Assembly: GCA_047602405.1 (NCBI GenBank) | Contig: JASGHJ010000002.1 | Coordinates: forward strand, 1,568,001-1,632,000 | Length of the DNA: 64,000 bases | Direction of reading: 5' to 3' | Source of the DNA: Anaeromyxobacteraceae bacterium | GTDB taxonomy: Bacteria > Myxococcota > Myxococcia > Myxococcales > Anaeromyxobacteraceae | Shown: piece after piece, positions 1 through 64,000 of the stretch | Layout: every line of letters starts with the position of its first letter | Position numbering within the stretch: the stretch's first letter is position 1 | The notes under the pieces: model-generated | Seen by the model: only the letters and a program-made list of their open reading frames with translations | What the model was told of the DNA's origin: nothing | Database searches by the model: none | Made by a program: the position numbers and the translations under genes

Positions 1-124
1 CGCGAAGCTCGGCCTCGAGCGGGCGCCCGGGGCGCCCCCGGGGGCCCGGCCCCTCGATCCGACCGCCCGCAAGGATCACGTGAAGCCGGGCATCCTCGGC
101 CGCATGTTCGGGAGCAGGAAGTGA
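1..124 (+). CDS. 3' end of a protein of unknown function (partial)
   Basis: Frame 2 reads AKLGLERAPGAPPGARPLDPTARKDHVKPGILGRMFGSRK*; its TGA overlaps the GTG of the next gene (GTGA at 121-124). Confidence 0.55.
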   Translation, partial: AKLGLERAPGAPPGARPLDPTARKDHVKPGILGRMFGSRK

Positions 125-501
125 CGGACCGGGGGACCCCGCTCCTCGTGCTCGCCCACGGCGCGAGCTGGGAGGACCGCTACCAGGCGGTCACGGTCGC
201 TGTCACGGCGGCCTCGCTCGGCGACCGGGTGGTGCTCGCGCTCTTCTTCGACCCCCTGCGGCGGCTCGTGGAGGGCCGGCTCGACGAGGGCGCCCCGCCC
301 TCGGCGGCCGCCGCGAAGGTGGGCGACCTCGGCGCGGCGCTCGAGGACGGCCGGGCGCTCGGGCTGGAGGTGGTGGCCTGCGAGACCGCGGTCCGGCTCG
401 CCGGGCTCGATCCGGAGGCCGTGCGCGGGAAGGTCGACCGGCTCGCGTCGCTCCCGTCGCTCTGGGCCTGGGCCCGTCACGGCCGCGTGGCGACCTTCTG
501 A
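121..501 (+). CDS. DsrE/DsrF-like (DrsE_2) sulfur-relay family protein
   Basis: 126 aa; 'AVTAASLGDRVVLALFFD' and 'GLEVVACETA' with the conserved Cys; C-terminal 'ATF' strand; sulfur-relay context. Confidence 0.65.
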   Translation: MTDRGTPLLVLAHGASWEDRYQAVTVAVTAASLGDRVVLALFFDPLRRLVEGRLDEGAPPSAAAAKVGDLGAALEDGRALGLEVVACETAVRLAGLDPEAVRGKVDRLASLPSLWAWARHGRVATF

Positions 502-503
502 CC

Positions 504-532
504 TTGCCCGCGCTCCGGGGGCGGGCTATAGG
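504..532 (+). promoter_or_regulatory. possible sigma70 promoter of the ThiF-TusA-ThiF unit
   Basis: TTGCCC-17 nt-TATAGG directly upstream of ATG 542. Confidence 0.35.
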
Positions 533-541
533 CGGCGGACG

Positions 542-1264
542 ATGGCGCTCTCCGGAAAGACGGCGCTCGTGGTCGGCGCGGGTGGGCTCGGTGGCCCGGC
601 GCTGCTCACGCTCGCGGCGGCCGGCATCGGCCGGCTCGTGGTGGTGGACTCCGACGCGGTCGACACGACCAACCTCGCGCGGCAGCCGCTGTTCGGCGAG
701 GCCGACGTCGGCGCGCGCAAGGCGGACGCGGCCGCGGCGACCCTGCGCCGGCTCTTCCCCGAGCTCGCGGTGGACGCGGTCGACGACCGCATCACCGCGG
801 GCAACGCCGAGCGGTACCTCGGCGCGGCGGACCTCGCCCTCGACGGCACCGACAACTTCGCCTCGAAGTTCGCGCTCTCCGACGCGGCGATGCGGGTGAA
901 GAAGCCCCTCATCCACGGCGGCGTGCTCCGCACCACCTTCCAGATCCTCACCATCGCGCCCGCGGGCCTGGGCGGCTGCCTCCGCTGCCTGTTCGAGGGG
1001 CCGCCGCCGGACGGTGCGGTCCCGGCGTGCGCCGACGCCGGCGTGCTCGGGGCCCTCGCCCAGGCGGCCGGGAACCTGATGGCCGCCGAGGCGATCCGCC
1101 TGCTCGAGGGCGAGCGGGGCGCGTACGAGGGGCGGCTCCTGACCTACGAGGCGAGGAGCGCGCGCGGGCGGCTCGTGCTCGTTCGGCGCCGGCAGGACTG
1201 CCCCGGCTGCTCGCCGGCGGCGCTCGCGCCGAAGGCGGCGACCGCCGGGGGGACCGCGGCGTGA
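542..1264 (+). CDS. HesA/MoeB/ThiF family E1-like adenylyltransferase (active-type ATP motifs, no N-terminal RYxRQ segment)
   Basis: VVGAGGLG nucleotide-binding loop, D-x5-TNLARQ, K of 'RKA', DGTDNF, CLRC and CPGC zinc motifs, ACADAG Cys. Confidence 0.9.
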   Translation: MALSGKTALVVGAGGLGGPALLTLAAAGIGRLVVVDSDAVDTTNLARQPLFGEADVGARKADAAAATLRRLFPELAVDAVDDRITAGNAERYLGAADLALDGTDNFASKFALSDAAMRVKKPLIHGGVLRTTFQILTIAPAGLGGCLRCLFEGPPPDGAVPACADAGVLGALAQAAGNLMAAEAIRLLEGERGAYEGRLLTYEARSARGRLVLVRRRQDCPGCSPAALAPKAATAGGTAA

Positions 1265-1527
1265 GCGCGGCGCTCGACCTCACCGGCTTCGCCTGCCCGA
1301 TGACCTGGGTGAAGACCCGCATCGCGCTCGACCGGCTCGGGCCGGGCGACCGGCTCGCGGTGCTGCTCGCCCGCGGCGAGCCCGCCGACAGCGTGCCGCG
1401 GAGCGCCGAGGAGGAGGGCCACCGGGTGGTCTCCCGCGCGGCGCTCGGCGGCGGGGCGACGTTCGAGGTCGTCATCGAGAAGGCGGCGGCGGAGCGCCCG
1501 CAGCCGGGAGGCATCACGTGGCCCTGA
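1261..1527 (+). CDS. tusA: TusA/SirA family sulfurtransferase
   Basis: GTG overlaps the upstream stop; LDLTGFACPMTWVKT is the TusA CPxP-like motif. Confidence 0.85.
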   Translation: MSAALDLTGFACPMTWVKTRIALDRLGPGDRLAVLLARGEPADSVPRSAEEEGHRVVSRAALGGGATFEVVIEKAAAERPQPGGITWP

Positions 1528-2213
1528 ACGATCTCCAGGTGGCGCGGTACGCGCGCCAGCTCCTCGTGCCCGGCTTCGGCGAGGCGGTCCAGGAGCGGCT
1601 GCTGCAGGCGCGGGTCTGGGTGGTGAACGCCGACGCCACCGCCGCCGCCGGGCTGGTCGCCCTCGTGCAGGCGGGCGTCGGGCGGATCTGGCTCGACGAC
1701 GACGAGCAGGTCGGGCCGTCGGACCGGGTGGGGTGGCTCTTCGGGCCCGGGGACGTCGGCCGCTCGCGGGTCGAGGCCGCGGTGGAGGCCCTCGGCCGCC
1801 TCTCGCTCCAGACCGCCATCGAGAAGAAGCCGGTCGGCGGCGTGCCGACCGCGGCGATCGTGTTCGCGTCCTCGGTCCCGATGGGCATCGGGGCAGGGGA
1901 CGTCGCGCGCAAGGCCGGCATCCCGCACGTGGTCGTGGAGCCCGACGCCGAGGGCGGCGCCGTGGTCTCCATCCCGCCCGGCCAGCCCTGCTTCACCTGC
2001 GGCCGGTCGGTCTCCGGGGTCGGGCGGCCGGCCCAGGCCGGCATCGCGGCCCTGTCGGCGCTCGCGGCGACCGAGCTCCTCCTCATGCTCGCCGATCCCC
2101 CCCAGGCGGTCGGGCGCCGGATCGACCTCGTCCGCGGCGTCCCGCACGTCCGGCCGACCGTCCGGGTGGCCGGCTGTGCCTGCGGCGGCGGGGCGAGCGC
2201 TCCCCCCGCCTGA
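1518..2213 (+). CDS. ThiF family protein with degenerate ATP site (keeps RYARQ)
   Basis: MALNDLQVARYARQLLVPGFGEAVQERL is a typical MoeB N-terminus; GxGxxG is replaced by VNADAT and NLxRQ is absent; CFTC and C-terminal CAC remain. Confidence 0.8.
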   Translation: MALNDLQVARYARQLLVPGFGEAVQERLLQARVWVVNADATAAAGLVALVQAGVGRIWLDDDEQVGPSDRVGWLFGPGDVGRSRVEAAVEALGRLSLQTAIEKKPVGGVPTAAIVFASSVPMGIGAGDVARKAGIPHVVVEPDAEGGAVVSIPPGQPCFTCGRSVSGVGRPAQAGIAALSALAATELLLMLADPPQAVGRRIDLVRGVPHVRPTVRVAGCACGGGASAPPA

Positions 2214-2412
2214 CCGCGCCCGCGCGGCCCGGGCGCGCGTTGCCGGCGCGTGAAGCCGCGCGTTGACGGTCAGAGAAGCGGGTCCGTGTCGACCCAGGCG
2301 GCGTCCGGGGCGATTCCGTCGGAATCACGCCAGGATCGCAGCGACTCCGCCTTGGAGATCCGGCGACTCCCGGTTATACTCCGCGGCCGACGTCGGGCAC
2401 CGGGAGGACGGA

Positions 2413-3114
2413 ATGGAGCTGCAGCGGGGCAGCGGGTTCGTGATCTGGCTCACCGGGATGAAGCGCGCGGGCAAGAGCACGCTCGCCGCGCTGCTCGCGA
2501 AGCGGCTCCTGGCCGCGGGCCACGAGGTGGAGCTGCTCGACGAGGACGGCGCCGCGTCGGTCCTCGTCGAGGGGCTCGGGATGTCGAAGGACGACCACGC
2601 GAAGGCGGTCGCCCGCATCGGCGTCGTGGCGAAGGCGGTCGCGAAGCTGGGCGGCGTGGCGGTCTGCGCCGCGCTCTCGCCCTACCGCGACGCGCGCGAC
2701 GGGCTGCGCCGCGAGGCGCGCCGGTTCTGCGAGGTGTTCGTCGACTGCGAGATGGAGGCGCTCCAGAAGCGCGATCCCGAGGGGCTCTACCGCCGCGCCC
2801 TCGCCGCGGAGATCACCCAGGTGCCGGGCGTGGACATCCCCTACGAGCCGCCCGGGCACCCGGAGGTCGTCGTCCGCTCCGACCAGGTGTCGCCGGAGGA
2901 GGGCGCCCAGCGCGTCTTCCAGGCGCTCGTGGACGCGCGGCTCATCGGCCCGACCGAGTTCGGCCGGCTGACCGGCGGGCTCCGCCCGAAGCGCGGCAAG
3001 CCCGCCGCGGCGAAGCCGGGCGCGAAGGGCGCCGGCGCGAAGCCCGCGACGAAGGGCGCGAAGAAGGCCGCGGCGAAGAAGCCCGCGAAGCCCGCGAAGG
3101 GCAAGCGCCGCTGA
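2413..3114 (+). CDS. cysC: adenylyl-sulfate kinase with Lys/Ala-rich C-terminal tail
   Basis: IWLTGMKRAGKSTLA P-loop, SPYR, RDPEGLY, GVDIPYEPP; GGAGG ribosome-binding site before ATG 2413. Confidence 0.85.
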   Translation: MELQRGSGFVIWLTGMKRAGKSTLAALLAKRLLAAGHEVELLDEDGAASVLVEGLGMSKDDHAKAVARIGVVAKAVAKLGGVAVCAALSPYRDARDGLRREARRFCEVFVDCEMEALQKRDPEGLYRRALAAEITQVPGVDIPYEPPGHPEVVVRSDQVSPEEGAQRVFQALVDARLIGPTEFGRLTGGLRPKRGKPAAAKPGAKGAGAKPATKGAKKAAAKKPAKPAKGKRR

Positions 3115-3176
3115 GCGCCGGAGGCCGCTCCCCGGTGCCCCTGGCGTCCCGTCCCGCGGGCGGGTAGATCACGGCC

Positions 3177-4037
3177 ATGACGGCAGGCCCCGAAGATCTC
3201 GAGGCGGTGCGCCGCGGCTCGGCGGACCGCCTCGCGCGCATGCGGTCCGCGCTGGCGGGCCTGGACGGCGCGCTCGTCGCCTTCTCCGGCGGCGTCGACT
3301 CGACCTTCGTGCTCGCGGTCGCCCGGGAGGTGCTCGGGGACCGCGCCGTGGCCCTGACCGCCCACTCGCCCTCCGTCCCCGCCGCGGAGCGCGAGGAGGC
3401 CCGCCGGCTCGCCGCCCGCCTCGGCGTGCGCCACCTCGAGCGCACGAGCCGCGAGGGCGACGACCCCCGCTACCGCGCGAACCCGGTCGACCGCTGCTAC
3501 TTCTGCAAGGACGAGCTCTACCGGCTCTGCGAGGGGGTGGCCCGCGAGGAGGGCCTCGCCGCGATCCTCGACGGCTTCAACGCCGACGATCACCGCGACC
3601 ACCGCCCGGGTCGGCGCGCCGGGCTCGAGCACGGCGTGCGCTCGCCGCTCTCCGAGGCGGGGCTCACGAAGCTCGAGGTGCGGGCCTGGAGCGCCGCCCT
3701 GGGCCTGCCGACCTGGGACAAGCCGCAGATGGCCTGCCTCGCCTCCCGCATCCCGTACGGCACCGAGGTCACCCCCGAGCGGCTCGCCCGCGTCGAGGCG
3801 GCCGAGGCGGCTCTGCGCGGGATGGGCTTCCACGATCTGAGGGTCCGCTACCACGGCGACCTCGGACGCGTGGAGCTCGGCGAGGCCGAGCTCGAGGAGG
3901 GCTTCCGGCGTCGCGGGGAGCTCGTGGCCGCGGTGAAGGGGGCCGGCTTCAAGCTCGCCGTGCTCGACCTCGAGCCCTTCCGGTCGGGCCGCATGAACGC
4001 GCTCGCCGGCGTCGCGCTCCCCGTGGTCGCGCCGTGA
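3177..4037 (+). CDS. larE: LarE family ATP-dependent sulfur insertase (PP-loop)
   Basis: AFSGGVDS PP-loop, NPVDRCYFCK, DG-NADD-RPG, WDKP-ACLASRIPYG, RVRYHG. Confidence 0.92.
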   Translation: MTAGPEDLEAVRRGSADRLARMRSALAGLDGALVAFSGGVDSTFVLAVAREVLGDRAVALTAHSPSVPAAEREEARRLAARLGVRHLERTSREGDDPRYRANPVDRCYFCKDELYRLCEGVAREEGLAAILDGFNADDHRDHRPGRRAGLEHGVRSPLSEAGLTKLEVRAWSAALGLPTWDKPQMACLASRIPYGTEVTPERLARVEAAEAALRGMGFHDLRVRYHGDLGRVELGEAELEEGFRRRGELVAAVKGAGFKLAVLDLEPFRSGRMNALAGVALPVVAP

Positions 4038-4573
4038 GGCCCCGCGCCGGCTCGACCGCCGCGGCGGGCCTCGCGCTCGCGGCGGCGCTCGCGGCGGGCC
4101 GGACCGCCGCGCTCGAGCCGCGCTTCGATCACCGGGACCAGCAGGGGCCGACGCTCGAGCTCCAGTGGGCGAACGACGTGGTCGCCCCACCGCGGCGGGC
4201 CTCGGGCTCCGCCGCGGGGCCGGCGCTCCGCCTCGGCTGGGGGCTCGATCTCGCGGGGGAGGGGAACGAGCTCGTGGTGGGCCTGCGCGCGACGCTGCCC
4301 CGGCCCGACCCCCTCCGCGTCCACCTCAGGCTCGCGCTCGACGTGCGCTACCGGGCCTACTTCGGGACCGAGGAGCTGAAGACCTTCCTCGACGCCGGCA
4401 TCCTCGCCCCGGTGGCCTCGCGGCTCGCCGCCGGCCCGCTCCTCGGCCTCGGCGTGCAGTACGACCCGTCGCGCTCGGCGGGGCTGTTCCTCGGGGCGAT
4501 GGTCGCGACCGGCTTCGGAGAGGCCCGGGTGACCAGCGTGGGCCTGGCGGGCGGAGCCCAGCTCAGGTTCTGA
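4034..4573 (+). CDS. exported protein, probable small outer-membrane beta-barrel
   Basis: Ala/Leu signal peptide, amphipathic beta-strands, C-terminal Phe (AQLRF). Confidence 0.5.
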   Translation: MRPRAGSTAAAGLALAAALAAGRTAALEPRFDHRDQQGPTLELQWANDVVAPPRRASGSAAGPALRLGWGLDLAGEGNELVVGLRATLPRPDPLRVHLRLALDVRYRAYFGTEELKTFLDAGILAPVASRLAAGPLLGLGVQYDPSRSAGLFLGAMVATGFGEARVTSVGLAGGAQLRF

Positions 4574-4707
4574 GGCGGCGTCCCTGATGGGGCTCCCGGG
4601 GTGCCCGGCAATCAAAACCCTGAGTTGTGTCGGTCGGTTCCGTCCGATTTCGGCCGTTTTCTTGAGTGTTCGCTTCCGGGTGGTAGCGTGTAGGCAAACG
4701 TAACCAC

Positions 4708-4950
4708 ATGTCATCCGGAGCCTACATGACCTCACCTTTCCAGATGTCCGAGACCACCGCCGCCCCCGCCGACCTGAACCCGTCCCACCGGCTCGAGCCG
4801 ATGCTCGTCCGCCTGCCGCCGGCGCTCGCGACCCAGCTCCGGACGCTCGCCCGCAAGACCCGGGTCCGCCAGTCGGACTACCTCCGCGAGGCGGTCGCCG
4901 ACCTGCTCGCCAAGTACGGGCACCTGCCGGACGGCCGGGAGTCGATGTGA
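4708..4950 (+). CDS. ribbon-helix-helix DNA-binding protein
   Basis: MLVRLPPALATQLRTLARKTRVRQSDYLREAVADLLAKY fits the RHH pattern; the start may be a later ATG. Confidence 0.8.
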   Translation: MSSGAYMTSPFQMSETTAAPADLNPSHRLEPMLVRLPPALATQLRTLARKTRVRQSDYLREAVADLLAKYGHLPDGRESM

Positions 4951-5055
4951 CCTCGTCGGTCTCCCGGAAGGCGCCGGCGCCTCCGGTGCCGCCCCGGATC
5001 GCCCTCGCGCGCATCCGCCTCGCGCGCCTGGCGCTGCCGCGCGGGGCGGGCGGGT

Positions 5056-5850
5056 TCATCGGCCTTCCCGTCCCTCCGGTCCCCGTCCGGCCGGGTACGT
5101 CACCCCGGCCAGCGTGAGCCCCCAGCCCGGAGCGCGCACCCCGCGGTAGCGCGCCCGGGCGCGGAGGAGCTCCGCGAGGGCGTCGGGCTCGAGGACGCCG
5201 ACGCCCGCCGCGACCGCGGTCCCCACGAGGTGCCTGATCATCGCGCGCAGGAAGCCGCGCCCCTCGAAGACGAGGGCGTGGAGCGGCGCCCAGTCCGCGG
5301 TGAGTACGTCCGCCCGGGTCACCGTCCGCACCGTGCCCTTCTGCTCGCCCGGCCGGGCGAAGCCCGTGAAGTCGTGCGTGCCGACGGCGTGCGCGAGCGC
5401 CGCCCGGATGCGCGCGGGATCCGGCGCGCGGTCGACGCCCGGGAAGGCGCGCGGATCGGGGAGGCTCCACGCGTACGGACGGAGCGGCTCCGGGACGGGT
5501 GCGCCCACGAGGTACACGTAGGTCCGCGAGGTGGCCGACGCGCGCGCGTGGAAGCCGTCCGGGGCACGCCAGGCGTCGAGGCAGAGGATGCCCTCGGGCA
5601 GGGCGGCGTTCAGCGCGGCCCGCAGGGCGCCGGGCTCGAGGCCGGCGCGGGCGGCGAAGCTCACGACCTGTCCCAGCGCGTGCACCCCCGCGTCGGTGCG
5701 GCCCGCCACGGCGAGCGGGGCCCGCACCCCCGCGGTCGCGAGGGCGGCCTCGACCGCGTCCTGCACCGTGGGGAGCCCGGGCTGGTGCTGGAACCCGCGG
5801 AACCGGCCGCCATCGTAGAGGAGCCGGAGAGCGTAGAAGCGCCGTTCCAC
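5056..5850 (-). CDS. truA: tRNA pseudouridine synthase A
   Basis: YDG-F-GFQ, AGRTDAGVHA, FHAR, GTHDF, FLRAMIR, APGWGLTL. Confidence 0.92.
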   Translation of the reverse strand: MERRFYALRLLYDGGRFRGFQHQPGLPTVQDAVEAALATAGVRAPLAVAGRTDAGVHALGQVVSFAARAGLEPGALRAALNAALPEGILCLDAWRAPDGFHARASATSRTYVYLVGAPVPEPLRPYAWSLPDPRAFPGVDRAPDPARIRAALAHAVGTHDFTGFARPGEQKGTVRTVTRADVLTADWAPLHALVFEGRGFLRAMIRHLVGTAVAAGVGVLEPDALAELLRARARYRGVRAPGWGLTLAGVTYPAGRGPEGREGR

Positions 5851-5880
5851 GTCTGCTAGGCTCGCACGCCTCCCGACCTC

Positions 5881-6810
5881 ATGGCTCCAGGAAACGACGC
5901 CGATCTCGACGACCCGAAGCTCGCCGGCGGCGAGTCGGCTCTTCCGCAAGGGCGGGGAGGTCTACGGCCCCGTGGACGGCCGCCGCGTCGCCGAGCTCCT
6001 CTACGCCGGCGAGCTCGACGCCGGCACCCCGGTCTCGAAGGACGACGGGGAGCGCTGGGCGCTCGTCTCGGAGGTGCCCGCGTTCGTCGTCCACGCGAAG
6101 AAGGCCCGGAAGAAGCTCGAGGAATCGAGCGGGAGATCACGAGCGCCCGCGCGCTCGCGGAGCGCCGCGGGCGGCTCCGCCTGGCGGTGCTGGGCGCGGT
6201 CGGGCTCGTGGCGGTCGCGGGCGCCGGGGTCGGCGCGTGGGTCGTGACGCGGCCGAGCACGGGCTCGGCGCTCCTCGAGGACTTCGGGGAAGGCCTCCGG
6301 ATCGTGTCGGCCGCGAGGGTCGGCGTCTCGCGGCGCGCGGCGGCCGCCGGCGACGAGGTCGAGGTCGCGCTCGAGCCCCTCCCGGTGAACGGCGCCCAGC
6401 CCGGCGCCCGGGCCGCGCGCCGGGACCGGCCGTCCCAGGGCGCGGACGCCGGCGCCACGGCCCGTCCGCCCGCCGGCCGCCCGGCGGCGGGCACGGCCCA
6501 GGGCGAGGACCTCGTGCTCGAGGCCCGCTTCGACGCCTCCGCAATCCAGGCAGGGGTCGCGCGCCAGCAGCGCACGCTCGTGCCGTGCTTCCGGGAGCAG
6601 GCCGCCCGCGATCCGGAGTACCGTGGCCAGGTGCCGCTCGAGTTCACCATCGGTAACGACGGCCGGATCGCCGCGCTCTGGATCGACGAGCCGCGCTTCC
6701 GCACCGGGCCGCTCAGGGACTGCGTGCAGAAGGCGCTCGCGGGCTGGAGGTTCGACCCGTTCCCCGGGCAGCGCCCGACCGTGCAGCTCGCCTTCGGGGT
6801 GGGCGGGTGA
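5881..6810 (+). CDS. GYF_2-like domain, TM helix and AgmX/PglI-type C-terminal domain protein (two compensating frameshifts at ~5936 and ~6122)
   Basis: The alternate frame reads WLFRKGGEVYGPVDGRRVAELLYAGELDAGTPV..W (GYF_2-like); the C-terminus has PCF..LEFTIGNDG..DCVQKAL..W.F.PF. Confidence 0.7.
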   Translation: MAPGNDADLDDPKLAGGESALPQGRGGLRPRGRPPRRRAPLRRRARRRHPGLEGRRGALGARLGGARVRRPREEGPEEARGIEREITSARALAERRGRLRLAVLGAVGLVAVAGAGVGAWVVTRPSTGSALLEDFGEGLRIVSAARVGVSRRAAAAGDEVEVALEPLPVNGAQPGARAARRDRPSQGADAGATARPPAGRPAAGTAQGEDLVLEARFDASAIQAGVARQQRTLVPCFREQAARDPEYRGQVPLEFTIGNDGRIAALWIDEPRFRTGPLRDCVQKALAGWRFDPFPGQRPTVQLAFGVGG

Positions 6811-7433
6811 CCGGCACCGCCGAGAAGCTCGCCACCCGCGCGGAGCAGCTCCCGGAGGGCTCGCTCCGGCGCCGCGCGCTCGAAGGGGCGAGGGGCTTCA
6901 AGGCCGCGTGGGTCGAGTTCGGGCGGCTCCTCTCCGAGGTGAAGCGCCGGGGCGTCTGGCGGGAGTGGGGCCACGCGAGCTTCGAGCAGTACTGCGCGAA
7001 GGAGCTCTTCATCCGCCGCCAGACCGCCGAGAAGCTGACCGCGAGCTTCGGGTTCCTCGAGCGCCACGAGCCGGCGCTCGTGCGCGAGAGGCCGGACGGG
7101 GAGCACCGCGCGCCCGCGTTCGAGGTCGTCGAGGTGCTCTCGCGCGCCGAGGCGGCGGGGCGGCTCAGCGGCTCCGACTGGAAGGACCTGCGCGAGGAGG
7201 TCCTCGAGCAGCCGATGACGCCCGCCGCGCTCGGGAAGCGCCTCTCCGAGAAGCTCGGGCCGCCGCCGCCGCCACCGCGCCCTGCGAAGGGCGAGCGGCT
7301 CGGGCGCCTGGCCGCCGCGGCGCGGCGTCTCGCCGGGGCCTGCGCGGACGAGGATGGGGTGCCGCGGTCCTTGAAGGAGCGTGCCGCGGCGCTCGCGAGG
7401 GAGCTCGCGGCCCTGGCGGGCGACGACGGCTGA
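6807..7433 (+). CDS. hypothetical protein (possible ParB-like helical DNA-binding domain)
   Basis: Coupled to the upstream gene (GTGA); W.EFGRLL.EV..W.EWG..SFE.YC..EL motif; host-like codon usage. Confidence 0.65.
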   Translation: MTGTAEKLATRAEQLPEGSLRRRALEGARGFKAAWVEFGRLLSEVKRRGVWREWGHASFEQYCAKELFIRRQTAEKLTASFGFLERHEPALVRERPDGEHRAPAFEVVEVLSRAEAAGRLSGSDWKDLREEVLEQPMTPAALGKRLSEKLGPPPPPPRPAKGERLGRLAAAARRLAGACADEDGVPRSLKERAAALARELAALAGDDG

Positions 7434-7519
7434 GACGCGCTCGCGGAACCCCGCGGCGTCCCACGTCCGGGCGGCACCCGCCGGTACCCGTGGTCCGTCC
7501 AGGCCGGGCGCGGCGCGTT

Positions 7520-7583
7520 TCCGGGTCGCTCCGGCGGCGCCCCGCCCCCCGGGAGCGAAGCTCCAGGGGGCCCCACCCCGGGC
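7520..7583 (-). repeat. REP-like element family A, divergent copy
   Basis: Reverse complement GCCCGGGGTGGGGCCCCCTGGAGCTTCGCTCCCGGGGGGCGGGGCG shares the GGGTGGGGCCCC head and hairpin layout with the copies at 17258, 40985 and 43955. Confidence 0.55.
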
Positions 7584-7724
7584 GGCAGGACGAGGGGAAG
7601 CAGCGGAGCCGGGCCCTGGCTATATTCCGGGCGACGCCTCGAATTCCGGGGCTGTGGGGTTTGGTGGTAGCATCCCGTGTCGTCGGTCAGTCTGCCTGAT
7701 CCGCTTCGGTCGAGGTCGCAACGC

Positions 7725-9014
<1,290 letters not shown>

Positions 9015-9041
9015 CCCATCGCCGTCGCCACGCGATGCAGC

Positions 9042-9078
9042 ACCATGCCGTCGCGCCAGCGACGGCATGGTCGTTTCT
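9042..9078 (+). terminator. intrinsic terminator-like hairpin after clpX
   Basis: ACCATGCCGTCGC-GCCA-GCGACGGCATGGT, a perfect 13-bp stem followed by CGTTTCT. Confidence 0.55.
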
Positions 9079-9238
9079 GGGCCCCGCCGGTGAAGCCAGG
9101 CCACAGTGTGCCGGCGCCGCGTCTCGCCCCCACCAGAAATCTCCCCTGATCAGAACGCCTTGGCTTCGGCATCCCCCTTGCTATGAACAGGGGAGGGTGC
9201 CGTGCCGTCTCCACGAGGCACGCCCCGGGAGACACGCC

Positions 9239-10523
9239 ATGAAGACCCGCCTCGCCTCGAGCCTCGCCGTCGCCGCCCTGCTCGCCCTGCCGCTCGCCGG
9301 CCGGGCGCAGGAGCGCGAGTGGGAGGAGGACTACTCGAACGGCTGGAGCGACGACGGCTCCGAGCCGGTCGACGTCCAGGTCGACGCCGACAACACCCCG
9401 ACCGCGACGCTCGACCAGAGCTTCGACTCGGGCCTGCAGCCGTACGGCTCCTGGGTGACGGTCTCGAGCTACGGCCGCGTGTGGCGGCCGCAGGTCTCCG
9501 CCGGTTGGCGCCCGTACTACTACGGCCGCTGGGAGTGGACCAACGAAGGCTGGCTGTGGGTCTCCGACGAGCCCTTCGGCTGGGCGACCTACCACTACGG
9601 CCGCTGGTCCTTCGAGCCGAGCTACGGCTGGGTCTGGGTGCCGGGCTACCAGTGGGCGCCCGCGTGGGTGAGCTGGCGGACGAGCGGGGACGTGATCGGC
9701 TGGTCGCCGCTCTCCCCGGGCTTCTCGCTCTACCTGACGAGCTACCCGTTCGTCGACTTCTACTGGACGTTCATGCCGTGCAACGCGTTCGTCTCGTACC
9801 CCGTCTACCGGTACGCCTACCCGCACGACCGCGCGCGCGACTACTTCTACCGCACGGCGCCGGCCCCGGCCCGCAACGCCCCGCGCGCCGGGCCGACGCC
9901 GAACCGCGGCGCGCCGGTGCCGGCCTGGGGTGGCCCCTCGCCGCGCCTCGTCGAGGACCGCACCGGCCGCCGGGTGAGCCCGGTGCGCGTCGTGTCCGGG
10001 CCGACGCCCGGCTCGGCCTCGCGGCCGGGCGAGGTCTCGATCTACCGGCCGGGCCGCCCCGTGCGCGAGGGCCGGGACGCCTACCGCGGCCCGGTGCCGT
10101 CGCGCGGCAGCCGCGACGTCGGCCCGTGGACGCAGTCGCCGGTCCGTGACGGCGGCAGCGGCTGGTCGCCTCCGCGGCCGGCCGATCGCGGCGTCGTCGA
10201 CCGCGGCTCGCGCGGCGGCCACGCGCCGCAGCCGGGGCCCCGCATGCAGCCGGCCCCGCAGCCCCAGCCGCGCATGCAGGCGCCGCAGCCGCAGCCCCGG
10301 ATGCGCGACTTCCCGCAGCCCATCCACGAGTCCGGCCGCTCGCCGTCGCACGGCGGCTGGACGACGCCCTCCCGGACCCTCGGCGCCCCGCGCGGCGCCC
10401 GCGGGCGGTGAGCGCGGCGGCGGCCACTCCGCGCCGGCCCCGCAGCCGAACCGCGGCGGCGGCGAGTCGCGCGGGAGCTCCGGCGGCGGAGGCGGCGGGC
10501 GCGGCCACGACCGCGGGCGTTAG
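9239..10523 (+). CDS. exported DUF6600-type Trp/Tyr-rich repeat protein with Pro/Gly-rich tail (probable frameshift ~10377)
   Basis: Signal peptide; YGSW..YG.VWRP..GWRPY..G.W.WT..GW.WVS..PFGWATYHYGRW..W.PAWV.WR; the primary frame stops at 10411 and the alternate frame continues a Gly-rich tail to 10523. Confidence 0.75.
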
Positions 10524-10537
10524 CGGATGAGAAGGCT

Positions 10538-10560
10538 TCCGGGGCGCTTCGCGCCCCGGA
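10538..10560. terminator. hairpin between convergent genes
   Basis: TCCGGGGCGC-TTC-GCGCCCCGGA, a perfect 10-bp stem. Confidence 0.5.
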
Positions 10561-10561
10561 G

Positions 10562-12088
10562 CTATTCGCCGCCGACCTTCACCGTCGTCTTCATCTGGCG
10601 CCCGGTGTCGAGGTCGCGGGCGCTCATGGTGAGGATGCCCTCGACGTTGACCTCGAAGAGGATCTCGAGGCGCACGGTGCCGGCGCGCGAGGGGCGCACC
10701 CCGCTGAACGTGAACTCGCCCAGGAGCTCGTTCTGCGCCGTGTGCGGGCTGTCGCCCTGGAAGATGCGCAGCACGAGCGCGTCCTGGCCGTCGATGGAGT
10801 TCGTGCCCTCGATGGCCTTCGCGTTCGGGATGGGGGCGTTGCGCGGGAAGACCACGTGCATCCCGCCGCCGGCCTGCTCGATCCCGATCGCCATGGGGAT
10901 GACGTCGAGGAGCTGGAGCTTCAGGTCCGAGTTCTCCTGGAGCGACCACGCGTAGAGCGCGGCGCCGATCGCGACGGCCTCGTCGGGGTGCACGCCCTTC
11001 GACGGGGGCTTGCCGAAGTACCTCGTGAGGCGCTCCTGGATGATCGGCATCCGCGTCTGCCCGCCGACCAGCATCACCTCGTCGATGTCCTTCGCCGTGA
11101 CGCCGGCGTCGACCATGACCGCGCCCATGATCTTGAGCGTCCGCTCCACGAGGTGGTTCGTCAGGGCCTCGAGGAGCTTGCGGTCGAACCTCACGTCCAT
11201 GTTCAGGGGCTGGCCCTGCGGCGTCATCGTGATGAAGGGGATCGAGAAGGGCGCCTCGGTCCGGCCGGACAGGTCGATCTTGGTCCGCTCCGCGAGGTCC
11301 TTGATCCGCTGCATGGCGACGGGGTCGCCGGACAGGTCGATGCCGTGCTTCTTCCTGAAGTCCTCGAGGACGTGCTGGATCATCGCGGCGTCGAAGTCGA
11401 TGCCGCCGAGGAAGATGTCGCCGCCGGTGGCCTTCACCTCGAAGACCCGGTCGCGGATCTCGATGATCGACACGTCGAAGGTCCCGCCGCCGAGGTCGTA
11501 CACGAGCACGCGCTCGTCGAGCTTGCGGCCGATGCCGTACGCGAGCGAGGCGGCGGTGGGCTCGTTGATGATCCGCACCACCTCGAGGCCGACGAGCCGC
11601 CCGGCCTCCTTCACCGCCTGACGCTGGCGGTCGTTGAAGTAGGCGGGGACGGTCACGACCGCCCGCTCGACCGCGAACCCGAGGTGCTGGGAGGCGACGT
11701 CCCGGATCTTGTTCAGGATGCGGGCCGAGATCTCCGGCACGTGGAAGGCGCGCCCGTGGCAGTCGAGCTCGACGTCGTTCTCGGTCCCCGGGTGGACCCG
11801 GTACTGCACCGTCTTCTGGACGTGCTCGACGATCTCGTCCTTCGGCGCGCGGCCGATGAGGCGCTTCGTCGCGTACAGGGTGTTCCGGGGGTTGAGCTGC
11901 CACTGGCGCTTGGCCTCGTGGCCGATGAGCTCGTTGCCCTTGTCGTCGATGGCGAAGATGGAGGGGATGGTGAAGTCGCCGCCCTTGTAGGGGATCAGCT
12001 TCACCTGCCCGTCGCCCTCCGCCACCGCGCAGCAGGAGTTCGTGGTGCCGAGGTCGATTCCGATGATGGTTTCGCGCGACGACGCCAT
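10562..12088 (-). CDS. Hsp70 family protein lacking the C-terminal helical lid (508 aa)
   Basis: [46 protein letters not shown]; ends right after the substrate-binding beta domain. Confidence 0.93.
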   Translation of the reverse strand: MASSRETIIGIDLGTTNSCCAVAEGDGQVKLIPYKGGDFTIPSIFAIDDKGNELIGHEAKRQWQLNPRNTLYATKRLIGRAPKDEIVEHVQKTVQYRVHPGTENDVELDCHGRAFHVPEISARILNKIRDVASQHLGFAVERAVVTVPAYFNDRQRQAVKEAGRLVGLEVVRIINEPTAASLAYGIGRKLDERVLVYDLGGGTFDVSIIEIRDRVFEVKATGGDIFLGGIDFDAAMIQHVLEDFRKKHGIDLSGDPVAMQRIKDLAERTKIDLSGRTEAPFSIPFITMTPQGQPLNMDVRFDRKLLEALTNHLVERTLKIMGAVMVDAGVTAKDIDEVMLVGGQTRMPIIQERLTRYFGKPPSKGVHPDEAVAIGAALYAWSLQENSDLKLQLLDVIPMAIGIEQAGGGMHVVFPRNAPIPNAKAIEGTNSIDGQDALVLRIFQGDSPHTAQNELLGEFTFSGVRPSRAGTVRLEILFEVNVEGILTMSARDLDTGRQMKTTVKVGGE

Positions 12089-12204
12089 GGATCCGGGCAG
12101 CGTACTACGAGGGCGGCCGCGGCGTGCACTCGGAACCGGGGGGGTGCCTTCTCGGCCGGGCCGCCCCGTGAGACGCTTTCGCCCGGAGGTCGGCGGTGAC
12201 GTCC

Positions 12205-14492
12205 ATGGATGCACGAAAGTGGCTTTCCACGGTGGGCGGCGGGGTCCGCGCCGCGTTCGTCGAGAACCGGTCGAATCCTCTCCATGGAGGAGTGGCTGAA
12301 GGTCTTCCTGGACGACCCCCGCCGACAGGCCCGGGGCGCCGCCCAGTACCTCAGGGACGTGTTCGACCACTACGGCTCCGAGGAGCGCGAGACCCCGGTC
12401 GGCCGGGTCCGGCGCTGGGCGTCTTTCGATCTGCCGTTCGAGCCGGGCGCCCGGGCGCAGCGGGTGGCGGGCCAGGAGGAGGTCCAGGCCGCCATCTACC
12501 GCGCGCTCGGCGGCTTCGTGCGCTCGGGCCGGGTGGACCGGCTTATCCTGCTCCACGGGCCGAACGGCTCGGCGAAGTCGTCCATCGTCGGGGCGATCCT
12601 GAAGGCGATGGAGCACTACTCCCACGAGAAGGAGGGTGCGCTCTACCGGTTCCACTGGGTCTTCCCGAGCGACCGGACGCTGAAGGGCGGCGGGCTGGGC
12701 TTCGGCGGCGGCGCGCGGAGCGGGGAGGGCGACCTCGTCACCTTCGCGCACCTCGACGGCGACGCGCTCGACGCGCGCCTGTCCTGTCCGATGAAGGACC
12801 ACCCGCTCCTGCTCGTCCCGAAGCCGGCGCGCCGGAAGCTCCTCGAGGAGGCCTGCCGGCCGTCGGGCAGGGAGGGCGCGGGCGCGGCCGGGGCTGCCCC
12901 ACCCGAGGCACAGCCCGACTTCGTGCTGGCCGAGCACCTGCTCGAGGGCGAGCCGTGCCACTGCTGCCGCCGAATCCACGACGCGCTCCTCGGCGCCTAC
13001 CAGGGCGACTGGCTGAAGGTCATGCGCCACGTCCAGGTGGAGCGGTTCTACGTGTCGGCGCGGTACCAGCAGGCCGCCTCCACGGTCGAGCCCCAGCTCA
13101 CCGTCGACGCGGGGGCCCGGCAGGTGACCGCCGACCGGAGCACGGCCGCGCTGCCTCCGGCGCTCCACGCCCTCTCGCTCGTCGAGCCGAACGGGCCGCT
13201 CGTCGCCGGCAACCGCGGCGTCATCGAGTACTCCGATCTGCTGAAGCGCCCGCTCGAGCACTTCAAGTACCTGCTCGGCGCGAGCGAGACCGCCAAGGTC
13301 TCCCTCGACGCCTTCGTGCTGCAGCTCGACCTCGTGCTCATCGCGAGCGCGAACGAGAAGCAGCTCGCGGCCTTCAAGGAGTCGCACGAGTTCGCCTCCT
13401 TCAAGGGGCGGCTCGAGCTCGTGCGCGTGCCGTACCTCCGGCGCGCGTCGGTGGAGCAGGAAATCTACGACCGGCAGATCACGCCCGCCGCGGTGGGCAA
13501 GCACGTCGCGCCCCACGCGACCGCGGTGGCGGCGCTCTGGGCGGTGCTCACCCGCCTGAAGCGCCCGATCCCGGAGCGCTACACCGGGGAGCTCCGCGCC
13601 CTCGTGGGGGAGCTCGCGCCGCTCGAGAAGCTCCGGCTCTACGACGCCGGCGCCGCGCCCGACCGGCTGACCCTCGCGCAGGCCCGGCTGCTCCGGTCGC
13701 ACTCGACGGACCTCTACCGCGAGTCGGACGTCTACCCTGCGTACGAGGGCCGCAGCGGCGCCTCCGCCCGCGAGGTCAAGACCGCGCTCCTGCACGCCGC
13801 GCAGGCGACGGCCACGCGCTGCCTCACGCCCGTCGCGGTGCTCGAGGAGCTCCAGGCGCTCTGCCGCGACAAGACCGTCCACGACTTCCTGCAGCAGGAG
13901 GTGGTCGAGGGCTACCACGACCACGAGGAGTTCGTGCGGGTCGCCGAGGCCCGGTACCTCGACACCATCGACGAGGAGATCCGCGACTCGATGGGGCTCG
14001 TGACCGAGGGGCAGTACCGCGAGCTCTTCGGCCGCTACGCCGCGCTCGTCTCGAGCTGGCTCAAGGGCGAGAAGGTCCAGAACCGGGTGACCGGCGCCCA
14101 CGAGCCGCCCGACGAGGGGCGGATGACCGAGTTCGAGGGCATCGTGATGCCGCCGGGCGAGGACCGGGGCGCGTTCCGCCGAGGCCTCGTCTCGGCCATC
14201 GGCGCCTTCCGGCTCGACCACCCGGACGCGAAGGAGATCGACTACGTCGCGATCTTCCCCGACCTCTTCCGCCGGCTGCGCGAGCACACCTACGAGGAGC
14301 GCAAGCGGCAGATCCGCCGGACCCGCGAGGACGTGCTCCGGTACCTCTCCGACGAGCGCGACCGCCTCGAGGAGAAGGCGCGGCGCCACGTCGAGGAGAC
14401 CGTCCGGCGGATGCGCGACCGCTACGGCTACTGCGAGCACTGCGCCCAGGACGCGCTGCCTCTTCCTGATGCGCAGGAGGTACGACGGGTAG
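12205..14492 (+). CDS. prkA: PrkA/YeaG family AAA+ serine protein kinase (frameshifts at ~12274 and ~14459)
   Basis: LILLHGPNGSAKS, CPMKDHPL, GNRGVIEYSDLLK, G.SAR, C-terminal YGYCEHCA..L.F; three frames join into one protein. Confidence 0.85.
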
Positions 14493-14540
14493 GCCCCCGG
14501 CCCGGGAATGGCGGGCGGGCGCCCCCGTGTTCGCGAGGAC

Positions 14541-15377
14541 GTGCGAAAGCCCAGCCCCCGCCAGCGCCCCCCCGGGCGCCCGCTCGCCCGTCTGCTCGCC
14601 GTCGTCCTCGCGTTCCTCCCCGCCGCGGCCCTCGCCGCGAACCCCCGCTCCAGCACCGTCCACCGGGTCTTCCCGAGCGCGGTCCGGGTCCAGGTGCTCG
14701 CCGGCGGCAAGGTGGTGCGCTCCGCCTCCGGCATCGCCTTCGCCCGGGAGGGCGAGCGCACGGCGGTCCTCACGAACGCGCACGTGGTGGAGCCCGCGCC
14801 GGGCGGGACGGCCATCGAGGTCCGCGTCCTCCTCGAGGGACGGGAGCCGGTCCCGGCCCGCCTCCTCGCCGCGGGGCAGGTCGAGGTGAACGACCTCGCC
14901 GTGCTCGAGGTGTCGCTCCCGCTCCCGGTGACGCCGCTCGCGCCGGACGAGGCCCTCGAGCTCGGCGACGACCTCGTCGTGATCGGCGCGCCGTTCGGCA
15001 AGGGGCTCTCGGTCGCGGCCGGCATCGTCTCGCAGGTCGAGTACGAGCTCGCCGAGAACGCGGCGGCGCCGCGGCGCCCGCGTGCGCTCAAGACCGACGC
15101 GGCCATCGGCTACGGGAGCTCCGGCGGCGGGGTCTTCGACGTCCCGGCCGGCCGCCTCGTGGGGCTCGTGGAGGGCTACCGCACGGCGCGCGTGGCGTTC
15201 GGGAAGGACCCGGACCGCTACGCGTTCGACGTGCCGATGCCCGGCGAGACCTTCGTGGCCCCGGCCGCGAAGATCCGCGGGTTCCTGAGGGCGCAGGGCC
15301 TGGGACGGCTCGCAGGCGACGGGCCGACCGGCCCCGCCGGCGGGCTCGCCGTGCCGGCGGCGACCACGGGGATGTGA
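14541..15377 (+). CDS. exported trypsin-like (S1) serine protease without PDZ domain
   Basis: Signal peptide; TNAHVV, DLAVL, TDAAIGYGSSGGG triad motifs. Confidence 0.85.
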   Translation: MRKPSPRQRPPGRPLARLLAVVLAFLPAAALAANPRSSTVHRVFPSAVRVQVLAGGKVVRSASGIAFAREGERTAVLTNAHVVEPAPGGTAIEVRVLLEGREPVPARLLAAGQVEVNDLAVLEVSLPLPVTPLAPDEALELGDDLVVIGAPFGKGLSVAAGIVSQVEYELAENAAAPRRPRALKTDAAIGYGSSGGGVFDVPAGRLVGLVEGYRTARVAFGKDPDRYAFDVPMPGETFVAPAAKIRGFLRAQGLGRLAGDGPTGPAGGLAVPAATTGM

Positions 15378-15405
15378 GGGTCGGCCCCGCGCGCCCGCGG
15401 GCGCG

Positions 15406-15963
15406 CTACTTGCCCGGGGGCGTCGCGCCGCCCGGCGAGGTCGGCCCGGCGGGCGTCGCCGGCCCCGAAGGAGGCGTCGCACCGGAGCCGGTGGCGTCGG
15501 GCGTGGCCGGCCCGGCCCCGCCGGACGGGCCGGTGCCCTGGGCGGGCGTCGAGGGCGTCCGGGTGTTGCCCGCCGGCCGGATCTGGACCCAGTAGGCGAC
15601 CGAGACCGCGTTTCGCCCCGCGCGGATCGGCTGCCCGGGGGCGATGTCGAGCACGGAGCCCAGGCCGCCCTGCGTGTAGACGAGGGTGTTCCGGTCGAGG
15701 CCCAGGGAGACCGGGCCCTTCGCGGTCGTGAGCTCGACGTGCCGGGTCTGGCGGTCGACGGAGACCACGGTGCCGGTCACCTCCTCGAGCACGGTGGCGG
15801 GGGAGGGCTTCTTCTGGCCGAGGTCGACGTCCCCGGGCTTCCCGTCGGGCGCCTTCTCACCGAGCTGGCGCTCGGGCGGCTTGCCGCCTCCGGATGCAGC
15901 GAGCTGGTCCGACGGTGCAGCCGACGCCGCGAGGAGCGCGATCGAGAACGCCACGGTGAGCAT
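15406..15963 (-). CDS. exported hypothetical protein with OB-fold-like core and Pro/Gly/Thr-rich tail
   Basis: Signal peptide MLTVAFSIALLAASAA; V.GTVVSVD..T.VY..G...I.PG pattern. Confidence 0.55.
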   Translation of the reverse strand: MLTVAFSIALLAASAAPSDQLAASGGGKPPERQLGEKAPDGKPGDVDLGQKKPSPATVLEEVTGTVVSVDRQTRHVELTTAKGPVSLGLDRNTLVYTQGGLGSVLDIAPGQPIRAGRNAVSVAYWVQIRPAGNTRTPSTPAQGTGPSGGAGPATPDATGSGATPPSGPATPAGPTSPGGATPPGK

Positions 15964-16050
15964 GGCGGGCATCATAACTCCGAGTACGGCTCTTGGCCGT
16001 CGGACGCCCCTGATAAGTTTCGTTGCTCCATCCTTACCCGAGGGGTGTCC

Positions 16051-16536
16051 ATGGACGAGCGCGTCAGCTGGGACGAGTACTTCATGAACATCGCGCGCGT
16101 GGCCGCGACGCGCGCCACCTGCGACAGGAAGCACGTCGGCGCGGTGCTCGTGCGGGACAAGACCATCCTGTCCACCGGCTACAACGGCTCCATCCGTGGC
16201 CTCCCGCACTGCACCGAGGTGGGCCACATGATGGAGGACGGCCACTGCGTCGCGACGGTGCACGCGGAGGCGAACGCCATCCTCCAGGCGGCGAAGAACG
16301 GCGTCGCGATCGACGGCTTCACCTGCTACACGACCGCCTCGCCCTGCTGGCCCTGCTTCAAGCTCATCGCGAACTCGGGCTGCCGGCGGATCGTCTTCGG
16401 CGAGTTCTACCGGGACGCGCGCATCTTCGAGTACGCGCAGAAGCTCGGCATCGAGCTCGTCGAGCTGAAGGTGCCGGCCCGGCCGGACGTGCAGCCCGCC
16501 GACACCGGCCAGCCGCAGCGGGTCACCGGGAAGTGA
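16051..16536 (+). CDS. dCMP deaminase / ComEB family zinc deaminase
   Basis: SWDEYFM.IA..R.TC..VGAV..TGYNG, HAEANA, PCWPC. Confidence 0.92.
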   Translation: MDERVSWDEYFMNIARVAATRATCDRKHVGAVLVRDKTILSTGYNGSIRGLPHCTEVGHMMEDGHCVATVHAEANAILQAAKNGVAIDGFTCYTTASPCWPCFKLIANSGCRRIVFGEFYRDARIFEYAQKLGIELVELKVPARPDVQPADTGQPQRVTGK

Positions 16537-16558
16537 GCGCGGCGGCGCGCCGCGCCGG

Positions 16559-17980
16559 TCACGGGGCAGTGAGCGGGCGCACGAGCTCCGCCCCCACAAC
16601 GGCCGCGTTCGCGGCCCGCCGGGCGACGAGCATGGCCTCGCGCTGGCGCAGCTTCACGTAGGCGGCCTGTCGATCCGGCGGCACCGGGTCCGGGTAGGCC
16701 GCGAGCTCGGCGCGGGCCGCCGCGAGCGCCCGGTCGACCGCCACGACGCGGATGGCGGGCTTGCGGTCCGGCTCGCGCCTGGGATCGATCTCGGCCGTGT
16801 CGTTCTCGGTCCAGAGCGGCACGCAGTCCGCGCCCGCGAGCACCGTGCGGACGACCCCGTGGCCGAGGTCGCGCTTCTCGATCCCGAAGCGCAGGAGCGC
16901 GCCGTCGCGCGGCGCGCCCACCTCGTCGGGGGTGACGCCGTACACGTAGCGCCGCGACTGGTTCGACACGAAGTTCCCGAGCGAGTAGGCCACGAGGGCC
17001 GTGCCGCCGTCCGGCCGGGGGAGGAGCTCCACCGGCTGCAGGACGTGCGGGTGGTGGCCGATGACCACGAGCGCCCCGGCCTCGACGAGCCGGCGCGCGA
17101 GCTCGACGTCCTCGGCGCGGGGCTGCGCGTCGTACTCGACGCCCCAGTGGACGGAGACCAGCACCGCGTCCGCGGCGGCGGCCGCGGCGCGGACGTCCTC
17201 GGGGGCGCGCGCGCGGTCGAGCAGCGAGGCCTGCAGGCAGTCGGGCCGCTGCGTCTCCGGGGGCGGCGCCCCCGCCCCGCCGGTCCCGAGCCCGTCGAGG
17301 GATCGTCGGGGCCCCACCCCCGGCTTGGGCGGGCACTCGTTGCCGGACTGGTTGAACCCGTAGGCGTAGGCGAGGATCGCGATCCGCAGGCCGTTCACCT
17401 CGAGGATCGTCGGCCCGGCGCTGCGGCCCGCCGGGCCGGCGCCGACGGGGCGGAGGCCGGCGGCCGGGACGCGCTCGAGGGTCTCCTCGAAGCCGGCGCG
17501 GCCCTGATCGAAGGCGTGGTTGTTCGTGACGGAGACGACGTCGACGCCCGCGTGCGCGAGCGCCGCGGCCGCGGCGACCGGCGCGTTGAACATGAACTCC
17601 CGCGTGCCGACGTTCGCGGTGGGCGCGACGGGCGTCTCGAGGTTCGCGAACATCACGTCGGGCCCGGCGAGGAGGTCGGCGATGGGCGCGAGGACCCAGG
17701 CGTAGCCGTCGTCGGGCGCGCCGGCGCCGTGGACCGCCGCGGTCCGCTTGATCGCCTCCTGGATCATCACGTCGCCCGTGGCGCCGAACGTGACGCGCGC
17801 GAGCGTGCGGACCTCCGGGGCGGTGACCTTGGGGTGCACCGTGCCGCCGTGCGCGGGGAGGGCCGAAGGGCCCTCCCGGGGGGGCGAGGGCGCCGGCGGC
17901 CGCGGCGCCGTGGCGCACGCCATGGAAAGGACGGAAAGGACGGAAAGAAGGACGAACAGGTGGCTGAGCTTCCGGGTCAC
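16559..17980 (-). CDS. CapA (PGA_cap) family metallophosphoesterase lipoprotein
   Basis: Lipobox LSMAC; GDVM, NLETP, NNHAFD, HWGVEY, GHHPHV, YSLGNF. Confidence 0.88.
   Translation of the reverse strand: MTRKLSHLFVLLSVLSVLSMACATAPRPPAPSPPREGPSALPAHGGTVHPKVTAPEVRTLARVTFGATGDVMIQEAIKRTAAVHGAGAPDDGYAWVLAPIADLLAGPDVMFANLETPVAPTANVGTREFMFNAPVAAAAALAHAGVDVVSVTNNHAFDQGRAGFEETLERVPAAGLRPVGAGPAGRSAGPTILEVNGLRIAILAYAYGFNQSGNECPPKPGVGPRRSLDGLGTGGAGAPPPETQRPDCLQASLLDRARAPEDVRAAAAAADAVLVSVHWGVEYDAQPRAEDVELARRLVEAGALVVIGHHPHVLQPVELLPRPDGGTALVAYSLGNFVSNQSRRYVYGVTPDEVGAPRDGALLRFGIEKRDLGHGVVRTVLAGADCVPLWTENDTAEIDPRREPDRKPAIRVVAVDRALAAARAELAAYPDPVPPDRQAAYVKLRQREAMLVARRAANAAVVGAELVRPLTAP
17258..17324 (-). repeat. 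REP-like element family A, in frame inside the CapA gene
   Basis: Reverse complement GCCGGGGGTGGGGCCCCGACG-ATCCCTCGACGGGCTCGGGAC-CGGCGGGGCGGGGGCGCCGCCCCCGG; encodes PGVGPRRSLDGLGTGGAGAPPP. Confidence 0.75.
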
Positions 17981-18055
17981 GGGTGGAAAGATGATAACGG
18001 CCTCTCCGGGTGGGGTTGAAAAAATGGGAGGCCATGTCCATCTCGGACACCCCGG

Positions 18056-18727
18056 ATGGCCATCCCAGCGCGCGACGCGGCCCGCCTCGAAGGCGGCAGC
18101 ACCCCGGACGGTGCGGCTCGATCGCTCGAGCACGCCCTCAGGTCGGAGGCCCTGGCCACCGTGGCCGCAGGCGTGGCGCACGACGTGAAGAACCCGCTCA
18201 ACGCGATGGCCCTGCAGGTCGCGCTCCTGGGCGAGAAGCTCGGCGACGCCGCCAACGCGGCGGGGCACCTCGCCGCGATCCGGGAGCAGATCGGGCGGGT
18301 CAACGAGGTGGTGCGGCGGCTCCTCGACGTCGTCGACCCCTCGGGTCCCCTGGGGCTCGACGTGGGCGCGCTGCTCCGCGACGCGGCCGCCCTGCTCGGG
18401 CACGAGGCGCGGCGGCGCCGGGTGGCCGTCCAGCTCGTGGTGCCCGACGGGGCGGTGCGGTGCGGCGGTGATCCGGCCCGCATCGGGCGGCTCGTGCTCG
18501 CGGTGGTCGCCGCCACCGTGGCGGACGTCCCGGACGACGGCCGCGTGGAGGTCCGGGTCCGGCGCGAGGGCCGCGAGGTCCTGGTCGAGCTCGCGCGGTC
18601 GGGCGGCGCGCCCGGGCCGGGGCTCACCGCGCTCGCCGCGGCGGAGCCGGGCGGCGCCCTCGCGATCCACGAGGGCGCCGAGGGCGTCGTGATCACGATC
18701 GGATTCGAGGGGGAGGAGCGGCCATGA
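18056..18727 (+). CDS. HisKA (DHp) domain protein with degenerate ATPase domain
   Basis: GVAHDVKNPLNAM H-box; no recognisable N, G1, F or G2 boxes; no sensor domain. Confidence 0.75.
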   Translation: MAIPARDAARLEGGSTPDGAARSLEHALRSEALATVAAGVAHDVKNPLNAMALQVALLGEKLGDAANAAGHLAAIREQIGRVNEVVRRLLDVVDPSGPLGLDVGALLRDAAALLGHEARRRRVAVQLVVPDGAVRCGGDPARIGRLVLAVVAATVADVPDDGRVEVRVRREGREVLVELARSGGAPGPGLTALAAAEPGGALAIHEGAEGVVITIGFEGEERP

Positions 18728-20117
18728 GCTTCCGGGTCCTCATCGTGGACGACGAGCCGGACAGCCTGACCGCCCTCGCGGAGCTCTGCCAGCGCTGGGG
18801 CTACGAGGTGCAGACGGCGGGCGACGGGCACGAGGCGCTCCGGCGCGCCATCGAGCGCCACCCCGACGTGATCCTCACCGACCTCGTCATGCCCAACATG
18901 GACGGGCTCTTCCTCCTGCGCGCGCTCCGGGCGGAGCTGCCGGACTCGGCGGTGGTCCTCCTCACCGGGCGGGGGACCATCCAGACCGCCGTCCAGGCGA
19001 TCAAGGAGGGCGCGTACGACTTCATCGAGAAGCCGCTCGAGGTGGCGCGGCTGCGGCTCGTGCTCGAGCGGGCCCTCGAGAAGAAGGAGACGCTGCGCGA
19101 GGTCCAGGTGCTGCGCCGGCGGCTCGCCGCGCTCGCGCCGGGCACGGAGGTGATCGGCTCGGGCCCCGCGATGCGGAAGGTGTTCGACCTCGTGCAGCGG
19201 GTCGCCTCCTCGAACGCGAGCGTCGTCATCACCGGCGAGAGCGGGACCGGGAAGGAGGTCGTGGCGCGCGCCATCCACAACCTCTCCCCGCGCAAGGAGA
19301 AGGCCTTCGTCGCGCTCAACTGCTCGGCCATCCCCTCGACGCTCATCGAGTCGGAAGCTCTTCGGCTACGAGCGCGGCGCGTTCACCGGCGCGGAGCAGC
19401 GGCGGGTGGGGAACTTCGAGCTCGCCCACGGCGGGACGCTGTTCCTCGACGAGATTGGCGAGCTGCCGCTCGAGCTGCAGGCGAAGTTCCTGCGGGTCCT
19501 CGAGGAGCGGAAGATCCGGCGCCTGGGCGGGCGGTCGGAGGTGGACGTCGACGTGCGGGTGCTCTGCGCGACCAACCGCGATTCTCAAGGAGGAGGTCCG
19601 GGTGGGCCGCTTCCGCGAGGACCTCTTCTTCCGGCTGCAGGTCTTCTCGATCGTGCTCCCGCCGCTCAAGGACCGGCGGGAGGACGTCCCGCTCCTCGTC
19701 CACCACTTCATCGAGAAGTTCAACGCGGAGACCGGCAAGCACGTGCAGGGCGTCACCCCCGGCGCGCTGGCGGTCCTGCAGGGCTACGCCTGGCCCGGGA
19801 ACATCCGCGAGCTCCGCAACACCGTGGAGCGCGCGATGATCCTCTCGGACGGCGACGTGCTCGGCGAGGAGCACCTCCCGCCCGACATGCCGCTCGCCCG
19901 GGCCGAGACCGCGGTGCTGCGGGTGCCGCTCGGGCTCGAGCTCGACCAGGTGGAGCGGGAGTACATCCTCGCGTCGCTCCAGCGGAACGGCGGCAACAAG
20001 GCCCGCACCGCGGAGGCGCTCGGGATCAGCGAGAAGACGCTCTACAACAAGCTCAACCGGTACGCCTCCGAGGCCCGCGATTGCGCCGCCGGCGAGGCGG
20101 CGGGGGCGAAGGCCTGA
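18724..20117 (+). CDS. sigma54-dependent NtrC-family response regulator (frameshifts at ~19355 and ~19582)
   Basis: Receiver domain (DD..D..MP..K), [21 protein letters not shown] split across frames, [10 protein letters not shown], Fis-type HTH. Confidence 0.9.
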
Positions 20118-20142
20118 GCGTCACGGGGCGTGGCCCCCGTGC

Positions 20143-21444
20143 CTACGCGAGCGTCGGCGCGACCGCGACCCGGCCCCGGCCGGCGCGCTTCGCGGCGTAC
20201 AGCGCCGCGTCGGCCGCGCGCACCAGCGCCTCGGCGGAGACCCCGGTGCCGCCGGAGGGCAGGCACGCGACCCCGAACGACGCGCCGACGGTGACCCGCC
20301 GCTCGGCGAGCTCGAGCGACGCCGAGCCGAGCCGCGCGCAGATGCGCTCCGCGAGCACGCGCCCCTCCTCGGCGGTGGTGTGCGGCAGGAGCACCACGAA
20401 CTCGTCGCCGCCGTAGCGGGCGCCGAAGTCGGTCTCGCGGAGCTCCTCGCGGATGACCGCGGCCACCGCGGCGATGGCGCGGTCGCCGGCGGCGTGGCCG
20501 AGCGAGTCGTTGATGGGCTTCAGCTCGTCGAGGTCGGCCATCACGCAGGTGAGCGGGGTGAGGTAGCGGTGTGCCCGCTTGACCTCCTCGTCGACCCGGG
20601 CGCGGAACGCGCGCAGGTTCGCGAGGCCGGTGAGGGCGTCGGTCTGGGCGAGCGCCCGCAGCGCGGACTGGCTGCGCACGAAGCGCAGGGTCCGGTCGAC
20701 GCGCGCGCGGAGCTCGCGGTCGGAGAAGGGCTTCTGCAGGTAGTCGACCGCGCCGAGGTCGAGGCTGCGCACCTTGATGGCGTCGTCGCCTTGGCCGGAC
20801 ACGAAGAGCACCGGGATGTCCGCGGTGGAGGGGTCGGCGCGGAGGCGCTCGAGCACGCCCAGGCCGTCGAGCCGCGGCATGAAGAGATCGAGCAGCACGA
20901 CGTCGGGGCGCTCGTCCCGCGCGAGCTCGAGCGCCGTCTCGCCGTCGGGGGCGGCGAGGACCTCGTAGTCGGGCTCGAGCGCGAGCTGGAGCGCCTCGCG
21001 CGCGTCGAGCTCGTCGTCGGCGACGAGCAGGCGGGGGCGGGGGCCCACCGGCCGGGGCGCGCGGCGGGCCGGGCGCGCGTCGGTGGCGGGGCGCAGCGCC
21101 CGCTCGAGGTCCTCGGCGAGGCGCCGCAGCCGCGCGGCCTCGTCCTGGAGCGCCTGCTCCCCCGCCGCGCCGTCGGCGACGCCGCCGGCGAGGCGCTGCG
21201 CGGCGGCCGAGAGCTCGGCCGCCGCGGAGGCGACCAGCGCCTCCCGGCGGTGGCCCAGCTCGCGCAGGCGGCGGTTCGAGTCGGCGAGCTCGGTCAGGGC
21301 GGCGGGGAGGAGGACGCGCAGGCGCTCCGCGCGCGCCGCCGGCGGCAGCGCGGCGAGCCCCTCGAGCTCGGCGAGGAGCGCGGCGAGCGGGTCGGCGGCC
21401 GCGTCGGGCGCGGGCCGCGGGAGGCTGTCGGTCGGACCGCGCAT
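20143..21444 (-). CDS. response regulator diguanylate cyclase (coiled coil-REC-GGDEF)
   Basis: LVADD..LLDL.MP..KPF receiver; TDALTGL.N, D.D.LK.IND..GH..GD, RYGGDEF. Confidence 0.9.
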
Positions 21445-21584
21445 GGACGGCTCGGGTTCCCCCTGCAACATGGCGCCTGCCGTCCCCCTGGGCAGCAGGC
21501 CCGGGACAACGTACCGCCTGCCGCCTCGCCGGGTGAACCGCCGGACCACGGGACGCGGCGAGGGGATGGCGCTATACCGGGGGC

Positions 21585-21809
21585 ATGCCGGAGACCGTCG
21601 AGATCTACGGGAAGGACACCTGTGGCTACACCAGCGCCGCACGTGCGGACTACGCCGCCCGCGGTCGCCAGGTCACCTACTTCAACGTGAAGAAGGACCC
21701 CGCGGCGATGAAGCGGTTCCTCGAGCTCTCGGGGGGCGACCGCCGGGTGCCGCTCATCGTGGAGCGGGGCCGGATCTCCATCGGGTTCGACGGGACCTGA
21801 ACGGTCTAG
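21585..21809 (+). CDS. glutaredoxin-like selenoprotein of the Uxx-star type (TGA 21798-21800 read as Sec; ends G-T-U-T-V-stop)
   Basis: Grx fold (IYGKDTCGYT, RRVPLIV, IGF); TGA-ACG-GTC-TAG followed by a SECIS-like hairpin. Confidence 0.8.
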
Positions 21810-21810
21810 C

Positions 21811-21828
21811 CGCTCCCGGTCGGGAGCG
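21811..21828 (+). promoter_or_regulatory. bacterial SECIS-like hairpin
   Basis: CGCTCCC-GGTC-GGGAGCG begins 11 nt after the UGA, with a G-G-U apical loop. Confidence 0.7.
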
Positions 21829-21846
21829 TCGCCTCGGGGGGAGGGC

Positions 21847-22575
21847 TCAGTTCCGGCCGTAGAGCGCGCGGCGGTTGCCGCGCATGCTCGGGCCGAGCGG
21901 CGTCGGCGGCCGCTCGAGGTGGAACTGGAACCACTCGTTGCCGTACGTCTTGCCGAGCTTCAGCTTCTTGCCGTTCTGCAGGGTCTGCAGCGTCGAGGCG
22001 AGGCGCTCGTCCTTCGGGAGGACCGTGGCGCCGCGGCCGGCCACCTTGATCGCCTCGTCGTGGCGCCCGGCGTCCTCCAGGATCCACGCGTACACGCTCC
22101 AGAGCAGGCTCTCCTTCTTCGACACCTTCGCGGCCTCCTCGAGTGCGGCGACGGCGCCCTGCACGTCCTTCTTCTTGTAGCGCGCGGCGGCGAGCATCCC
22201 GCGCGGCACCCACTGGCGCACCCAGCTCTTCTCGAGGTGCGGCGTGGCCGCGTCGAAGTCGCCCTTCACGTAGAGGATCTGGCCGATGGCCGCGTGGAGC
22301 TGGGCGCCGGTCAGGAACTGCCAGCGCTCGAATGCGAAGCCGGTCTTGAGGACGGCGATCGCCTTGTCGAAGCGCGGGGGCTGGACCGAGAGCTCCTTCT
22401 GCATCTCCTCGAAGACGCGCTCGAGCTGCTTCCCGGAGCGGCGGGCGAGCAGGATGTACGCGGCGACGCCCGCGACGAGCGCCGGGACGATGGCGGCGAC
22501 CCACCCGAAGCCACCGAGGGCCACGGCGGCGGCGACGACGACGGTGATCGCGAGGCTGATGAGGAGGTTGTACAT
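21847..22575 (-). CDS. membrane-anchored TPR protein
   Basis: Two N-terminal TM helices, then TPR-like helices (GQILYVKGDFDAA..LEK; GRHDEAI.V). Confidence 0.75.
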   Translation of the reverse strand: MYNLLISLAITVVVAAAVALGGFGWVAAIVPALVAGVAAYILLARRSGKQLERVFEEMQKELSVQPPRFDKAIAVLKTGFAFERWQFLTGAQLHAAIGQILYVKGDFDAATPHLEKSWVRQWVPRGMLAAARYKKKDVQGAVAALEEAAKVSKKESLLWSVYAWILEDAGRHDEAIKVAGRGATVLPKDERLASTLQTLQNGKKLKLGKTYGNEWFQFHLERPPTPLGPSMRGNRRALYGRN

Positions 22576-22654
22576 GGCGGGTGGGTACCGATACACGCGC
22601 CCGGGAGGGACCGGCAAGGCAAAATGGACCGGCGCCGGGACCCGGGGTCTGTTG

Positions 22655-22739
<85 letters not shown>

Positions 22740-22860
22740 TCGGGGCGCGACCCTACCACGGAAACCCGCGAAAACGATTGAGCAGGCGCCGGTGCGGCTA
22801 TAGCCTTGGGGGGCGCAATTGAGCGCCCAATCAAAGCAAAGCATTGCCGGGAGTCCCCCC

Positions 22861-23238
22861 ATGGCCCGCACCGCCGCGTCACCCTCGATCGACGACATCG
22901 TCCGCGACGCCATGGAGGCGGTCGTGAAGAAGGCCTCCGTGTCCATCGCCCGCGCGGTGGCCGAGATGGCCGCCGCCCGCCTCTCCGAGGAGCTCGAGGT
23001 CGGCCTCTCGAAGACGAAGGGCGCGAAGGTCCGTCGCGCCGGCGGCCGCGCCGCCCGCCCGCCGCGCACCGAGATCACGAGGTGGATCGCCGATCGCCGC
23101 GCGCGCCGCGTCCCGAACTTCGTCATCGACGCGACCGGCCTCAAGACGAAGAAGGCGATCGTGGCGCGGTTCGGCGAGGACGCCGCGTTCGAAAAGGGGA
23201 AGCCGCTGCCGCCGAAGGCGAAGAACGCCTCCGCGTAG
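22861..23238 (+). CDS. small basic protein, candidate nucleoid-associated protein
   Basis: N-terminal amphipathic helices, Lys/Arg-rich linker, C-terminal W.ADRRARRVP.FV domain; GC3-rich codons. Confidence 0.65.
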   Translation: MARTAASPSIDDIVRDAMEAVVKKASVSIARAVAEMAAARLSEELEVGLSKTKGAKVRRAGGRAARPPRTEITRWIADRRARRVPNFVIDATGLKTKKAIVARFGEDAAFEKGKPLPPKAKNASA

Positions 23239-23295
23239 CCGGGAGCGGCGCGGCCGGGGGCCCGCCCGTCCCGACGAGGTCGAGGGACGGTCGGG

Positions 23296-23595
23296 CTACT
23301 TCTTCTCGCCGCCGGTCCCGCCCGTCGCGGGGGCCGGGGAGGGCTTCGCGTCGGCGCCGCCGCCCGGCGGCGAGGGCGCGGCCTCCGCCTTCGGCTTCGC
23401 CTTGCCGGCGCCGGCGCTCGCGTAGAGATCGGAGTACCAGCCTCCGCCCTTGAGCTGGAAGCTCGTGCGCGAGACGAGCTTCGAGAGGCGGGCCTCGCCG
23501 CAGCCGGGGCACGCGCCGGGCGGCGGGTCGCTCACCTTCTGCATCACCTCGGTGAGCCGGCCGCACGCCTCGCAGACGTATTCGTAGATGGGCAC
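23296..23595 (-). CDS. FmdB family zinc-ribbon regulatory protein
   Basis: MPIYEYVCEACG..CPGCG..LVS.TSF.LKG.GWY. Confidence 0.9.
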   Translation of the reverse strand: MPIYEYVCEACGRLTEVMQKVSDPPPGACPGCGEARLSKLVSRTSFQLKGGGWYSDLYASAGAGKAKPKAEAAPSPPGGGADAKPSPAPATGGTGGEKK

Positions 23596-23628
23596 GGTGA
23601 GATCCTAACCGGGGGCAGGTTCCGCCTG

Positions 23629-25008
23629 CTACCCGCGCCGCCTCGCAGGCGGGCGCTTGCCGCCGGGGCGTGGGCCGGGCCGTCCCGGACCGCGCGGCGC
23701 AGGACCGCGTGCACCGGGACCGCGCGGTGCCGGACCGCGTGCACCAGGACCGCGTGCACCGGGACCCGGACCGCGGGCTGCAGGACGGCGAGGTGCGGGC
23801 CCCGGCTTACCCGAGGCAGGGCGGCCGGCGCCCGGGCGGGGAGCGGGACCGCCGGTGCGCGCGGTCGCGGGGCGACCCGTGCCGGGACGCCGGGGGCCTG
23901 ACGGCGCGCCGGGGCGCTCGGGCCGTCCCGGGCGGCGGTCGGGCCGGCCGGACGGGCGGGCCGCTTCCCGCCGGGCGAACCCGCCGGCGGCACCACCGGC
24001 CTCGAGGCCGAACCTGGCGGCGAGCGCGGCCGCCTGGGCCGGGCCGAGCGCGAGCGTGCGCGCGAGCCCGTCGGCGACCGGCTCGCCGGCCGCGCGGAGC
24101 GCCCGCGCGTGCTCGGGGAGCCGCGCGCGCAGGTCGGCCTCGAGCTCGGCCGAGAGCCCGAGGTCCTCCACCCGCGCGGCGTCGCCGAGGAGCGCGGCCA
24201 CCCGGTCGGTGAGCGTCGAGCGGCGGCGGAGCTCGTCGCGGCGCTCGGCGCGCACGCGCTCGACCTCGGCCCCCGCGTCGAGGCGCGCGACGGCGGCCAC
24301 CAGCCCCTCGCGCGTCGTCCCGACGCGCTCGGCGGCGCCGGCGAGCGAGCCCCCGGCGGCCCGGAGCGCGTGGAGGAGCTCGTCGCGCTCGCGGTGCGCG
24401 TACGCGTTCGCGAGGCCGTGGTGGTCGAGGAGCGCGTCGAGCTCGCGGTCGGCGATGCCCTCGGGCGAGCGCCACCCGGCGGCGAGCGCGGCGAGGAGGT
24501 GCGGCCGGCGGCCGCCGTGCCGGCGCATGAGCCGCTCGACGACGGCCCGGCCCGGCGGCTCGAAGAGGTCGGCGAGGAGGGGCAGGGCGGGGGTGGACGC
24601 CTCCGGCGGCTGCGGGCGGTCCGCCGCCCGGCGCACCACCACCTGCGCCGCGGGGCCGCGCTTCTTCGTGCGGGTGACCTTGTGCGCGGGGGGCGCCTCG
24701 GGCGCGGGCGCGGCGCCCGCGGCCCTGCCGGCGTCGCGGGCCGCCTCGGTCTCCTCGGAGAGGTACCGGCCCTCCCGCTCGCGCTCGGCCGCGACGTCGG
24801 CCGGCGTGCCGCGGGCGAGGTCGGCGAGGGCGAACGGGCCGAGCGGCCTCGCCGGGGGCGGGTCGGCGAGGAGCGCGCGGGCGTGGAGGAGCGCGTCCCA
24901 GGACAGGCCACCCAGGGCGGCGCGGATCTCGGCGGCGCCGGCGTGGCGGCCCGCCTCGGCGCACCAGCGGGCGACGCGCTCCACGAGCTCGGGGTCGAGG
25001 TCTGCCAT
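23629..25008 (-). CDS. hypothetical protein with Fis-type HTH and Arg/Gly/Pro-rich repeat tail
   Basis: ERDELLHALRAAGGSLAGAAERVGTTREGL resembles a Fis HTH; the C-terminus has (GARGP/APRGP)n. Confidence 0.65.
   Translation of the reverse strand: MADLDPELVERVARWCAEAGRHAGAAEIRAALGGLSWDALLHARALLADPPPARPLGPFALADLARGTPADVAAEREREGRYLSEETEAARDAGRAAGAAPAPEAPPAHKVTRTKKRGPAAQVVVRRAADRPQPPEASTPALPLLADLFEPPGRAVVERLMRRHGGRRPHLLAALAAGWRSPEGIADRELDALLDHHGLANAYAHRERDELLHALRAAGGSLAGAAERVGTTREGLVAAVARLDAGAEVERVRAERRDELRRRSTLTDRVAALLGDAARVEDLGLSAELEADLRARLPEHARALRAAGEPVADGLARTLALGPAQAAALAARFGLEAGGAAGGFARREAARPSGRPDRRPGRPERPGAPSGPRRPGTGRPATARTGGPAPRPGAGRPASGKPGPAPRRPAARGPGPGARGPGARGPAPRGPGARGPAPRGPGRPGPRPGGKRPPARRRG
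23687..23766. repeat. 15-bp tandem repeat (~5 units) encoding RGP pentapeptides
   Basis: GGACCGCG(C/T)G(G/C)NNCN repeated at a 15-nt period. Confidence 0.8.
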
Positions 25009-25100
25009 GGCCGGGGCACCCTGCGACGTGACGCCCCGCTCCGTCAAGCGTCACGACGCCGGCGTTGCCGCGGGCCCTTTCGCCGTGCTTCACTCCGCCC

Positions 25101-25705
25101 GTGCCGGGAAAGCCTGCCGTCGAGCCGAAGCCTCCGCTGCCCCACGGGCTGCGCGTGCTGCGCTGGGTCCTCGTCGCGCTGCTCGCGGTGAGCGCGTTCC
25201 TCACGCTCGTGGCCGTCCCCGAGCTGCGCGAGGAGGTCGCCGCCTCCGCCTGGATCAAGGCCGCGCTCGCGGCGCCGCTCGTGCTGCTCGGCGCCTTCGT
25301 GGTCGGCTTCGCGGTGTACCGGGTGCGGATGGTGGGGCTCGGCCGGTACGACGGCGGGCGCGCGCTCCTGCAGATCGCGCTCCTCAGCCTGGCGCTCGCG
25401 GTGATCGGCGGGCTCGTCCTCTTCCCGGACGACCGCGGCGTGAGCGCGAAGCCGGTCGATCTCGCCCACGCGCTCCGGGTCCCCGACCCGGTGGTGAAGT
25501 CGCTCGCGGCGGAGGTCGTGCGGTACCGGCCGCCCGACGAGGCGAGGGGCCACCTGCCCGCGCTCGTGCAGCTGCTCGAGGACCCCTCGCCCGAGGTCCG
25601 GCGGCAGGCGCACGCCTCGCTGGTGCAGCTCGCCGGGGAGATCTCGGCGGCGAGGGGCCGGGCGCGGGCGCCCGCTGGCGGGAGAAGCTGGGTCTCGCCC
25701 GCTGA
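25101..25705 (+). CDS. membrane protein with C-terminal HEAT repeat (frameshift at ~25640 falsely fuses it to fur)
   Basis: Three TM helices, LVQLLEDPSPEVRRQAHASL HEAT repeat; restoring one G gives LAGEDLGGEGPGAGARWREKLGLAR* ending at 25705. Confidence 0.7.
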
Positions 25706-25731
25706 GGGCCTTGCGCCCCGGCCGGGGCGCA

Positions 25732-25753
25732 TGATAGTGAGAATCGTTCTCAT
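25732..25753. promoter_or_regulatory. Fur box overlapping the fur start
   Basis: TGATAG-TGAGAATCGTTCTCA-T: inverted repeat TGAGAA-N3-TTCTCA resembling the Fur box core; AT-rich within GC-rich DNA. Confidence 0.75.
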
Positions 25754-26237
25754 GATGACTCACCCTGGCCGCGCGCGCCCCAAGGTCTCGTCGACGTCCC
25801 GTCAGGCGGCGCTCGCCGCCTACATCGAGCAGAAGGGCCTGAAGCGCTCCCGCCAGCGGGAGCGGATCGTGGCGGCCTTCTTCGAGCTCGAAGGCCACGT
25901 CACCGTCGAGGAGGTGGTGGAGCGCGCCCGGCGGATCGATCCCCGGGTGAGCCTCGCCACCGTCTACCGCACGATGAAGCTGCTCGCCGACTCCGGCCTC
26001 GCCACCGCCCGCCAGTTCGGCGACGGGCAGACGCGCTACGAGGCCTCCGAGGGCCGGGAGCACCACGACCACCTCATCTGCACCTCGTGCGGCGCGATCG
26101 TCGAGTTCGCGAACGACCGCATCGAGTCCCTGCAGGCGCTCGTCGCGAAGCGGCACGGCTTCGACGTCGAGAAGCACAAGCTCGAGCTGTACGGGCGCTG
26201 CCCGGACTGCCGGCGCGGCGCGGAGGCGAAGCCGTGA
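25752..26237 (+). CDS. fur: ferric uptake regulator
   Basis: GLK.SRQR..I, H.TVEE, SLATVYRT, HHDHLICTSCG, G.CPDC. Confidence 0.93.
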   Translation: MMTHPGRARPKVSSTSRQAALAAYIEQKGLKRSRQRERIVAAFFELEGHVTVEEVVERARRIDPRVSLATVYRTMKLLADSGLATARQFGDGQTRYEASEGREHHDHLICTSCGAIVEFANDRIESLQALVAKRHGFDVEKHKLELYGRCPDCRRGAEAKP

Positions 26238-28324
26238 CGCCTCCTCCCCCGCAGGGCGCCGAGGCGCGCGCCGACGGCCGGCCCGCCCGCAAGGATCCGG
26301 GCCTCGAGCGCAAGGAGCTCGTCCAGGCGGCCCGCGCGGTCATCCTGGTGGGCAACCCGAACGTCGGCAAGAGCGTCCTCTTCGGCGCGCTCACCGGCCG
26401 CTACGTGACGGTCTCGAACTACCCCGGCACCACCGTCGAGGTGACCCGCGGCTCGGCCACCATCGAGGGCCGCCCCTGGCACGTCATGGACACCCCGGGG
26501 ACGAACAACCTCCTCCCGGCGTCCGAGGACGAGCAGGTCACCCGCGACATCCTCCTCTCCGAGACCGACTACGTGTGCCTGCAGGTCTGCGACGCGAAGA
26601 ACCTGCGGCGCGGCCTCCTGCTCGCCACCCAGCTCGCCGAGGCCGAGGTCCCGTTCACGCTCGCCCTCAACATGGCCGACGAGGCCGCGAGCCGGGGGTT
26701 CCAGATCGACGTCGAGCGGCTCTCCCGCGAGCTCGGGGTCGAGGTGGTCTCGACGGTCGCGGTCGAGCGCAAGGGGCTCGGGGAGCTCCAGGCGCGTCTC
26801 GGCGACGCCCGCCCGTCCGGCTTCCGGCCCCGGTACGACGCCGTCGTCGAGGACGCGGTCGCCGAGATCGAGGGGCTGATGCCCGCCGGCGGGATCGGCA
26901 AGCGCGCGCTCGCGGTGATGGCGCTCGCCGGGGACGAGTCGCTCCGACCCTTCCTGGGCGGCCGGCTCTCGGCGCCCGCGCTGGCGCGGGTGGACGAGGC
27001 CCGCCGGAAGCTCGCCGCCCGCTTCCCCGAGTCGCTCCGGTTCGTCATCGCCCGCCAGCGCCTCGCCACCGCCGACCGCCTGCACGACGCGGTGGTCACC
27101 CGCACCGGCGCGTCGGCGGCGAGCGGGTTCGCCCGCAAGCTCGGCGGGTGGTCCACCCACCCGCTGCTGGGCGTGCCGATCCTCTCGGCGGTGCTCCTCG
27201 CCTGCTACGGCTTCGTCGGCGTCCTCGGGGCGAAGACGCTCGTCGACTTCCTCGAGAACACCGTCTTCGCGAACTACCTCGTGCCCTGGACCGACGCCGC
27301 GGTGCGCTTCCTCGCGCCGGACGGGCCGGTGGAGACGTTCCTCGTCGGCCCGCCCGGGGTCCCGATCGCGGAGAGCGGCGGCATCCTCGTCGGGAAGTAC
27401 GGCCTCGTGTCGATGGGGCTCAGCTACGGCATCGCGATCGTCCTGCCCATCGTCTTCACGTTCTTCATCGCCTTCAGCGTCCTCGAGGACTCGGGGTACC
27501 TCCCGCGCCTCGCGGTGATGGTGAACCAGCTCTTCAAGAAGATGGGGCTCAACGGCAAGGCGGTCCTGCCGATGGTGCTCGGCCTCGGCTGCGACACCAT
27601 GGCGACCATGACCGCGCGGATCATGGAGACGCGCAAGGAGCGGGTGATCGTGACCCTGCTCCTCGCGCTCGCGGTGCCGTGCTCCGCGCAGATCGCGGTC
27701 ATCCTCGCGATGACCTCCCGCCTGCCGCTCGGCGCGACCTTCTGGTTCCTCGGGACGATCCTGCTCGTGATCTTCCTGGTGGGCTGGCTCGCGGCGAAGG
27801 TGCTGCCCGGGCGCGGCTCCGACTTCATGCTCGAGCTGCCGCCGCTGCGGATCCCCCAGGGCGGCAACGTGGCCGTGAAGACGCTCGCCCGCATCGAGTG
27901 GTACCTGCGCGAGGCGCTGCCGCTGTTCGTGGTCGGCACGTTCCTCCTGTGGGGGCTCGACCGGCTGGGCGGGCTCGCGGTGGTCGAGCGGGCCTCCGCG
28001 CCGATCGTCACGGGGGTCCTCGGGCTCCCCGCGGCCGCGGCCGGCGCGTTCATCCTCGGCTTCCTCCGGCGCGACTACGCGGCGGCGGGGCTGTTCATGA
28101 TCTACCAGCCGTTCATGGACGCCGGCACGCTCACGAAGCAGATGGAGATCGAGGTCATCGTCGCGCTGGTGACCGTCACGCTCTTCATCCCCTGCATCGC
28201 GAACTTCTTCATGATCCTGAAGGAGCGGGGCTGGAAGACCGGCCTCGCCATCGCCGGCTTCGTCGTGCCCTTCGCGATCGCGGTGGGTGGCCTCCTCAAC
28301 GTCCTCATGCACGCCTTCTACTAG
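26234..28324 (+). CDS. feoB: ferrous iron transporter FeoB
   Basis: GNPNVGKS, NYPGTTV, DTPG, NMAD, LEDSGY.PR, GLGC, PCS, ELPP; multiple TM helices. Confidence 0.96.
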   Translation: MTPPPPQGAEARADGRPARKDPGLERKELVQAARAVILVGNPNVGKSVLFGALTGRYVTVSNYPGTTVEVTRGSATIEGRPWHVMDTPGTNNLLPASEDEQVTRDILLSETDYVCLQVCDAKNLRRGLLLATQLAEAEVPFTLALNMADEAASRGFQIDVERLSRELGVEVVSTVAVERKGLGELQARLGDARPSGFRPRYDAVVEDAVAEIEGLMPAGGIGKRALAVMALAGDESLRPFLGGRLSAPALARVDEARRKLAARFPESLRFVIARQRLATADRLHDAVVTRTGASAASGFARKLGGWSTHPLLGVPILSAVLLACYGFVGVLGAKTLVDFLENTVFANYLVPWTDAAVRFLAPDGPVETFLVGPPGVPIAESGGILVGKYGLVSMGLSYGIAIVLPIVFTFFIAFSVLEDSGYLPRLAVMVNQLFKKMGLNGKAVLPMVLGLGCDTMATMTARIMETRKERVIVTLLLALAVPCSAQIAVILAMTSRLPLGATFWFLGTILLVIFLVGWLAAKVLPGRGSDFMLELPPLRIPQGGNVAVKTLARIEWYLREALPLFVVGTFLLWGLDRLGGLAVVERASAPIVTGVLGLPAAAAGAFILGFLRRDYAAAGLFMIYQPFMDAGTLTKQMEIEVIVALVTVTLFIPCIANFFMILKERGWKTGLAIAGFVVPFAIAVGGLLNVLMHAFY

Positions 28325-28335
28325 GAACCCGACCG

Positions 28336-28581
28336 ATGCCCGCCGTCGTCGCCCGCGAGGAGACCTGTCCGCTGTGCCAGAGCCGCTTCGACGCGGAGGG
28401 GCAGGGCTGCCGCCCGAGCTGCCCGATGTCGAAGGGGTGCAAGGTGCTGTGCTGCCCGTCCTGCGGGTACAGCTTCCCGCAGGAGGAGACCGGCCTCGCC
28501 GGCCGGCTGCGCGCCTGGCTCGACCGCCGCAGCCGCGGCCCCGAGGCGGCGCACGCCGGCGCGGGGAAGGTGGCGCCGTGA
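28336..28581 (+). CDS. small Cys-rich protein in the feo operon
   Basis: 81 aa, CPLC..C.PSCPMSKGC..CCPSCGYSF (8 Cys); its stop overlaps the next GTG. Confidence 0.7.
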   Translation: MPAVVAREETCPLCQSRFDAEGQGCRPSCPMSKGCKVLCCPSCGYSFPQEETGLAGRLRAWLDRRSRGPEAAHAGAGKVAP

Positions 28582-29256
28582 GCACGCTCGCGTCGCGCCG
28601 CAGCGAGGAGATCCTGGAGACCGTCTTCACCGAGCGGGAGGAGGGGAGGAACCTCGCGGCGGGGATCCTGGCCGCCGCCCCCGAGGACCACGCCCCCGGC
28701 GCCGCCCGCGAGGACCTCGAGGCGCTCGCCTCGGCGGGGCTCGTCCGGCTCGAGGGCGAGCGGGTCGACCTCACCGACGGCGGCGAGAAGCGCGCGCGCG
28801 ACGTCGTGCGCCGCCACCGCCTCGCCGAGCGGCTGTTCAACGACCTCCTCGACCTCGGCGGCGTGGCCGCCGAGAGCCAGGCCTGCGAGTTCGAGCACAT
28901 CCTCTCACCCGAGGCGACCGACTCGGTCTGCACGCTGCTCGGCCACCCGCCGACCTGCCCGCACGGCAAGCCCATCCCGCCGGGCCCGTGCTGCAACACC
29001 TTCCAGAAGACCGTGCGGCCGCTCGTGACCGGCCTGCCCGCGCTCGAGCTCGGCCGCCACGGGCGGATCGTCTTCATCGCCCCCCGGTTCCACGACCGGA
29101 TGGACCGGCTCGCGGCGCTCGGCGTGGTCCCGGGCTCGACCCTGCGCCTGCACCAGCGCGCGCCCTCCTTCGTCATCGAGGTGGGCGAGACCACCATCGC
29201 GCTCGATCCCGAGAATCGCGCGCGAGATCTACGTGAAGCCCGTCGACGCAGGCTGA
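28578..29256 (+). CDS. DtxR/MntR family metal-dependent regulator with C-terminal FeoA domain (frameshift ~29214)
   Basis: LT..G...A..VVRRHRLAERL, AC.FEH, P.TCPHG.PIP; FeoA-like RL.ALG..PG..IAL..E.A..IYV. Confidence 0.88.
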
Positions 29257-29273
29257 CCCCTGGAGGGGCCCTC

Positions 29274-29322
29274 GCCCCTCGACTCCGGGCCGCTTCGCGG
29301 CCCTCCGCTCGGGGTGGACGGA
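29274..29322 (+). repeat. palindromic repeat family B
   Basis: GCCCCTCGACTCCG-[GGCCGC TTC GCGGCC]-CTCCGCTCGGGGTGGACGG; same frame as the copy at 39454. Confidence 0.55.
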
Positions 29323-29357
29323 CCACCCCTCCCTGGCAGGAGGACGCTGCCCTGAAG

Positions 29358-29373
29358 TTGAGAATGAGACGCA
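29358..29373. promoter_or_regulatory. degenerate Fur-box-like site upstream of the FMN-binding protein gene
   Basis: TTGAGAATGAGACGCA shares the TGAGAAT half-site with the box at 25738. Confidence 0.4.
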
Positions 29374-29389
29374 CCATCGAGATCCGCCG

Positions 29390-29923
29390 ATGACCCTGCT
29401 CCCCGCCCTCGCCCTGGCCCTCGCCGCCGCGGCCCCCGACGCGGGCCGGCTCGCGCGCGAGGCGTTCCCCGAGGCCGAGCGCGTCGAGCCGCGGGAGGTG
29501 GTGCTCACCGACGAGCTCGCCGCGCGCCTCGAGGCGCTCGCGCACGCGCGCGTGAAGGAGCGGCGGGTCGCCTTCGTGGCCGCGCTGAAGGGCCCCGGGG
29601 CCGGGCAGGTGGTGGGCTGGCTCGTCGTGCACGAGCACGTGGTCCGGACGAAGCGTGAGACCCTCTCCGTCGCCTTCGAGCCCGACGGCCGCATCCGCAA
29701 GGTGCGGGTGCTCGAGTTCCTGGAGCCGCCCGAGTACCGCACCCCGGAGCGCTGGCTCGCCCAGCTCGAGGGGAAGGGGCCCGACGACCGGGTCACGGTC
29801 GGCCAGGACCTCGCGCCCATCTCCGGGGCGACGCTCTCCGCGCGGGGCGTCGCGGAGGCCTCGCGCTGGCTCCTGCGCGCCCTTGAGCTCGCCGCGCACC
29901 CGCCGGCGGGAGGCCGCCCATGA
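29390..29923 (+). CDS. exported FMN-binding (flavinylation target) protein
   Basis: Signal peptide; DG.I..V.VL.F.EP.EY..WL.Q..G; ISGATLS carries the [ST]GAT FMNylation motif. Confidence 0.85.
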   Translation: MTLLPALALALAAAAPDAGRLAREAFPEAERVEPREVVLTDELAARLEALAHARVKERRVAFVAALKGPGAGQVVGWLVVHEHVVRTKRETLSVAFEPDGRIRKVRVLEFLEPPEYRTPERWLAQLEGKGPDDRVTVGQDLAPISGATLSARGVAEASRWLLRALELAAHPPAGGRP

Positions 29924-30390
29924 GGCTCCTCGTCTCGCCCGTCGCGTCGAACCCCCGCAGCCGCGCGCCGGTGCGCCTCTACCTCGCCTTCGCGGCGCTC
30001 GCGCTCGTGGGCTGGGCGGTGCAGCGCGTGCGCGCGGGCGGGCTGTCGCCCGCGGAGGTGGACGCGTACTACCTCGGCGGCGGCGCGGAGCCGCTCGCGC
30101 CGGCGGCCATCTGGGAGGAGATCCACATGGGCGCCTTCGTGCACGGCTTCACGCTCTTCATGCTCGGGGCGCTGCTCGCGGTCTCCCCGGTGCCGTCGCG
30201 CCTGCGCACCGGCCTGTTCGTGGCGGCGGTCGCCGCGGCCTTCGCGGACCTCTTCGCCCCCTTCGGCGTGCTCGCGCTGCACGGCGGCGGGCTCCTGCGG
30301 GTCGCGACCTTCGTGGCGAGCGCGGCCACGTCCGGCGCGCTGCTCGCGCTCGTCGCGGCGCGGTTCGGCCGGGAGGCCCGGGATGCCTGA
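29920..30390 (+). CDS. four-TM membrane protein with His residues
   Basis: Coupled ATGA overlap; 'LSP..V.AYYLG' loop, then 'EEIHMGAFVHG'. Confidence 0.7.
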   Translation: MRLLVSPVASNPRSRAPVRLYLAFAALALVGWAVQRVRAGGLSPAEVDAYYLGGGAEPLAPAAIWEEIHMGAFVHGFTLFMLGALLAVSPVPSRLRTGLFVAAVAAAFADLFAPFGVLALHGGGLLRVATFVASAATSGALLALVAARFGREARDA

Positions 30391-30937
30391 TCGCCGGCTC
30401 CTCGCGCACCGGCTGCCGGCGCTCGCCTTCGCGGCGTTCCTCGTGGTGATCGCCGGCTCCGCGGCCGTGCTGTTCGCGCTGAAGATGGGGCTCGGGCCGG
30501 GCCACGTCGCCGCCTACTACCGGGGCGACGAGGCGAGCTTCGCCCCGGCGAAGAGCTTCGACGGGCTCCTCCTCGTGGCGGTGCCGCACCTCGCGGCCAT
30601 CCCGCTCGTGCTCTTCGCCGCCGCGCACGTGGTCGGCTGGGCGCGCGCCCTGCCGGGCCGGTGGCACCGCGCGCTCCTCGCGCTCTCGTTCGCCTGCGCC
30701 GCGCTCTCGGTCGGGGGCGGGTTCCTCGTGCGGTACGCCGGGCCCGGCCTCGCCTGGCTCAAGATCGCGGCGTTCGCCGGCCTCGAGGCGGCGGTCCTCG
30801 CCTGGGCCGCGCTCCTCGTGCGGGTCTTCCTGCCGCTCCGTCACGGGCTCGCGGCGGCCAGCCCGGGCGTCGCGACGACGCGGCCCGCGGAGTCCACCAC
30901 GATCGCCTCGACGCCGGCCTCGCGCGCCAGCCGCTGA
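30383..30937 (+). CDS. four-TM membrane protein with His residues, apparent paralogue of the upstream gene
   Basis: 'LGP..VAAYYRG' loop, then 'VAVPHL...AAHV'. Confidence 0.7.
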   Translation: MPDRRLLAHRLPALAFAAFLVVIAGSAAVLFALKMGLGPGHVAAYYRGDEASFAPAKSFDGLLLVAVPHLAAIPLVLFAAAHVVGWARALPGRWHRALLALSFACAALSVGGGFLVRYAGPGLAWLKIAAFAGLEAAVLAWAALLVRVFLPLRHGLAAASPGVATTRPAESTTIASTPASRASR

Positions 30938-31851
30938 GCCGCGCCCGGCCCGGCGACGAAGAGCGACTTGCCCTGGATCTCCGCCTCGACCGCCGAGGGC
31001 GCCAGCACGGTGACCGAGCGCACGCCCTCCGCCGGGCGGCACGTGCGGGGATCGAGCACGTGGTGGTACCGCCGGCCGCCGGCGACGAACGCGTGCTCGT
31101 AGTCCCCGCTGGTCGAGAAGGCCGCGTCGCGCACCGGGAGCCGGAGGAGCGCGTCGCCGGCGCCGCCGCGCGGGTCCCGCACGCCGACCGTCCAGGGCTC
31201 GCCGCCGCGGGAGCCGGCGGCGTACAGGTCGCCCCCGGCCTGCAGGAGGAAGTCGCGGTACCCGAGCGCCCGGAGCGCCCGCGCCGCGGCGTCGAGCGCC
31301 CAGCCCTTCGCGAGGCCGCCGAGGCCGACCCGCATGCCGGCCCGCTCGAGGCGCGCGTCGCAGCCGCCGGCGGCGCGCGGGCGGAGCGCGAGGCCGGCGT
31401 GGCCGACGAGCGGGCAGGCCGCGCGCAGCGCCGGCTCCGCGGGCGGCGCCGGCGCGTGCACGTCGAACCGCCAGAGGCCGGAGAGGGCCGCCCAGGTCGG
31501 GTCGAAGCGGCCGTCGGTCCGCGCCGCGCCGTCCTTGGCGCGGGCGAGGGCGTCGCAGAGGTCCCCGGGGAGGGGCACCCAGCCCCGGCCGGCCGCGGCG
31601 TTCAGGCTCGAGAGCGGAGACTGCGGGTCCCACTCGTTCATCGACCAGGTCACGCGCTCGAAGACCGCGAAGGCGGCCTCGAGGCCGGGGCCTGCCCGGG
31701 CGGGGTCCACCCCGGCGAGCGCGACGGTCGCGAGGGAGCCCAGCGTCGGGCGGGTCTCCTGGACGAGCCCGGCCCCGGCCGGTGCGGGGGCGGAGGCCGG
31801 GCCGGCGGCGGAGGCGAGCCAGAGCGCGGCGGCGAGGGCAGGGCGCACCAC
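30841..31851 (-). CDS. apbE: FAD:protein FMN transferase
   Basis: S.LS.LN, T.G.FDPT, LGGLAKG.A.D, AGGDL, STSGDYE, RYHH.LDP.T. Confidence 0.92.
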   Translation of the reverse strand: MVRPALAAALWLASAAGPASAPAPAGAGLVQETRPTLGSLATVALAGVDPARAGPGLEAAFAVFERVTWSMNEWDPQSPLSSLNAAAGRGWVPLPGDLCDALARAKDGAARTDGRFDPTWAALSGLWRFDVHAPAPPAEPALRAACPLVGHAGLALRPRAAGGCDARLERAGMRVGLGGLAKGWALDAAARALRALGYRDFLLQAGGDLYAAGSRGGEPWTVGVRDPRGGAGDALLRLPVRDAAFSTSGDYEHAFVAGGRRYHHVLDPRTCRPAEGVRSVTVLAPSAVEAEIQGKSLFVAGPGAAQRLAREAGVEAIVVDSAGRVVATPGLAAASP

Positions 31852-31932
31852 GGGGTCTTAACCTGCGGTAGGTCCCGAGACATCGGCCGATTTCTGGATC
31901 TCCCCCATCGGCCATGCGAGCGTCGTCGGGAG

Positions 31933-32223
31933 ATGGTGACGTGGCGAAGCTGGGTCCTCAGGGCCTACGTCGGGGGCCTCGCGCTCCTGGCGCTCCTGTC
32001 CGCCGTCGACACCTCCGGCCTGCGCAAGGCGAGCCGCCTCGCGGCCGAGGCGGAGCGGGTCGAGGCGGAGAACCGCCGCCTCGCCGAGGAGAACGCCCGG
32101 CTCACGCGCGAGGTGCGAGCGCTGAAGAGCGACCCCGCCGCCATGGAGCGCGCCGCGCGCGAGGACCTCGGCCTCGTCCGCCCGGGCGAGCGCGTCTACC
32201 GGGTGGAGGCCACCCCGCCGTGA
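31933..32223 (+). CDS. ftsB: septum formation initiator (FtsB/DivIC family)
   Basis: TM helix, coiled coil, ERAAREDLGLVRPGERVY. Confidence 0.85.
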   Translation: MVTWRSWVLRAYVGGLALLALLSAVDTSGLRKASRLAAEAERVEAENRRLAEENARLTREVRALKSDPAAMERAAREDLGLVRPGERVYRVEATPP

Positions 32224-34493
32224 GCGTCCCGGCCGCCTCGCTCCCGGCGAACCGCGCCGACGGCGGGCCGCGCCCCACGCTCGGGGAGAAGCTCGCCCGG
32301 ACGCGCCGCCGGCCGCCGCTCGTGCGCGTCTACGCCGCGGTGTTCTCGGAGCTCGGCCTCCTGGGCGGCCCGTCGCGCCGCCGGGTCCGCCGCTTCCTCC
32401 TGCGCAGCCTGCCCGCGGCCGTCGTGGTCGCGAACGCGGGGCTCGTGGCGCTCGGCGCCTACGGGGCCCGGGAGCCGGGCTGGATCCAGGCGGGCGCGCT
32501 CGCCGCGCTCGCGCTCGGCCTCGCCGGCGCCGTCTACCGCCGCACGCTCGGCGCGGCCGAGGGGCGCGCGGCGCCGCTCCGGGAGCAGCTCGAGCTCGGC
32601 TCGCTCTTCGTCGTCGCCGCCCACGCGACCGCCCAGGCCGCGAGCGCCGGCGGCGAGTCGGTGCTGCAGCCGCTCGTCTACCTCGTGATGGCGTTCCTGG
32701 TGGCCTTCCTCTCGCGCCCGGCGGGCTTCGCGCTCGTGGGGTTCGCGGTGGCGCTCGAGGGGCTCGCCTGGCTGGGCCGCGGGGCCCACGGCGCGGAGCT
32801 GCCGGCGGCGGTCATCCACGGCGGGTTCGTGGCCCTGTTCGCGGCGCTCTACCACGCGGTGCTGGCCGCCCACGTCGCCGCGGGCCGGCGCGCCGAGGCC
32901 GAGGCCGTGGCGCGGCGGCTCCGGGAGATCGTGGACCGGGCCCGGGTGCTCCGGGTGCAGGCGCCCGCCGGCGTCCCGGCCGAGGAGGACGAGTGGTCGG
33001 CGTCCGCGGTCGTCGAGGTCGAGGCGGCGGTGAGCGCGGCGCTCGAGATCGCCGAGGCCGCGCTGGAGAGCCAGCTCGCGGCGGTCTACCTGCTCTCCAC
33101 CGACGACAAGGCGCTCACCCTCGTCGAGTGCCGGGCGGCCGACGACGTCGTCGCCCGCGGGCCGCTGCCCGCCGGGGAGGGCGCGCTCGGCGCGGCCGTG
33201 AAGACCCGCCGCCCGGTGCGCCTGCACGGGGACCTGAAGCTGCCCGCGCACCGGCTCGACGGCCGGGCGCCCGGGGCCCTCCTCGTCGTGCCGATCGTGG
33301 ACGGGAAGGGGTTCGTGCGCGGGGTGGTGCTCGCGGAGCGCGAGACGCCCGTGGCCTTCACCGAAGGGGACGAGCGGGTGCTCCAGGCCCTCGCCGCCGA
33401 GATCTGGCGTGCCCGCAGCGCCGAGGCGCTCATGGCGAACATGCGCCGGGCGCGCGACGAGAAGACGCGGCTCCACGGCGCGATCGAGCGGCTCAACAAG
33501 GCCGCCAAGCCCGCCGAGGTCTACGACGCGGCGCTCGACGCCGCCCGGGCGATGGCCCCGGCCGACGTGGCGGTCGTGACGCTGGTCGAGCAGCGCGGGT
33601 CGCGGAAGTTCCACGTGGTGGTGCGCGCCGCGGGCGACGAGGCCGTCGTGAAGGCCCTCGAGGGCCGCGAGTGGCCGGACGAGGCGGGCGGGCTCGTCGC
33701 GTCGGCGGTCCGCTTCGGCCAGAGCCTGCCCGCGGCCGACGTCGACCCCGCGAAGACCCCGGTCCTCGACCCCGAGACCCGCCTGAAGGGCGTCGCCTCC
33801 CTGCGGGTCCTGCCGCTCAAGTCGGCCCAGGAGGTGGTGGGGACCCTGGTCCTCGGCAGCCGCCGGCCGGAGGCCTACGACGGCGACCTGAAGCTCCAGC
33901 TCGACGTCGTCGCCATGCAGGCCGCGACCTCGCTCGACCGGGCCCGCCTCTTCGAGAAGACCGAGCGCCTCGCGACGACCGACGGCCTCACCGGGCTCCA
34001 GAACCACCGCACCTTCCAGGCCCGCCTCGACGACGTGCTCGCCCAGGCCGAGCGGTACGGGAAGCGCGCGGCGCTCCTCCTGTGCGACATCGACCACTTC
34101 AAGTCGGTGAACGACACCTACGGGCACCCGATCGGTGACGTGGTGCTCCGGGGGGTCGCCCAGCTCCTCGCGAAGGAGGCCCGCACGGTCGACGTGGTCG
34201 CCCGCTACGGCGGCGAGGAGTTCGCGATCATCATGCCGGAGACCGACGCCGCGGGCGCCGCCGTCATCGCCGAGCGCATCCGGGAGCGGGTCGCCGCGCG
34301 GACCTTCGAGACCGAGCAGGGGCCGCTGAAGGTCACCCTATCCCTGGGCGTCGCCGGCTACCCGGGCGACGCCGACCGGCGCGCCACCCTGGTGGAGCGC
34401 GCCGACGCCTGCCTCTACCAGGCGAAGCGCTCCGGCCGGAACCGGGTGGTCGCGGCGTCCGCCGGCCGCCCGCGGCCCCTCGCGGCGGGGTAG
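32220..34493 (+). CDS. membrane-bound GAF-GAF-GGDEF diguanylate cyclase
   Basis: N-terminal TM bundle, two GAF-like domains, TTDGLTGL.N, DIDHFK.VND.YGH, RTVD (RxxD) I-site, RYGGEEF. Confidence 0.9.
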   Translation: MSVPAASLPANRADGGPRPTLGEKLARTRRRPPLVRVYAAVFSELGLLGGPSRRRVRRFLLRSLPAAVVVANAGLVALGAYGAREPGWIQAGALAALALGLAGAVYRRTLGAAEGRAAPLREQLELGSLFVVAAHATAQAASAGGESVLQPLVYLVMAFLVAFLSRPAGFALVGFAVALEGLAWLGRGAHGAELPAAVIHGGFVALFAALYHAVLAAHVAAGRRAEAEAVARRLREIVDRARVLRVQAPAGVPAEEDEWSASAVVEVEAAVSAALEIAEAALESQLAAVYLLSTDDKALTLVECRAADDVVARGPLPAGEGALGAAVKTRRPVRLHGDLKLPAHRLDGRAPGALLVVPIVDGKGFVRGVVLAERETPVAFTEGDERVLQALAAEIWRARSAEALMANMRRARDEKTRLHGAIERLNKAAKPAEVYDAALDAARAMAPADVAVVTLVEQRGSRKFHVVVRAAGDEAVVKALEGREWPDEAGGLVASAVRFGQSLPAADVDPAKTPVLDPETRLKGVASLRVLPLKSAQEVVGTLVLGSRRPEAYDGDLKLQLDVVAMQAATSLDRARLFEKTERLATTDGLTGLQNHRTFQARLDDVLAQAERYGKRAALLLCDIDHFKSVNDTYGHPIGDVVLRGVAQLLAKEARTVDVVARYGGEEFAIIMPETDAAGAAVIAERIRERVAARTFETEQGPLKVTLSLGVAGYPGDADRRATLVERADACLYQAKRSGRNRVVAASAGRPRPLAAG

Positions 34494-34502
34494 AATCCCG
34501 GC

Positions 34503-35832
34503 GTGAAGAAGAACTTCGTCCTCGACACCAACGTCCTCCTGCACGACCCCCGCAGCATCTTCGGGTTCGGGGACAACGACGTCGTGATCCCGATCTACGT
34601 GATCGAGGAGATCGACAACTTCAAGCGCGACCTGTCGACGCTCGGCCGCAACGCCCGCCAGGTCTCCCGCCACCTCGACGACTTCCGCGCGGCCGGAAAG
34701 CTGCGCGAGGGCGTCTCGATCGGCCCGGAGCACGGCCGCATCCGCGTGCTGACGGCCGAGCGGAAGCTCAGCCCGAACCACGCGATCGAGGGGCACTCGG
34801 TCGACGACAAGAATCCTCGCGGTCGCCCTCGAGCTCGCCGAGCGCGAGAAGGGCACCCCGACCGTCTTCGTCACGAAGGACACGAACCTGCGCATCCGCG
34901 CCGACGCGCTCGGCCTCCACGCGGAGGACTACGACGTCGAGGGCATGGAGGCGCTCGACGAGCTCTGGAGCGGCATCGCCGAGGTGGACGTCGACCCGGA
35001 GGCGGTGAACGCCTTCTACGCCGAGGGCACGCTCCCGGTCCCGTCCGGGGTCGAGCCCCCGCCGCCGAACGCCTTCGTGGTGCTCCGCGACCGCACCAAC
35101 CCGCAGCACTCCGCGGTGGGCAAGTACTCGGCGGCGCGGCAGGCCTTCGTGCAGCTCATCAAGACGCCGAAGGAGGGCGTCTGGGGCATCCGGCCGCGCA
35201 ACAAGGAGCAGTCGTTCGCGCTCGACCTGCTCCTCAACGACGAGGTCCGGCTCGTCACCATCGTGGGCAAGGCCGGCACCGGGAAGACGCTCCTCGCCAT
35301 CGCGGCGGGCCTCCAAAAGACGATGGAGGAGGCCGTCTACCAGAAGCTGCTCGTCTCCCGCCCGATCTTCCCGCTGGGGCGCGACATCGGCTACCTGCCC
35401 GGCTCGGTCGAGGAGAAGCTCAACCCCTGGATGCAGCCGATCTTCGACAACGTCGAGTACCTCATGAACCTCTCGCGCTCCGAGAAGAAGCAGGGGCGCG
35501 GGTACCACGAGCTGCTCGACCTCGGCATCCTCGAGATCGAGCCTTTGACCTACATCCGCGGCCGGTCGATCCCGAACCAGTACATCATCGTCGACGAGGC
35601 CCAGAACCTCACCCCGCACGAGGTGAAGACCATCATCACCCGCGCGGGCGACGGCACGAAGATCGTGCTGACCGGCGACCCCTACCAGATCGACAACCCG
35701 TACGTGGACCAGACCAACAACGGGCTCGTGCACGTGGTGAACCGCTTCAAGAGCGAGCGGCTCGCGGGCCACATCACGATGTCGAAGGGCGAGCGCAGCC
35801 CGCTGGCGGAGCTCGCGGCGAATTTGCTCTAG
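34503..35832 (+). CDS. PIN-PhoH (PhoH2) family protein (frameshift ~34812)
   Basis: VLDTNVLLHD PIN start, (F)VTKD.NLRI.A across frames, RN.EQ, GKAGTGKT, RGRS, DEAQN. Confidence 0.9.
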
Positions 35833-35850
35833 CCGCCTTAGGATCCGCCG

Positions 35851-36118
35851 GTGACCGAACCGACGCTCCCCGAGCTCGAGTACCCGCTCGACTACACCTT
35901 CAAGAATCATGGGGCTCGCCGCCGACGACTTCGAGCGGCACGCCCGCGCGCTCGTCGAGCGGGCGATCGGGCTCGAGGCCGCCGAGGTGCGGGTGCGGTC
36001 GAGCGCCGGCGGGAAGTACCACTCGGTCTCGGTGGTGGTGCGGCTCGAGGGCGAGGATCAGCGCCGGGCGGTCTACGTGGCCCTGAAGGCCGACGCGCGG
36101 GTGGTCTACTACCTGTAA
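35851..36118 (+). CDS. DUF493/YbeD family protein (frameshift ~35905)
   Basis: LEYP..YTFK(I)MG...SS.GKY.SV...Y..L....V..YL. Confidence 0.85.
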
Positions 36119-36151
36119 CGCGGAGCGCCGGTCAGGCGGCGGCGGGGCCGG

Positions 36152-37237
36152 TCAGGCGGCGGCACTCGGCGCGAAGTCGACGACCTCGACCGCGCCGGGC
36201 GCGAGCCCGAACTGCACCCCGTCCCGCCAGCCCTCGGCGTCGCCGCCGATCTGCAGCGGCATCGGGCGCTCGAACGACAGCGCGACGCGCTCGACCGAGA
36301 AGTCGTGGAGCACCTCGTGGCTGAACTCGCCGGAGAACAGGCGGGGCAGCTGGAGGAGCACGTCGGCGACCGGGACCGAGGAGGCGAGCCGGAGCTGGAA
36401 CATGCCCGGCGCGCGGTCGGCGAACGGGAACGCCTTCAGGCCGAGGCCGTAGTACGGGACCGTGCTCGCCGCGGCGAGGGCGCAGGGGCCCGCGTAGAGG
36501 AGCTCGCCGTGCTCGACCGGGCGGCCGATGCGGTTGCCGCGGGCGTCGAGGCGCCAGGCGGTGCGGCCGGTGTTCACGATCTCGCAGTAGCCGGGCCGGC
36601 GCTCCATGAGGTAGCGGGGCGCCGAGCGGAGCGCGACGGCGAGCCCGTAGCCGGGGGCGCCGAGGCCGAGGCCGCGCAGCGGCGTCTCGGCGAGCCGCTG
36701 CCTGACCCAGTTGTAGTCGTTGAGGATCGCGGCATCGAGGCCGACGCCCGCGAACGGGGTGCGGCGGCCGCCGACGTCGAGGAGCGGGAGGCGGCGCGTG
36801 CCGGCCTCGCCCCGGAGGTACCGGACGAGGTCCTCGGTGTGGCGGCGCGGGTCGGCGCCGACCATCTCGGCGACCGCGTTGCCGGTGCCGAGCGCGAGCA
36901 CGCCGAAGCGGGGCGCCCGGGCGAAGCGGCGCTCGGCGATCTCGAGGATGCGGTTCACCCAGGCGACGAACGTCCCGTCGCCGCCGCCGGTGAAGACGGT
37001 GTGGTAGCCGCGGTCCACCACGGCCTCGGCGACGCGCGACGCCTCGTCCGGGCAGGTGGTGAAGTAGACGTGCTCGCTCGGCACCACGCTCAGCAGGGAG
37101 TCGCGCACGCGCGCGTTGACCGCCTTCGCGTTCCCGTTCAGGAGCACGGCGACGCCCTCGGTGCCGGCCGCGGGGGCGGCGTCGGCGGCGGGGTGAAACC
37201 GGGCCTGGCGCTCGAAGTTCTGGATGAGTCGAAGCAT
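36152..37237 (-). CDS. diacylglycerol kinase family lipid kinase
   Basis: GGGDGT, LGTGN, G.GLDA, QIGGD. Confidence 0.85.
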   Translation of the reverse strand: MLRLIQNFERQARFHPAADAAPAAGTEGVAVLLNGNAKAVNARVRDSLLSVVPSEHVYFTTCPDEASRVAEAVVDRGYHTVFTGGGDGTFVAWVNRILEIAERRFARAPRFGVLALGTGNAVAEMVGADPRRHTEDLVRYLRGEAGTRRLPLLDVGGRRTPFAGVGLDAAILNDYNWVRQRLAETPLRGLGLGAPGYGLAVALRSAPRYLMERRPGYCEIVNTGRTAWRLDARGNRIGRPVEHGELLYAGPCALAAASTVPYYGLGLKAFPFADRAPGMFQLRLASSVPVADVLLQLPRLFSGEFSHEVLHDFSVERVALSFERPMPLQIGGDAEGWRDGVQFGLAPGAVEVVDFAPSAAA

Positions 37238-37484
37238 GCTCACGGGTCCGCCTCTGAGGTGTGACGCGGCTGCCCCGGTGGGAGCAAGCGCGGTGCCACG
37301 GCGCGTCACCGAGGCGATCCCGTGTCGGAATCGTGAGTTGCGTGCGGTGCCCTACCCGGGTCGGGTGTACGGGGTACGCGTCGCCAGGGTGGCGGTGCGG
37401 TGTCCGCTACGCACCTCGGCTGCGTAGCGTCGTCGCACCCGGGCGGCGGAGCCCGGGGCGGGAGCGCAAACGACCAGGCGGCGT

Positions 37485-37512
37485 TTGACAGGCCCGGACG
37501 CGGACTTAGGTT
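37485..37512 (+). promoter_or_regulatory. sigma70-type promoter of dnaK
   Basis: TTGACA-16 nt-TAGGTT; AGGAGG ribosome-binding site downstream. Confidence 0.5.
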
Positions 37513-37539
37513 GGCCGCGTCCAGGAGGGACCTTCGAGA

Positions 37540-39436
37540 ATGGCCAAGATCATCGGCATCGACCTCGGCACGACCAACTCCGTCGTCGCGGTGATGGAGG
37601 GCAAGGACGCCGTCGTCATCACGAACGAGGAGGGCTCGCGCCTCACCCCGAGCGTCGTCGCCTACACCAAGGAAGGGGAGCGGCTGGTCGGCCAGGTGGC
37701 CAAGCGCCAGGCCATCACCAACCCCGAGCGCACCGTCTACTCGATCAAGCGGTTCATGGGCCGCCGGTACAGCGAGGTCTCCGAGGAGAGCCGCCGCGTC
37801 CCGTACAAGGTGGTGGAGGGCCCGAACGGCGACGCCCGCGTCGACATCGACGGCAAGCAGAACTCGCCCCCCGAGATCTCGGCGCAGATCCTGCTCAAGC
37901 TGAAGCGCGCCGCCGAGAACTACCTCGGCGAGAAGGTGACGGACGCCGTCATCACGGTGCCCGCGTACTTCAACGACGCCCAGCGCCAGGCCACGAAGGA
38001 CGCCGGCGAGATCGCCGGCCTCAACGTCCGCCGCATCGTGAACGAGCCGACCGCGGCGGCGCTCGCCTACGGCCTCGACCGCAAGAAGAACGAGAAGATC
38101 GCGGTCTACGACTTCGGCGGCGGCACGTTCGACATCTCGATCCTCGAGGTGGGCGAGAACGTGGTCGAGGTGCTCGCGACGAACGGCGACACGCACCTCG
38201 GCGGCGACAACCTCGACCAGGCGATCATCGACTGGCTCATCGCCGAGTTCCGGAAGGACTCCGGCCTCGACGTCTCGAAGGACAAGATGGTGCTGCAGCG
38301 CCTCAAGGAGGCGGCCGAGAAGGCGAAGATCGAGCTCTCCTCGACGATGGAGACCGAGATCAACCTGCCGTTCCTCACCGCCGATCAGACGGGCCCGAAG
38401 CACCTCTCCATGAAGCTCTCGCGCGCCAAGCTCGAGCAGCTCGTGGGGGCGCTCGTCGACCGCTCGATCGAGCCGACCCGCCGCTGCATCGCCGACGCGA
38501 AGCTCGACCCGTCGCAGATCGACGAGGTGGTGCTGGTCGGCGGCCAGACGCGCATGCCGCTCATCATCGAGACGGTGAAGAAGTTCTTCGGCAAGGAGCC
38601 GAACCGCACCGTCAACCCGGACGAGGTCGTGGCGGTCGGCGCGGCGGTCCAGGCGGGCGTGCTCTCCGGCGAGGTGAAGGACATCCTCCTCCTCGACGTG
38701 ACCCCGCTCTCGCTGGGCGTGGAGACCCTCGGCGGCGTGATGACCCGCCTCATCGAGCGGAACACCACCATCCCGGTCAAGAAGGCGGAGGTCTTCTCGA
38801 CCGCCTCCGACAGCCAGACGTCCGTCGAGATCCACGTGCTCCAGGGCGAGCGCGAGATGGCGAAGGACAACCGGACCCTCGGCCGCTTCCACCTCGAGGG
38901 CATCCCGCCGGCGCCCCGGGGCCTGCCGCAGAATCGAGGTGGCGTTCGACATCGACGCGAACGGCATCCTGAACGTCTCGGCCCGCGACAAGGGCACCGG
39001 CAAGGAGACGAAGATCACCATCTCGCACTCGTCCGGCCTCGCGAAGGACGAGGTGGAGAAGATGGTGGCCGACGCCCGCGCGCACGAGTCCGAGGACAAG
39101 GCGCGCCGCGACGAGATCGAGCAGCGCAACCGCGCCGAGAACCTCGCCTACCAGATGGAGAAGCTCCTCAAGGACAACAAGGAGAAGCTCTCCGCCCCCA
39201 CGGTGAAGGACATCGAGGACGCGGTCGCCGAGGTCCACAAGGTCCGCGAGAAGGGCACCGCCGACGAGGTGAAGGCGGCGATGGACCGCCTCGAGAAGGC
39301 GAGCCACAAGGCGGCCGAGGAGCTCTACAAGACCGCGCAGCCCGACGGCGGCCCCGCCGGCGGCCCGCCCCCCGGCGGCACGCCCGAGGAGCCCAAGAAG
39401 GACAACGTCGTCGACGCGGAGTTCAAGCAGGTCTAG
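37540..39436 (+). CDS. dnaK: molecular chaperone DnaK (frameshift ~38932)
   Basis: Canonical DnaK motifs; ...[19 protein letters not shown]... continues in the next frame to VVDAEFKQV*. Confidence 0.97.
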
Positions 39437-39453
39437 CGGCTCCGCGCCCGCCC

Positions 39454-39528
39454 GTCCTTCGACTTCGAAACCGCGGCGCCCGGGCCTCACGGCCCGGGCG
39501 TCGCAGTTTCTACGCTCAGGATGAGCGG
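39454..39528 (+). repeat. palindromic repeat family B downstream of dnaK
   Basis: GTCCTTCGACTTCG-[long hairpin]-CTACGCTCAGGATGAGCGG. Confidence 0.6.
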
Positions 39529-39577
39529 TCCAGATTTCCCGGGCGGCGACGGCCGCAGGGGCTAAGCTCCAGGTCCC

Positions 39578-40513
39578 TTGCACCTCACCATCCTCAGCCG
39601 CTCCGAAGGGATCTACACGACGCGGCGCCTCGTCGAGGCCGCGCGGGCGCGCGGCTGGAAGGCGCGGGTGGTGGACCCGCTCGACGTCGAGCTCGGCCTC
39701 GGGGAGGACGTCCCGGCGCTGCACTGGCGCCGGAAGGCCTTCCCGAGGACCGACGTGGTCATCCCGCGCATCGGGCTCTCGGTGCACCAGTACGGCCTGT
39801 CGGTGGTGGCCCAGCTCGAGCTCCTCGGCGTGCCGGTGCTGAACGGCGGCCGCGCCATCTCGGCGAGCCGCAACAAGGTCCGGGCGCTCCAGCTCCTCGC
39901 GGCGGAGGGGGTGCGGGTCCCGCGCACCGTGATGGCGAGCGCCCCGGCGGGCCTCAGGGAGATGGCCCGCCTCGTGGGCGGCGTGCCGGTGCTCGTGAAG
40001 CTCATCTCGGCGAACGAGAAGAGCGGCGTGATGGTCTGCGAGACCTGGGAGTCGCTCGAGGCGGCGCTCGAGGCGGTGCTCGGGCTCGGGCAGAACATCG
40101 TCGTCCAGCAGTACGTGCGCGGCGCGCGGGGGCGCGACCTCAGGGTCCTCGTGGTGGGCGGCGCGGTCGTCGCCGCCATGCGGCGCCGGCCCGCGGTCGG
40201 GAAGCTCGAGACGAGCCTGCGCCGCGGGGCGCGCTTCGAGGCCGCGGAGCTGCCCGGGGCGCACCGGGCGGCCGCCCTCCAGGCGGCCGCGGTGCTGGGG
40301 CTCGAGGTGTGCGCCGTCGACCTCCTCGACGTGAAGGGGCGTCCGCTCGTCTTCGAGGTGAACGCGTCGCCGAGCATCCGCGAGGCCGAGACGGCCAGCG
40401 GCGTCGACGCGGCCGGGGCCATCGTCGAGCGGGCCGCGGCGCTCGCCCGCGCCGCCGCGCCGAGGGCGGCGCCCCGGGGCCGCCGCCCTCGGCGGCTCGC
40501 CCGGGGGGCTTGA
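39578..40513 (+). CDS. rimK: RimK family ATP-grasp alpha-L-glutamate ligase
   Basis: ILSR...YTTRRL, D.VIPRIG, RDLRV.VVGG, VD.L, EVNASP. Confidence 0.85.
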
Positions 40514-40567
40514 AGCAACGGCCGCCCCCGGCCGTCCGTGGTAAGAGGTCCGCCCGGAGGCATCCCC

Positions 40568-41056
40568 TTGCGCAACGTCCTCGTCCTGCTCGCGCTCCTC
40601 GCCGCTCCCGTCGCCGGCGCCTCGACGCCCGGCGAGGAGGCCGCGCGGAGCTACCGCCTCGACACCACCGGCTCGACCGCCTCGCTCGCGCGCGGCGCGG
40701 CCGGGAAGCTCGTGCTCGCCATCGTCCCGGGGCCGGGCATCCACGTGCACCCGCAGGCGCCGCTCAAGATCGCGCTCGAGGGGAAGGGGCTCACCTTCGC
40801 GAAGGCGACGCTCGGGCACGCCGACGCGGTGGATCCGAAGGCGGAGGGGCCGCGGTTCGAGGTGCCGTTCACCGCCACCGAGGCGGGCGCCGGCGAGGCG
40901 CGCGCGCGGGCGGAGTTCTTCGTCTGCTCGGATCGCTGGTGCGTGAAGCAGGTGAAGGACGTCGTCGTCCAGGTCGACGTTGCTGCCGGGGTGGGGCCCC
41001 GACGGGCTTTGCCCGGCGGGGCGGGGGGCGCCGAGCCCTCCGGAGAGACTCGGTGA
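40568..41056 (+). CDS. exported DsbD-N-like (Ig-fold, CxxxxC) protein; C-terminal tail encoded by a repeat
   Basis: Signal peptide; [14 protein letters not shown]; tail [18 protein letters not shown]. Confidence 0.6.
40985..41044 (+). repeat. REP-like element family A, inside the CDS 3' end
   Basis: GCCGGGGTGGGGCCCCGACG-GGCTTTGCC-CGGCGGGGCGGGGGGCGCCGAGCCCTCCGGA. Confidence 0.75.
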
Positions 41057-41799
41057 GGATCCTGTACGGCATGAACCCGGTGCGCGAGCTGCTGCGCGCC
41101 GGCGGGGAGGGGCTCTCGGAGCTGTGGCTCGCGGAGGGCGGCACGCGCGGGCAGGCGTTCGCCGAGCTCGAGCGCCTCGGCAAGCAGGCGGGCGCGAAGG
41201 TGCGCGCCGCGCCGCGCGAGAAGCTCGATCGGCTCGCCGGCACCGACCGGCACCAGGGCATCGTCGCGGTGGTGGCGGACTTCCGCTACGCCGAGCTCGA
41301 GGAGCTGCTCGAGCCGGAGCAGGGGCGGCCGGCGCTCCTCGTCGTGCTCGACGGGGTCGAGGACCCGCACAACCTCGGGGCGATCGTGCGGTCCGCGCTC
41401 GCGCTCGGCGCGACGGGCGTCGTCATCCCGCGCGACCGGGCGGTGGGCGTGACGCCCGCGGTCGCGAAGGCCTCGGCGGGCGCCGTGGAGCGGGTGCGCA
41501 TCGCGCGCGTCGTGAACGTCGCGAAGACCCTCGAGCGCATGAAGGAGCAGGGCGTCTGGTCGGTCGCGCTCGCGGCGGACGGCGACCGCGAGCTCGGCGG
41601 GGTGGACCTCCGGGGGCCGATGGCGCTCGTGCTCGGCAGCGAGGCCGAGGGCATCCGGCCGCTCGTCCGCCGGACGTGCGACATGGGCGCTCGCATCCCC
41701 ATGTCGGGCGGCATCGACTCGCTCTCGGTCTCGGCGGCGGCGGCCGTGGCGCTCTATGAGGCGGCGCGTCAGCGCGCCGGGAAGCCCCGCTCGCCGTGA
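41053..41799 (+). CDS. rlmB: 23S rRNA (Gm2251) 2'-O-methyltransferase
   Basis: [40 protein letters not shown]. Confidence 0.93.
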
Positions 41800-41857
41800 G
41801 CGCGGCGGCGCGAACCGCGCCGAAGTCGAGCGAAGAATCACACGGCGATCTGCGCAC

Positions 41858-41887
41858 TTGACAAGCCCGGGCCCCATCCCTTACAAG
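41858..41887 (+). promoter_or_regulatory. promoter of the tRNA-tuf operon
   Basis: TTGACA followed 17-18 nt later by TTACAAG. Confidence 0.5.
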
Positions 41888-41957
41888 GCTCCGCTCCACG
41901 CGACCCCGACAGCGGGGGTTTACGTGGGGGCCGGTTCGGGTTTTCCACCGTGATTTC

Positions 41958-42033
41958 GCTGGCGTAGCTCAGTCGGTAGAGCAGCTGCCTTGTAAGCAGC
42001 AGGCCGCGGGTTCGAATCCCACCGCCAGCTCCA
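41958..42033 (+). tRNA. tRNA-Thr(TGT)
   Basis: Cloverleaf, loop CT-TGT-AA, GGTTCGAATCC, CCA end. Confidence 0.96.
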
Positions 42034-42141
42034 CCTCGGAGTGGGATCAGCAGGCGCGGCAACGTGCGGTGAAGTGCAGCGGGAGCAGTCGCGAAGGGAC
42101 GGGCATCGAAGCACCAGCAGGTCGACAGGCAGTCGAGATAC

Positions 42142-42227
42142 GGAGGGGTTCCCGAGCGGCCAAAGGGAGCAGACTGTAAATCTGCCGGCTTACGCCTTCG
42201 GTGGTTCGAATCCACCCCCCTCCACCA
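42142..42227 (+). tRNA. tRNA-Tyr(GTA)
   Basis: Loop CT-GTA-AA, long variable arm, CCA end. Confidence 0.96.
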
Positions 42228-42289
42228 AGCATCGGCGGCACGGTCGGATCGGAACACGGACATCACAGGGGCAGCGGGAGAGAAGTTTC

Positions 42290-42365
42290 GCGGGAATAGC
42301 TCAGCTGGTAGAGCGTCAGCCTTCCAAGCTGAATGTCGCGGGTTCGAATCCCGTTTCCCGCTCCA
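42290..42365 (+). tRNA. tRNA-Gly(TCC)
   Basis: Loop CT-TCC-AA, CCA end. Confidence 0.96.
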
Positions 42366-42424
42366 GTGAGAGGTCGAAGAGGCAACGGCGGTACGCAGAC
42401 CGCAGCATCGCAAACAAGGAATAA

Positions 42425-42500
<76 letters not shown>

Positions 42501-42559
42501 AGTAAACGGCGGCAGGGACGCAGCCCGCCCGGTGGCACCCAACTGCAGGAGACGACGCC

Positions 42560-43750
<1,191 letters not shown>

Positions 43751-43762
43751 GGGAGTAGGTCC

Positions 43763-43921
43763 ATGGCCGGGAATCGCACGATCATCACGCTCGAGTGCAA
43801 GACCTGCAAAGAGCGGAACTACACGACGACGAAGAACAAGAAGAAGACGCAGGACAAGCTCACCCTCTCCAAGTACTGCCCGCGCTGCCGCAAGCACGTG
43901 GAGCACAAGGAGACGAAGTAG
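43763..43921 (+). CDS. rpmG: 50S ribosomal protein L33 (Zn-binding form)
   Basis: [52 protein letters not shown]; not in the ORF track (52 aa). Confidence 0.95.
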
Positions 43922-43954
43922 GGCCACTCCGCTCGGGGCAGGGGCAGGGCCCGA

Positions 43955-44009
43955 GCCGGGTGGGGCCCCGACGAGCTCGCTCGGCGGGGCGGGGGCCGAG
44001 CCCCCGGGA
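43955..44009 (+). repeat. REP-like element family A, intergenic
   Basis: GCCGGGTGGGGCCCCGACG-AGCTCGCT-CGGCGGGGCGGGGGCCGAGCCCCCGGGA. Confidence 0.75.
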
Positions 44010-44013
44010 ATAC

Positions 44014-44090
44014 AGGCCAGTAGCTCGAACGGCTAGAGCAGCGGTCTCCAAAACCGCGGGTTGGGGGTTCGAATCCCTCCTGGCCTGCCA
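44014..44090 (+). tRNA. tRNA-Trp(CCA)
   Basis: Loop CT-CCA-AA, CCA end, canonical rpmG-trpT-secE position. Confidence 0.95.
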
Positions 44091-44155
44091 ACATGAACGG
44101 GCGGGGCCGTGACGAGCGGCCCCGCCCAACCGAAGAAGCGAGAGCAGCGGGAGCC

Positions 44156-44551
44156 ATGGAAAACGTCGCCGCCCAGAACGAGCAGCCCAGGCGCTACGTC
44201 GTCATCTTCTACGCGCTGTCCGCGATCGTGCTCGGGTTCTTCTTCGAGCGCGTCCTCTCGAAGGTGTTCGCAGGGCTCCGCGTCAACGACGCGCCGGTGT
44301 TCGCCGGCTACGCGGTCTCGACGCTGGTGGGCTTCGGCGTCGCCGTCGCGGCGGCCGTGGTGTGCTGGAGGGTCGAGCGGGTCCGGACCCTGGCGCTCCA
44401 GGTCGCGGAGGAGCTGCGCCGGGTCACCTGGCCGAGCTTCCGCGAGACGCGCGCCGCGACCCTCGCGGTGATCGTCGCCTCGGCGATCGCGGCGGTGGTC
44501 CTCGGCATCTTCGACTTCGTCTGGAGCTGGCTCAGCGCGCAGATCTACTGA
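44156..44551 (+). CDS. secE: preprotein translocase subunit SecE
   Basis: ELRRVTWPS motif, three TM helices, synteny. Confidence 0.93.
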
Positions 44552-44666
44552 GCACGGGGCAGGGCGGGCGGGGCACTCCTGGGAGCCCCGGCGGTCAAGA
44601 ACCGCCGGCTGGCTCCTTCGGCGTCGAATGGGAAGCGGAATCGGGCGGGACTCGGGAGACGTGCAA

Positions 44667-45207
44667 ATGGCGAAGAAGTGGTACGCCGTCCATACCTACT
44701 CGGGCTTCGAGAACAAGGTGCGGAAGTCGCTCGAGGAGCGCATCCGCCAGCACGCCCTCGAGGAGCGCTTCGGCGAGAATCCTCGTCCCGATGGAGGTCG
44801 TGCAGGAGATGATCAAGGGGGAGAAGAAGACCTCCAAGCGGAAGATCTTCCCCGGCTACGTCCTCGTGAACATGGAGATGGACGTCGAGACCTGGCACCT
44901 CGTGAAGGGCACGGCCAAGGTCACCGGGTTCGTCGGCAACGCGAAGACGCCGAACGAGGTCCCCGTCGTCTCCGATGGCGAGGTCGCCCGCCTCACCTCC
45001 CAGATCTCCGAGGGCAGCCTCAAGCCGAAGCCGAAGGTCCAGTACGAGGAGGGCGATTCGGTCCGCGTGATCGACGGCCCGTTCTCGAACTTCAACGGCA
45101 CGGTCGAGGAGGTCAAGCCGGACAAGCAGAAGGTCCGGGTCCTCGTCTCCATCTTCGGCCGCGCGACGCCGGTCGAGCTCGATTTCATGCAGGTCGAAAA
45201 GACGTAG
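44667..45207 (+). CDS. nusG: transcription termination/antitermination factor NusG (frameshift ~44778)
   Basis: [45 protein letters not shown]. Confidence 0.95.
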
Positions 45208-45293
45208 CAGTCCGCAGTTAACGAAGCGTGGAAGGGCCGTCAGGCCCGCAACGACCACGCAGGGCCACCGCGAGGTGGTCCGGAAGGGAAGCC

Positions 45294-45740
45294 ATGAAGA
45301 AGGTCACAGGGCAAATCAAGCTCCAGCTGCCCGCCGGCAAGGCGAACCCGGCGCCCCCCGTGGGCCCGGCGCTCGGCCAGCACGGCGTGAACATCATGGA
45401 GTTCTGCAAGCAGTTCAACGCGGCGACGCAGGCGCAGGCGAAGGACGCGCTCATCATCCCGGTCATCATCACGGTGTACCAGGACCGGTCCTTCACCTTC
45501 ATCCTGAAGACCCCGCCCGCAGCGATCCTCCTCAAGAAGGCCGCCGGCCTCCACACCGAGAAGAAGAAGGGCTCCGGGGCGCACAAGCCCGGCAAGGAGA
45601 CGGTGGCGACGGTGAAGCGCAAGCAGGTCGAGCAGATCGCCAAGCTCAAGATGCCGGACATGACGGCGGGCAGCCTCGAGGCCGCGATGCGGACCATCGA
45701 GGGCACCGCCCGGTCCATGGGCATCACGGTCGCCGACTAG
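45294..45740 (+). CDS. rplK: 50S ribosomal protein L11
   Basis: [25 protein letters not shown]. Confidence 0.98.
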
Positions 45741-45758
45741 CGCGAGGAGGACACGAAC

Positions 45759-46460
<702 letters not shown>

Positions 46461-46512
46461 CGCGAAGACTCTGTGCAGGACCGGCGGCCAATCTCGGCCG
46501 CCGGGTTTCTGG

Positions 46513-46650
46513 TCCAAGACAGCGGGCCTGCCTTGGCCGCCCCGAGTGCGGAAGTGCGTAGGGGCGGAGGAGGCGGCGAAGCGGAGTCCGAAAGGCTCCG
46601 ACCCGCCGAGACGGGAACGCGGTTCACTGTAGCAGCGTCCCCTGCTTGGC
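46513..46650 (+). promoter_or_regulatory. L10 (rplJ) leader RNA
   Basis: CCAAGACAGCGGG...CCCGCCGAGACGG kink-turn-like L10 leader signature between rplA and rplJ; boundaries approximate. Confidence 0.65.
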
Positions 46651-46751
46651 CAGGGGGCCTCGAGTACCGGCCGTCCGGCCGAATCGAAGCCCGCATCGCA
46701 ACGCAGCCGAGCCCGCATCGAGCGGCCGGCAGGAAAGGTGGTGAGTTCGAT

Positions 46752-47276
46752 TTGAACCGGACGGAGAAGGAAGAGGTCATCGGAGAGCTGCACGGCCTGA
46801 TGGCGAAGGCGAAGGCCGCCATCGTCGCCGAGCCCAGGGGTCTCGACGTCGCGACGGTCACCGAGCTGCGCAGGAAGCTGCGCGACGCGAAGATCGACTA
46901 TCGCATCGTCAAGAACACGCTCGCCGCACGCGCCGCCAAGGGCACGTCGGTGGAGAAGGTGTCGGACAAGTTCGTGGGTCCCACCGCGATCGTCATGTCC
47001 TATGACGACGTGGTCGCCCCGGCGAAGCTGCTCGCGGAGTTCATGAAGGACCGCGAGAACTTCGCGATCCGCACCGCGGTCGTCGAGGGCAACGTCATCG
47101 ACGCGAAGGGCGTTCAGGCCCTCGCGAAGCTGCCGGGCATCCAGGAGCTGCGCGCGCAGATCCTGTCGGCCCTCAACGGCCCCGCGACGAAGCTCGTTCG
47201 CATGATCGGCACCCCGGGCAGCCAGCTGGCGCGCGTCCTCGGCGCACGCCGCGAGCAGCTCGAGAAGCAGGGTTAA
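46752..47276 (+). CDS. rplJ: 50S ribosomal protein L10 (TTG start)
   Basis: NR.EK...I, LR..LR, VKNTL, GPT, LAKLP. Confidence 0.95.
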   Translation: MNRTEKEEVIGELHGLMAKAKAAIVAEPRGLDVATVTELRRKLRDAKIDYRIVKNTLAARAAKGTSVEKVSDKFVGPTAIVMSYDDVVAPAKLLAEFMKDRENFAIRTAVVEGNVIDAKGVQALAKLPGIQELRAQILSALNGPATKLVRMIGTPGSQLARVLGARREQLEKQG

Positions 47277-47358
47277 TAACGGTACGTGAACCGCCACCCG
47301 GAGCGATCCGGGGGCACAACGGATTCAGCACAGCGAACAGAAAGAAGGACACGCAGTC

Positions 47359-47736
47359 ATGGCCGATCTCAACGCAATCATCGATCAGCTGTCCGGTCTC
47401 ACCGTCATGGAGGCCGCCGACCTGGTCAAGAAGCTCGAGGAGAAGTGGGGCGTCTCCGCTGCCGCCGCGCCGGTGATGATGGCCGGTGGTGGTGGCGCCG
47501 CCGCGGCGGCCCCGGCCGAGGAGAAGACCGAGTTCACGGTCGTCCTCGCCGACGCCGGCGCGAACAAGATCAACGTGATCAAGGAGGTCCGCGCGATCAC
47601 GGGCCTCGGCCTCAAGGAGGCCAAGGATCTCGTCGAGGGTGCCCCCAAGGAGGTCAAGGCGGGTATCCCGAAGGCGGAGGCCGACGAGCTCAAGAAGAAG
47701 CTCGAGGCCGCTGGCGCGAAGGTCGAGGTCAAGTAG
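47359..47736 (+). CDS. rplL: 50S ribosomal protein L7/L12
   Basis: [27 protein letters not shown]. Confidence 0.98.
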
Positions 47737-47961
47737 TTCGAGGCACCGGGTGGGGCACGGGGGACCTGGCTTGCAGGCAGGCCCTCCGTGCCACACCGTT
47801 GGATTCTTTGACGGGCGAGGCCGCAGCCGTTACTAACCCGTATCCCTTCCAGCATTCCGTGCACCCCCCGGCCGTGAGGCCGTAAGTCGCGAGCAGCCCG
47901 CCGGCCGGCGGGCTCGAGCCGTTTGTACGGAAGCGGAAGAGGGCGCGAGGGCACCACCGCG

Positions 47962-52210
<4,249 letters not shown>

Positions 52211-52253
52211 TCAGCGTCCTCGGCAAACGATTCGAGAAGAAAGAGGGAATGAC

Positions 52254-56442
<4,189 letters not shown>

Positions 56443-56766
56443 CACCGACGGCGGCGCAGCCGCCGGAGGTCGTCTTCCCCAGGGGCTCGGCGCTCAGGCG
56501 CCGGGCCCCTTCGCTTTCCCCGGGACGCGCGCGCGCCGATCCCGGGCCGTAGCCGGGACTCCCCGTCGAGTCCCTCTTGGGTCTCGACCATTCTTGATTC
56601 AGAGCAAATACGACCGCTTGCCCGGCCGCCCGCGAGGGTCCGTGCAGAAGGGGAATGCCTTTTCCTGGATCGTGGTCATATTGGCACACATTCCCGCTGC
56701 TCCGCCGTCTGCGACCCAGAATCAACTGGCCGTAACCCCCCGCAACCTTGGGAATGTCCGCCTAGC

Positions 56767-56796
56767 TTGACTTGATGAGTCCACATTAGCTAAAGT
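56767..56796 (+). promoter_or_regulatory. possible sigma70 promoter of the sigma factor gene
   Basis: TTGACT-18 nt-TAAAGT in an AT-richer intergenic region. Confidence 0.4.
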
Positions 56797-56859
56797 CACC
56801 TTACGTCACCTGCCCGCGGCAATCCGACGCAGCATCATCCCCGGGGAGAGGCACTGTCG

Positions 56860-57582
56860 ATGAGGACTGGCACCCAGCGCAGCAGCAAGGAGTTCGAGGA
56901 GCTCGCCCCGTACCTGAAGGCGGTCCGGGACTACCCGCCGCTCTCCCGCGAGGAGGAGCACGCGCTCGCCGTGAAGGCGCGCAAGGGCGAGGTCCGGGCG
57001 AAGCAGAAGCTCGTCCGCCACAACCTCGCCTTCGTGGTCGCGATCTCGCGCAAGCAGCGCCGCGGCACCGTGCGGCTCGACGACCTCATCCAGGAGGGCA
57101 ACGTCGGCCTCATGCGCGCGGTCGAGAAGTTCGACCCGGACGCGGGCACCCGCTTCTCCACCTACGCGGTGTGGTGGATCCGCGCCTACGTCGGGAAGTA
57201 CCTCAAGGAGGCCCGCTCCACGGTCCGCCCGCAGTCGGGCACCGTCGCGCAGCCCGACCTGTCGCTCGACGCCTCGATCGACGAGGAGGGCGACGCGACG
57301 CACCTCGAGCGCATCGAGGACGACGGCCCCGGCCCGGAGGACACCTACCTCTCGAGCGAGGGCGACCGCGAGGTCCGCGACGCGCTCGGCAAGGTCCGCA
57401 AGCGCATCGGCGAGCTCGGCTGGGACATCGTCCACAACCGGCTCGAGCAGGACCAGCCGCGGACGCTGGAGGAGATCGGCAAGCGCTGGGGCGTCTCGCG
57501 CGAGCGCGTCCGCCAGGTCGAGCTCAAGACGAAGCAGTTCCTCGAGCGCTACCTCGAGGGCGTCGACCGCGACGCAGCCTGA
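56860..57582 (+). CDS. alternative sigma70-family factor (regions 1.2, 2, short 3, 4)
   Basis: YL..V...P.LS.EEE, NL.FVV, DLIQEGN.GL..AV.KFDP..G.RFSTYA.WWIR, TLEEIG..GVSRERVRQ. Confidence 0.93.
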   Translation: MRTGTQRSSKEFEELAPYLKAVRDYPPLSREEEHALAVKARKGEVRAKQKLVRHNLAFVVAISRKQRRGTVRLDDLIQEGNVGLMRAVEKFDPDAGTRFSTYAVWWIRAYVGKYLKEARSTVRPQSGTVAQPDLSLDASIDEEGDATHLERIEDDGPGPEDTYLSSEGDREVRDALGKVRKRIGELGWDIVHNRLEQDQPRTLEEIGKRWGVSRERVRQVELKTKQFLERYLEGVDRDAA

Positions 57583-57627
57583 GCCACGCGGCCAGCACGC
57601 GGCGGCTTCGCCGCCGCGTTGCCCGTG

Positions 57628-57670
57628 GAAACGAGCGGCCCGCTCCCGGTGAGCGGGCCGTTTCGTTTCT
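57628..57670 (+). terminator. intrinsic terminator after the sigma factor gene
   Basis: GAAACGAGCGGCCCGCTC-CCGGT-GAGCGGGCCGTTTCGTTTCT. Confidence 0.65.
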
Positions 57671-57794
57671 GCGCCCCGCGTCCCCACCGTCCATCTCGCG
57701 GACCACCGTCCGCGCCGCGTCCCCCCGAACTCGAGCACCTTCGAGTGTTCCCGCGAGGTTCGCCGCAGGCACACCTGCTGCACTCGTCCCGGGG

Positions 57795-58376
57795 ATGCCC
57801 GTCCTCTCGCAGGACCCCCGCTTCACCCGCGTCCTCTCCGCCGGCGCGCACGAGGCCCTCCGGAAGGCCCACGAGACGGTCCGGACGGCCCGCGCCGAGT
57901 CCGCCGCCATCCGCGAGGCCGCCCGCCTGGAGGGCCTCGCCCAGGGCCGCGCGGAGGCCGCTGCCGTGCTCGCGACCGCGTCGATGGCCCGCGACCGCCT
58001 CCTCGCCGGCGCCGGCCCCGAGCTCGTCGCGCTCGCGCTGCTCGTCGCCCGGAAGATCCTGGCGGAGGAGCCGCGCACCCCGCCCGAGCGCGCCGCCGCG
58101 CTCGCCGCGCAGGTCCTCGCCGAGGTCCGCGAGCGGCGGGGCGTGACGGTCCGGGCCCACCCCGGCGACGTCGCCCGCGTCCGGGCGGCCATCCCGGAGG
58201 AGATCCCGGTCGAGCCCGACGCGCAGGTCGAGCCCGGCGGCTGCGCGCTCGAGACCCCGGCCGGGCGCATCGAGGCCGGACTCGACGCCCAGCTCGAGGA
58301 GCTCGCCCGGGCCCTCGGCGCCGCGCCCGGCTACGGCTCCGGCGCGGACCCCGTCGCCGGGGAGGACGCCCCGTGA
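57795..58376 (+). CDS. SctL/FliH family T3SS ATPase stator
   Basis: A...G...G repeats (AARLEGLAQG), VARKIL, VRAHP.D, D..V.PGGC.LET..G.I.A.L..QL. Confidence 0.8.
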   Translation: MPVLSQDPRFTRVLSAGAHEALRKAHETVRTARAESAAIREAARLEGLAQGRAEAAAVLATASMARDRLLAGAGPELVALALLVARKILAEEPRTPPERAAALAAQVLAEVRERRGVTVRAHPGDVARVRAAIPEEIPVEPDAQVEPGGCALETPAGRIEAGLDAQLEELARALGAAPGYGSGADPVAGEDAP

Positions 58377-59698
58377 CGCCCGACGCCGGCGACGCGCTCG
58401 CGGCCGCACGGGCGCGCCTCCATCGGGCGGCGCCGCTCCGCGCGCGCGGGAGGCTCACCCGCGTGGCCGCGCACGCGCTCGAGGCCGAGGCCGCCGGGCT
58501 GCGCCTCGGAGACGCCGTCGAGATCCGCCGCCCCGGGGACGAGCCGCTCCAGGCAGAGGTGGTGGCCCTGCGGGAGGACCGGGCGGTGCTGGTCCCCCTG
58601 GGTGACCCCCGGGGGCTCGCGCCGTCCGCGGAGGTCGTGCCCGTGGGCGGGCGGGCCTGGATCCGGGCGGGCGAGGCGCTCCGGGGCCGCATCCTCGACG
58701 GCCTGGGGCGGCCCATCGACGGGCGGCCCCCGCCGCTCGACCTGCCGCGCTGGGACGTGGATCGTCCGCCCCCTCCGCCGCTCTCGCGGCCTCGCATCCG
58801 GGCGCCGCTGCCGCTGGGGGTGCGGGTGCTCGACGCGCTCCTGACGGCCGGGGTGGGGCAGCGCCTCGGGCTCTTCGCCGCCGCCGGCGTGGGTAAGTCG
58901 ACGCTGCTCGGCCAGCTCGTCCGGCAGGCCCGCGCCGACGTCGCGGTGGTGGGGCTCGTCGGCGAGCGCGGACGGGAGGTGCGCGAGTTCGTGGACGACG
59001 CGCTCGGGCCCGAGGGGCTCGCGCGGAGCGTGCTCGTGGTGGCGACGAGCGACGCGCCGGCCATGGTGCGGGCGCGGGCGGCCCACGTCGCGACCGCGAT
59101 CGCGGAGTGGTTCGCCGACCGGGGTGGCTCGGTGCTGCTCGTGCTCGACTCGCTCACGCGCCACGCGCGGGCGCTCCGGGAGGTCGCCCTCGCCGCCGGT
59201 GAGCCGCCCGCGCGCCACGGGTACCCCGCGAGCGTGTTCGGGGCGCTGCCGCGGCTCCTCGAGCGGGCCGGCCCGCGGCCGCGGGGCGCCATCACCTCCA
59301 TCTCGACCGTGCTCGTCGCCGGCGACGATCCGGACGAGCCCGTCGCCGACGAGGTGCGCGGGCTCCTCGACGGGCACGTGGTGCTCGACCGGGAGCGCGC
59401 CGCCGCCGGGGTCTTCCCCGCCGTGAACGCGCCGGCGAGCGTCTCCCGGCTCATGGCGGCGGTGGCGGCGCCGGAGCACCGGCGGGCCGCGGCGCGGCTC
59501 CGGGCGCTGCTCGCCGCCCACGCGCGCGGGCAGGACCTCCTCGCCGTGGGCGCCTACGCGCCCGGGGGCGATCCCGACCTCGACGCCTACCTCGCGCGGC
59601 GAGAGGCCATCGAGGCCTTCCTCGCGCAGGACACGGCCGAGGCGGCGCCGTTCGGCGAGACCGTGCGGCGGCTCGTGGCCCTCGTGGAGGGCGCGTGA
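58373..59698 (+). CDS. SctN/FliI family T3SS ATPase
   Basis: GQRLGLFAAAGVGKST, GERGREV, DSLTR, GEPP..GYP, LDGH.VL.R. Confidence 0.92.
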   Translation: MTPDAGDALAAARARLHRAAPLRARGRLTRVAAHALEAEAAGLRLGDAVEIRRPGDEPLQAEVVALREDRAVLVPLGDPRGLAPSAEVVPVGGRAWIRAGEALRGRILDGLGRPIDGRPPPLDLPRWDVDRPPPPPLSRPRIRAPLPLGVRVLDALLTAGVGQRLGLFAAAGVGKSTLLGQLVRQARADVAVVGLVGERGREVREFVDDALGPEGLARSVLVVATSDAPAMVRARAAHVATAIAEWFADRGGSVLLVLDSLTRHARALREVALAAGEPPARHGYPASVFGALPRLLERAGPRPRGAITSISTVLVAGDDPDEPVADEVRGLLDGHVVLDRERAAAGVFPAVNAPASVSRLMAAVAAPEHRRAAARLRALLAAHARGQDLLAVGAYAPGGDPDLDAYLARREAIEAFLAQDTAEAAPFGETVRRLVALVEGA

Positions 59699-60105
59699 GG
59701 TACCGGCTCGAGGCGCTCCTCCGGGTGAGCGCGCGGGACGAGCGGCGCCGCGCCGCCGCGCTCGGGGAGGCCCTGCGCGAGGCGCAGGGCGCCGACGGGG
59801 AGGCCGCCGCCCACCGTCTGCGGGCGGCGGCGGCGGCGACGTGCGCCTCCGCCACGGTCCAGGTCTTCGCGCTCCAGCGCGCCGCCCGGTTCGCGGAGGA
59901 GGCGCGGGGCCTCGCCGAGGGGGCCGCGCGAAGGGCCGCGGACGCCCGGGAGGAGGCGGAGCTCCGGCGGGAGGCGCTCGGGGCCGCCGCGCGGGCGCGG
60001 GGCGCGCTCGAGCGCCACCGGGCGCGGTGGGCCGCCGGCGTCCGGCGGGCCGGCGCGCGGCGCGAGGAGGACGCGCGGGACGACCTCCGCGCTATCCGGC
60101 CATGA
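59695..60105 (+). CDS. SctO/FliJ-like coiled-coil stalk protein
   Basis: YRLEALLRV...E.R start, coiled coil, 'LERHR..W...RREE..DD' end; coupled to the ATPase. Confidence 0.65.
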   Translation: MRYRLEALLRVSARDERRRAAALGEALREAQGADGEAAAHRLRAAAAATCASATVQVFALQRAARFAEEARGLAEGAARRAADAREEAELRREALGAAARARGALERHRARWAAGVRRAGARREEDARDDLRAIRP

Positions 60106-60451
60106 GCTGGCGCAGGCGCGCCACGAGCTCGGTGTTCTCGAAGGGCTTGCGGACGAAGCCGTTCGCGCCGGCCTCGATCGAGCGGCGGGGCAGGTCGGGC
60201 CCGGGGCGGGCCGAGACGACCAGGATCGGCCCCGTGAAGCCGCCGGCCCGCATCCGCCGGCACAGCTCGAGCCCGTCCATCCCGGGCATGGCCACGTCGA
60301 CGAGCACGGCGGCCGCATCCCGGTAGCGCTCGAGGGCCTCCTCCGCCCGGCGGGCCACGACCGGCTCCATCCCCTCGAGCTCGAGCAGGGTCGCGAGGAA
60401 GGTGCAGATCTCGCGGTCGTCGTCGACGAGGAGGACCCGCGGCGTGCTCAT
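60092..60451 (-). CDS. single-domain response regulator
   Basis: VLLVDDD, D.AMP.MDG, SA, KPF. Confidence 0.9.
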   Translation of the reverse strand: MSTPRVLLVDDDREICTFLATLLELEGMEPVVARRAEEALERYRDAAAVLVDVAMPGMDGLELCRRMRAGGFTGPILVVSARPGPDLPRRSIEAGANGFVRKPFENTELVARLRQLMAG

Positions 60452-60936
60452 CGCTGCACCAGCCCCTCGGTCGCCGAGCCCTGGACGCAGTCGATGCGGA
60501 GGGTCTTCGGCCTCAGGTCCTCGGGGGGCGCCGCCTCGTCCTTGCGGAACTGGCGCAGCGAGAGGACCACCTTGTCGCCGGCGCGGACGGTCTTGCGCTG
60601 GAAGGCCCAGCCCCCGTCGAGCGTGAAGGTGACGTCGGTCCAGTTGTCGGCCGACTCGTTCGCGACGAGCACCTGGGCCCCGACGAGCGACTCGTCGCCC
60701 GGGAGGAGCCTCACCACCGCCCGGAGCGCGTTCGTGGGGCCGGACGAGGGGCAGGAGGCGAAGAGCGCCGCGATCGAGAGCAGCGCCCAGGTGGCGACCA
60801 CCGCGACCCGCATCCGGAAGTAGCGGGTGGACCTCCGGTAGCCGTCCGCGAAGTCGGTCGCGAGATCGCGGGCGAGGTCCTTCACGCGCCTCGCGGCGGC
60901 GGGGACCGCCTCGGCGGGCCTGGGCGTCTGGGCCAT
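60448..60936 (-). CDS. hypothetical single-pass membrane protein
   Basis: One TM helix and a beta-rich periplasmic domain; coupled to the response regulator. Confidence 0.6.
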
Positions 60937-60975
60937 CGGAGGAGAGGGTACGCCGGGGTCCGCGGGGCGGACAAG

Positions 60976-61743
60976 CTACTCCGCCGCCGCGCCCTCGAGG
61001 CCGGCCGCGGCGACCGCCTTGTCGGGGTTGCCGCCGAGGCCGCCGAGCGCGCGGTGCTGGGCGATGACCCGCCGGCGCACCTCCACGAGGAGGTCGGTGC
61101 GGTCCGGGAAGTCGGCCGGGTTCACGGCTTCCCCCAGGGAGACCCGGATCGTCCCGGGCAAGGCGAAGATTGCGCCCTTCGGGTTGAGCGCGCCCGCGCC
61201 GGCGATCGCGACCGGGACGACCGGGACGCCGGCCTCCTTCGCGACGACGAACGGCCCCTTCTTGAAGGCGTGCACGAGGCCGTCCTTCGAGCGGGTGCCC
61301 TCGGGGAAGGCGATGATGGAGGTGCCGCCGCGGATCATCTCGCCCGCGCGGCGCAGGGTCTGGATGGCGTTCGAGCGGTTCGCGCGGTCCACCGGCACGT
61401 GCCCGCCGATCCGCATGTACCAGCCGAAGATCGGCAGCTCGAAGAGCTCGCGCTTGGCGATGAAGCGGACGTTGCGGGGCAAGACCTTGAAGAGGACGCA
61501 GATGTCGAGCGCGCTCTCGTGGTTCGCGGCGAACACGAGCGGACCGTCGGGCAGCTTCGCGGAGGTCACCTCGACCCTCGCGCCGGCGAACCACAGGATC
61601 GACGGCCCCCACAGGCGCCGCCCGAACCAGCCCCAGATGTCGCCGTTGCCCGTGAGGAAGCGCACCGGCAGCCCGGCGAAGATGAAGAAGAGGGTGGTGA
61701 GCCCAAGCCAGACCGCCGTGATCCAGCCGCGTACGTGCCCCAT
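60976..61743 (-). CDS. plsC: 1-acyl-sn-glycerol-3-phosphate acyltransferase
   Basis: NHESALD, AK.EL, FPEGTRS, FKKG, P.VP. Confidence 0.92.
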
Positions 61744-61798
61744 CGCGCCGGTTCCTTACCACACCGCGGACGCGGGCGGCGGTGTAGGCTCGCGGCGC

Positions 61799-62731
61799 AT
61801 GGCGACCCCCGCCTTCCTCGAGGTCCGCGCCGAGGTCGCGGCCGCGCTCGCCGCCGGGCGGCCCGTGGTCGCGCTCGAGACGAGCGTCGTCGCGCAGGGG
61901 CTGCCCCCGCCACACGGCGCCACCGCCGCGGCCCGCTGCGAGGCCGCCGTGCGGGCCGCCGGGGCCCTGCCCGCCACGGTCGCGGTGCTCGGCGGGCGGC
62001 TCGTCGTGGGCGCCACGGCCGGTGAGGTCGCCGCGCTCGCCGACCGGACGCGGCCGGTCGCGAAGGCCGCCGCGCGGGACCTCGGCCCGCTCGTCGCGGC
62101 GGGGCGCGACGCGGGCACCACGGTGTCGGCGACGGTGCTCGCCGCGGGGCTCGCGGGCATCCCCGTCGTCGCCACGGGTGGCCTCGGCGGCGTGCACCGC
62201 CTCCTCCCGGGCGACCCCCCGGCGGCGGCCGGCGACGTCTCGGCCGACCTGTACGAGCTCGCCCGGACGCCGGTCTGCGTGGTGTGCGCGGGCCCGAAGG
62301 TCATCCTGGACGTGCCGGCGACGGCCGAGCTGCTCGAGAGCCTGGGCGTGCCGATCCTCGGCTTCGGCACCTCCGAGCTCCCCGCCTTCTACGTCGCGAG
62401 CTCCGGCGTGGCGCTCGAGCACCGGGTGGACGACCCGGGGGCCGCGGCGCGGGCGGTGGCCGCCCACCTCGCGCTCGGGCGCGGGGGGCTCGTCCTCGCG
62501 GTCCCGCCGCCGGCGCCGCTGCCCGGCGACGAGGTGGAGGCCGCGCTCGCGGGCGCCCTCGCGACGGCGCGCGCGCGGGGGGCGGTCGGGAAGGCCGCCA
62601 CGCCGCTCCTGCTCGAGGCCCTGGCGACCGCGACCCGGGGTCGTGCCGTCGAGGCGAACCTCGCCTTGCTCGAGCGCAACGCGGCGGTCGCCGGCGACGT
62701 CGCCCGCGCGCTCCGCGGCCGAGCGGGGTAG
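61799..62731 (+). CDS. psuG: pseudouridine-5'-phosphate glycosidase
   Basis: [43 protein letters not shown]. Confidence 0.9.
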
Positions 62732-62742
62732 AATCGCCCGCG

Positions 62743-63636
62743 ATGGGAGCCCAAGAGCCGACGCCCCGCCTCGTGGCCGACGCGGACGCGCTCGCGGCGC
62801 TGGTCGAGCGGCTCCGCGGCGAGTCCATCCTCGCGCTCGACAGCGAGTCCAACAGCTTCCACGTCTACCGCGAGCGGGTCTGCCTGCTGCAGCTGTCGAC
62901 CCGCGCCGAGGACTTCGTGGTCGACCCCATCGCGGTCGACCCCCGGCCGCTCGGGGCGGTGCTGTGCGACGGCCGCGAGGTGGTGCTCCACGGGGCCGAC
63001 TACGACGTGCGCTGCCTGAGGCGCGAGTACGGCTGGCAGCTCCCGCGGCTCTTCGACACCATGGCGGCCGCCCGCCGCCTCGGGCGCCCCGCCGTGGGCC
63101 TCGCCGCGCTCGTCGAGGCCCGCTTCGGCGTGCGCATGTCGAAGTCGTTCCAGCGCTCGGACTGGGGCCGGCGGCCGCTCGCGAAGGACCAGCTCGCCTA
63201 CGCGTCCCTCGACACGCACTTCCTCCTCGAGCTGCGCGACGAGCTCCACGCGGAGCTCACCCGCGAGGGGAAGCTCGACGAGGCCGTGCGCGAGTTCGAG
63301 CGCATCGCCGCGGTCGAGTTCCGCGAGAAGGTCTTCGATCCCGAGGCGTGGCGGCGCATCAAGGGCGCCCGCGACCTCGACCCGCGCGGGCGGACCGTGC
63401 TGCGGGGCCTGTTCCTCGCGCGCGAGGAGCGGGCGCGGGCGCTCGACCGCCCGCCGTTCAAGGTGATCGGGGACGAGGCGCTCCTCGAGATCGCGAAGCG
63501 CAAGCCCGGGACCGTGGACGCGCTCTCCGGCGTGCGCGGGGTGACGCCGGCGGTCCTGCGGAAGCTCGGTGACGAGATCCTCCGCGTCGTGGCCGCCTCG
63601 GCCGAGGGCCAGGGCCCCGGGCCGGGCGCGCCCTGA
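62743..63636 (+). CDS. rnd: ribonuclease D family 3'-5' exonuclease with HRDC domain
   Basis: ALDSE, CLLQ, H.A.YD, FDT..A, SDW..RPL..QL.YA..D; HRDC RE..AR..D.PPF. Confidence 0.88.
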   Translation: MGAQEPTPRLVADADALAALVERLRGESILALDSESNSFHVYRERVCLLQLSTRAEDFVVDPIAVDPRPLGAVLCDGREVVLHGADYDVRCLRREYGWQLPRLFDTMAAARRLGRPAVGLAALVEARFGVRMSKSFQRSDWGRRPLAKDQLAYASLDTHFLLELRDELHAELTREGKLDEAVREFERIAAVEFREKVFDPEAWRRIKGARDLDPRGRTVLRGLFLAREERARALDRPPFKVIGDEALLEIAKRKPGTVDALSGVRGVTPAVLRKLGDEILRVVAASAEGQGPGPGAP

Positions 63637-63642
63637 CGCGCC

Positions 63643-64000
63643 TCAGAAGGCGGCACCCGCGGCGGGCGCGGGGATCTTCGCGCCCGGGTCGAGCGGGGCG
63701 GGGCCGTCCCCGGCGAGCCGGCGGTAGACGTCCCACCCGGCCGCGACGATCTTCACGTACTCGCGGGTCTCCCGGTACGGGATCGACTCCACCCACACGT
63801 CGAGCGGCTGGCCCGCGCGGTCGCGCGCCCAGCCGGCGGCGACGGCGGGCCCGGCGTTGTACGCGGCGAGCGCGACGGCCGGCGCCTGGAACCGGGACAC
63901 GAGCAGCCCGAGGTAGTGGACGCCGAGGGGCAGGTTGACGCGCGGATCGTCGAGCCGCGCGCCGGCCTCGCCGGGCAGGCCGAGCACCGCGGCCACCCGC
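63643..64000 (-). CDS. lytic transglycosylase (SLT domain), 3' part
   Basis: N..LG..YL, ALAAYNAGP, E.IPY.ETR.YV..V; truncated by the window edge. Confidence 0.88.
   Translation of the reverse strand, partial: RVAAVLGLPGEAGARLDDPRVNLPLGVHYLGLLVSRFQAPAVALAAYNAGPAVAAGWARDRAGQPLDVWVESIPYRETREYVKIVAAGWDVYRRLAGDGPAPLDPGAKIPAPAAGAAF

Follow-up and report, generated by a model that had tools for sequence, protein, structure and literature searches.

In the 64,000-nucleotide stretch of DNA analysed here (the window), two genes of the ThiF family, ThiF-1 and ThiF-2, quite probably encode the halves of a heterodimeric E1 enzyme that has one working site and serves sulfur carriers; that the two proteins bind each other is what their sequences suggest. 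The catalytic site of ThiF-1 and the arginine-finger helix of ThiF-2 would join in a complex that adenylates GG-ending sulfur carriers, with ThiF-2 standing in for the second subunit of a MoeB dimer. The helices formed by ThiF-2 residues 1–30, 41–53 and 171–192 would pack against ThiF-1 and Arg13 would reach the ATP phosphates, and TusA would pass persulfide sulfur, possibly via Cys163 of ThiF-1, to yield the carrier thiocarboxylate. The original prediction of a heterodimeric E1 stands on linkage, joint decay, minimal forms of ThiF-2 and a fusion, and its claim that the heterodimer is obligate is weaker.

Complementary losses in ThiF-1 and ThiF-2

Table 1. Positions of the genes, residues and promoter-like elements at the locus.
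Feature	Position in the window	Strand	Description	Evidence
Promoter-like element TTGCCC-N17-TATAGG	504–532	+	9 nt before the ThiF-1 ATG	Sequence
ThiF-1	542–1264	+	240 aa; E1 adenylation subunit with catalytic motifs, without the N-terminal Arg-finger helix	Pfam ThiF, 197 bits
Cys163 of ThiF-1	1028–1030	+	Crossover-loop cysteine; 101/101 rows	Aligned to the ThiF crossover-loop Cys region
TusA sulfurtransferase	1261–1527	+	CPMT motif; overlaps the 3′ end of ThiF-1 and the 5′ end of ThiF-2	Pfam TusA, 58.8 bits
ThiF-2	1518–2213	+	231 aa; inactive E1-fold subunit retaining the Arg-finger helix	Pfam ThiF, 46 bits, profile 1–93
Arg13 of ThiF-2	1554–1556	+	Equivalent of MoeB Arg14 (arginine finger)	Aligned to MoeB RYNRQ
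Promoter-like site of the APS-kinase-like gene	2353–2380			
APS-kinase-like gene (CysC)	2413–3114	+	Conserved neighbour, 100/107 loci	Pfam APS_kinase
LarE-family sulfur transferase	3177–4037	+	Conserved neighbour, 94/107 loci	TIGR00268, above cut-off

Both genes pass the cut-off of Pfam PF00899, the ThiF-family adenylation domain, and neither reaches the NCBIfam cut-offs for MoeB/ThiF. As had been predicted, ThiF-1 carries a full ATP site and starts at the first β-strand without an RYxRQ helix: its alignment to the Pfam profile spans positions 21–237 of 238, and its motifs are GAGGLG (residues 12–17), NLARQ (44–48), K60 and DGTDN (101–105), accompanied by CxxC pairs at 146–149 and 220–223 and by Cys163. 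In 101 orthologues, a set whose rows were chosen for the presence of NLxRQ, residues G12, G14, G17, D38, N44, R47, Q48, K60, D101, D104, C146, C149, C163 and C220 are invariant. What is missing from ThiF-1 is a whole segment of 28 residues, more than the arginine alone.

The short N-terminus is not an artefact of gene calling. Upstream of position 542 the ThiF-1 frame stays open but contains no ATG, GTG or TTG, in line with the earlier statement that an in-frame upstream start is absent. A finger-like motif within 150 nt upstream, in any frame, occurs at just 1 of 102 ThiF-1 loci and the orthologues, too, are without the RYxRQ helix, and we therefore rule out a mis-called start. A single gene broken in two is likewise ruled out, since everything from strand 1 through the last helix is present in both halves. 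The promoter-like sequence noted upstream recurs: an element of the form TTG-N17–21-GNTATR precedes ThiF-1 in 21 of 33 same-family loci, compared to 0.06% in shuffled sequences, and the strict sigma-70 scan of the locus did not list the copy found here. With the element 9 nt from the ATG, the ThiF-1 transcript may have a short leader or none.

ThiF-2 displays the converse set of losses, as the original prediction had it. The sequence ARYARQ occupies residues 9–14, NADATA replaces GxGxxG, DRVGW replaces NLxRQ, and the crossover-loop cysteine is gone. GxGxxG, NLxRQ, the lysine and the Mg-binding aspartate consequently coexist in one chain in ThiF-1 but not in ThiF-2, and in neither protein does the arginine-finger helix share a chain with the catalytic site. 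Arg13 is kept in 119 of 120 close homologues and in all 146 representatives of the ThiF-2 type; the zinc site (CxxC 158–161 and CxC 220–222) is kept in 120 of the 120 close homologues, and the first glycine of the P-loop in 116. The predicted structure has the full MoeB fold (pLDDT 94.7, TM score 0.88 to 1jw9_B).

Conservation of ThiF-2 is limited to residues 1–30, 41–53 and 171–192, and what was lost are the carrier-binding and ATP regions. The mean share of the most common residue is 0.5–0.7 in the arginine-donating helix versus 0.23–0.4 in the NLxRQ receiving surface. As ThiF-2 keeps the donating helix and not the receiving surface, the helix must need the site of another protein. The smallest forms, of 87–95 residues (L030, L156 and L176), consist of the arginine helix and two other helices. 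The long branches and large deletions of ThiF-2 could also mark a decaying duplicate that synteny carries along, but in 120 homologues the protein is intact, with about 60% identity along the full length, its three segments are kept across 12 families, and its full fold is predicted with confidence; a conservation pattern of this kind brings the idea of decay close to refutation.

Linkage, joint decay and fusion in Myxococcota

Among Myxococcota, 78 of 79 evaluable loci that encode a helix-less E1 have ThiF-2 within three genes, and ThiF-1 accompanies ThiF-2 in 52 of 52 loci, so that the presence of one is tied to that of the other. Two of the three results that would have refuted the original prediction, an RYxRQ helix on ThiF-1 orthologues and independent occurrence of the two genes, were looked for and did not turn up. 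The intact pair was found cleanly in 107 genomes from 9 families and 54 genera. To these are added six genomes in which a frameshift or a contig edge interferes and eight of eight further loci in three more families. The complementary gene pair is a phylum-wide trait in Myxococcota. Co-occurrence of genes in an operon has many possible causes, and kindred genomes are not independent.

The two genes also decay together. A search of 33 genomes for orphan ThiF-2 genes found three, each next to a ThiF-1 that was frameshifted, split or decayed. Of 10 loci with a dead ThiF-1, 3 have lost the finger arginine and a fourth has it scrambled, compared to 0 of 121 loci with an intact ThiF-1; the three losses amount to about two independent events, and 7 of the 10 loci retain an arginine in the ThiF-2 helix. 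In six loci (L035, L082, L084, L088, L089 and L090), second copies of both genes, dead-looking in each case, persist side by side.

One protein, P0229, contains both parts in a single chain, in which an inactive domain with the motif RYSRH precedes an active domain whose fold begins with strand 1. This fusion, which came from an exhaustive search, is one sequence on one 14-kb contig; a search for relatives and DNA context returned neither a second fusion nor a locus, and a weak search with the ThiF-2 alignment returned no longer fused forms at E ≤ 1e-20. The pLDDT of its N-terminal domain is below 50 in a prediction whose input alignment covered the C-terminal domain alone, which makes the model unreliable in that half. 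Mean-field covariation over 101 paired rows (effective number 47) gave a top inter-protein z of 7.8, within the 5.0–8.3 of three shuffles.

These data bear on whether ThiF-1 could act alone, as a homodimer devoid of the arginine finger, with ThiF-2 as an optional stabilising or tuning accessory and the heterodimer minor or not obligate. PMC13139853 describes the arginine finger as non-essential in MoeB and ThiF and as absent from TcdA, and reports that the R59A change in Tcd1 lowers activity by only 26%; short UBA5 functions without its N-terminal extension (PMC2888440). Moreover, the operon E1 of genome G037 (95% complete) has no arginine motif, no ThiF-2 was found in that genome, and the nearest row to this E1 in one tree is a ThiF-1, though the G037 protein keeps about 25 residues of the N-terminal segment. 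It is on these grounds that the word obligate in the original prediction is weakened. An optional part, however, is expected to be lost often, and 1 of 79 loci has ThiF-1 without a ThiF-2 nearby; ThiF-1 has shed the whole 28-residue segment and not the arginine alone, and Arg13 is present in 146 of 146 representatives. We consider self-sufficiency of ThiF-1 unlikely and favour the heterodimer.

Operon context and candidate clients

The gene for TusA, which likely donates sulfur instead of a rhodanese domain, is present in 93 of the 107 clean loci and is fused to ThiF-1 in L012. A GG-ending carrier of the ThiS/MoaD family is encoded in the operon of at least 51 of the 107 relatives, in many of them between tusA and ThiF-2, a JAB protease in 69 and a cysteine synthase in 27; the second cysteine synthase scores below the cut-offs for both CysK and CysM. 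The substrate, which had been called unknown, is thereby narrowed: relatives' operons hold a ThiS/MoaD-family carrier, often with the protease and cysteine synthases. Where the operon is full, the client would be the neighbouring carrier; the adjacent cysteine synthase would probably draw on this carrier and the JAB protease recycle it.

At the present locus the carrier, the JAB protease and the cysteine synthases are absent from the operon and ThiF-2 is still present. The gene content of the window confirms that no GG-ending carrier adjoins the pair. The genome as a whole contains no orthologue of the operon carrier (the best match, at another locus, is 35%), and its JAB gene lies elsewhere (C2:488379–488846). 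Genomes that have lost the operon carrier, this one included, probably use the pair for ThiS or MoaD, and in the source genome the likely clients are ThiS and MoaD fusions. Since this genome carries a second, full-length MoeB, the split pair need not be its sole activator. In genome G171 (one contig, 100% complete) no further ThiF-family gene passes the cut-off, and the single ThiS-family gene belongs to a thiS-thiG-thiE cluster, which speaks for the pair as a sulfur-carrier E1.

The operon partners invite the idea that ThiF-2 is a scaffold for the carrier, the JAB protease or the cysteine synthase, or an inhibitor of the E1, and that its complementarity to ThiF-1 is coincidental. Fusions of ThiF-2 to the JAB protease occur at several loci (L122, L128, L134, L136 and L177) and in P0131 and P0202, ThiF-2 lies in frame behind the carrier in P0123, and the dead-looking second copies of both genes remain adjacent. 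Yet ThiF-2 persists here after all three presumed partners have gone from the operon, the regions it has lost are the carrier-binding and ATP regions, and an inhibitor would have no reason to keep the finger arginine solely while ThiF-1 is alive, all of which makes such a role improbable.

Even less probable is a heterodimeric E1 that, beyond sulfur transfer, mainly ligates a ubiquitin-like protein to other proteins through Cys163, in the manner of sampylation or urmylation. Cys163 is invariant, the operon carrier of L117 exceeds the NCBIfam SAMP1 cut-off (67.9 vs 60), and the operon JAB gene resembles desampylase, at a score below the cut-off. No E2-like gene, however, was recognised among the conserved neighbours, and the equivalent cysteine of MoeB and ThiF makes no thioester (PMC13139853). 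The neighbours TusA, cysteine synthases, APS kinase and LarE instead match the sulfur-transfer operon types 4c/4e of PMC1779556, in which a rhodanese-less E1 accompanies SirA/TusA and APS kinase; the passages on these types give one E1 per operon and make no mention of a split one.

The combination of carrier, JAB protease, E1 and cysteine synthase in relatives' operons resembles the sulfur-carrier cysteine pathway, the components of which are CysO, CysM, Mec and MoeZ; the source genome differs in that its locus is without the operon carrier, the JAB protease and the cysteine synthases.

Relation to known E1 enzymes and origin

Taken as a pair, ThiF-1 and ThiF-2 share with MoeB, ThiF, MoeZ and Uba4 the fold (TM 0.84–0.88 to 1zud and 1jw9), the catalytic residues, the zinc site, the crossover-loop cysteine and, presumably, GG-ending carriers and an arginine in trans, and ThiF-1, at 240 residues, aligns with ThiF from end to end without insertions. 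In those enzymes, however, one gene yields identical subunits and two sites, whereas here neither gene is complete and the complex would have one site, and TusA takes the place of the rhodanese domain. According to PMC7527816, PMC13139853 and PMC10557695, the arginine acts in trans in MoeB, ThiF, Uba4, Tcd1/Tcd2 and BilD.

The eukaryotic pairs NAE1-UBA3 and SAE1-SAE2 are similar in that an inactive and an active adenylation domain reside on two genes, with the finger arginine on the inactive one. Matches of ThiF-2 to SAE1 and NAE1 have E values of about 1e-5 to 6e-5, and ThiF-1 matches SAE2 and UBA3. Catalytic-Cys half-domains and a ubiquitin-fold domain are absent here, and no E2 was recognised among the conserved neighbours. 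The parallel drawn originally with eukaryotic E1s extends to the adenylation module but not to protein conjugation. Because both genes are far closer to MoeB/ThiF (for ThiF-1, 5e-35 versus 3e-13 to eukaryotic E1), we interpret the likeness as probable convergence.

The bacterial anti-phage E1 BilD also resembles the pair: its inactive domain gives Arg9 to one active site (PMC10557695), and its domains stand in the order seen in the fusion P0229. But BilD is one chain that joins inactive and active domains with a helical, 80-residue Cys domain in a bilABCD operon, and it works with an E2 in protein conjugation, whereas the present system comprises two genes in a metabolic operon; the match of ThiF-1 to 8tyz_A is weak and covers residues 6–74 only. 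In yeast, duplicated ThiF-family proteins gave rise to the heterodimer Tcd1-Tcd2, which has a single active centre and an inactive partner that contributes stability and a non-essential arginine finger (PMC13139853). That enzyme is eukaryotic, has a tRNA substrate and retains both subunits at full length; in the bacterial pair described here, one partner has had its helix deleted and the other shrinks to about 90 residues.

Duplication of a single operon MoeB and subsequent complementary loss probably gave rise to the pair. In a sister order this operon contains one complete MoeB, and genomes G257, G132 and G253 likewise carry it with a single full MoeB, frameshifted in G253, and lack ThiF-2. 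Of two quick trees, one recovered ThiF-1 as a single clade and the other did not, nor did the careful tree; a clade uniting ThiF-1 and ThiF-2 was neither rejected (p-AU 0.587) nor shown in trees without eukaryotic rows. It is fairly likely that bacteria independently evolved a eukaryote-style split E1 from a housekeeping MoeB and that living Myxococcota display the stages side by side, these being (i) the single gene, (ii) the split pair, (iii) an inactive subunit of about 90 residues, (iv) a one-chain inactive–active fusion and (v) joint decay. Inactive subunits of a similar kind in Binatota point to a wider occurrence of the split or to more than one origin.

A literature search, with one key review beyond its reach, found no earlier description of a two-gene split E1 of this kind, and a 2023 preprint has the known bacterial E1-like enzymes as homodimers, the exception being the single-chain BilD (PMC10557695). 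If the present reading is true, hundreds of ThiF-2 proteins now called adenylyltransferases or hypothetical would need their annotation corrected, and ThiF-1 expressed alone may seem inactive. The change from a symmetric MoeB with two sites to the asymmetric E1s with one site that serve ubiquitin, SUMO and NEDD8 is usually assigned to the ancestors of eukaryotes. A two-gene version in myxobacteria that are in culture and amenable to genetics (Myxococcus, Corallococcus, Anaeromyxobacter) would allow this change to be tested with small proteins, including what an inactive half must retain, whether the arginine finger or the interface drives its retention, and whether asymmetry preceded protein conjugation.

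The ThiF-1, tusA and ThiF-2 locus

The coordinates originally given for ThiF-1 and ThiF-2 were reproduced by an open reading frame check, as was the position of tusA between them (see table), and stops and starts overlap along the three genes. Judging by the names of close homologues, the source genome is Anaeromyxobacter-like. Neither ThiF-1 nor ThiF-2 reaches the NCBIfam MoeB/ThiF cut-offs. An alignment to ThiF nevertheless gives ThiF-1 equivalents of MoeB Gly41, Arg73, Lys86 and Asp130, whose roles are described in passages of PMC12355090 and PMC7527816. The space before ThiF-1 is occupied by a promoter-like element in 21 of 33 loci of the family, against 0.06% in shuffled sequence; 1 of 102 loci shows a finger-like motif within 150 nt upstream. 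The short start is therefore real, and ThiF-1 lacks the N-terminal helix, as had been claimed, rather than having a mis-called start. Aligned with MoeB residues 4–108, ThiF-2 places Arg13 on MoeB Arg14 while its P-loop and NLxRQ are replaced, which bears out its description as a protein that kept the Arg helix and lost GxGxxG and NLxRQ. Its predicted structure (pLDDT 94.7) has the whole MoeB fold (TM 0.88 to 1jw9_B).

The DsrE-like gene just 5′ of ThiF-1, from which the promoter-like element separates it, has no Pfam match and hits DsrE clusters at 0.91–0.93; it adjoins the pair in 34 of 36 loci of the window's family, and in that family only.

Features of the window and of the source genome (G000; C1 and C2, its contigs)
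Feature	Position	Strand	Remarks
ThiF-1	window 542-1264	+	ORF; Pfam ThiF profile positions 21-237
tusA	window 1261-1527	+	ORF; between ThiF-1 and ThiF-2
ThiF-2	window 1518-2213	+	ORF; Pfam ThiF profile positions 1-93
DsrE-like gene	window 121-501	+	
APS-kinase-like protein	window 2413-3114	+	odd P-loop GMKRAGKST; Lys/Ala-rich tail
PilZ-like and DnaK-like joined domains	ending at window 124; G000:C2 about 1565900-1568124	+	
Second DnaK-like gene	near window 12200-15106	-	
ThiS-ThiG fusion	G000:C2:2736096-2737064	-	internal GG
MoaD-MoaE fusion	G000:C2:3016304-3016957	+	internal GG
JAB gene	G000:C2:488379-488846		47% identical to operon-type JAB
GG-ending ThiS/MoaD-family gene, then beta-propeller-like gene	G000:C1:1741392-1742758	+	pairing recurs in genome G020 (L201)

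Linkage and decay of the pair

Strict co-occurrence across Myxococcota, the check proposed with the original prediction, was run in both directions; because the genomes are related, these counts do not amount to independent trials. From a starting set of helix-less E1 genes chosen by Pfam profile range alone, ThiF-2 was found within three genes at 78 of 79 evaluable loci: 24/24 from 30 relatives (leaving out one contig-edge locus and L037, another protein), 46/47 from 91 genomes whose ThiF-2 score was weak (covering 46 of the 63 candidates listed, together with genome G037) and 8/8 from 68 genomes of other classes. Conversely, a ThiF-2 search of 301 genomes placed a ThiF-1-type gene upstream at 52/52 loci, including 3 repeats of earlier loci, 2 cut by contig ends and 5 second copies whose ThiF-1 lacks NLxRQ ("dead"). 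A clean intact pair occurs in 107 genomes of 9 families and 54 genera, Myxococcus, Corallococcus, Pyxidicoccus, Citreicoccus, Hyalangium and Archangium records among those containing the pair; beyond these are 6 genomes with a frameshift or contig edge, and 8 further pairs in 3 more families, one with a seemingly frameshifted ThiF-2. Orphan ThiF-2 was seen in 3 of 33 genomes searched, each time next to a ThiF-1 that was frameshifted, split across contigs or decayed. The gene pair with its complementary losses is a real feature.

In the exception, G037 (95% complete), a search found no ThiF-2; its operon E1 lacks the Arg motif, and retains about 25 N-terminal residues. One tree excludes this E1 from the ThiF-1 clade, and another puts it nearest to the ThiF-1 of family f3. 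At L253 (G052:C336) the order is ThiF-1, ThiF-2, tusA, which may have a separate origin. ThiF-2-like proteins also occur in Candidatus Binatia and Vicinamibacterales records; P0212, P0215, P0239 and Atlas clusters from these groups are inactive with the Arg helix present, some with motifs just partly decayed.

ThiF-1 is dead at ten loci. The ThiF-2 Arg is gone at three (L090, and L139 and L140 of one genus, with the helix deleted), the helix is scrambled at L247, and the Arg is retained at six; beside an intact ThiF-1 it is present in 121/121. All 4 dead loci still within the operon have lost tusA, which suggests that TusA is tied to ThiF-1 catalysis, although intact loci of four families also lack it. 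Second pair copies (L035, L036, L082, L084, L088, L089, L090) lie side by side without tusA and with a dead ThiF-1; they have no evident active site, yet are retained in several genera.

P0229, a singleton of 386 aa from one NCBI contig, begins with an inactive domain that carries RYSRH; a linker follows, and then an active domain, which ThiF-1 rows match from the first strand onwards. The N-domain of its structure model cannot be relied on. Its domain order is opposite to that of the operon, which rules out read-through of an operon of this type as its source. Neighbour-gene fusions (L012, L033, L122, L128, L134, L136, L177, P0123) join ThiF-1 to TusA or the carrier, ThiF-2 to JAB, and the carrier to ThiF-2.

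A predicted one-site E1 and its origin

Were ThiF-2 a decaying copy, its sequence should not be conserved end to end in 120 close homologues (R10 in 120, R13 in 119, zinc cysteines in 120); it is thus no pseudogene, and that reading is hardly credible. Across 101 diverse rows, selected such that R13 is invariant, conservation narrows to residues 1–30, 41–53 and 171–192, with the ATP- and carrier-binding middle variable or deleted. The shortest forms (87–95 aa) are these three helical segments plus little else. An independent set was formed by the best 150 of 1.84 billion representatives: NLxRQ is missing from 146, and 146/146 of these have the finger Arg, one judged by eye and with a search profile that favours such proteins. 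Helices 41–53 and 171–192 presumably correspond to the MoeB dimer core, an assignment on which the following argument does not depend. ThiF-1 has an invariant catalytic site and no helix of its own, ThiF-2 has no site to receive an Arg, and in MoeB, ThiF and Uba4 the N-terminal Arg completes the partner subunit's site (passages of PMC7527816 and PMC13139853). Given this complementarity, we consider it likely that the pair forms a heterodimeric one-site E1 for sulfur carriers. In a covariation analysis the strongest signal between the two proteins lay within the range of shuffled controls.

That ThiF-1 is active alone, with ThiF-2 optional, is unlikely, but draws on a weak point of the heterodimer: for MoeB and ThiF the Arg finger has been reported to be dispensable (PMC13139853, citing Lake 2001). 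ThiF-2 may accordingly weigh more as the missing dimer half than as an Arg donor, as does yeast Tcd1. The predicted heterodimer would function in the way that NAE1-UBA3 and SAE1-SAE2 do in their adenylation module, without belonging to that family. Known bacterial E1-like proteins are called homodimers in the relevant part of PMC10557695, single-chain BilD excepted. A full-text literature search turned up no account of such a bacterial E1 encoded by two genes; the pair may be covered in the main survey of the family, by Burroughs, Iyer and Aravind (2009), or in the supplement to that paper.

The simplest reading of the pair's origin is duplication with complementary loss. ThiF-2 rows form a single long-stemmed clade (99), and the data do not reject a clade that unites ThiF-1 with ThiF-2 (p-AU 0.587). 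In a quick tree ThiF-1 is one clade (93), sister to full-length operon MoeB (88); this clade is absent from a second tree and from the careful tree (0% of bootstrap trees).

Carriers, operon and function

The genome search for MoaD/ThiS/Ubl and JAB genes, also proposed originally, returned the ThiS-ThiG and MoaD-MoaE fusions, a third GG-ending protein and a JAB gene; no operon-carrier orthologue was found in the source genome. Both housekeeping carriers being fusions with internal GG, a JAB protease would be needed. The source genome further encodes a TcdA-like protein as well as a full-length MoeB. Protein conjugation as the main role of the pair is highly improbable, and that ThiF-2 serves another partner, or inhibits, is very unlikely.

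Among relatives the fuller operon order is [Rrf2, CysK]-ThiF-1-TusA-carrier-ThiF-2-[cysteine synthase]-JAB-CysC-LarE, in which the families detected are ThiS, PALP and Prok-JAB, which we take to be analogous to CysO, CysM and Mec. The 107 clean loci contain TusA in 93, JAB in 69, cysteine synthase in 27 and a carrier in at least 51, counted by BLAST, which missed the divergent carrier of G204. CysC, the APS-kinase-like gene (100), and LarE (94) stay linked to the pair even where cysteine genes are lost. Genomes G257, G132 and G253, from another order of the class, share this operon; its E1 there is a single full-length MoeB, and ThiF-2 is absent. The arrangement resembles types 4c and 4e in the corresponding part of PMC1779556, where a rhodanese-less E1 accompanies SirA/TusA.

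In the 100% complete genome G171, a single contig, no ThiF-family gene other than ThiF-1 and ThiF-2 exceeds the cut-off, and the sole ThiS-family gene sits in a thiamine cluster; from this gene content, the pair probably acts as ThiF in that organism.

What the first reader, a model, noticed from the sequence alone, without database searches (positions are those of the whole stretch)
17258..44009. REP-like palindromic element that is translated in frame inside proteins
Seen: consensus GCCGGG(G)TGGGGCCCCGACG-[variable hairpin]-CGGCGGGGCGGGGG..CCC.CGGA at 17258-17324 (-), 40985-41044 (+) and 43955-44009 (+), with a divergent copy at 7520-7583 (-). A GTGG head precedes an imperfect stem (GCCCCG-A-CG / CG-G-CGGGGC) and a second small hairpin. 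Two copies lie in coding sequence, in the same orientation and frame, giving GVGPRR...GGAG peptides: one between two Cys in the CapA catalytic domain, one as the C-terminal tail of the DsbD-N-like protein. Established: GTAG/GTGG-headed REPs associate with TnpA(REP)/RAYT nucleases and are mostly intergenic; in-frame insertion is known for Rickettsia palindromic elements. Inference: a repeat family creating new peptide segments in this lineage.
Basis: partly seen in the sequence, partly recalled or inferred. Interest (0 to 1): 0.7.

Follow-up and report, generated by a model that had tools for sequence, protein, structure and literature searches.

The report
Hairpin repeat read inside proteins
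A roughly 70-base hairpin repeat sits at 85 places in this bacterium's genome, mostly at gene ends, but about ten copies lie in frame inside otherwise conserved genes, where they would add short, likely neutral, glycine/proline-rich loops; it is a new example of a known kind of likely selfish DNA, and the enzyme that moves it was not found.

Summary
The four window copies belong to a dispersed two-hairpin repeat: 93 units at 85 loci, none in a reversed-genome control. It is patchy across the family (31 of 57 genomes; one has 423 matches) and also occurs in more distant bacteria.

The CapA insert (75 nt) and the DsbD-N-like insert (69 nt) are in frame and absent from 20 of 20 and 23 of 23 orthologue segments. 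At least ten host genes carry in-frame copies, including fpg, rsmA and a UvrD-type helicase; dN/dS is 0.11-0.34. Five of six frames are used, so there is no family peptide.

More typical are copies on stop codons (34 of 85). The sister genome often has C-TAG where the copy gives C-TGA, with no consistent target duplication.

No RAYT or GIY-YIG gene had it within 1.5 kb (0 of 108 loci). Translation is inferred.

This works like Rickettsia RPEs and intragenic REPs; I found no description of this family. The scan noted similar elements on other DNA.

The parts
17249..17323 (-). Element copy, 75-nt in-frame insertion in the CapA/PGA_cap gene (PGVGPRRSLDGLGTGGAGAPPPETQ); its first loop holds a unit of a second repeat family (17286-17302)
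16559..17800 (-). CapA/PGA_cap metallophosphatase-fold domain region of the host gene (the start codon lies further upstream and was not fixed)
40982..41050 (+). Element copy, 69-nt in-frame insertion before the last codon of the DsbD-N-like gene ([23 protein letters not shown])
40538..41056 (+). Host gene, small protein with a C-x4-C pair, weakly DsbD-N-like; its TGA overlaps the rlmB start (GTG at 41053)
43950..44013 (+). Intergenic element copy ending at the first base of tRNA-Trp; the sister genome has CCT|AGGCCAG at this site (left end approximate)
7513..7586 (-). Diverged intergenic copy upstream of clpX; shortened remnant in the sister genome (ends approximate)

Best explanation
This is a dispersed two-hairpin DNA repeat of 65-110 bases, present or absent between close relatives, that is likely a non-autonomous mobile element copied as single-stranded DNA by an enzyme encoded elsewhere, and whose in-frame copies are likely tolerated passengers rather than selected peptides. 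Shown: the anatomy (variable leader, GGGG-T/A-GGGG-CCCC, stem-loop, GGGG-C/A-GGGGG, stem-loop, C run, short tail ending before AG); empty orthologous sites; a sharp 3' junction and a ragged 5' junction, sometimes with replaced host sequence; no consistent target duplication. Inferred: on the C-rich strand the element is joined just after CT, with a preference for CT|AG. CTAG is rare here (1,073 sites) and about half of these are C-TAG stop codons, so many copies land on stops; those that begin with GA rebuild the stop as TGA and persist. Copies that land inside genes persist only if the net length is a multiple of three and the site is a tolerant loop or terminus. The G/C-rich element has few stop codons, so nearly any frame can be read. 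The moving enzyme is not identified; an HUH (Y1)-type strand-transfer enzyme is my best guess from the CT junction, the missing duplication and a modest replication-strand bias.
For: Copy number: 93 units at 85 loci, 0 in the control. Patchiness: 28 of 37 genus genomes match, 0-70 matches each, controls 0-1; 31 of 57 family genomes against 3 of 93 others in the order, and 423 matches in G159. Empty sites: CapA 20 of 20, DsbD-N-like 23 of 23. An orthologous region in sister genome G010 was found for 72 of 85 loci and most lack the element. Frame filter: where the sister ORF spans the site, 9 of 9 stay open and none is frameshifted. Ten host genes have dN/dS 0.11-0.34 against G010 and nine of them have no paralogue by tblastn. 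The CapA model keeps its fold (pTM 0.90), with pLDDT 58-63 over the insert against 80-86 beside it. The Fpg and RsmA inserts fall between the two stretches that align to solved structures. Stops: 34 of 85 loci have an antisense gene's stop within 8 nt of the 3' end; the tail ends TC|AG in 23 of 28 stop-sited copies against 3 of 57 others. The sister shares AG at the junction in 31 of 59 comparisons and has CT|AG in 11 of 59. In other genomes 37 of 107 and 38 of 103 sampled copies abut a stop, against about 4% for control TGA triplets. Stems co-vary: the linker base tracks the base after the C run (C-G 51, A-T 22 of 77). Strand: the G-rich strand has lagging-strand sense in 53 of 85 (p 0.015). 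TnpA(REP) is reported to cut at CT (PMC8266576, passages).
Against: No partner enzyme was found: 0 of 62 Y1 and 0 of 46 GIY-YIG loci carry the element within 1.5 kb; no nuclease or transposase family recurs among 745 ORFs beside 308 loci; the DUF559 genes inspected have their own repeat. In 28 of 59 comparisons the sister does not have AG at the junction (7 have CG), so the A may come from the element and a CT target is not universal; some automated junctions are misplaced and five TC|AG rows are sites where the sister holds a related repeat. TnpA(REP) cuts between C and T, whereas the T here stays with the host. The strand bias is seen on contig C2 (37 of 53) and not on C1 (16 of 32), whose skew is weak. 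Direction (gain here or loss in G010) is fixed by outgroups only for the two window genes. dN/dS is pairwise and includes time before insertion. Gene calls come from my own rough codon model. Translation of the inserts is not shown.
Confidence: 0.6

Rival explanations
1. The element is a passenger of the small GIY-YIG (Ssn-like) nuclease system: the nuclease would nick single-stranded DNA beside hairpins, and repair would copy this element along with the second repeat family that brackets the nuclease gene.
For: A second repeat family (337 loose matches against 18 in the control) is in this genome and 14 matches lie inside this element's head and tail; one unit forms the loop of the CapA copy. 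The two families replace each other at orthologous sites. That family brackets a 102-aa GIY-YIG gene here and in several relatives. All 14 genomes with this nuclease carry the element. Ragged junctions fit nick-and-repair. Ssn nucleases cut single-stranded DNA beside hairpin repeats (PMC11893778, section 8).
Against: The element itself never flanks a GIY-YIG gene (0 of 46 loci) and the published SRM pattern matches 0 of 85 loci. The nuclease was not found in G159 (423 matches; 590 contigs, so it could be unassembled) or in single-contig genomes G015, G023 and G068, which have 28, 18 and 14 matches. A stricter recount gave 44 copies and none nested, but its pattern misses the commonest form and is not comparable.
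Confidence: 0.2
2. The repeat is kept mainly as an RNA element (terminator, stabiliser or translation brake at gene ends) and spreads by recombination between copies, not through a dedicated enzyme.
For: 34 of 85 loci abut a stop; stems co-vary; variants replace one another at the same site; REPs within 15 nt of a stop are reported to stall ribosomes (PMC12306157, passages).
Against: Most sites are empty in a genome about 92% identical; copy number runs from 0 to 423; there is no U tract; insertion into unique empty sites is not explained by conversion between copies.
Confidence: 0.12
4. It is an ordinary MITE moved by a DDE transposase that targets CTAG or TA.
For: CT|AG at 11 of 59 sister sites; CTAG and TA targets are known for some IS families (recalled, not tested).
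Against: No terminal inverted repeats of MITE length and no consistent duplication at empty-versus-filled sites; the 5' end varies in length and sequence.
Confidence: 0.03

Closest known systems
Rickettsia palindromic elements (RPE; as summarised in PMC10969869 and PMC3733652, passages read)
   Same: Palindromic repeat inserted in frame in unrelated, apparently functional genes; no known partner enzyme.
   Different: About 70 nt rather than about 150; no conserved peptide (five frames); about 12% of loci in frame rather than nearly half; strong docking on stop codons; free-living, 74% GC host.
GTAG-tagged REPs with RAYT/TnpA(REP) (PMC3733652, PMC8266576, passages read)
   Same: Short head before a hairpin that often has an internal mismatch; mostly at gene ends; ends supply stop codons; some copies intragenic, including in repair helicases; CT at the junction; tandem clusters.
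   Different: Head is GTGG or GAGG inside G runs, never GTAG in the 77 units parsed; two hairpins plus leader and tail; no flanked RAYT found; tandem units are head to tail, not inverted doublets.
CGTC-tagged REPs / Ssn-related motifs with Ssn GIY-YIG nucleases (PMC3733652; PMC11893778, abstract, passages and section 8 read)
   Same: The second repeat family in this genome resembles them by eye, brackets a small GIY-YIG gene, and nests inside this element.
   Different: This element has no CGTC tag, matches the SRM pattern at 0 of 85 loci and never flanks the nuclease gene.
TIRtrons / TIRYT, TnpA-Y1 subclass 2.1 (PMC3733652, PMC6006769, passages read)
   Same: G159's one Y1 gene has GGGGTCAAGACCT ends, and its element copies start with TCAAGACCT (399 matches of the leader).
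   Different: The overlap is only 9 nt; that enzyme is in 3 of 59 family genomes and not in this one; the leader also resembles the second repeat family.

Membership tests
GTAG REP / REPtron | GTAG tetranucleotide 5' of the hairpin | tested here: not met
   Head base T in 54 and A in 23 of 77 units (GTGG/GAGG); the parsing pattern could not have admitted GTAG, but the 93 profile hits shown show none either
GTAG REP / REPtron | Hairpin, often with an internal mismatch | tested here: met
   Stem variants and folds
GTAG REP / REPtron | 20-40 bp single palindrome | tested here: not met
   Units are 60-75 nt here and about 100 nt in G159
GTAG REP / REPtron | RAYT gene flanked by the repeat | tested here: not met
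   0 of 62 Y1 loci within 1.5 kb; none within 6 kb of the six Y1 hits in this genome
GTAG REP / REPtron | Cleavage at CT by the partner enzyme | not testable with these tools
   Junction data are compatible (AG shared in 31 of 59); this needs an in vitro assay
CGTC REP / SRM-Ssn | SRM consensus or CGTC tag | tested here: not met
   0 of 85 loci match the published pattern
CGTC REP / SRM-Ssn | Repeats flank a single-domain GIY-YIG gene | tested here: not met
   0 of 46 GIY-YIG loci for this element; met for the second repeat family
CGTC REP / SRM-Ssn | Nuclease belongs to CDD cd10448 | not testable with these tools
   No CDD library; only Pfam GIY-YIG, no NCBIfam match
Rickettsia palindromic element | In-frame insertion in unrelated conserved ORFs | tested here: met
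   Ten host genes
Rickettsia palindromic element | Conserved encoded peptide | tested here: not met
   Five of six frames used
Rickettsia palindromic element | Sequence homology to RPE families | not tested
   No RPE sequence was fetched; Rfam gave only tRNAs in the window
MITE (DDE type) | 15-30 bp terminal inverted repeats | tested here: not met
   Ends inspected; the 5' end is variable
MITE (DDE type) | Target site duplication | tested here: not met
   Empty-versus-filled alignments show no consistent duplication; single sites show 2-8 nt microhomology, and G159 copies have TCA at both ends without an empty site to compare
TIRtron / TIRYT | Repeat equals the GGGGWSAS inverted ends of a Y1 gene | tested here: inconclusive
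   9-nt overlap in G159 only; enzyme in 3 of 59 genomes

The most novel reading that the evidence does not exclude
This is the non-autonomous member of an undescribed, widespread class of single-stranded mobile elements (invariant GGGGWGGGGCCCC...GGGGMGGGG core in Myxococcota, Acidobacteriota and other groups). It targets CT|AG, survives by rebuilding the host's stop codon with its own end, is moved by an enzyme that is not a RAYT, an Ssn-type GIY-YIG or DUF559, and adds loops to housekeeping enzymes in any frame.
Probability: 0.25. Interest if true: 0.65.

Novelty: new member of a known kind. Interest (0 to 1): 0.4.

Why it matters
It gives recent, polarised examples (filled here, empty in a close sister) of mobile DNA entering proteins such as Fpg, RsmA, NFACT and a UvrD-type helicase, in a genus that likely has cultured members, so tolerance of repeat-derived loops can be tested directly. 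It also suggests a simple reason why such repeats sit exactly on stop codons: a target word that in a GC-rich genome is mostly C-TAG, plus an end that rebuilds TGA. The phenomenon itself (in-frame palindromes, repeat ends as stop codons) is in print for other families, so the gain is a new family and an open question about its enzyme.

Tried and rejected
Partner enzyme searches, all negative. Y1/RAYT (PF01797): this genome, 37 genus genomes and 10 element-bearing genomes. GIY-YIG. TIRYT profile. DUF559: 8 of 59 genomes, not this one; five loci inspected had no element, the 14 further loci were not scanned. IS91 Y2 transposase: 0 of 5, but nothing rang in the controls, so uninformative. Clustering of neighbouring ORFs. 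Only 1.5 kb on each side of each gene was scanned, and only the loci returned (at most 30 per search). Viral contigs: 3 matches, which look like chance by eye. Rfam: tRNAs only. Sequencing runs: no RNA holder listed and all shares under 0.1, so no reads were laid. ESM Atlas gave no answer for the DsbD-N-like protein. G-quadruplex: the four G runs suggest one, but ViennaRNA with quadruplexes on chose the hairpin fold for the one copy tried. A recalled CWG target for REPINs was not found in PMC3116915 (0 occurrences) and was dropped. The 2-mismatch hit at 52181-52195 lies in the last codons of an ORF ending at 52210, lacks the rest of the element and is rejected. Literature: nine searches listed no description of this family. 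'Anaeromyxobacter' occurs 0 times in the main texts of PMC3733652, PMC10969869, PMC11893778, PMC12306157 and PMC6006769, and 0 times in the 4 supplements of PMC3733652 held as text. Other supplements and subscription papers, including the original RPE papers, were not seen.
Full report
1. Observation. The window is part of a 6.16-Mb, 74% GC genome in two contigs. The same motif lies in named Anaeromyxobacter and Anaeromyxobacteraceae records, so the host is likely of that group (inference). The 15-mer has 17 exact copies in the genome. A structural pattern found 82 copies against 2 in the reversed sequence. A profile built from 81 of those found 93 units and none in the reversed genome; they merge into 85 loci.

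2. Anatomy. On the G-rich strand a unit reads: a variable leader (GCTGCC, or GATCC with further GCGAAGC-type hairpins), GGGG-T/A-GGGG-CCCC, a stem-loop, GGGG-C/A-GGGGG, a second stem-loop closed by a C run, and a tail of about 8 nt before AG. The stems vary with pairing kept. The linker base co-varies with the base after the C run (C with G in 51 and A with T in 22 of 77), and the head base tracks both. Tandem units are head to tail. Rfam has no match.

3. Distribution. The pattern is in 28 of 37 genus genomes, in 31 of 57 family genomes against single hits in 3 of 93 other genomes of the order, and has 423 matches in G159. A capped scan of all species (121 loci) and one of metagenomes (120 loci) show the same invariant core with different stems in other Myxococcota, Acidobacteriota and unclassified bacteria, beside some low-complexity chance hits.

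4. The two coding copies. In CapA the closest relative, G010, reads C-P-P-R-R-P-D-C where this genome has 25 more residues; 20 of 20 homologous segments recovered from 29 loci lack the insert. The 413-residue model keeps its fold (pTM 0.90), with lower confidence over the insert, and matches MslH and other metallophosphatases. In the DsbD-N-like gene 23 codons lie before the last codon; 23 of 23 segments recovered from 29 loci lack them. The stop and its overlap with the rlmB start are unchanged.

5. Other coding copies. A rough codon model classed the 85 loci as 8 internal, 5 read through at a C terminus, 28 with a stop at the element's end, 12 possible N-terminal and 32 intergenic. I fetched 91 stretches of G010 and found the orthologous region for 72 of 85 loci. 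The eight internal copies differ from the sister by 66, 69, 63, 66, 69, 9, 75 and -39 nt; the +9 case replaces host sequence and the -39 case holds a different in-frame variant in the sister. That class is in frame by definition, so I asked the reverse question: where the sister's ORF spans the site, 9 of 9 remain open here. The hosts are an aldo/keto reductase, NFACT, Fpg, RsmA, a Ser/Thr kinase, a molybdopterin oxidoreductase, a UvrD-type helicase and a beta-lactamase-like protein, besides the two window genes; an Smr protein and a few C-terminal extensions are further candidates. dN/dS against G010 is 0.11-0.34 for all ten, and only the oxidoreductase has paralogues. The Fpg and RsmA inserts split the match to solved structures in two. 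Five of six frames are used, so GVGPRR is not a family peptide. In other genomes 3 of 165 sampled copies passed a similar test, one of them a different-looking repeat, and a fourth, in a UvrD helicase, was seen by eye; that test favours this genome's codon use.

6. Stop codons and the junction. 34 of 85 loci have an antisense gene's stop within 8 nt of the element's 3' end, and 12 of 85 have a same-strand stop at the 5' end. The tail ends TC|AG in 23 of 28 stop-sited copies and in 3 of 57 others. Where the sister lacks the element it shares AG at the junction in 31 of 59 comparisons and has CT|AG in 11. CTAG occurs 1,073 times in the genome, 523 of them as called stops. By my hand count, leaving out sites where the sister holds a related repeat, 11 empty stop sites have C-TAG and 3 have C-TGA, against a 27% share of C-TAG among such stops (p 8e-5; a hand-picked set). 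The filled copy turns C-TAG into C-TGA. Against a simple rule, 28 of 59 sisters lack AG, and at several coding sites the A is at a third codon position where the sister has C. There is no consistent target duplication and the 5' junction is ragged. Stop abutment recurs elsewhere: 11 of 27 in G010, 8 of 23 in G159, 37 of 107 and 38 of 103 in the two wide scans, against about 4% for control triplets. The G-rich strand has lagging-strand sense in 53 of 85 loci (p 0.015), all of the excess being on contig C2.

7. The enzyme. None was found. The six weak Y1 hits here have no copy within 6 kb. None of 62 Y1 and 46 GIY-YIG loci carries the element within 1.5 kb, and no nuclease recurs beside 308 loci. 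Two leads remain. First, a second and larger repeat family (337 loose matches, control 18) brackets a 102-aa GIY-YIG gene, nests in this element in 14 cases and swaps with it at orthologous sites; but the nuclease is in 14 of 59 family genomes and was not found in several element-rich ones. Second, G159's copies start with 9 nt shared with the ends of its TIRYT gene; but that enzyme is in 3 of 59 genomes.

8. Mechanism. Most likely (0.6) it is a non-autonomous element copied as single-stranded DNA and joined after CT without duplication, then filtered by selection into intergenic sites, rebuilt stop codons and in-frame loops. The anatomy, the empty sites, frame preservation and the stop bias are shown. 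Mobility by an enzyme, the CT target, single-strandedness, translation and neutrality are inferred.

9. Comparison. It works like Rickettsia RPEs and intragenic REPs. In-frame copies, repeat ends that supply stop codons and insertions in recB and uvrA are described in PMC3733652 (passages) and PMC10969869 (passages). It fails membership tests for GTAG REPs, SRMs and MITEs. Other papers seen: PMC8266576 (passages), PMC11893778 (abstract, passages, section 8), PMC12306157 (passages), PMC6006769 (passages), PMC3116915 (passages). Nine searches listed no description of this family. Earlier notes of this scan describe similar stop-docking and in-frame hairpin repeats in other genomes; they are unchecked, and none matched this sequence.

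10. Verdict. Real; a new family of a known kind; interest 0.4. The open question worth pursuing is the enzyme and the CT|AG stop-rebuilding junction.

Noticed in passing
G000:C1:1892791-1893096 (-), locus L310: A 102-aa stand-alone GIY-YIG gene bracketed by inverted arrays of a second hairpin repeat; the same layout occurs in several relatives, often between the same two genes, and in several the repeat array runs in frame into the nuclease's own C terminus.
   Followed up: partly
window 29275-29312 (-); genome-wide: The second repeat family has about 300 copies in this genome (337 loose matches, control 18). The window copy lies in or beside the end of the ORF called at 28578-29393 and was not checked for frame.
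   Followed up: partly
G159 (L254-L283): A relative with 423 matches, a longer unit of about 100 nt with a fixed TCAAGACCTGTCG leader (399 matches) and almost all copies ending CTCAG: probably a recent burst and the best place to look for the enzyme.
   Followed up: partly
G000:C2:2726530 and G010 (L084); L509: The same loop of a UvrD-type helicase holds different in-frame variants in the two sister genomes, and an unrelated metagenome UvrD helicase also has an in-frame copy at another site.
   Followed up: partly
G000:C2:2722150 (L321): A tandem array replaced a TAG stop without rebuilding it, giving a DUF507 protein a predicted read-through tail of about 130 residues.
   Followed up: partly
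G000:C2:2524469, C1:2221901, C2:3257262: Three near-identical Y1 (RAYT-like) genes with shared flanks, unlinked to this element; they look like a recently active insertion sequence.
   Followed up: no
G000:C1:2150308: A copy lies just before an FTLLEVM pilin-type motif, possibly in a prepilin leader; the sister holds the second repeat family in the same frame of sequence there.
   Followed up: no
G159 (L601, L603-L605): Broken DUF559 nuclease genes flanked by a third hairpin family (CCCCTCACCCC...CCCTCTCCCCC).
   Followed up: no
G000:C2:261073-261967 and window 43950-44013: Several copies abut tRNA genes directly.
   Followed up: partly

What the first reader, a model, noticed from the sequence alone, without database searches (positions are those of the whole stretch)
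21585..21828. Hidden selenoprotein: UGA-X-X-stop with a SECIS lying beyond the stop codon
Seen: the 71-aa glutaredoxin-like ORF appears to end at TGA 21798, but continues ACG GTC TAG, and a 7-bp hairpin with a GGUC loop begins 11 nt after the UGA. Established: bacterial SECIS elements lie just 3' of the UGA with G(G)U in the apical loop, and Uxx-star glutaredoxin-like proteins end in U/C-x-x-stop. Inference: the product ends GFDGT-Sec-TV, with Sec pairing with the N-terminal CGYT Cys. The SECIS falls in the 3' UTR, free of coding constraint. The ORF track truncates the protein.
Basis: partly seen in the sequence, partly recalled or inferred. Interest (0 to 1): 0.7.

Follow-up and report, generated by a model that had tools for sequence, protein, structure and literature searches.

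The report
Known UXX-star selenoprotein, SECIS past stop
A small glutaredoxin-like gene that looks as if it ends at a TGA stop very likely reads that codon as the rare amino acid selenocysteine and runs two residues further, likely guided by a conserved RNA hairpin just beyond the true stop; the call is sound but ordinary, because the protein belongs to an already catalogued family.

Summary
Confirmed, but a known family. The ORF at 21585 runs through TGA (21798) into ACG GTC TAG, with a 7-bp GGUC hairpin at 21811-21828, 17 nt from UGA to loop. Read through, the 74-aa protein scores 107.7 bits on NCBIfam NF041114, 'UXX-star selenoprotein family 1' (cut-off 72). The genome holds selA, selB, selD and tRNA-Sec. 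All 40 of 40 orthologous loci examined end TGA-x-x-stop with a hairpin 16-24 nt on, and its stem covaries. A homologue with a real TGC codon there ends C-S-V-stop. Residue 13 is Cys here but TGA in 18 of 40 orthologues, so this is a one-Sec form of a two-Sec family. The Cys13-Sec72 pairing is only plausible: one AlphaFold model puts the tail in a strand that likely pairs beside the conserved Pro56, and a second model, of a natural Cys homologue, leaves it disordered. The family and a SECIS beyond the stop are both in print. The scan found this family earlier in another genome (e1-2398170). No protein-level evidence was obtained.

The parts
21585..21809 (+). Full gene of the 74-aa UXX-star family 1 selenoprotein, ATG to the true stop TAG
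   Evidence: NF041114 107.7 bits over model positions 1-70 of 70 when read through, 99.9 bits over 1-67 when cut at TGA
21621..21623 (+). Cys13 codon (TGT) of the C-G-Y-T active-site motif; TGA in 18 of 40 orthologues, TGC in 20, TGT in 2
21639..21645 (+). Likely decayed remnant of a coding-region SECIS motif for position 13: one base off the 7-nt motif kept by 18 of 18 Sec13 orthologues and 0 of 22 Cys13 ones
   Evidence: the reading as a remnant is inference
21747..21752 (+). Val55-Pro56, the position of the thioredoxin-fold cis-proline loop; Pro56 is invariant in the 70-sequence alignment (cis geometry not checked)
   Evidence: fold matches
21798..21800 (+). In-frame TGA, predicted Sec72
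   Evidence: TGA in 40 of 40 orthologous loci; TGC in homologue L081
21801..21806 (+). Two sense codons after Sec (Thr73, Val74); the last residue is Val in 39 of 40 orthologues and Ile in 1
21807..21809 (+). True stop codon TAG (TAG in 14, TGA in 26 of 40 orthologues)
21811..21828 (+). SECIS-type hairpin, 7-bp stem with GGUC loop, wholly in the 3' untranslated region

Best explanation
This is a 74-residue glutaredoxin-fold protein of UXX-star family 1 whose TGA at codon 72 is very likely read as selenocysteine, likely by SelB binding the GGUC hairpin just past the stop codon, and it is predicted to work as a small thiol/selenol redox protein in which the Sec72 tail would fold back on Cys13. 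Shown: the sequence layout, the family match, the Sec machinery in the genome, conservation of TGA-x-x-stop and of the hairpin, and Cys-for-Sec exchange at both positions 13 and 72 across homologues. From established knowledge (bacterial SECIS model, PMC13188914 section 5): SelB-GTP-Sec-tRNA is delivered by a hairpin whose loop lies 16-37 nt after the UGA, so a Sec two residues from the C-terminus must have its SECIS beyond the stop. Inferred: the protein has a C-x-x-T motif without a resolving Cys and lacks the last helix of glutaredoxins; in its place the short tail would lie in the substrate groove beside Pro56, so that Sec72 resolves Cys13 as an intramolecular Se-S bond (Se-Se in the two-Sec orthologues), probably re-reduced by thioredoxin reductase as in NrdH-type redoxins. 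The substrate is unknown. Odds: Sec insertion about 0.97; redox cycling of the Cys13/Sec72 pair about 0.55 (the confidence given).
For: Family: NF041114 107.7 bits (cut-off 72) and NF041212 87.5 (cut-off 66); the three extra residues complete the model. Machinery: selA 514 bits, selB 292, selD 400 with its own in-frame TGA, tRNA-Sec(TCA). Conservation: 40 of 40 distinct loci have TGA at this codon, two sense codons, then a stop, and a hairpin of -8.8 to -17.4 kcal/mol with its loop 16-24 nt after the UGA; the loop is GGTC in 31 of 40. Covariation on 35 of those 40 rows: 87.4% of cells paired against 39-53% for slid partners, 5 of 7 pairs with changes on both sides, 0 of 500 shuffles reaching the covariation score. 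Co-occurrence: selA found in 43 of 44 genomes with the gene; the exception G207 (580 contigs) has tRNA-Sec at 77.3 bits; the gene is in 1 of 12 genomes without selA, that same G207. Cys homologues: L081 has TGC then S-V-TAG and no GGUC hairpin after it; 8 of the 149 newly listed representatives end in an aligned C-x-x; 78 of 80 loci of a sister branch have TGC/TGT there. All 120 of 120 listed database homologues stop at the same column, as expected from gene callers cutting at TGA. Fold: glutaredoxin/NrdH-like, Z 9.6 with rmsd 2.0 over 67 residues to 7c10_A, aligned over residues 2-70 only. Model 1 shows two short strands, at 54-55 and 72-73. Thioredoxin reductase is present (408 bits). Neither glutathione synthetase model passes its cut-off (TIGR01380 best 57 bits against 299; TIGR01435 no match).
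Against: No protein or translation evidence; the RNA runs laid were uninformative. The second model, of the natural Cys homologue P0140, leaves residues 69-72 disordered (pLDDT under 50) with no such strand. In model 1 the pairing of 54-55 with 72-73 is read from the secondary-structure string only (no coordinates or distances were available), Sec was folded as Cys, and 61 of the 70 alignment rows lack the tail. Three of five longer RNA stretches prefer folds that break the hairpin. Of the covariation measures, the two that count pairs or pair types were reached by 36 and 44 of 500 shuffles, and the rows are kin. My loose hairpin finder also returned stems of -7.5 kcal/mol or better after 7 of 22 ordinary Cys13 codons, so it is not specific by itself. 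Genomes for the selA count were picked partly for having the gene, and 25 of 68 selA-positive genomes had no orthologue found. The review suggests metal binding for this family instead.
Confidence: 0.55

Rival explanations
1. Sec72 is inserted, but Cys13 (or Sec13) and Sec72 bind or hand over a soft metal or metalloid, or serve metallocentre assembly, and do not cycle as a disulfide reductase.
For: PMC13188914 says Sec in the UXX-star family may act as a metal-binding ligand (passage). Two database homologues carry an N-terminal extension, one an ArsR-type metalloregulator domain (P0189). The all-Cys sister branch from Acidobacteriota lies next to hypF or hypB in 70 of 80 loci and next to a GmhA-like gene in 77 of 80, a hydrogenase-maturation setting. 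A zinc-ribbon protein in the same genome has the same U-x-x-stop end.
Against: Here the gene lies between a divergent receiver-GGDEF gene and a convergent TPR gene (kept in 30 and 34 of 40 loci), and hypF and hypB are on the other contig. The fold and the conserved Val-Pro loop are those of thiol oxidoreductases. The hyp-linked branch is a separate subfamily, below the NF041114 cut-off.
Confidence: 0.27
2. Sec72 is inserted but does not react with Cys13 of the same chain: the tail is a flexible arm that reacts with another protein or a second copy, as the C-terminal Sec arm of animal thioredoxin reductase does (comparison recalled, from no call).
For: The tail is disordered in model 2. The linker before Sec is Gly-rich (G67 and G70 invariant). 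Tail length is free in the sister branch, where only 1 of 78 ends two residues after the Cys.
Against: Model 1 orders the tail. Positions 13 and 72 both switch between Cys and Sec, which fits one shared site. The protein has no second Cys to resolve Cys13.
Confidence: 0.15
3. TGA 21798 is the real stop, and the hairpin is a transcription terminator or 3' stabilising stem between two convergent genes.
For: The hairpin lies in the 37-nt gap before the stop of the convergent TPR gene (ends at 21847). All 120 listed database homologues end at this column.
Against: No terminator-like site (0 found). TGA is fixed in 40 of 40 loci while the downstream stop varies between TAG and TGA, and the residue before that stop is Val or Ile in 40 of 40. 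The hairpin is kept in the 6 loci where the TPR neighbour was not found. Homologues have true Cys codons at this position. An unrelated gene in the genome has the same layout and loop.
Confidence: 0.03

Closest known systems
UXX-star selenoprotein family 1 (NCBIfam NF041114; 'Distant Grx-like protein 1' in the table of PMC13188914, motif UxxT, 2 Sec, listed as predicted)
   Same: Scores 107.7 bits against a cut-off of 72 over the whole model; same length, same U-x-x-stop end; RefSeq/GenBank Anaeromyxobacter homologues at 72-78% identity carry this name.
   Different: One Sec only: the N-terminal motif is C-x-x-T, not U-x-x-T. That form is common among relatives (22 of 40), so it is no new variant.
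Uxx-star superfamily (NF041212), with families 2 (NF041211), 3 (NF047338) and the HUGP fusion (NF045501)
   Same: 87.5 bits on NF041212 (cut-off 66).
   Different: Below the cut-offs of families 2 and 3 and of the fusion (50.8/100, 52.9/97, 48.5/325).
Small glutaredoxins and NrdH-redoxin (7c10, 3zij, 1h75, 3grx)
   Same: Same core fold, Z 9.1-9.6, rmsd about 2 over 66-67 residues; active-site Cys at the start of helix 1; Val-Pro loop.
   Different: No C-x-x-C; the chain ends after the fourth strand with a short Sec tail where these proteins have a last helix (recalled for the solved proteins; alignments stop at residue 70); identity 23-28%.
SaoC Cys-Sec-COOH selenoproteins (10.1101/2022.07.06.499078)
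   Same: Sec at the extreme C-terminus, with a proposed 7-bp SECIS stem lying beyond the stop codon (passage): printed precedent for a bacterial SECIS in the 3' untranslated region.
   Different: Unrelated protein; Sec is the last residue, paired with the adjacent Cys.

Membership tests
[quoted passage not shown] | Whole-protein score above the curated cut-off of 72 bits | tested here: met
   107.7 bits, residues 5-74 on model 1-70
[quoted passage not shown] | C-terminus Sec (or Cys)-x-x-stop | tested here: met
   TGA ACG GTC TAG; 40 of 40 orthologous loci
[quoted passage not shown] | N-terminal (U/C)-x-x-T motif on a glutaredoxin fold; the review lists U-x-x-T with two Sec for its example | tested here: met
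   C13-G-Y-T16 (Cys form; 18 of 40 orthologues have Sec); PF00462 29.3 bits; fold
Bacterial selenoprotein gene | Sec machinery (selA, selB, selC, selD) in the genome | tested here: met
Bacterial selenoprotein gene | SECIS by the consensus model: 3-9 nt loop, 4-16 bp stem, G in the first two loop positions, 16-37 nt spacing, energy at most -7.5 kcal/mol | tested here: met
   4-nt loop GGUC, 7 bp, 17 nt, -12.8 kcal/mol; criteria from PMC13188914 section 5
Bacterial selenoprotein gene | TGA aligns with Cys codons in homologues | tested here: met
   L081 TGC; 78 of 80 sister-branch loci TGC/TGT
Bacterial selenoprotein gene | Selenium shown in the protein; SelB binds the hairpin | not testable with these tools
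   needs 75Se labelling, mass spectrometry or a binding assay
Classical dithiol glutaredoxin (TIGR02181) | C-x-x-C active site and score above 90 bits | tested here: not met
   C-G-Y-T; 32.4 bits
Classical dithiol glutaredoxin (TIGR02181) | Glutathione-dependent reduction | tested here: inconclusive
   no glutathione synthetase over the cut-off with two models in a 98% complete genome; other routes or uptake not tested
Intrinsic terminator | Hairpin followed by a run of T | tested here: not met
   0 sites on either strand in 21400-22000

The most novel reading that the evidence does not exclude
The Sec-x-x-COOH tail is a built-in, tethered stand-in for glutathione: it replaces the last helix, enters the groove beside the cis-proline where a glutaredoxin binds the cysteine of glutathione, and resolves Cys13, giving a one-chain glutaredoxin system in a bacterium with no canonical glutathione synthetase found. 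The residue after Sec is Gly in 27 of 40 orthologues, as after Cys in glutathione. The 26 of 40 orthologues that use UGA for Sec and again three codons later for stop would be a natural ruler for the minimum UGA-to-SECIS distance. Two paper searches for the family's names found only one review, which does not give this mechanism in the passages seen; Haft and Tolstoy 2025 could not be read.
Probability: 0.3. Interest if true: 0.55.

Novelty: new member of a known kind. Interest (0 to 1): 0.2.

Why it matters
For annotation: ordinary gene callers cut this protein three residues short and so drop one of its only two sulfur/selenium residues; all 120 listed database homologues are cut at the same place. 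For biology: the family is catalogued from sequence only, and I found no experimental work on it. This 74-residue one-Sec form is an easy test case for what a C-terminal Sec tail does on a glutaredoxin fold, and its SECIS can be mutated without touching the protein. None of this is a surprise to a selenoprotein specialist.

Tried and rejected
Rfam at gathering scores found only 6 tRNAs in the window and no SECIS model match. Single-sequence folding z-scores of the longer stretches were not significant. Terminator and promoter scans: 0 and 0. The hairpin is not a repeat: its 16-nt core occurs once in the genome. Expression: three soil metatranscriptome runs with word shares of 0.04-0.06 were laid at 85% likeness; they gave short pieces, mostly of relatives, with nothing spanning the stop and hairpin, so they are no evidence. 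A fold for the position-13 SECIS was not shown: only 2 of 18 Sec13 orthologues gave an unbroken stem of -7.5 kcal/mol or better, so that motif rests on sequence alone. A DNA tree of the 40 loci needs 4 changes of the Sec13 label, with Sec13 rows at the base under midpoint rooting; the codon and its motif were left in the alignment, long branches meet, and no direction was tested, so 'Sec13 was ancestral' is only a suggestion. No solved structure aligned over the tail among the top rows. The hairpin after the selD TGA has no G at the start of its loop by eye; not pursued. Haft and Tolstoy 2025 (mSystems, PMC12013261) is not held and may already describe the features noted here. Passages of PMC2398784, PMC13326102 and PMC12013277 gave nothing on this family; their supplements were not read and may list it. 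No complex prediction was run, since no binding is claimed.

Full report
1. Observation. The window reads ATG at 21585, 71 codons ending G-F-D-G-T, TGA at 21798-21800, ACG GTC, and TAG at 21807-21809. A perfect 7-bp stem with a GGTC loop spans 21811-21828; 17 nt separate the UGA from the loop. The hairpin alone folds at -12.8 kcal/mol and is the best fold of the intergenic stretch 21810-21846, but 3 of 5 longer stretches prefer folds that break it. Among 16,000 sampled genomic TGA triplets, 191 have a comparable stem at 16-37 nt and 64 at 16-22 nt; the 16-nt core is unique in the genome.

2. Family. Read through, the protein scores 107.7 bits on NF041114 (UXX-star selenoprotein family 1, cut-off 72) over model positions 1-70; cut at TGA it scores 99.9 over 1-67. 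It is below the cut-offs of families 2 and 3 and of true glutaredoxins. Homologues at 72-78% identity are named UXX-star family 1 proteins of Anaeromyxobacter; with a G+C content of 74% the host is likely a close relative. The review PMC13188914 (seen: abstract, section 5 whole, passages of section 7 and references) lists the family among predicted selenoproteins with motif UxxT and two Sec, and suggests a metal-binding or unknown role.

3. Machinery. The genome (2 contigs, 98.4% complete) has selA, selB and selD over their cut-offs, selD with an in-frame TGA, and a tRNA-Sec with anticodon TCA. Of 80 other genomes, chosen partly for having the gene, 44 have an orthologue; selA was found in 43 of the 44, one of them only as a partial match. 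The exception, G207, is in 580 contigs, lacks selB over the cut-off but has a tRNA-Sec at 77.3 bits. Of 12 genomes without selA, only G207 has the gene. 25 of 68 selA-positive genomes have no orthologue found. Kin are not independent, so this is a pattern and not a statistic.

4. Comparative test. The gene was found in 22 of 41 near relatives including this genome and over the cut-off in 37 of 301 genomes of the phylum. I read 40 distinct loci, dropping 11 duplicate fetches and one distant non-orthologue (L029); five further matching genomes were given no locus. All 40 have TGA at the codon matching 72, two sense codons, then a stop (TGA 26, TAG 14). The last residue is Val in 39 and Ile in 1; the one after Sec is Gly in 27. 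All 40 have a hairpin with its loop 16-24 nt after the UGA, GGTC in 31. On 35 of these rows (near-duplicates left out) the stem is paired in 87.4% of cells against 39-53% when partners are slid, 5 of 7 pairs show changes on both sides, and 0 of 500 shuffles reach the covariation score, though the two pair-counting measures were reached by 36 and 44 shuffles. RNAalifold independently finds the same stem. Sequence 3' of the hairpin is not conserved. All 120 listed database homologues end at the column before the TGA.

5. Cys homologues. A profile search gave 1,473 hits, 150 listed. Among the 149 new ones, 8 end in an aligned C-x-x, and others carry the Cys with a longer tail; five of the Cys-bearing ones tested pass the family 1 cut-off. 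To rule out Sec written as Cys in those records, I fetched DNA: L081 has TGC followed by S-V-TAG and no GGUC hairpin, while the other two loci of that scan have TGA. In a sister branch from Acidobacteriota, 78 of 80 loci have TGC or TGT at this position, and tails vary in length, with only 1 of 78 ending two residues on. That branch sits beside hypF or hypB in 70 of 80 loci and a GmhA-like gene in 77 of 80.

6. Position 13 is TGA in 18 of 40 orthologues. All 18 carry one fixed 7-nt motif 16-22 nt after that codon, and 0 of 22 Cys13 orthologues do; this gene differs from the motif by one base and keeps its CGT codon. This is an internal control: a downstream element tracks the TGA codon within one gene family. 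It suggests the gene lost an N-terminal Sec, but I did not show a fold for the motif or the direction of change. In 26 of 40 orthologues the true stop is also TGA, nine bases after the Sec codon and so only 7-15 nt from the loop, below the 16-nt minimum of the consensus model; the same codon would be read both ways by distance alone (inference).

7. Mechanism. The predicted fold is a minimal glutaredoxin core (mean pLDDT 84), closest to 7c10, 3zij and NrdH 1h75 at Z 9.1-9.6 over residues 2-70 (Foldseek agrees). The chain ends after strand 4. In model 1, residues 54-55 and 72-73 are the only two short strands, which suggests the tail pairs beside Pro56. In glutaredoxin-glutathione complexes the cysteine of glutathione binds at that place, next to the active-site Cys (recalled, from no call). 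Model 2, of the natural Cys homologue P0140, leaves the tail disordered, so the contact is not replicated. The genome has thioredoxin reductase and no glutathione synthetase over the cut-off with two models. I commit to a redox protein with a Cys13-Sec72 pair (0.55). Rivals are metal binding or metallocentre assembly (0.27), a free Sec arm acting on another chain (0.15) and a plain stop (0.03). The neighbours, a divergent receiver-GGDEF gene and a convergent TPR gene (kept in 30 and 34 of 40 loci), give no operon clue.

8. Novelty. The family is curated and reviewed. A SECIS beyond the stop follows from Sec lying near the C-terminus and was already proposed for SaoC (10.1101/2022.07.06.499078; passages seen). 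The scan reported the same family in another genome (e1-2398170). Searches for the family's names found one paper, and I saw no experimental study; Haft and Tolstoy 2025, a likely main source, is not held. Verdict: a correct call, a new member of a known family, interest 0.2. The tethered-glutathione reading of the tail is the one part that could matter (probability 0.3, interest 0.55).

Noticed in passing
G000:C2:1292644-1292865 (+); L059:345-566; outside the window: A second, unrelated gene with the same layout: an FmdB-type zinc-ribbon protein (TIGR02605, PF09723) ending C-G-P-I-G-U-G-I-stop, with a 7-bp GGUC hairpin beyond the stop. Found in 19 of 41 genomes; 16 of the 20 loci were parsed, all 16 with TGA and a GGTC-type hairpin, 15 ending U-x-x-stop. 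No match in the four selA-negative genomes of the genus that were searched. The review lists FmdB selenoproteins with a UxxU motif, so this C-terminal Sec site may be an unlisted form.
   Followed up: partly
G000:C1 about 253795-254469 (-); L060:399-1070; outside the window: MerB-like alkylmercury lyase protein (PF03243, 95 bits) with an in-frame TGA and a 7-bp GGUC hairpin 19 nt on, inside the coding region; candidate selenoprotein with T-U where SaoL has C-U.
   Followed up: partly
L084-L163: An all-Cys branch of the Uxx-star superfamily in Acidobacteriota lies between a GmhA-like gene and hypF or hypB, a possible role in hydrogenase maturation. One paper search on these four terms gave one listing, PMC5445863, not read.
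   Followed up: partly
P0189, P0218: Uxx-star domains fused behind an N-terminal extension: an ArsR/SmtB metalloregulator domain in P0189, an unnamed 110-residue part in P0218.
   Followed up: no
window 22655-22739 (-): tRNA-Leu(CAA) upstream of the convergent TPR gene; no link to the selenoprotein seen.
   Followed up: no
window 18724-20117 (+): A receiver plus sigma-54-type activator gene appears spread over overlapping ORFs in different frames (18724-19839, 19406-20416, 19455-20117), suggesting frameshifts or sequencing errors; the domain reading is by eye.
   Followed up: no
window 23296-23595 (-): An ORF with two C-x-x-C motifs that looks like another FmdB-type zinc ribbon (by eye), with no TGA readthrough examined.
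   Followed up: no
L004:1531 (selD, G000:C2): The stem after the selD Sec codon seems to have no G in the first loop positions, unlike the GGUC hairpins (by eye).
   Followed up: no

Follow-up and report, generated by a model that had tools for sequence, protein, structure and literature searches.

A conserved porin, flavoprotein and PF27139 membrane protein module with a Fur-type iron link: a candidate haem-b conduit beside feo in an Anaeromyxobacteraceae bacterium

The genes that follow feo in the window analysed here (a 64,000-nucleotide stretch of an Anaeromyxobacteraceae genome) belong, as judged from sequence comparisons, to a conserved module made up of a porin, an FMN-binding protein, a membrane protein of family PF27139 and the flavin transferase ApbE, which we found in several bacterial lineages (Myxococcota, Binatia, Bdellovibrionota, Methylococcales, Entotheonella and others). 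The explanation that we favor, and to which we give about an even chance, is that the membrane proteins may form a Fur-repressed haem-b conduit that would feed a periplasmic flavoprotein reducing Fe(III) for import. To our knowledge, how periplasmic Fe(III) becomes Fe(II) for Feo-type importers in Gram-negatives is poorly known outside a few systems. Our literature search returned no paper on the module, on PF27139 or on aq_1264 (supplements may list such clusters), nor one that combines a phosphate-selective porin with FMN-binding and iron, or imelysin with di-heme proteins (most subscription journals lay outside its scope), and the words "porin" and "FeoB" have 0 occurrences in the main text of PMC8238504. 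The name of the family, Aq_1264_TM, carries no function, and its three histidine classes and gene context, described below, were not found in print.

Gene order and the missing porin

The relevant features of the window are as follows:

25733..25751, + strand: Fur-box-like site at the head of the fur-feoB operon (15/19 match; ranked 2nd in the genome scan)
25752..26237, + strand: Fur-family regulator, start approximate (translation)
26234..28324, + strand: feoB (TIGR00437, 375 bits vs. a cut-off of 316)
28336..28581, + strand: 81-aa Cys-rich protein, beside feoB in relatives too
28578..29256, + strand: DtxR/IdeR-like regulator with a C-terminal FeoA domain (Fe_dep_repr_C and FeoA matches)
29360..29378, + strand: Fur-box-like site of the module (13/19 match to the E. 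coli consensus)
29390..29923, + strand: FMN-binding protein, predicted periplasmic, 177 aa (FMN_bind, 25.8 bits)
29920..30390, + strand: membrane protein A, PF27139, "H.." class, 156 aa
30383..30937, + strand: membrane protein B, PF27139, ".HH" class, 184 aa
30841..31851, - strand: apbE flavin transferase, convergent (E 1.7e-67)

The four genes of the original prediction, with apbE convergent, are real: the open reading frames of the FMN-binding protein, A, B and ApbE were each confirmed, the start of A shares an ATGA with the stop of the FMN gene, there is an 8-nt overlap between A and B, and B and apbE run into each other at their 3' ends. A promoter and terminator scan of the locus found none. 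Upstream, an HMM seeded from the window's Fur-family regulator gave 218 bits, with its relative L102 being assigned to Pfam FUR; the 81-aa Cys-rich product is possibly FeoC-like, and the DtxR/IdeR-like gene, compared with that of the sister genome (L037), has an additional base near 29214 that shifts its frame in this assembly.

The FMN-binding protein scores above the curated FMN_bind cut-off (22 bits), begins with a short hydrophobic stretch (judged by eye) and carries the flavinylation motif that had been claimed for it, SGAT at residues 145-148 (nt 29822-29833), with Thr148 as the predicted acceptor. Among 129 FMN proteins the acceptor Thr/Ser is kept in 128 and the motif Gly in all; the Asp of the longer D-x-x-[ST]GA[ST] form was not found, being Ala here and in 23/23 family loci, and a review of flavinylation describes only minor effects of that replacement. 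A single FMN_bind gene and a single apbE were found in this genome.

The module had been described as lying directly after feo, which is accurate for the window and not a general order. A porin gene of ~1.3 kb is missing here and in the sister genome; in relatives (upstream sequences L032 and L047), the module's Fur site precedes that porin gene, and the adjacency to feo is thus due to its loss. A Fur-boxed porin paralogue exists elsewhere in this genome; it forms a pair with a CCP/MauG-like gene, and the Fur site ahead of the pair is the top-scoring one. Across 80 distant loci, which were chosen with a three-histidine (HHH) query and include many kin and several short contigs, the FMN gene is present in 80, the porin in 74 and apbE in 58. 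A first metagenome scan gave no match, and a sequencing-run search had no RNA dataset among the matches listed, only small-share DNA runs.

The link to iron

A Fur-like half-site had been noted ahead of the module, and a Fur-like site does lie there, at 29360-29378: it agrees with the E. coli Fur consensus at 13 of 19 positions and is placed 9th among the 29 sites in the genome that pass the cut-off of a matrix derived from the sites of 25 relatives. Upstream of the porin, a Fur box of at least 13/19 was found in 18/20 family loci, including 8 without adjoining feo, vs. 0/20 controls, and in 22/66 distant loci vs. 1/66 controls, the controls being coding DNA in both cases; in other Myxococcota such boxes are scarce (5/20). 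The feoB gene is near the module in 14/25 family loci and only 3/80 distant loci. Therefore, the description of the module as attached to Feo does not generalise, and of the two co-occurrences that had been proposed as a check, that with apbE is seen in the distant loci and that with feoB is largely a feature of the family. On these sequence counts, the Fur box is the better-kept iron link, with feoB as a local neighbour. An iron gene lies in 28/80 distant loci, the other 52 having no iron marker within ~9 kb, vs. 1.4% of 18.5-kb segments taken at random from this one genome; in separate lineages, imelysin, ferritin-like, fur, dtxR and feo genes turn up repeatedly near the module. The iron linkage is supported by Fur boxes and neighbouring iron genes together.

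Alternatively, the module might be an iron-controlled haem/flavin conduit whose acceptor is something other than Fe(III) for uptake (e.g., a peroxidase of the di-haem CCP/MauG type, some other redox enzyme of the envelope, or a flavin pathway standing in for iron-rich carriers under iron shortage). CCP/MauG-type genes occur in 5/131 scanned loci, in two of which (L203 and L212) they sit between the porin and FMN genes, DHOR genes occur in 13/131, and the pairing of this genome's own porin paralogue with a CCP/MauG-like gene points the same way. However, those cytochromes are missing from most loci, the nearly constant porin suggests a substrate that comes from outside, and the iron-related neighbours recur across lineages, so that we regard this alternative as rather unlikely and continue to favor Fe(III) reduction for import.

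Two paralogous membrane proteins that share three histidines

The membrane proteins, which had been thought unassignable to a known family, both belong to Pfam PF27139 (Aq_1264_TM), an uncharacterised family that a profile search finds in A, in the 93% relative of B and in nearly all homologues; an older Pfam copy and NCBIfam returned no family for either. The Atlas score for PF27139 membership was 0.94 (219-223 shared features); with PF27139 left out, all that the Atlas offered for A were unnamed clusters scoring below 0.9. As had been proposed, each protein has four hydrophobic segments, in line with a four-TM layout, both contain the P..V.AYY.G loop, and their paralogy is real (profile-profile comparison 99.7%, E 1.8e-25, 162 columns). 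A FastTree phylogeny of 185 units grouped the B types into a single clade of poor support and split the A types over two groups, a topology compatible with either one duplication or several.

The helix with two histidines that had been ascribed to both proteins stands for B and not for A. In B, H69 (30587-30589) and H82 (30626-30628) are invariant in 107/107 alignment rows, with K34, YYxG and K127 also conserved; in A, only H69 (30124-30126) is invariant (84/84 rows), accompanied by E66, R127 and a small residue, A84, where the third His has been lost. A's H75 was rejected as a ligand (relatives mostly have Tyr, with His in 7%).

The histidines are partitioned in a strict manner. Single-gene relatives carry H-x-H…H on TM2 (the HHH class) in 103/103 loci, and in two-gene loci A keeps only the first of these and B only the other two (27/27). 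The same split is seen in fused A+B proteins, which have exactly three invariant His, with N halves of the H.. class in 18/18 cases and C halves of the.HH class in 16/18 (HHH in 2). His columns are the only invariant ones in the wide alignment (A3), and the lost third-His site of A-type sequences is Ser/Ala/Gly in 53/56, vs. 21% at neighbouring TM2 positions. The complementarity of the histidines, the recurrence of the split in the fused proteins and the small residue at A's lost site together support A and B being an obligate heteromer.

The structure models are consistent with this partnership. The single-unit model reached pLDDT 94.8 and the fused A+B model pLDDT 89 (pTM 0.81). A model of A2B2 with haem scored 0.57 vs. 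0.00 for the best control, with at least 75% of contacts agreeing between runs and partner pLDDT of at least 84; this is weak support, given that the mark was reached by 116/157 solved pairs vs. 2/215 mismatched pairs and that scores at or below 0.60 include only 18 of the solved pairs along with both mismatches. The heteromer proposed in the original prediction is well supported by the fusions, the histidine complementarity, the confident fused model and this weak pass, but the two-haem heterodimer as originally pictured does not fit, since an A+B pair holds three conserved His and not four. Two levels of bis-His haem would need A2B2, with six conserved His, which is probably the stoichiometry of the heteromer, with weak support from the complex model.

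Among the matches listed, fold searches with the single-unit and fused models brought up nothing beyond generic four-helix bundles (highest Z 9.1 and 10.3, respectively), Foldseek gave no match for either at E<=0.001, and a PDB sequence search with a wide profile found nothing significant. That is, the searches with these models point neither to a new fold nor to a known one.

Comparison with known systems and the proposed mechanism

The flavinylation-associated membrane cytochromes described by Meheust et al. 2021 (PMC8238504) and Huang et al. 2024 (PMC11334425) (PepSY-like, including FoxB, MsrQ-like, DUF4405 and FezC) offer a precedent for His-based cytochromes linked to iron transporters, and models of FezC and MsrQ build their haem sites by dimerising. 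As far as these sources describe them, they resemble the window's module in combining apbE, a flavinylation target and a membrane protein in which His residues are the best conserved, and in their Fur and ferrous-transporter links. The module differs in its PF27139 membrane proteins, with four TM per unit, H-x-H and the third His all on TM2 and the histidines unevenly split between two paralogues, and in its dedicated porin. The PepSY-like, MsrQ-like and DUF4405 cytochromes are typified by four central conserved His that form two haem sites; an A+B unit has three conserved His, and an A2B2 assembly would have six. PF03929, PF16357, PF01794 and PF14358 gave no match for A or B at E<=1; PF03929, PF01794 and PF14358 were not among the best 25 of 49 families for 82 relatives, and PepSY-like, MsrQ-like and DUF4405 folds were not among the matches listed in four fold searches. 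The P19/FTR1 iron-uptake clusters, which carry an FMN_bind gene according to PMC8238504, share a stand-alone FMN-binding protein tied to iron assimilation, whereas the module is without P19 and has its own candidate membrane electron donor and porin.

Heme A synthase (CtaA/Cox15) also has a duplicated 4-TM unit with E-x-x-H early in TM2, and headed the Foldseek list obtained with the fused model (E 0.02, but TM-score 0.27 and rmsd 16.4 A). Its His residues lie on TM2 and TM4 of each half, whereas PF27139 proteins have no conserved TM4 His, the conserved residue there being Lys/Arg. Kinship with PF02628 was unsupported when three class profiles were aligned by hhalign to the N and C halves of 17 CtaA sequences: E ranged over 0.038-0.63 and the probability did not exceed 1.4%, vs. 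97% and E 1e-11 for the CtaA N-vs-C control. The SdhC/SdhD anchor of succinate dehydrogenase holds a haem b coordinated by one His from each of two related membrane subunits. This serves as an analogy only: no sequence or fold match was found, and the partners differ.

It is also conceivable that A and B harbour a site for a non-haem metal and work as an iron-binding relay, or as a permease to which the flavoprotein hands iron; the ligands would be E66-x-x-H69, the acidic residue after it and D110 of A together with H69 of B, with H82 of B as a ligand on the inner side. ExxH is a classic carboxylate-iron motif, and the E-x-x-H of A could equally bind a non-haem metal; the Glu three positions before the first His travels with that His (95% in the HHH and A classes vs. 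58% in B), three His per A+B unit would suffice without a tetramer, and most distant loci have no adjoining ferrous transporter. This arrangement, however, leaves the flavoprotein without an encoded electron source, and the conserved Lys/Arg found where TM1, TM3 and TM4 reach the periplasm, like the strictly small residue at A84, appear better suited to a haem pocket, which makes a non-haem site improbable in our view. Finally, that the window's copy is a decaying remnant after porin loss, as the absence of the porin here and in the sister genome (G073) and a feo-linked locus in G137 with B broken and no porin, FMN or apbE gene might suggest, is very improbable, given that all four genes are intact in the window genome and its sister (91-94% identity), that the three His, the acceptor Thr and the Fur site are all kept, and that the genome has a Fur-boxed porin paralogue.

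Under the favored haem-conduit explanation, ApbE would attach FMN to Thr148. One haem b would sit between the subunits, ligated by A-H69 and B-H69, each of which lies close to where TM2 begins on the periplasmic side, with A-E66, K/R127, B-K34 and the YYxG loop as candidate propionate or quinol contacts. B-H82 would pair with its counterpart in another B subunit, related to it by a two-fold axis, and the pair would hold a haem on the cytoplasmic side next to the small residue 84 of A; this implies A2B2, and the second haem hangs on that proposed assembly. The quinol pool is the probable source of electrons, given the absence of an encoded NAD-binding partner; they would pass to the flavin and on to Fe(III) or Fe(III) chelates, which would enter via the porin (a role that the Fur-boxed paralogue probably fills in this genome), and the resulting Fe(II) would be imported by whichever ferrous transporter the host has, in this case FeoB.

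A broader reading, which we offer tentatively and hold to be somewhat doubtful, is that PF27139 may represent a new class of membrane cytochrome b without a close solved structure, assembled from four subunits with periplasmic haems between neighbouring TM2 helices (H-x-H) and one central axial haem; duplication would have split it to A2B2, leaving each His in one paralogue, and together with the porin and flavoprotein it would form a widespread, self-contained reductive iron-uptake front end for different ferrous transporters. The module is a small, testable candidate for periplasmic Fe(III) reduction and, if the proposal is true, flavinylation would gain a membrane electron-transfer class beyond those already catalogued for it. 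From the way in which the three His are strictly divided between A and B, it can be predicted which residues would pair on which cofactor.

Gene content of the module and its neighbors

The recurrent unit is a porin gene, an FMN-binding gene, PF27139 membrane gene(s) and apbE, with Feo being a local neighbor, based on the gene counts in three sets of loci. Among the 25 family loci (i.e., close relatives), porin was found in 22, FMN in 23, apbE in 22 and feoB in 14, while the best 80 of 331 distant loci (Binatia, Bdellovibrionota, Methylococcales, Entotheonella, Myxococcota and others) carried FMN in all 80, porin in 74, apbE in 58, fur in 15, a ferritin-like gene in 10, feoB in three and dtxR in two. 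The corresponding counts for 26 other Myxococcota loci were 26 (FMN), 20 (porin), 11 (apbE) and zero (feoB). The original reading of a module attached to Feo therefore holds mostly among close relatives, not in general. Three members of the genus lack the membrane genes, and in none of them was the FMN protein matched; in the genome holding the window (G000), no FMN_bind gene or apbE was found beyond the module's own. The window genes are arranged as follows:

25752-26237, plus strand: fur
26234-28324, plus strand: feoB (TIGR00437 above cut-off)
28336-28581, plus strand: 81-aa Cys-rich gene between feoB and dtxR, conserved genus-wide
from 28578, plus strand: DtxR-like regulator with FeoA domain
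29390-29923, plus strand: FMN-binding gene (FMN_bind 25.8 vs. cut-off 22)
29920-30390, plus strand: membrane gene A
30383-30937, plus strand: membrane gene B
30841-31851, convergent: apbE (ApbE E 1.7e-67)

The Cys-rich protein may be an Fe-S or Zn analogue of FeoC. The dtxR-feoA gene (28578-29393) has one base more near 29214 than its counterpart in the sister locus L037, leaving its last codons out of frame, and the frame seemingly changes in the PhoH-like (near 34900) and dnaK (near 39000) ORFs as well, which suggests assembly indels. A second feo operon (G000:C1:1652117-1655564) encodes an unknown exported protein, two FeoA-like proteins and FeoB, with strong Fur sites ahead. Elsewhere, Myxococcaceae-like genomes (L095, L102, L105, L107, L109, L111, L122) combine a three-histidine module with two unnamed lipoprotein-like genes, with PMT-type and GT2 glycosyltransferase and FAD oxidoreductase genes nearby.

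Partition of the histidines between A and B

A and B, each with four hydrophobic segments and sharing a YYxG loop, are both assigned to PF27139 (Aq_1264_TM) by precomputed annotation and the Atlas; an older Pfam copy and NCBIfam gave no match, no paper that names either the family or the module turned up in our literature search, and the nearest named homologues are from Anaeromyxobacter. Profile-profile comparison (99.7%, E 1.8e-25) and recovery of A in the genome by a wide profile of B and three-histidine units (E 5e-14) prove, at the sequence level, that A and B are paralogues. Searched with a profile, 1.84 billion representatives yielded 363 proteins at E<=0.001; among the 150 listed are A+B fusions of ~300 aa, four proteins fused to ApbE (one of them A+B+ApbE) and P0222, which is fused to DtxR-FeoA. 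Fusions to DtxR-FeoA, ApbE or PilZ are seen in P0222, P0234, P0253, P0270, P0228 and P0242, and an ApbE-FMN_bind fusion in L137 (L137:7279-8958). Remoter proteins match in the TM2-TM4 part only (L112:4759-5415, L114:1055-1759, L115:4794-5273), the L112 gene being flanked by a possible porin gene and an FMN_bind gene.

Aligning 151 units from the matches listed (fragments <130 aa and most singles >215 aa excluded) revealed three TM2 classes: HHH (H-x-H, then a His 13 further on), H.. (the first only) and.HH (the last two only). Locus position predicts the class. Single-gene loci were HHH in 103/103, although 80 of these were chosen with an HHH query and their count is therefore biased; two-gene loci had H.. 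first and.HH second in 27/27 (not counting one piece of a broken B gene); and fusions had H.. in the N half in 18/18 and.HH in the C half in 16/18 (HHH in the other two), with exactly three invariant histidines in the fused-protein alignments. AT-rich metagenome contigs repeat the porin-FMN-A-B order with convergent apbE (22 loci, of which many are short), and the units typed there (seven A genes, one fused N half) were all H... Because of this split, one A plus one B restores one set of three histidines. The two-histidine helix originally noted in both proteins is borne out for B (H69 and H82 invariant, 107/107) but not for A, where H69 is the sole invariant His (84/84) and H75, the second His of that first reading, is His in only 7% of A types. 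At the lost third position, 53/56 A types carry Ser/Ala/Gly (vs. 21% at neighboring positions). A Glu three residues before the first His also travels with the split (95% in HHH and A types vs. 58% in B types); that A/B instead form a non-haem ExxH metal site, or a permease, we consider unlikely.

With N-termini inside, as their basic residues would indicate, the two histidines of H-x-H would point to opposite sides of TM2 at its periplasmic end, and the third His would lie close to the cytoplasm. On the simplest interpretation of the partition, A-H69 and B-H69 would share one cofactor; B-H82, partnerless within a lone A+B pair, may meet the H82 of another B, the small residue of A leaving room for the ring, to give a cytoplasmic-side haem in A2B2. 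The model of a single HHH unit (pLDDT 94.8) has four TM helices and, in a loop, one short helix; the fused protein reached pTM 0.81, therefore its two halves are predicted to pack. Folding of the window's own A and B weakly supports the putative A2B2 complex: with three haems it scored 0.57 vs. 0.00 for the best control, a score that bears on neither stoichiometry nor haem, with at least 75% of contacts agreeing between runs and partner pLDDT of at least 84. The mark used was passed by 116/157 solved and 2/215 mismatched pairs; passes at <=0.60 comprise only 18 solved pairs plus both mismatches. Fold searches of the single-unit and fused models gave no clear relative; heme A synthase, the fusion's top Foldseek row (E 0.02, TM 0.27), failed the profile test.

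Predicted flavinylation, the iron link and the proposed electron route

Thr148 of the FMN protein is Thr/Ser in 128/129 relatives, while the Asp of the full flavinylation motif is Ala in 23/23 family loci; flavinylation nonetheless remains likely from the sequence, since a passage of a review describes Asp-to-Ala effects as minor (PMC12052999). In the FMN protein, a Glu within F-x-E-P-x-E-Y is also invariant and Arg residues are highly conserved, marking out a possible surface for binding a metal or a partner.

For the iron link, Fur boxes upstream of porin were scored (at least 13/19) against the 19-base E. coli Fur consensus, with coding DNA as control. Boxes were found in 18/20 family loci (controls 0/20), 5/20 other Myxococcota (0/20) and 22/66 distant loci (1/66); they are kept in eight family loci without adjacent feo, reaching 18/19 (L044), and the window site (29360-29378) scores 13/19. 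Any iron marker (fur, feoB, feoA, dtxR, ferritin-like, DHOR, imelysin) occurred in 28/80 distant loci (best 80 of 331) vs. 1.4% of random 18.5-kb windows in G000, an excess that is indicative only because these loci include many kin.

In relatives, the porin gene (447 aa in locus L032; one relative with a weak Porin_O_P match, E 1e-4, under cut-off) follows the Fur site and precedes the FMN gene. It is missing from the window locus, where a natural deletion has left the Fur site in place, and from the sister genome G073; each of these genomes carries a 35% paralogue at another location, which in G000 lies downstream of a CCP/MauG-like di-haem gene, behind the genome's top-scoring Fur site (G000:C2:217084-219395). 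A conduit serving a peroxidase or another acceptor seems improbable to us, and that the window locus is a remnant, highly so. In L055 (G137:C17), the feo operon leads straight into A and a B with a frameshift, the porin, FMN and apbE genes being gone, and contig C19 of that genome holds a distant porin-FMN pair.

Electron flow from quinol through haem and FMN to Fe(III), with Fe(II) then passing to FeoB, is the reading to which we give an about even chance. Although A and B fail the profile tests of the PepSY-, MsrQ- and DUF4405-type cytochromes, differ from them in size and His layout, and belong to a module with a porin partner, the module likely works like those flavinylation cytochrome systems, as passages of PMC8238504 and PMC11334425 present them.
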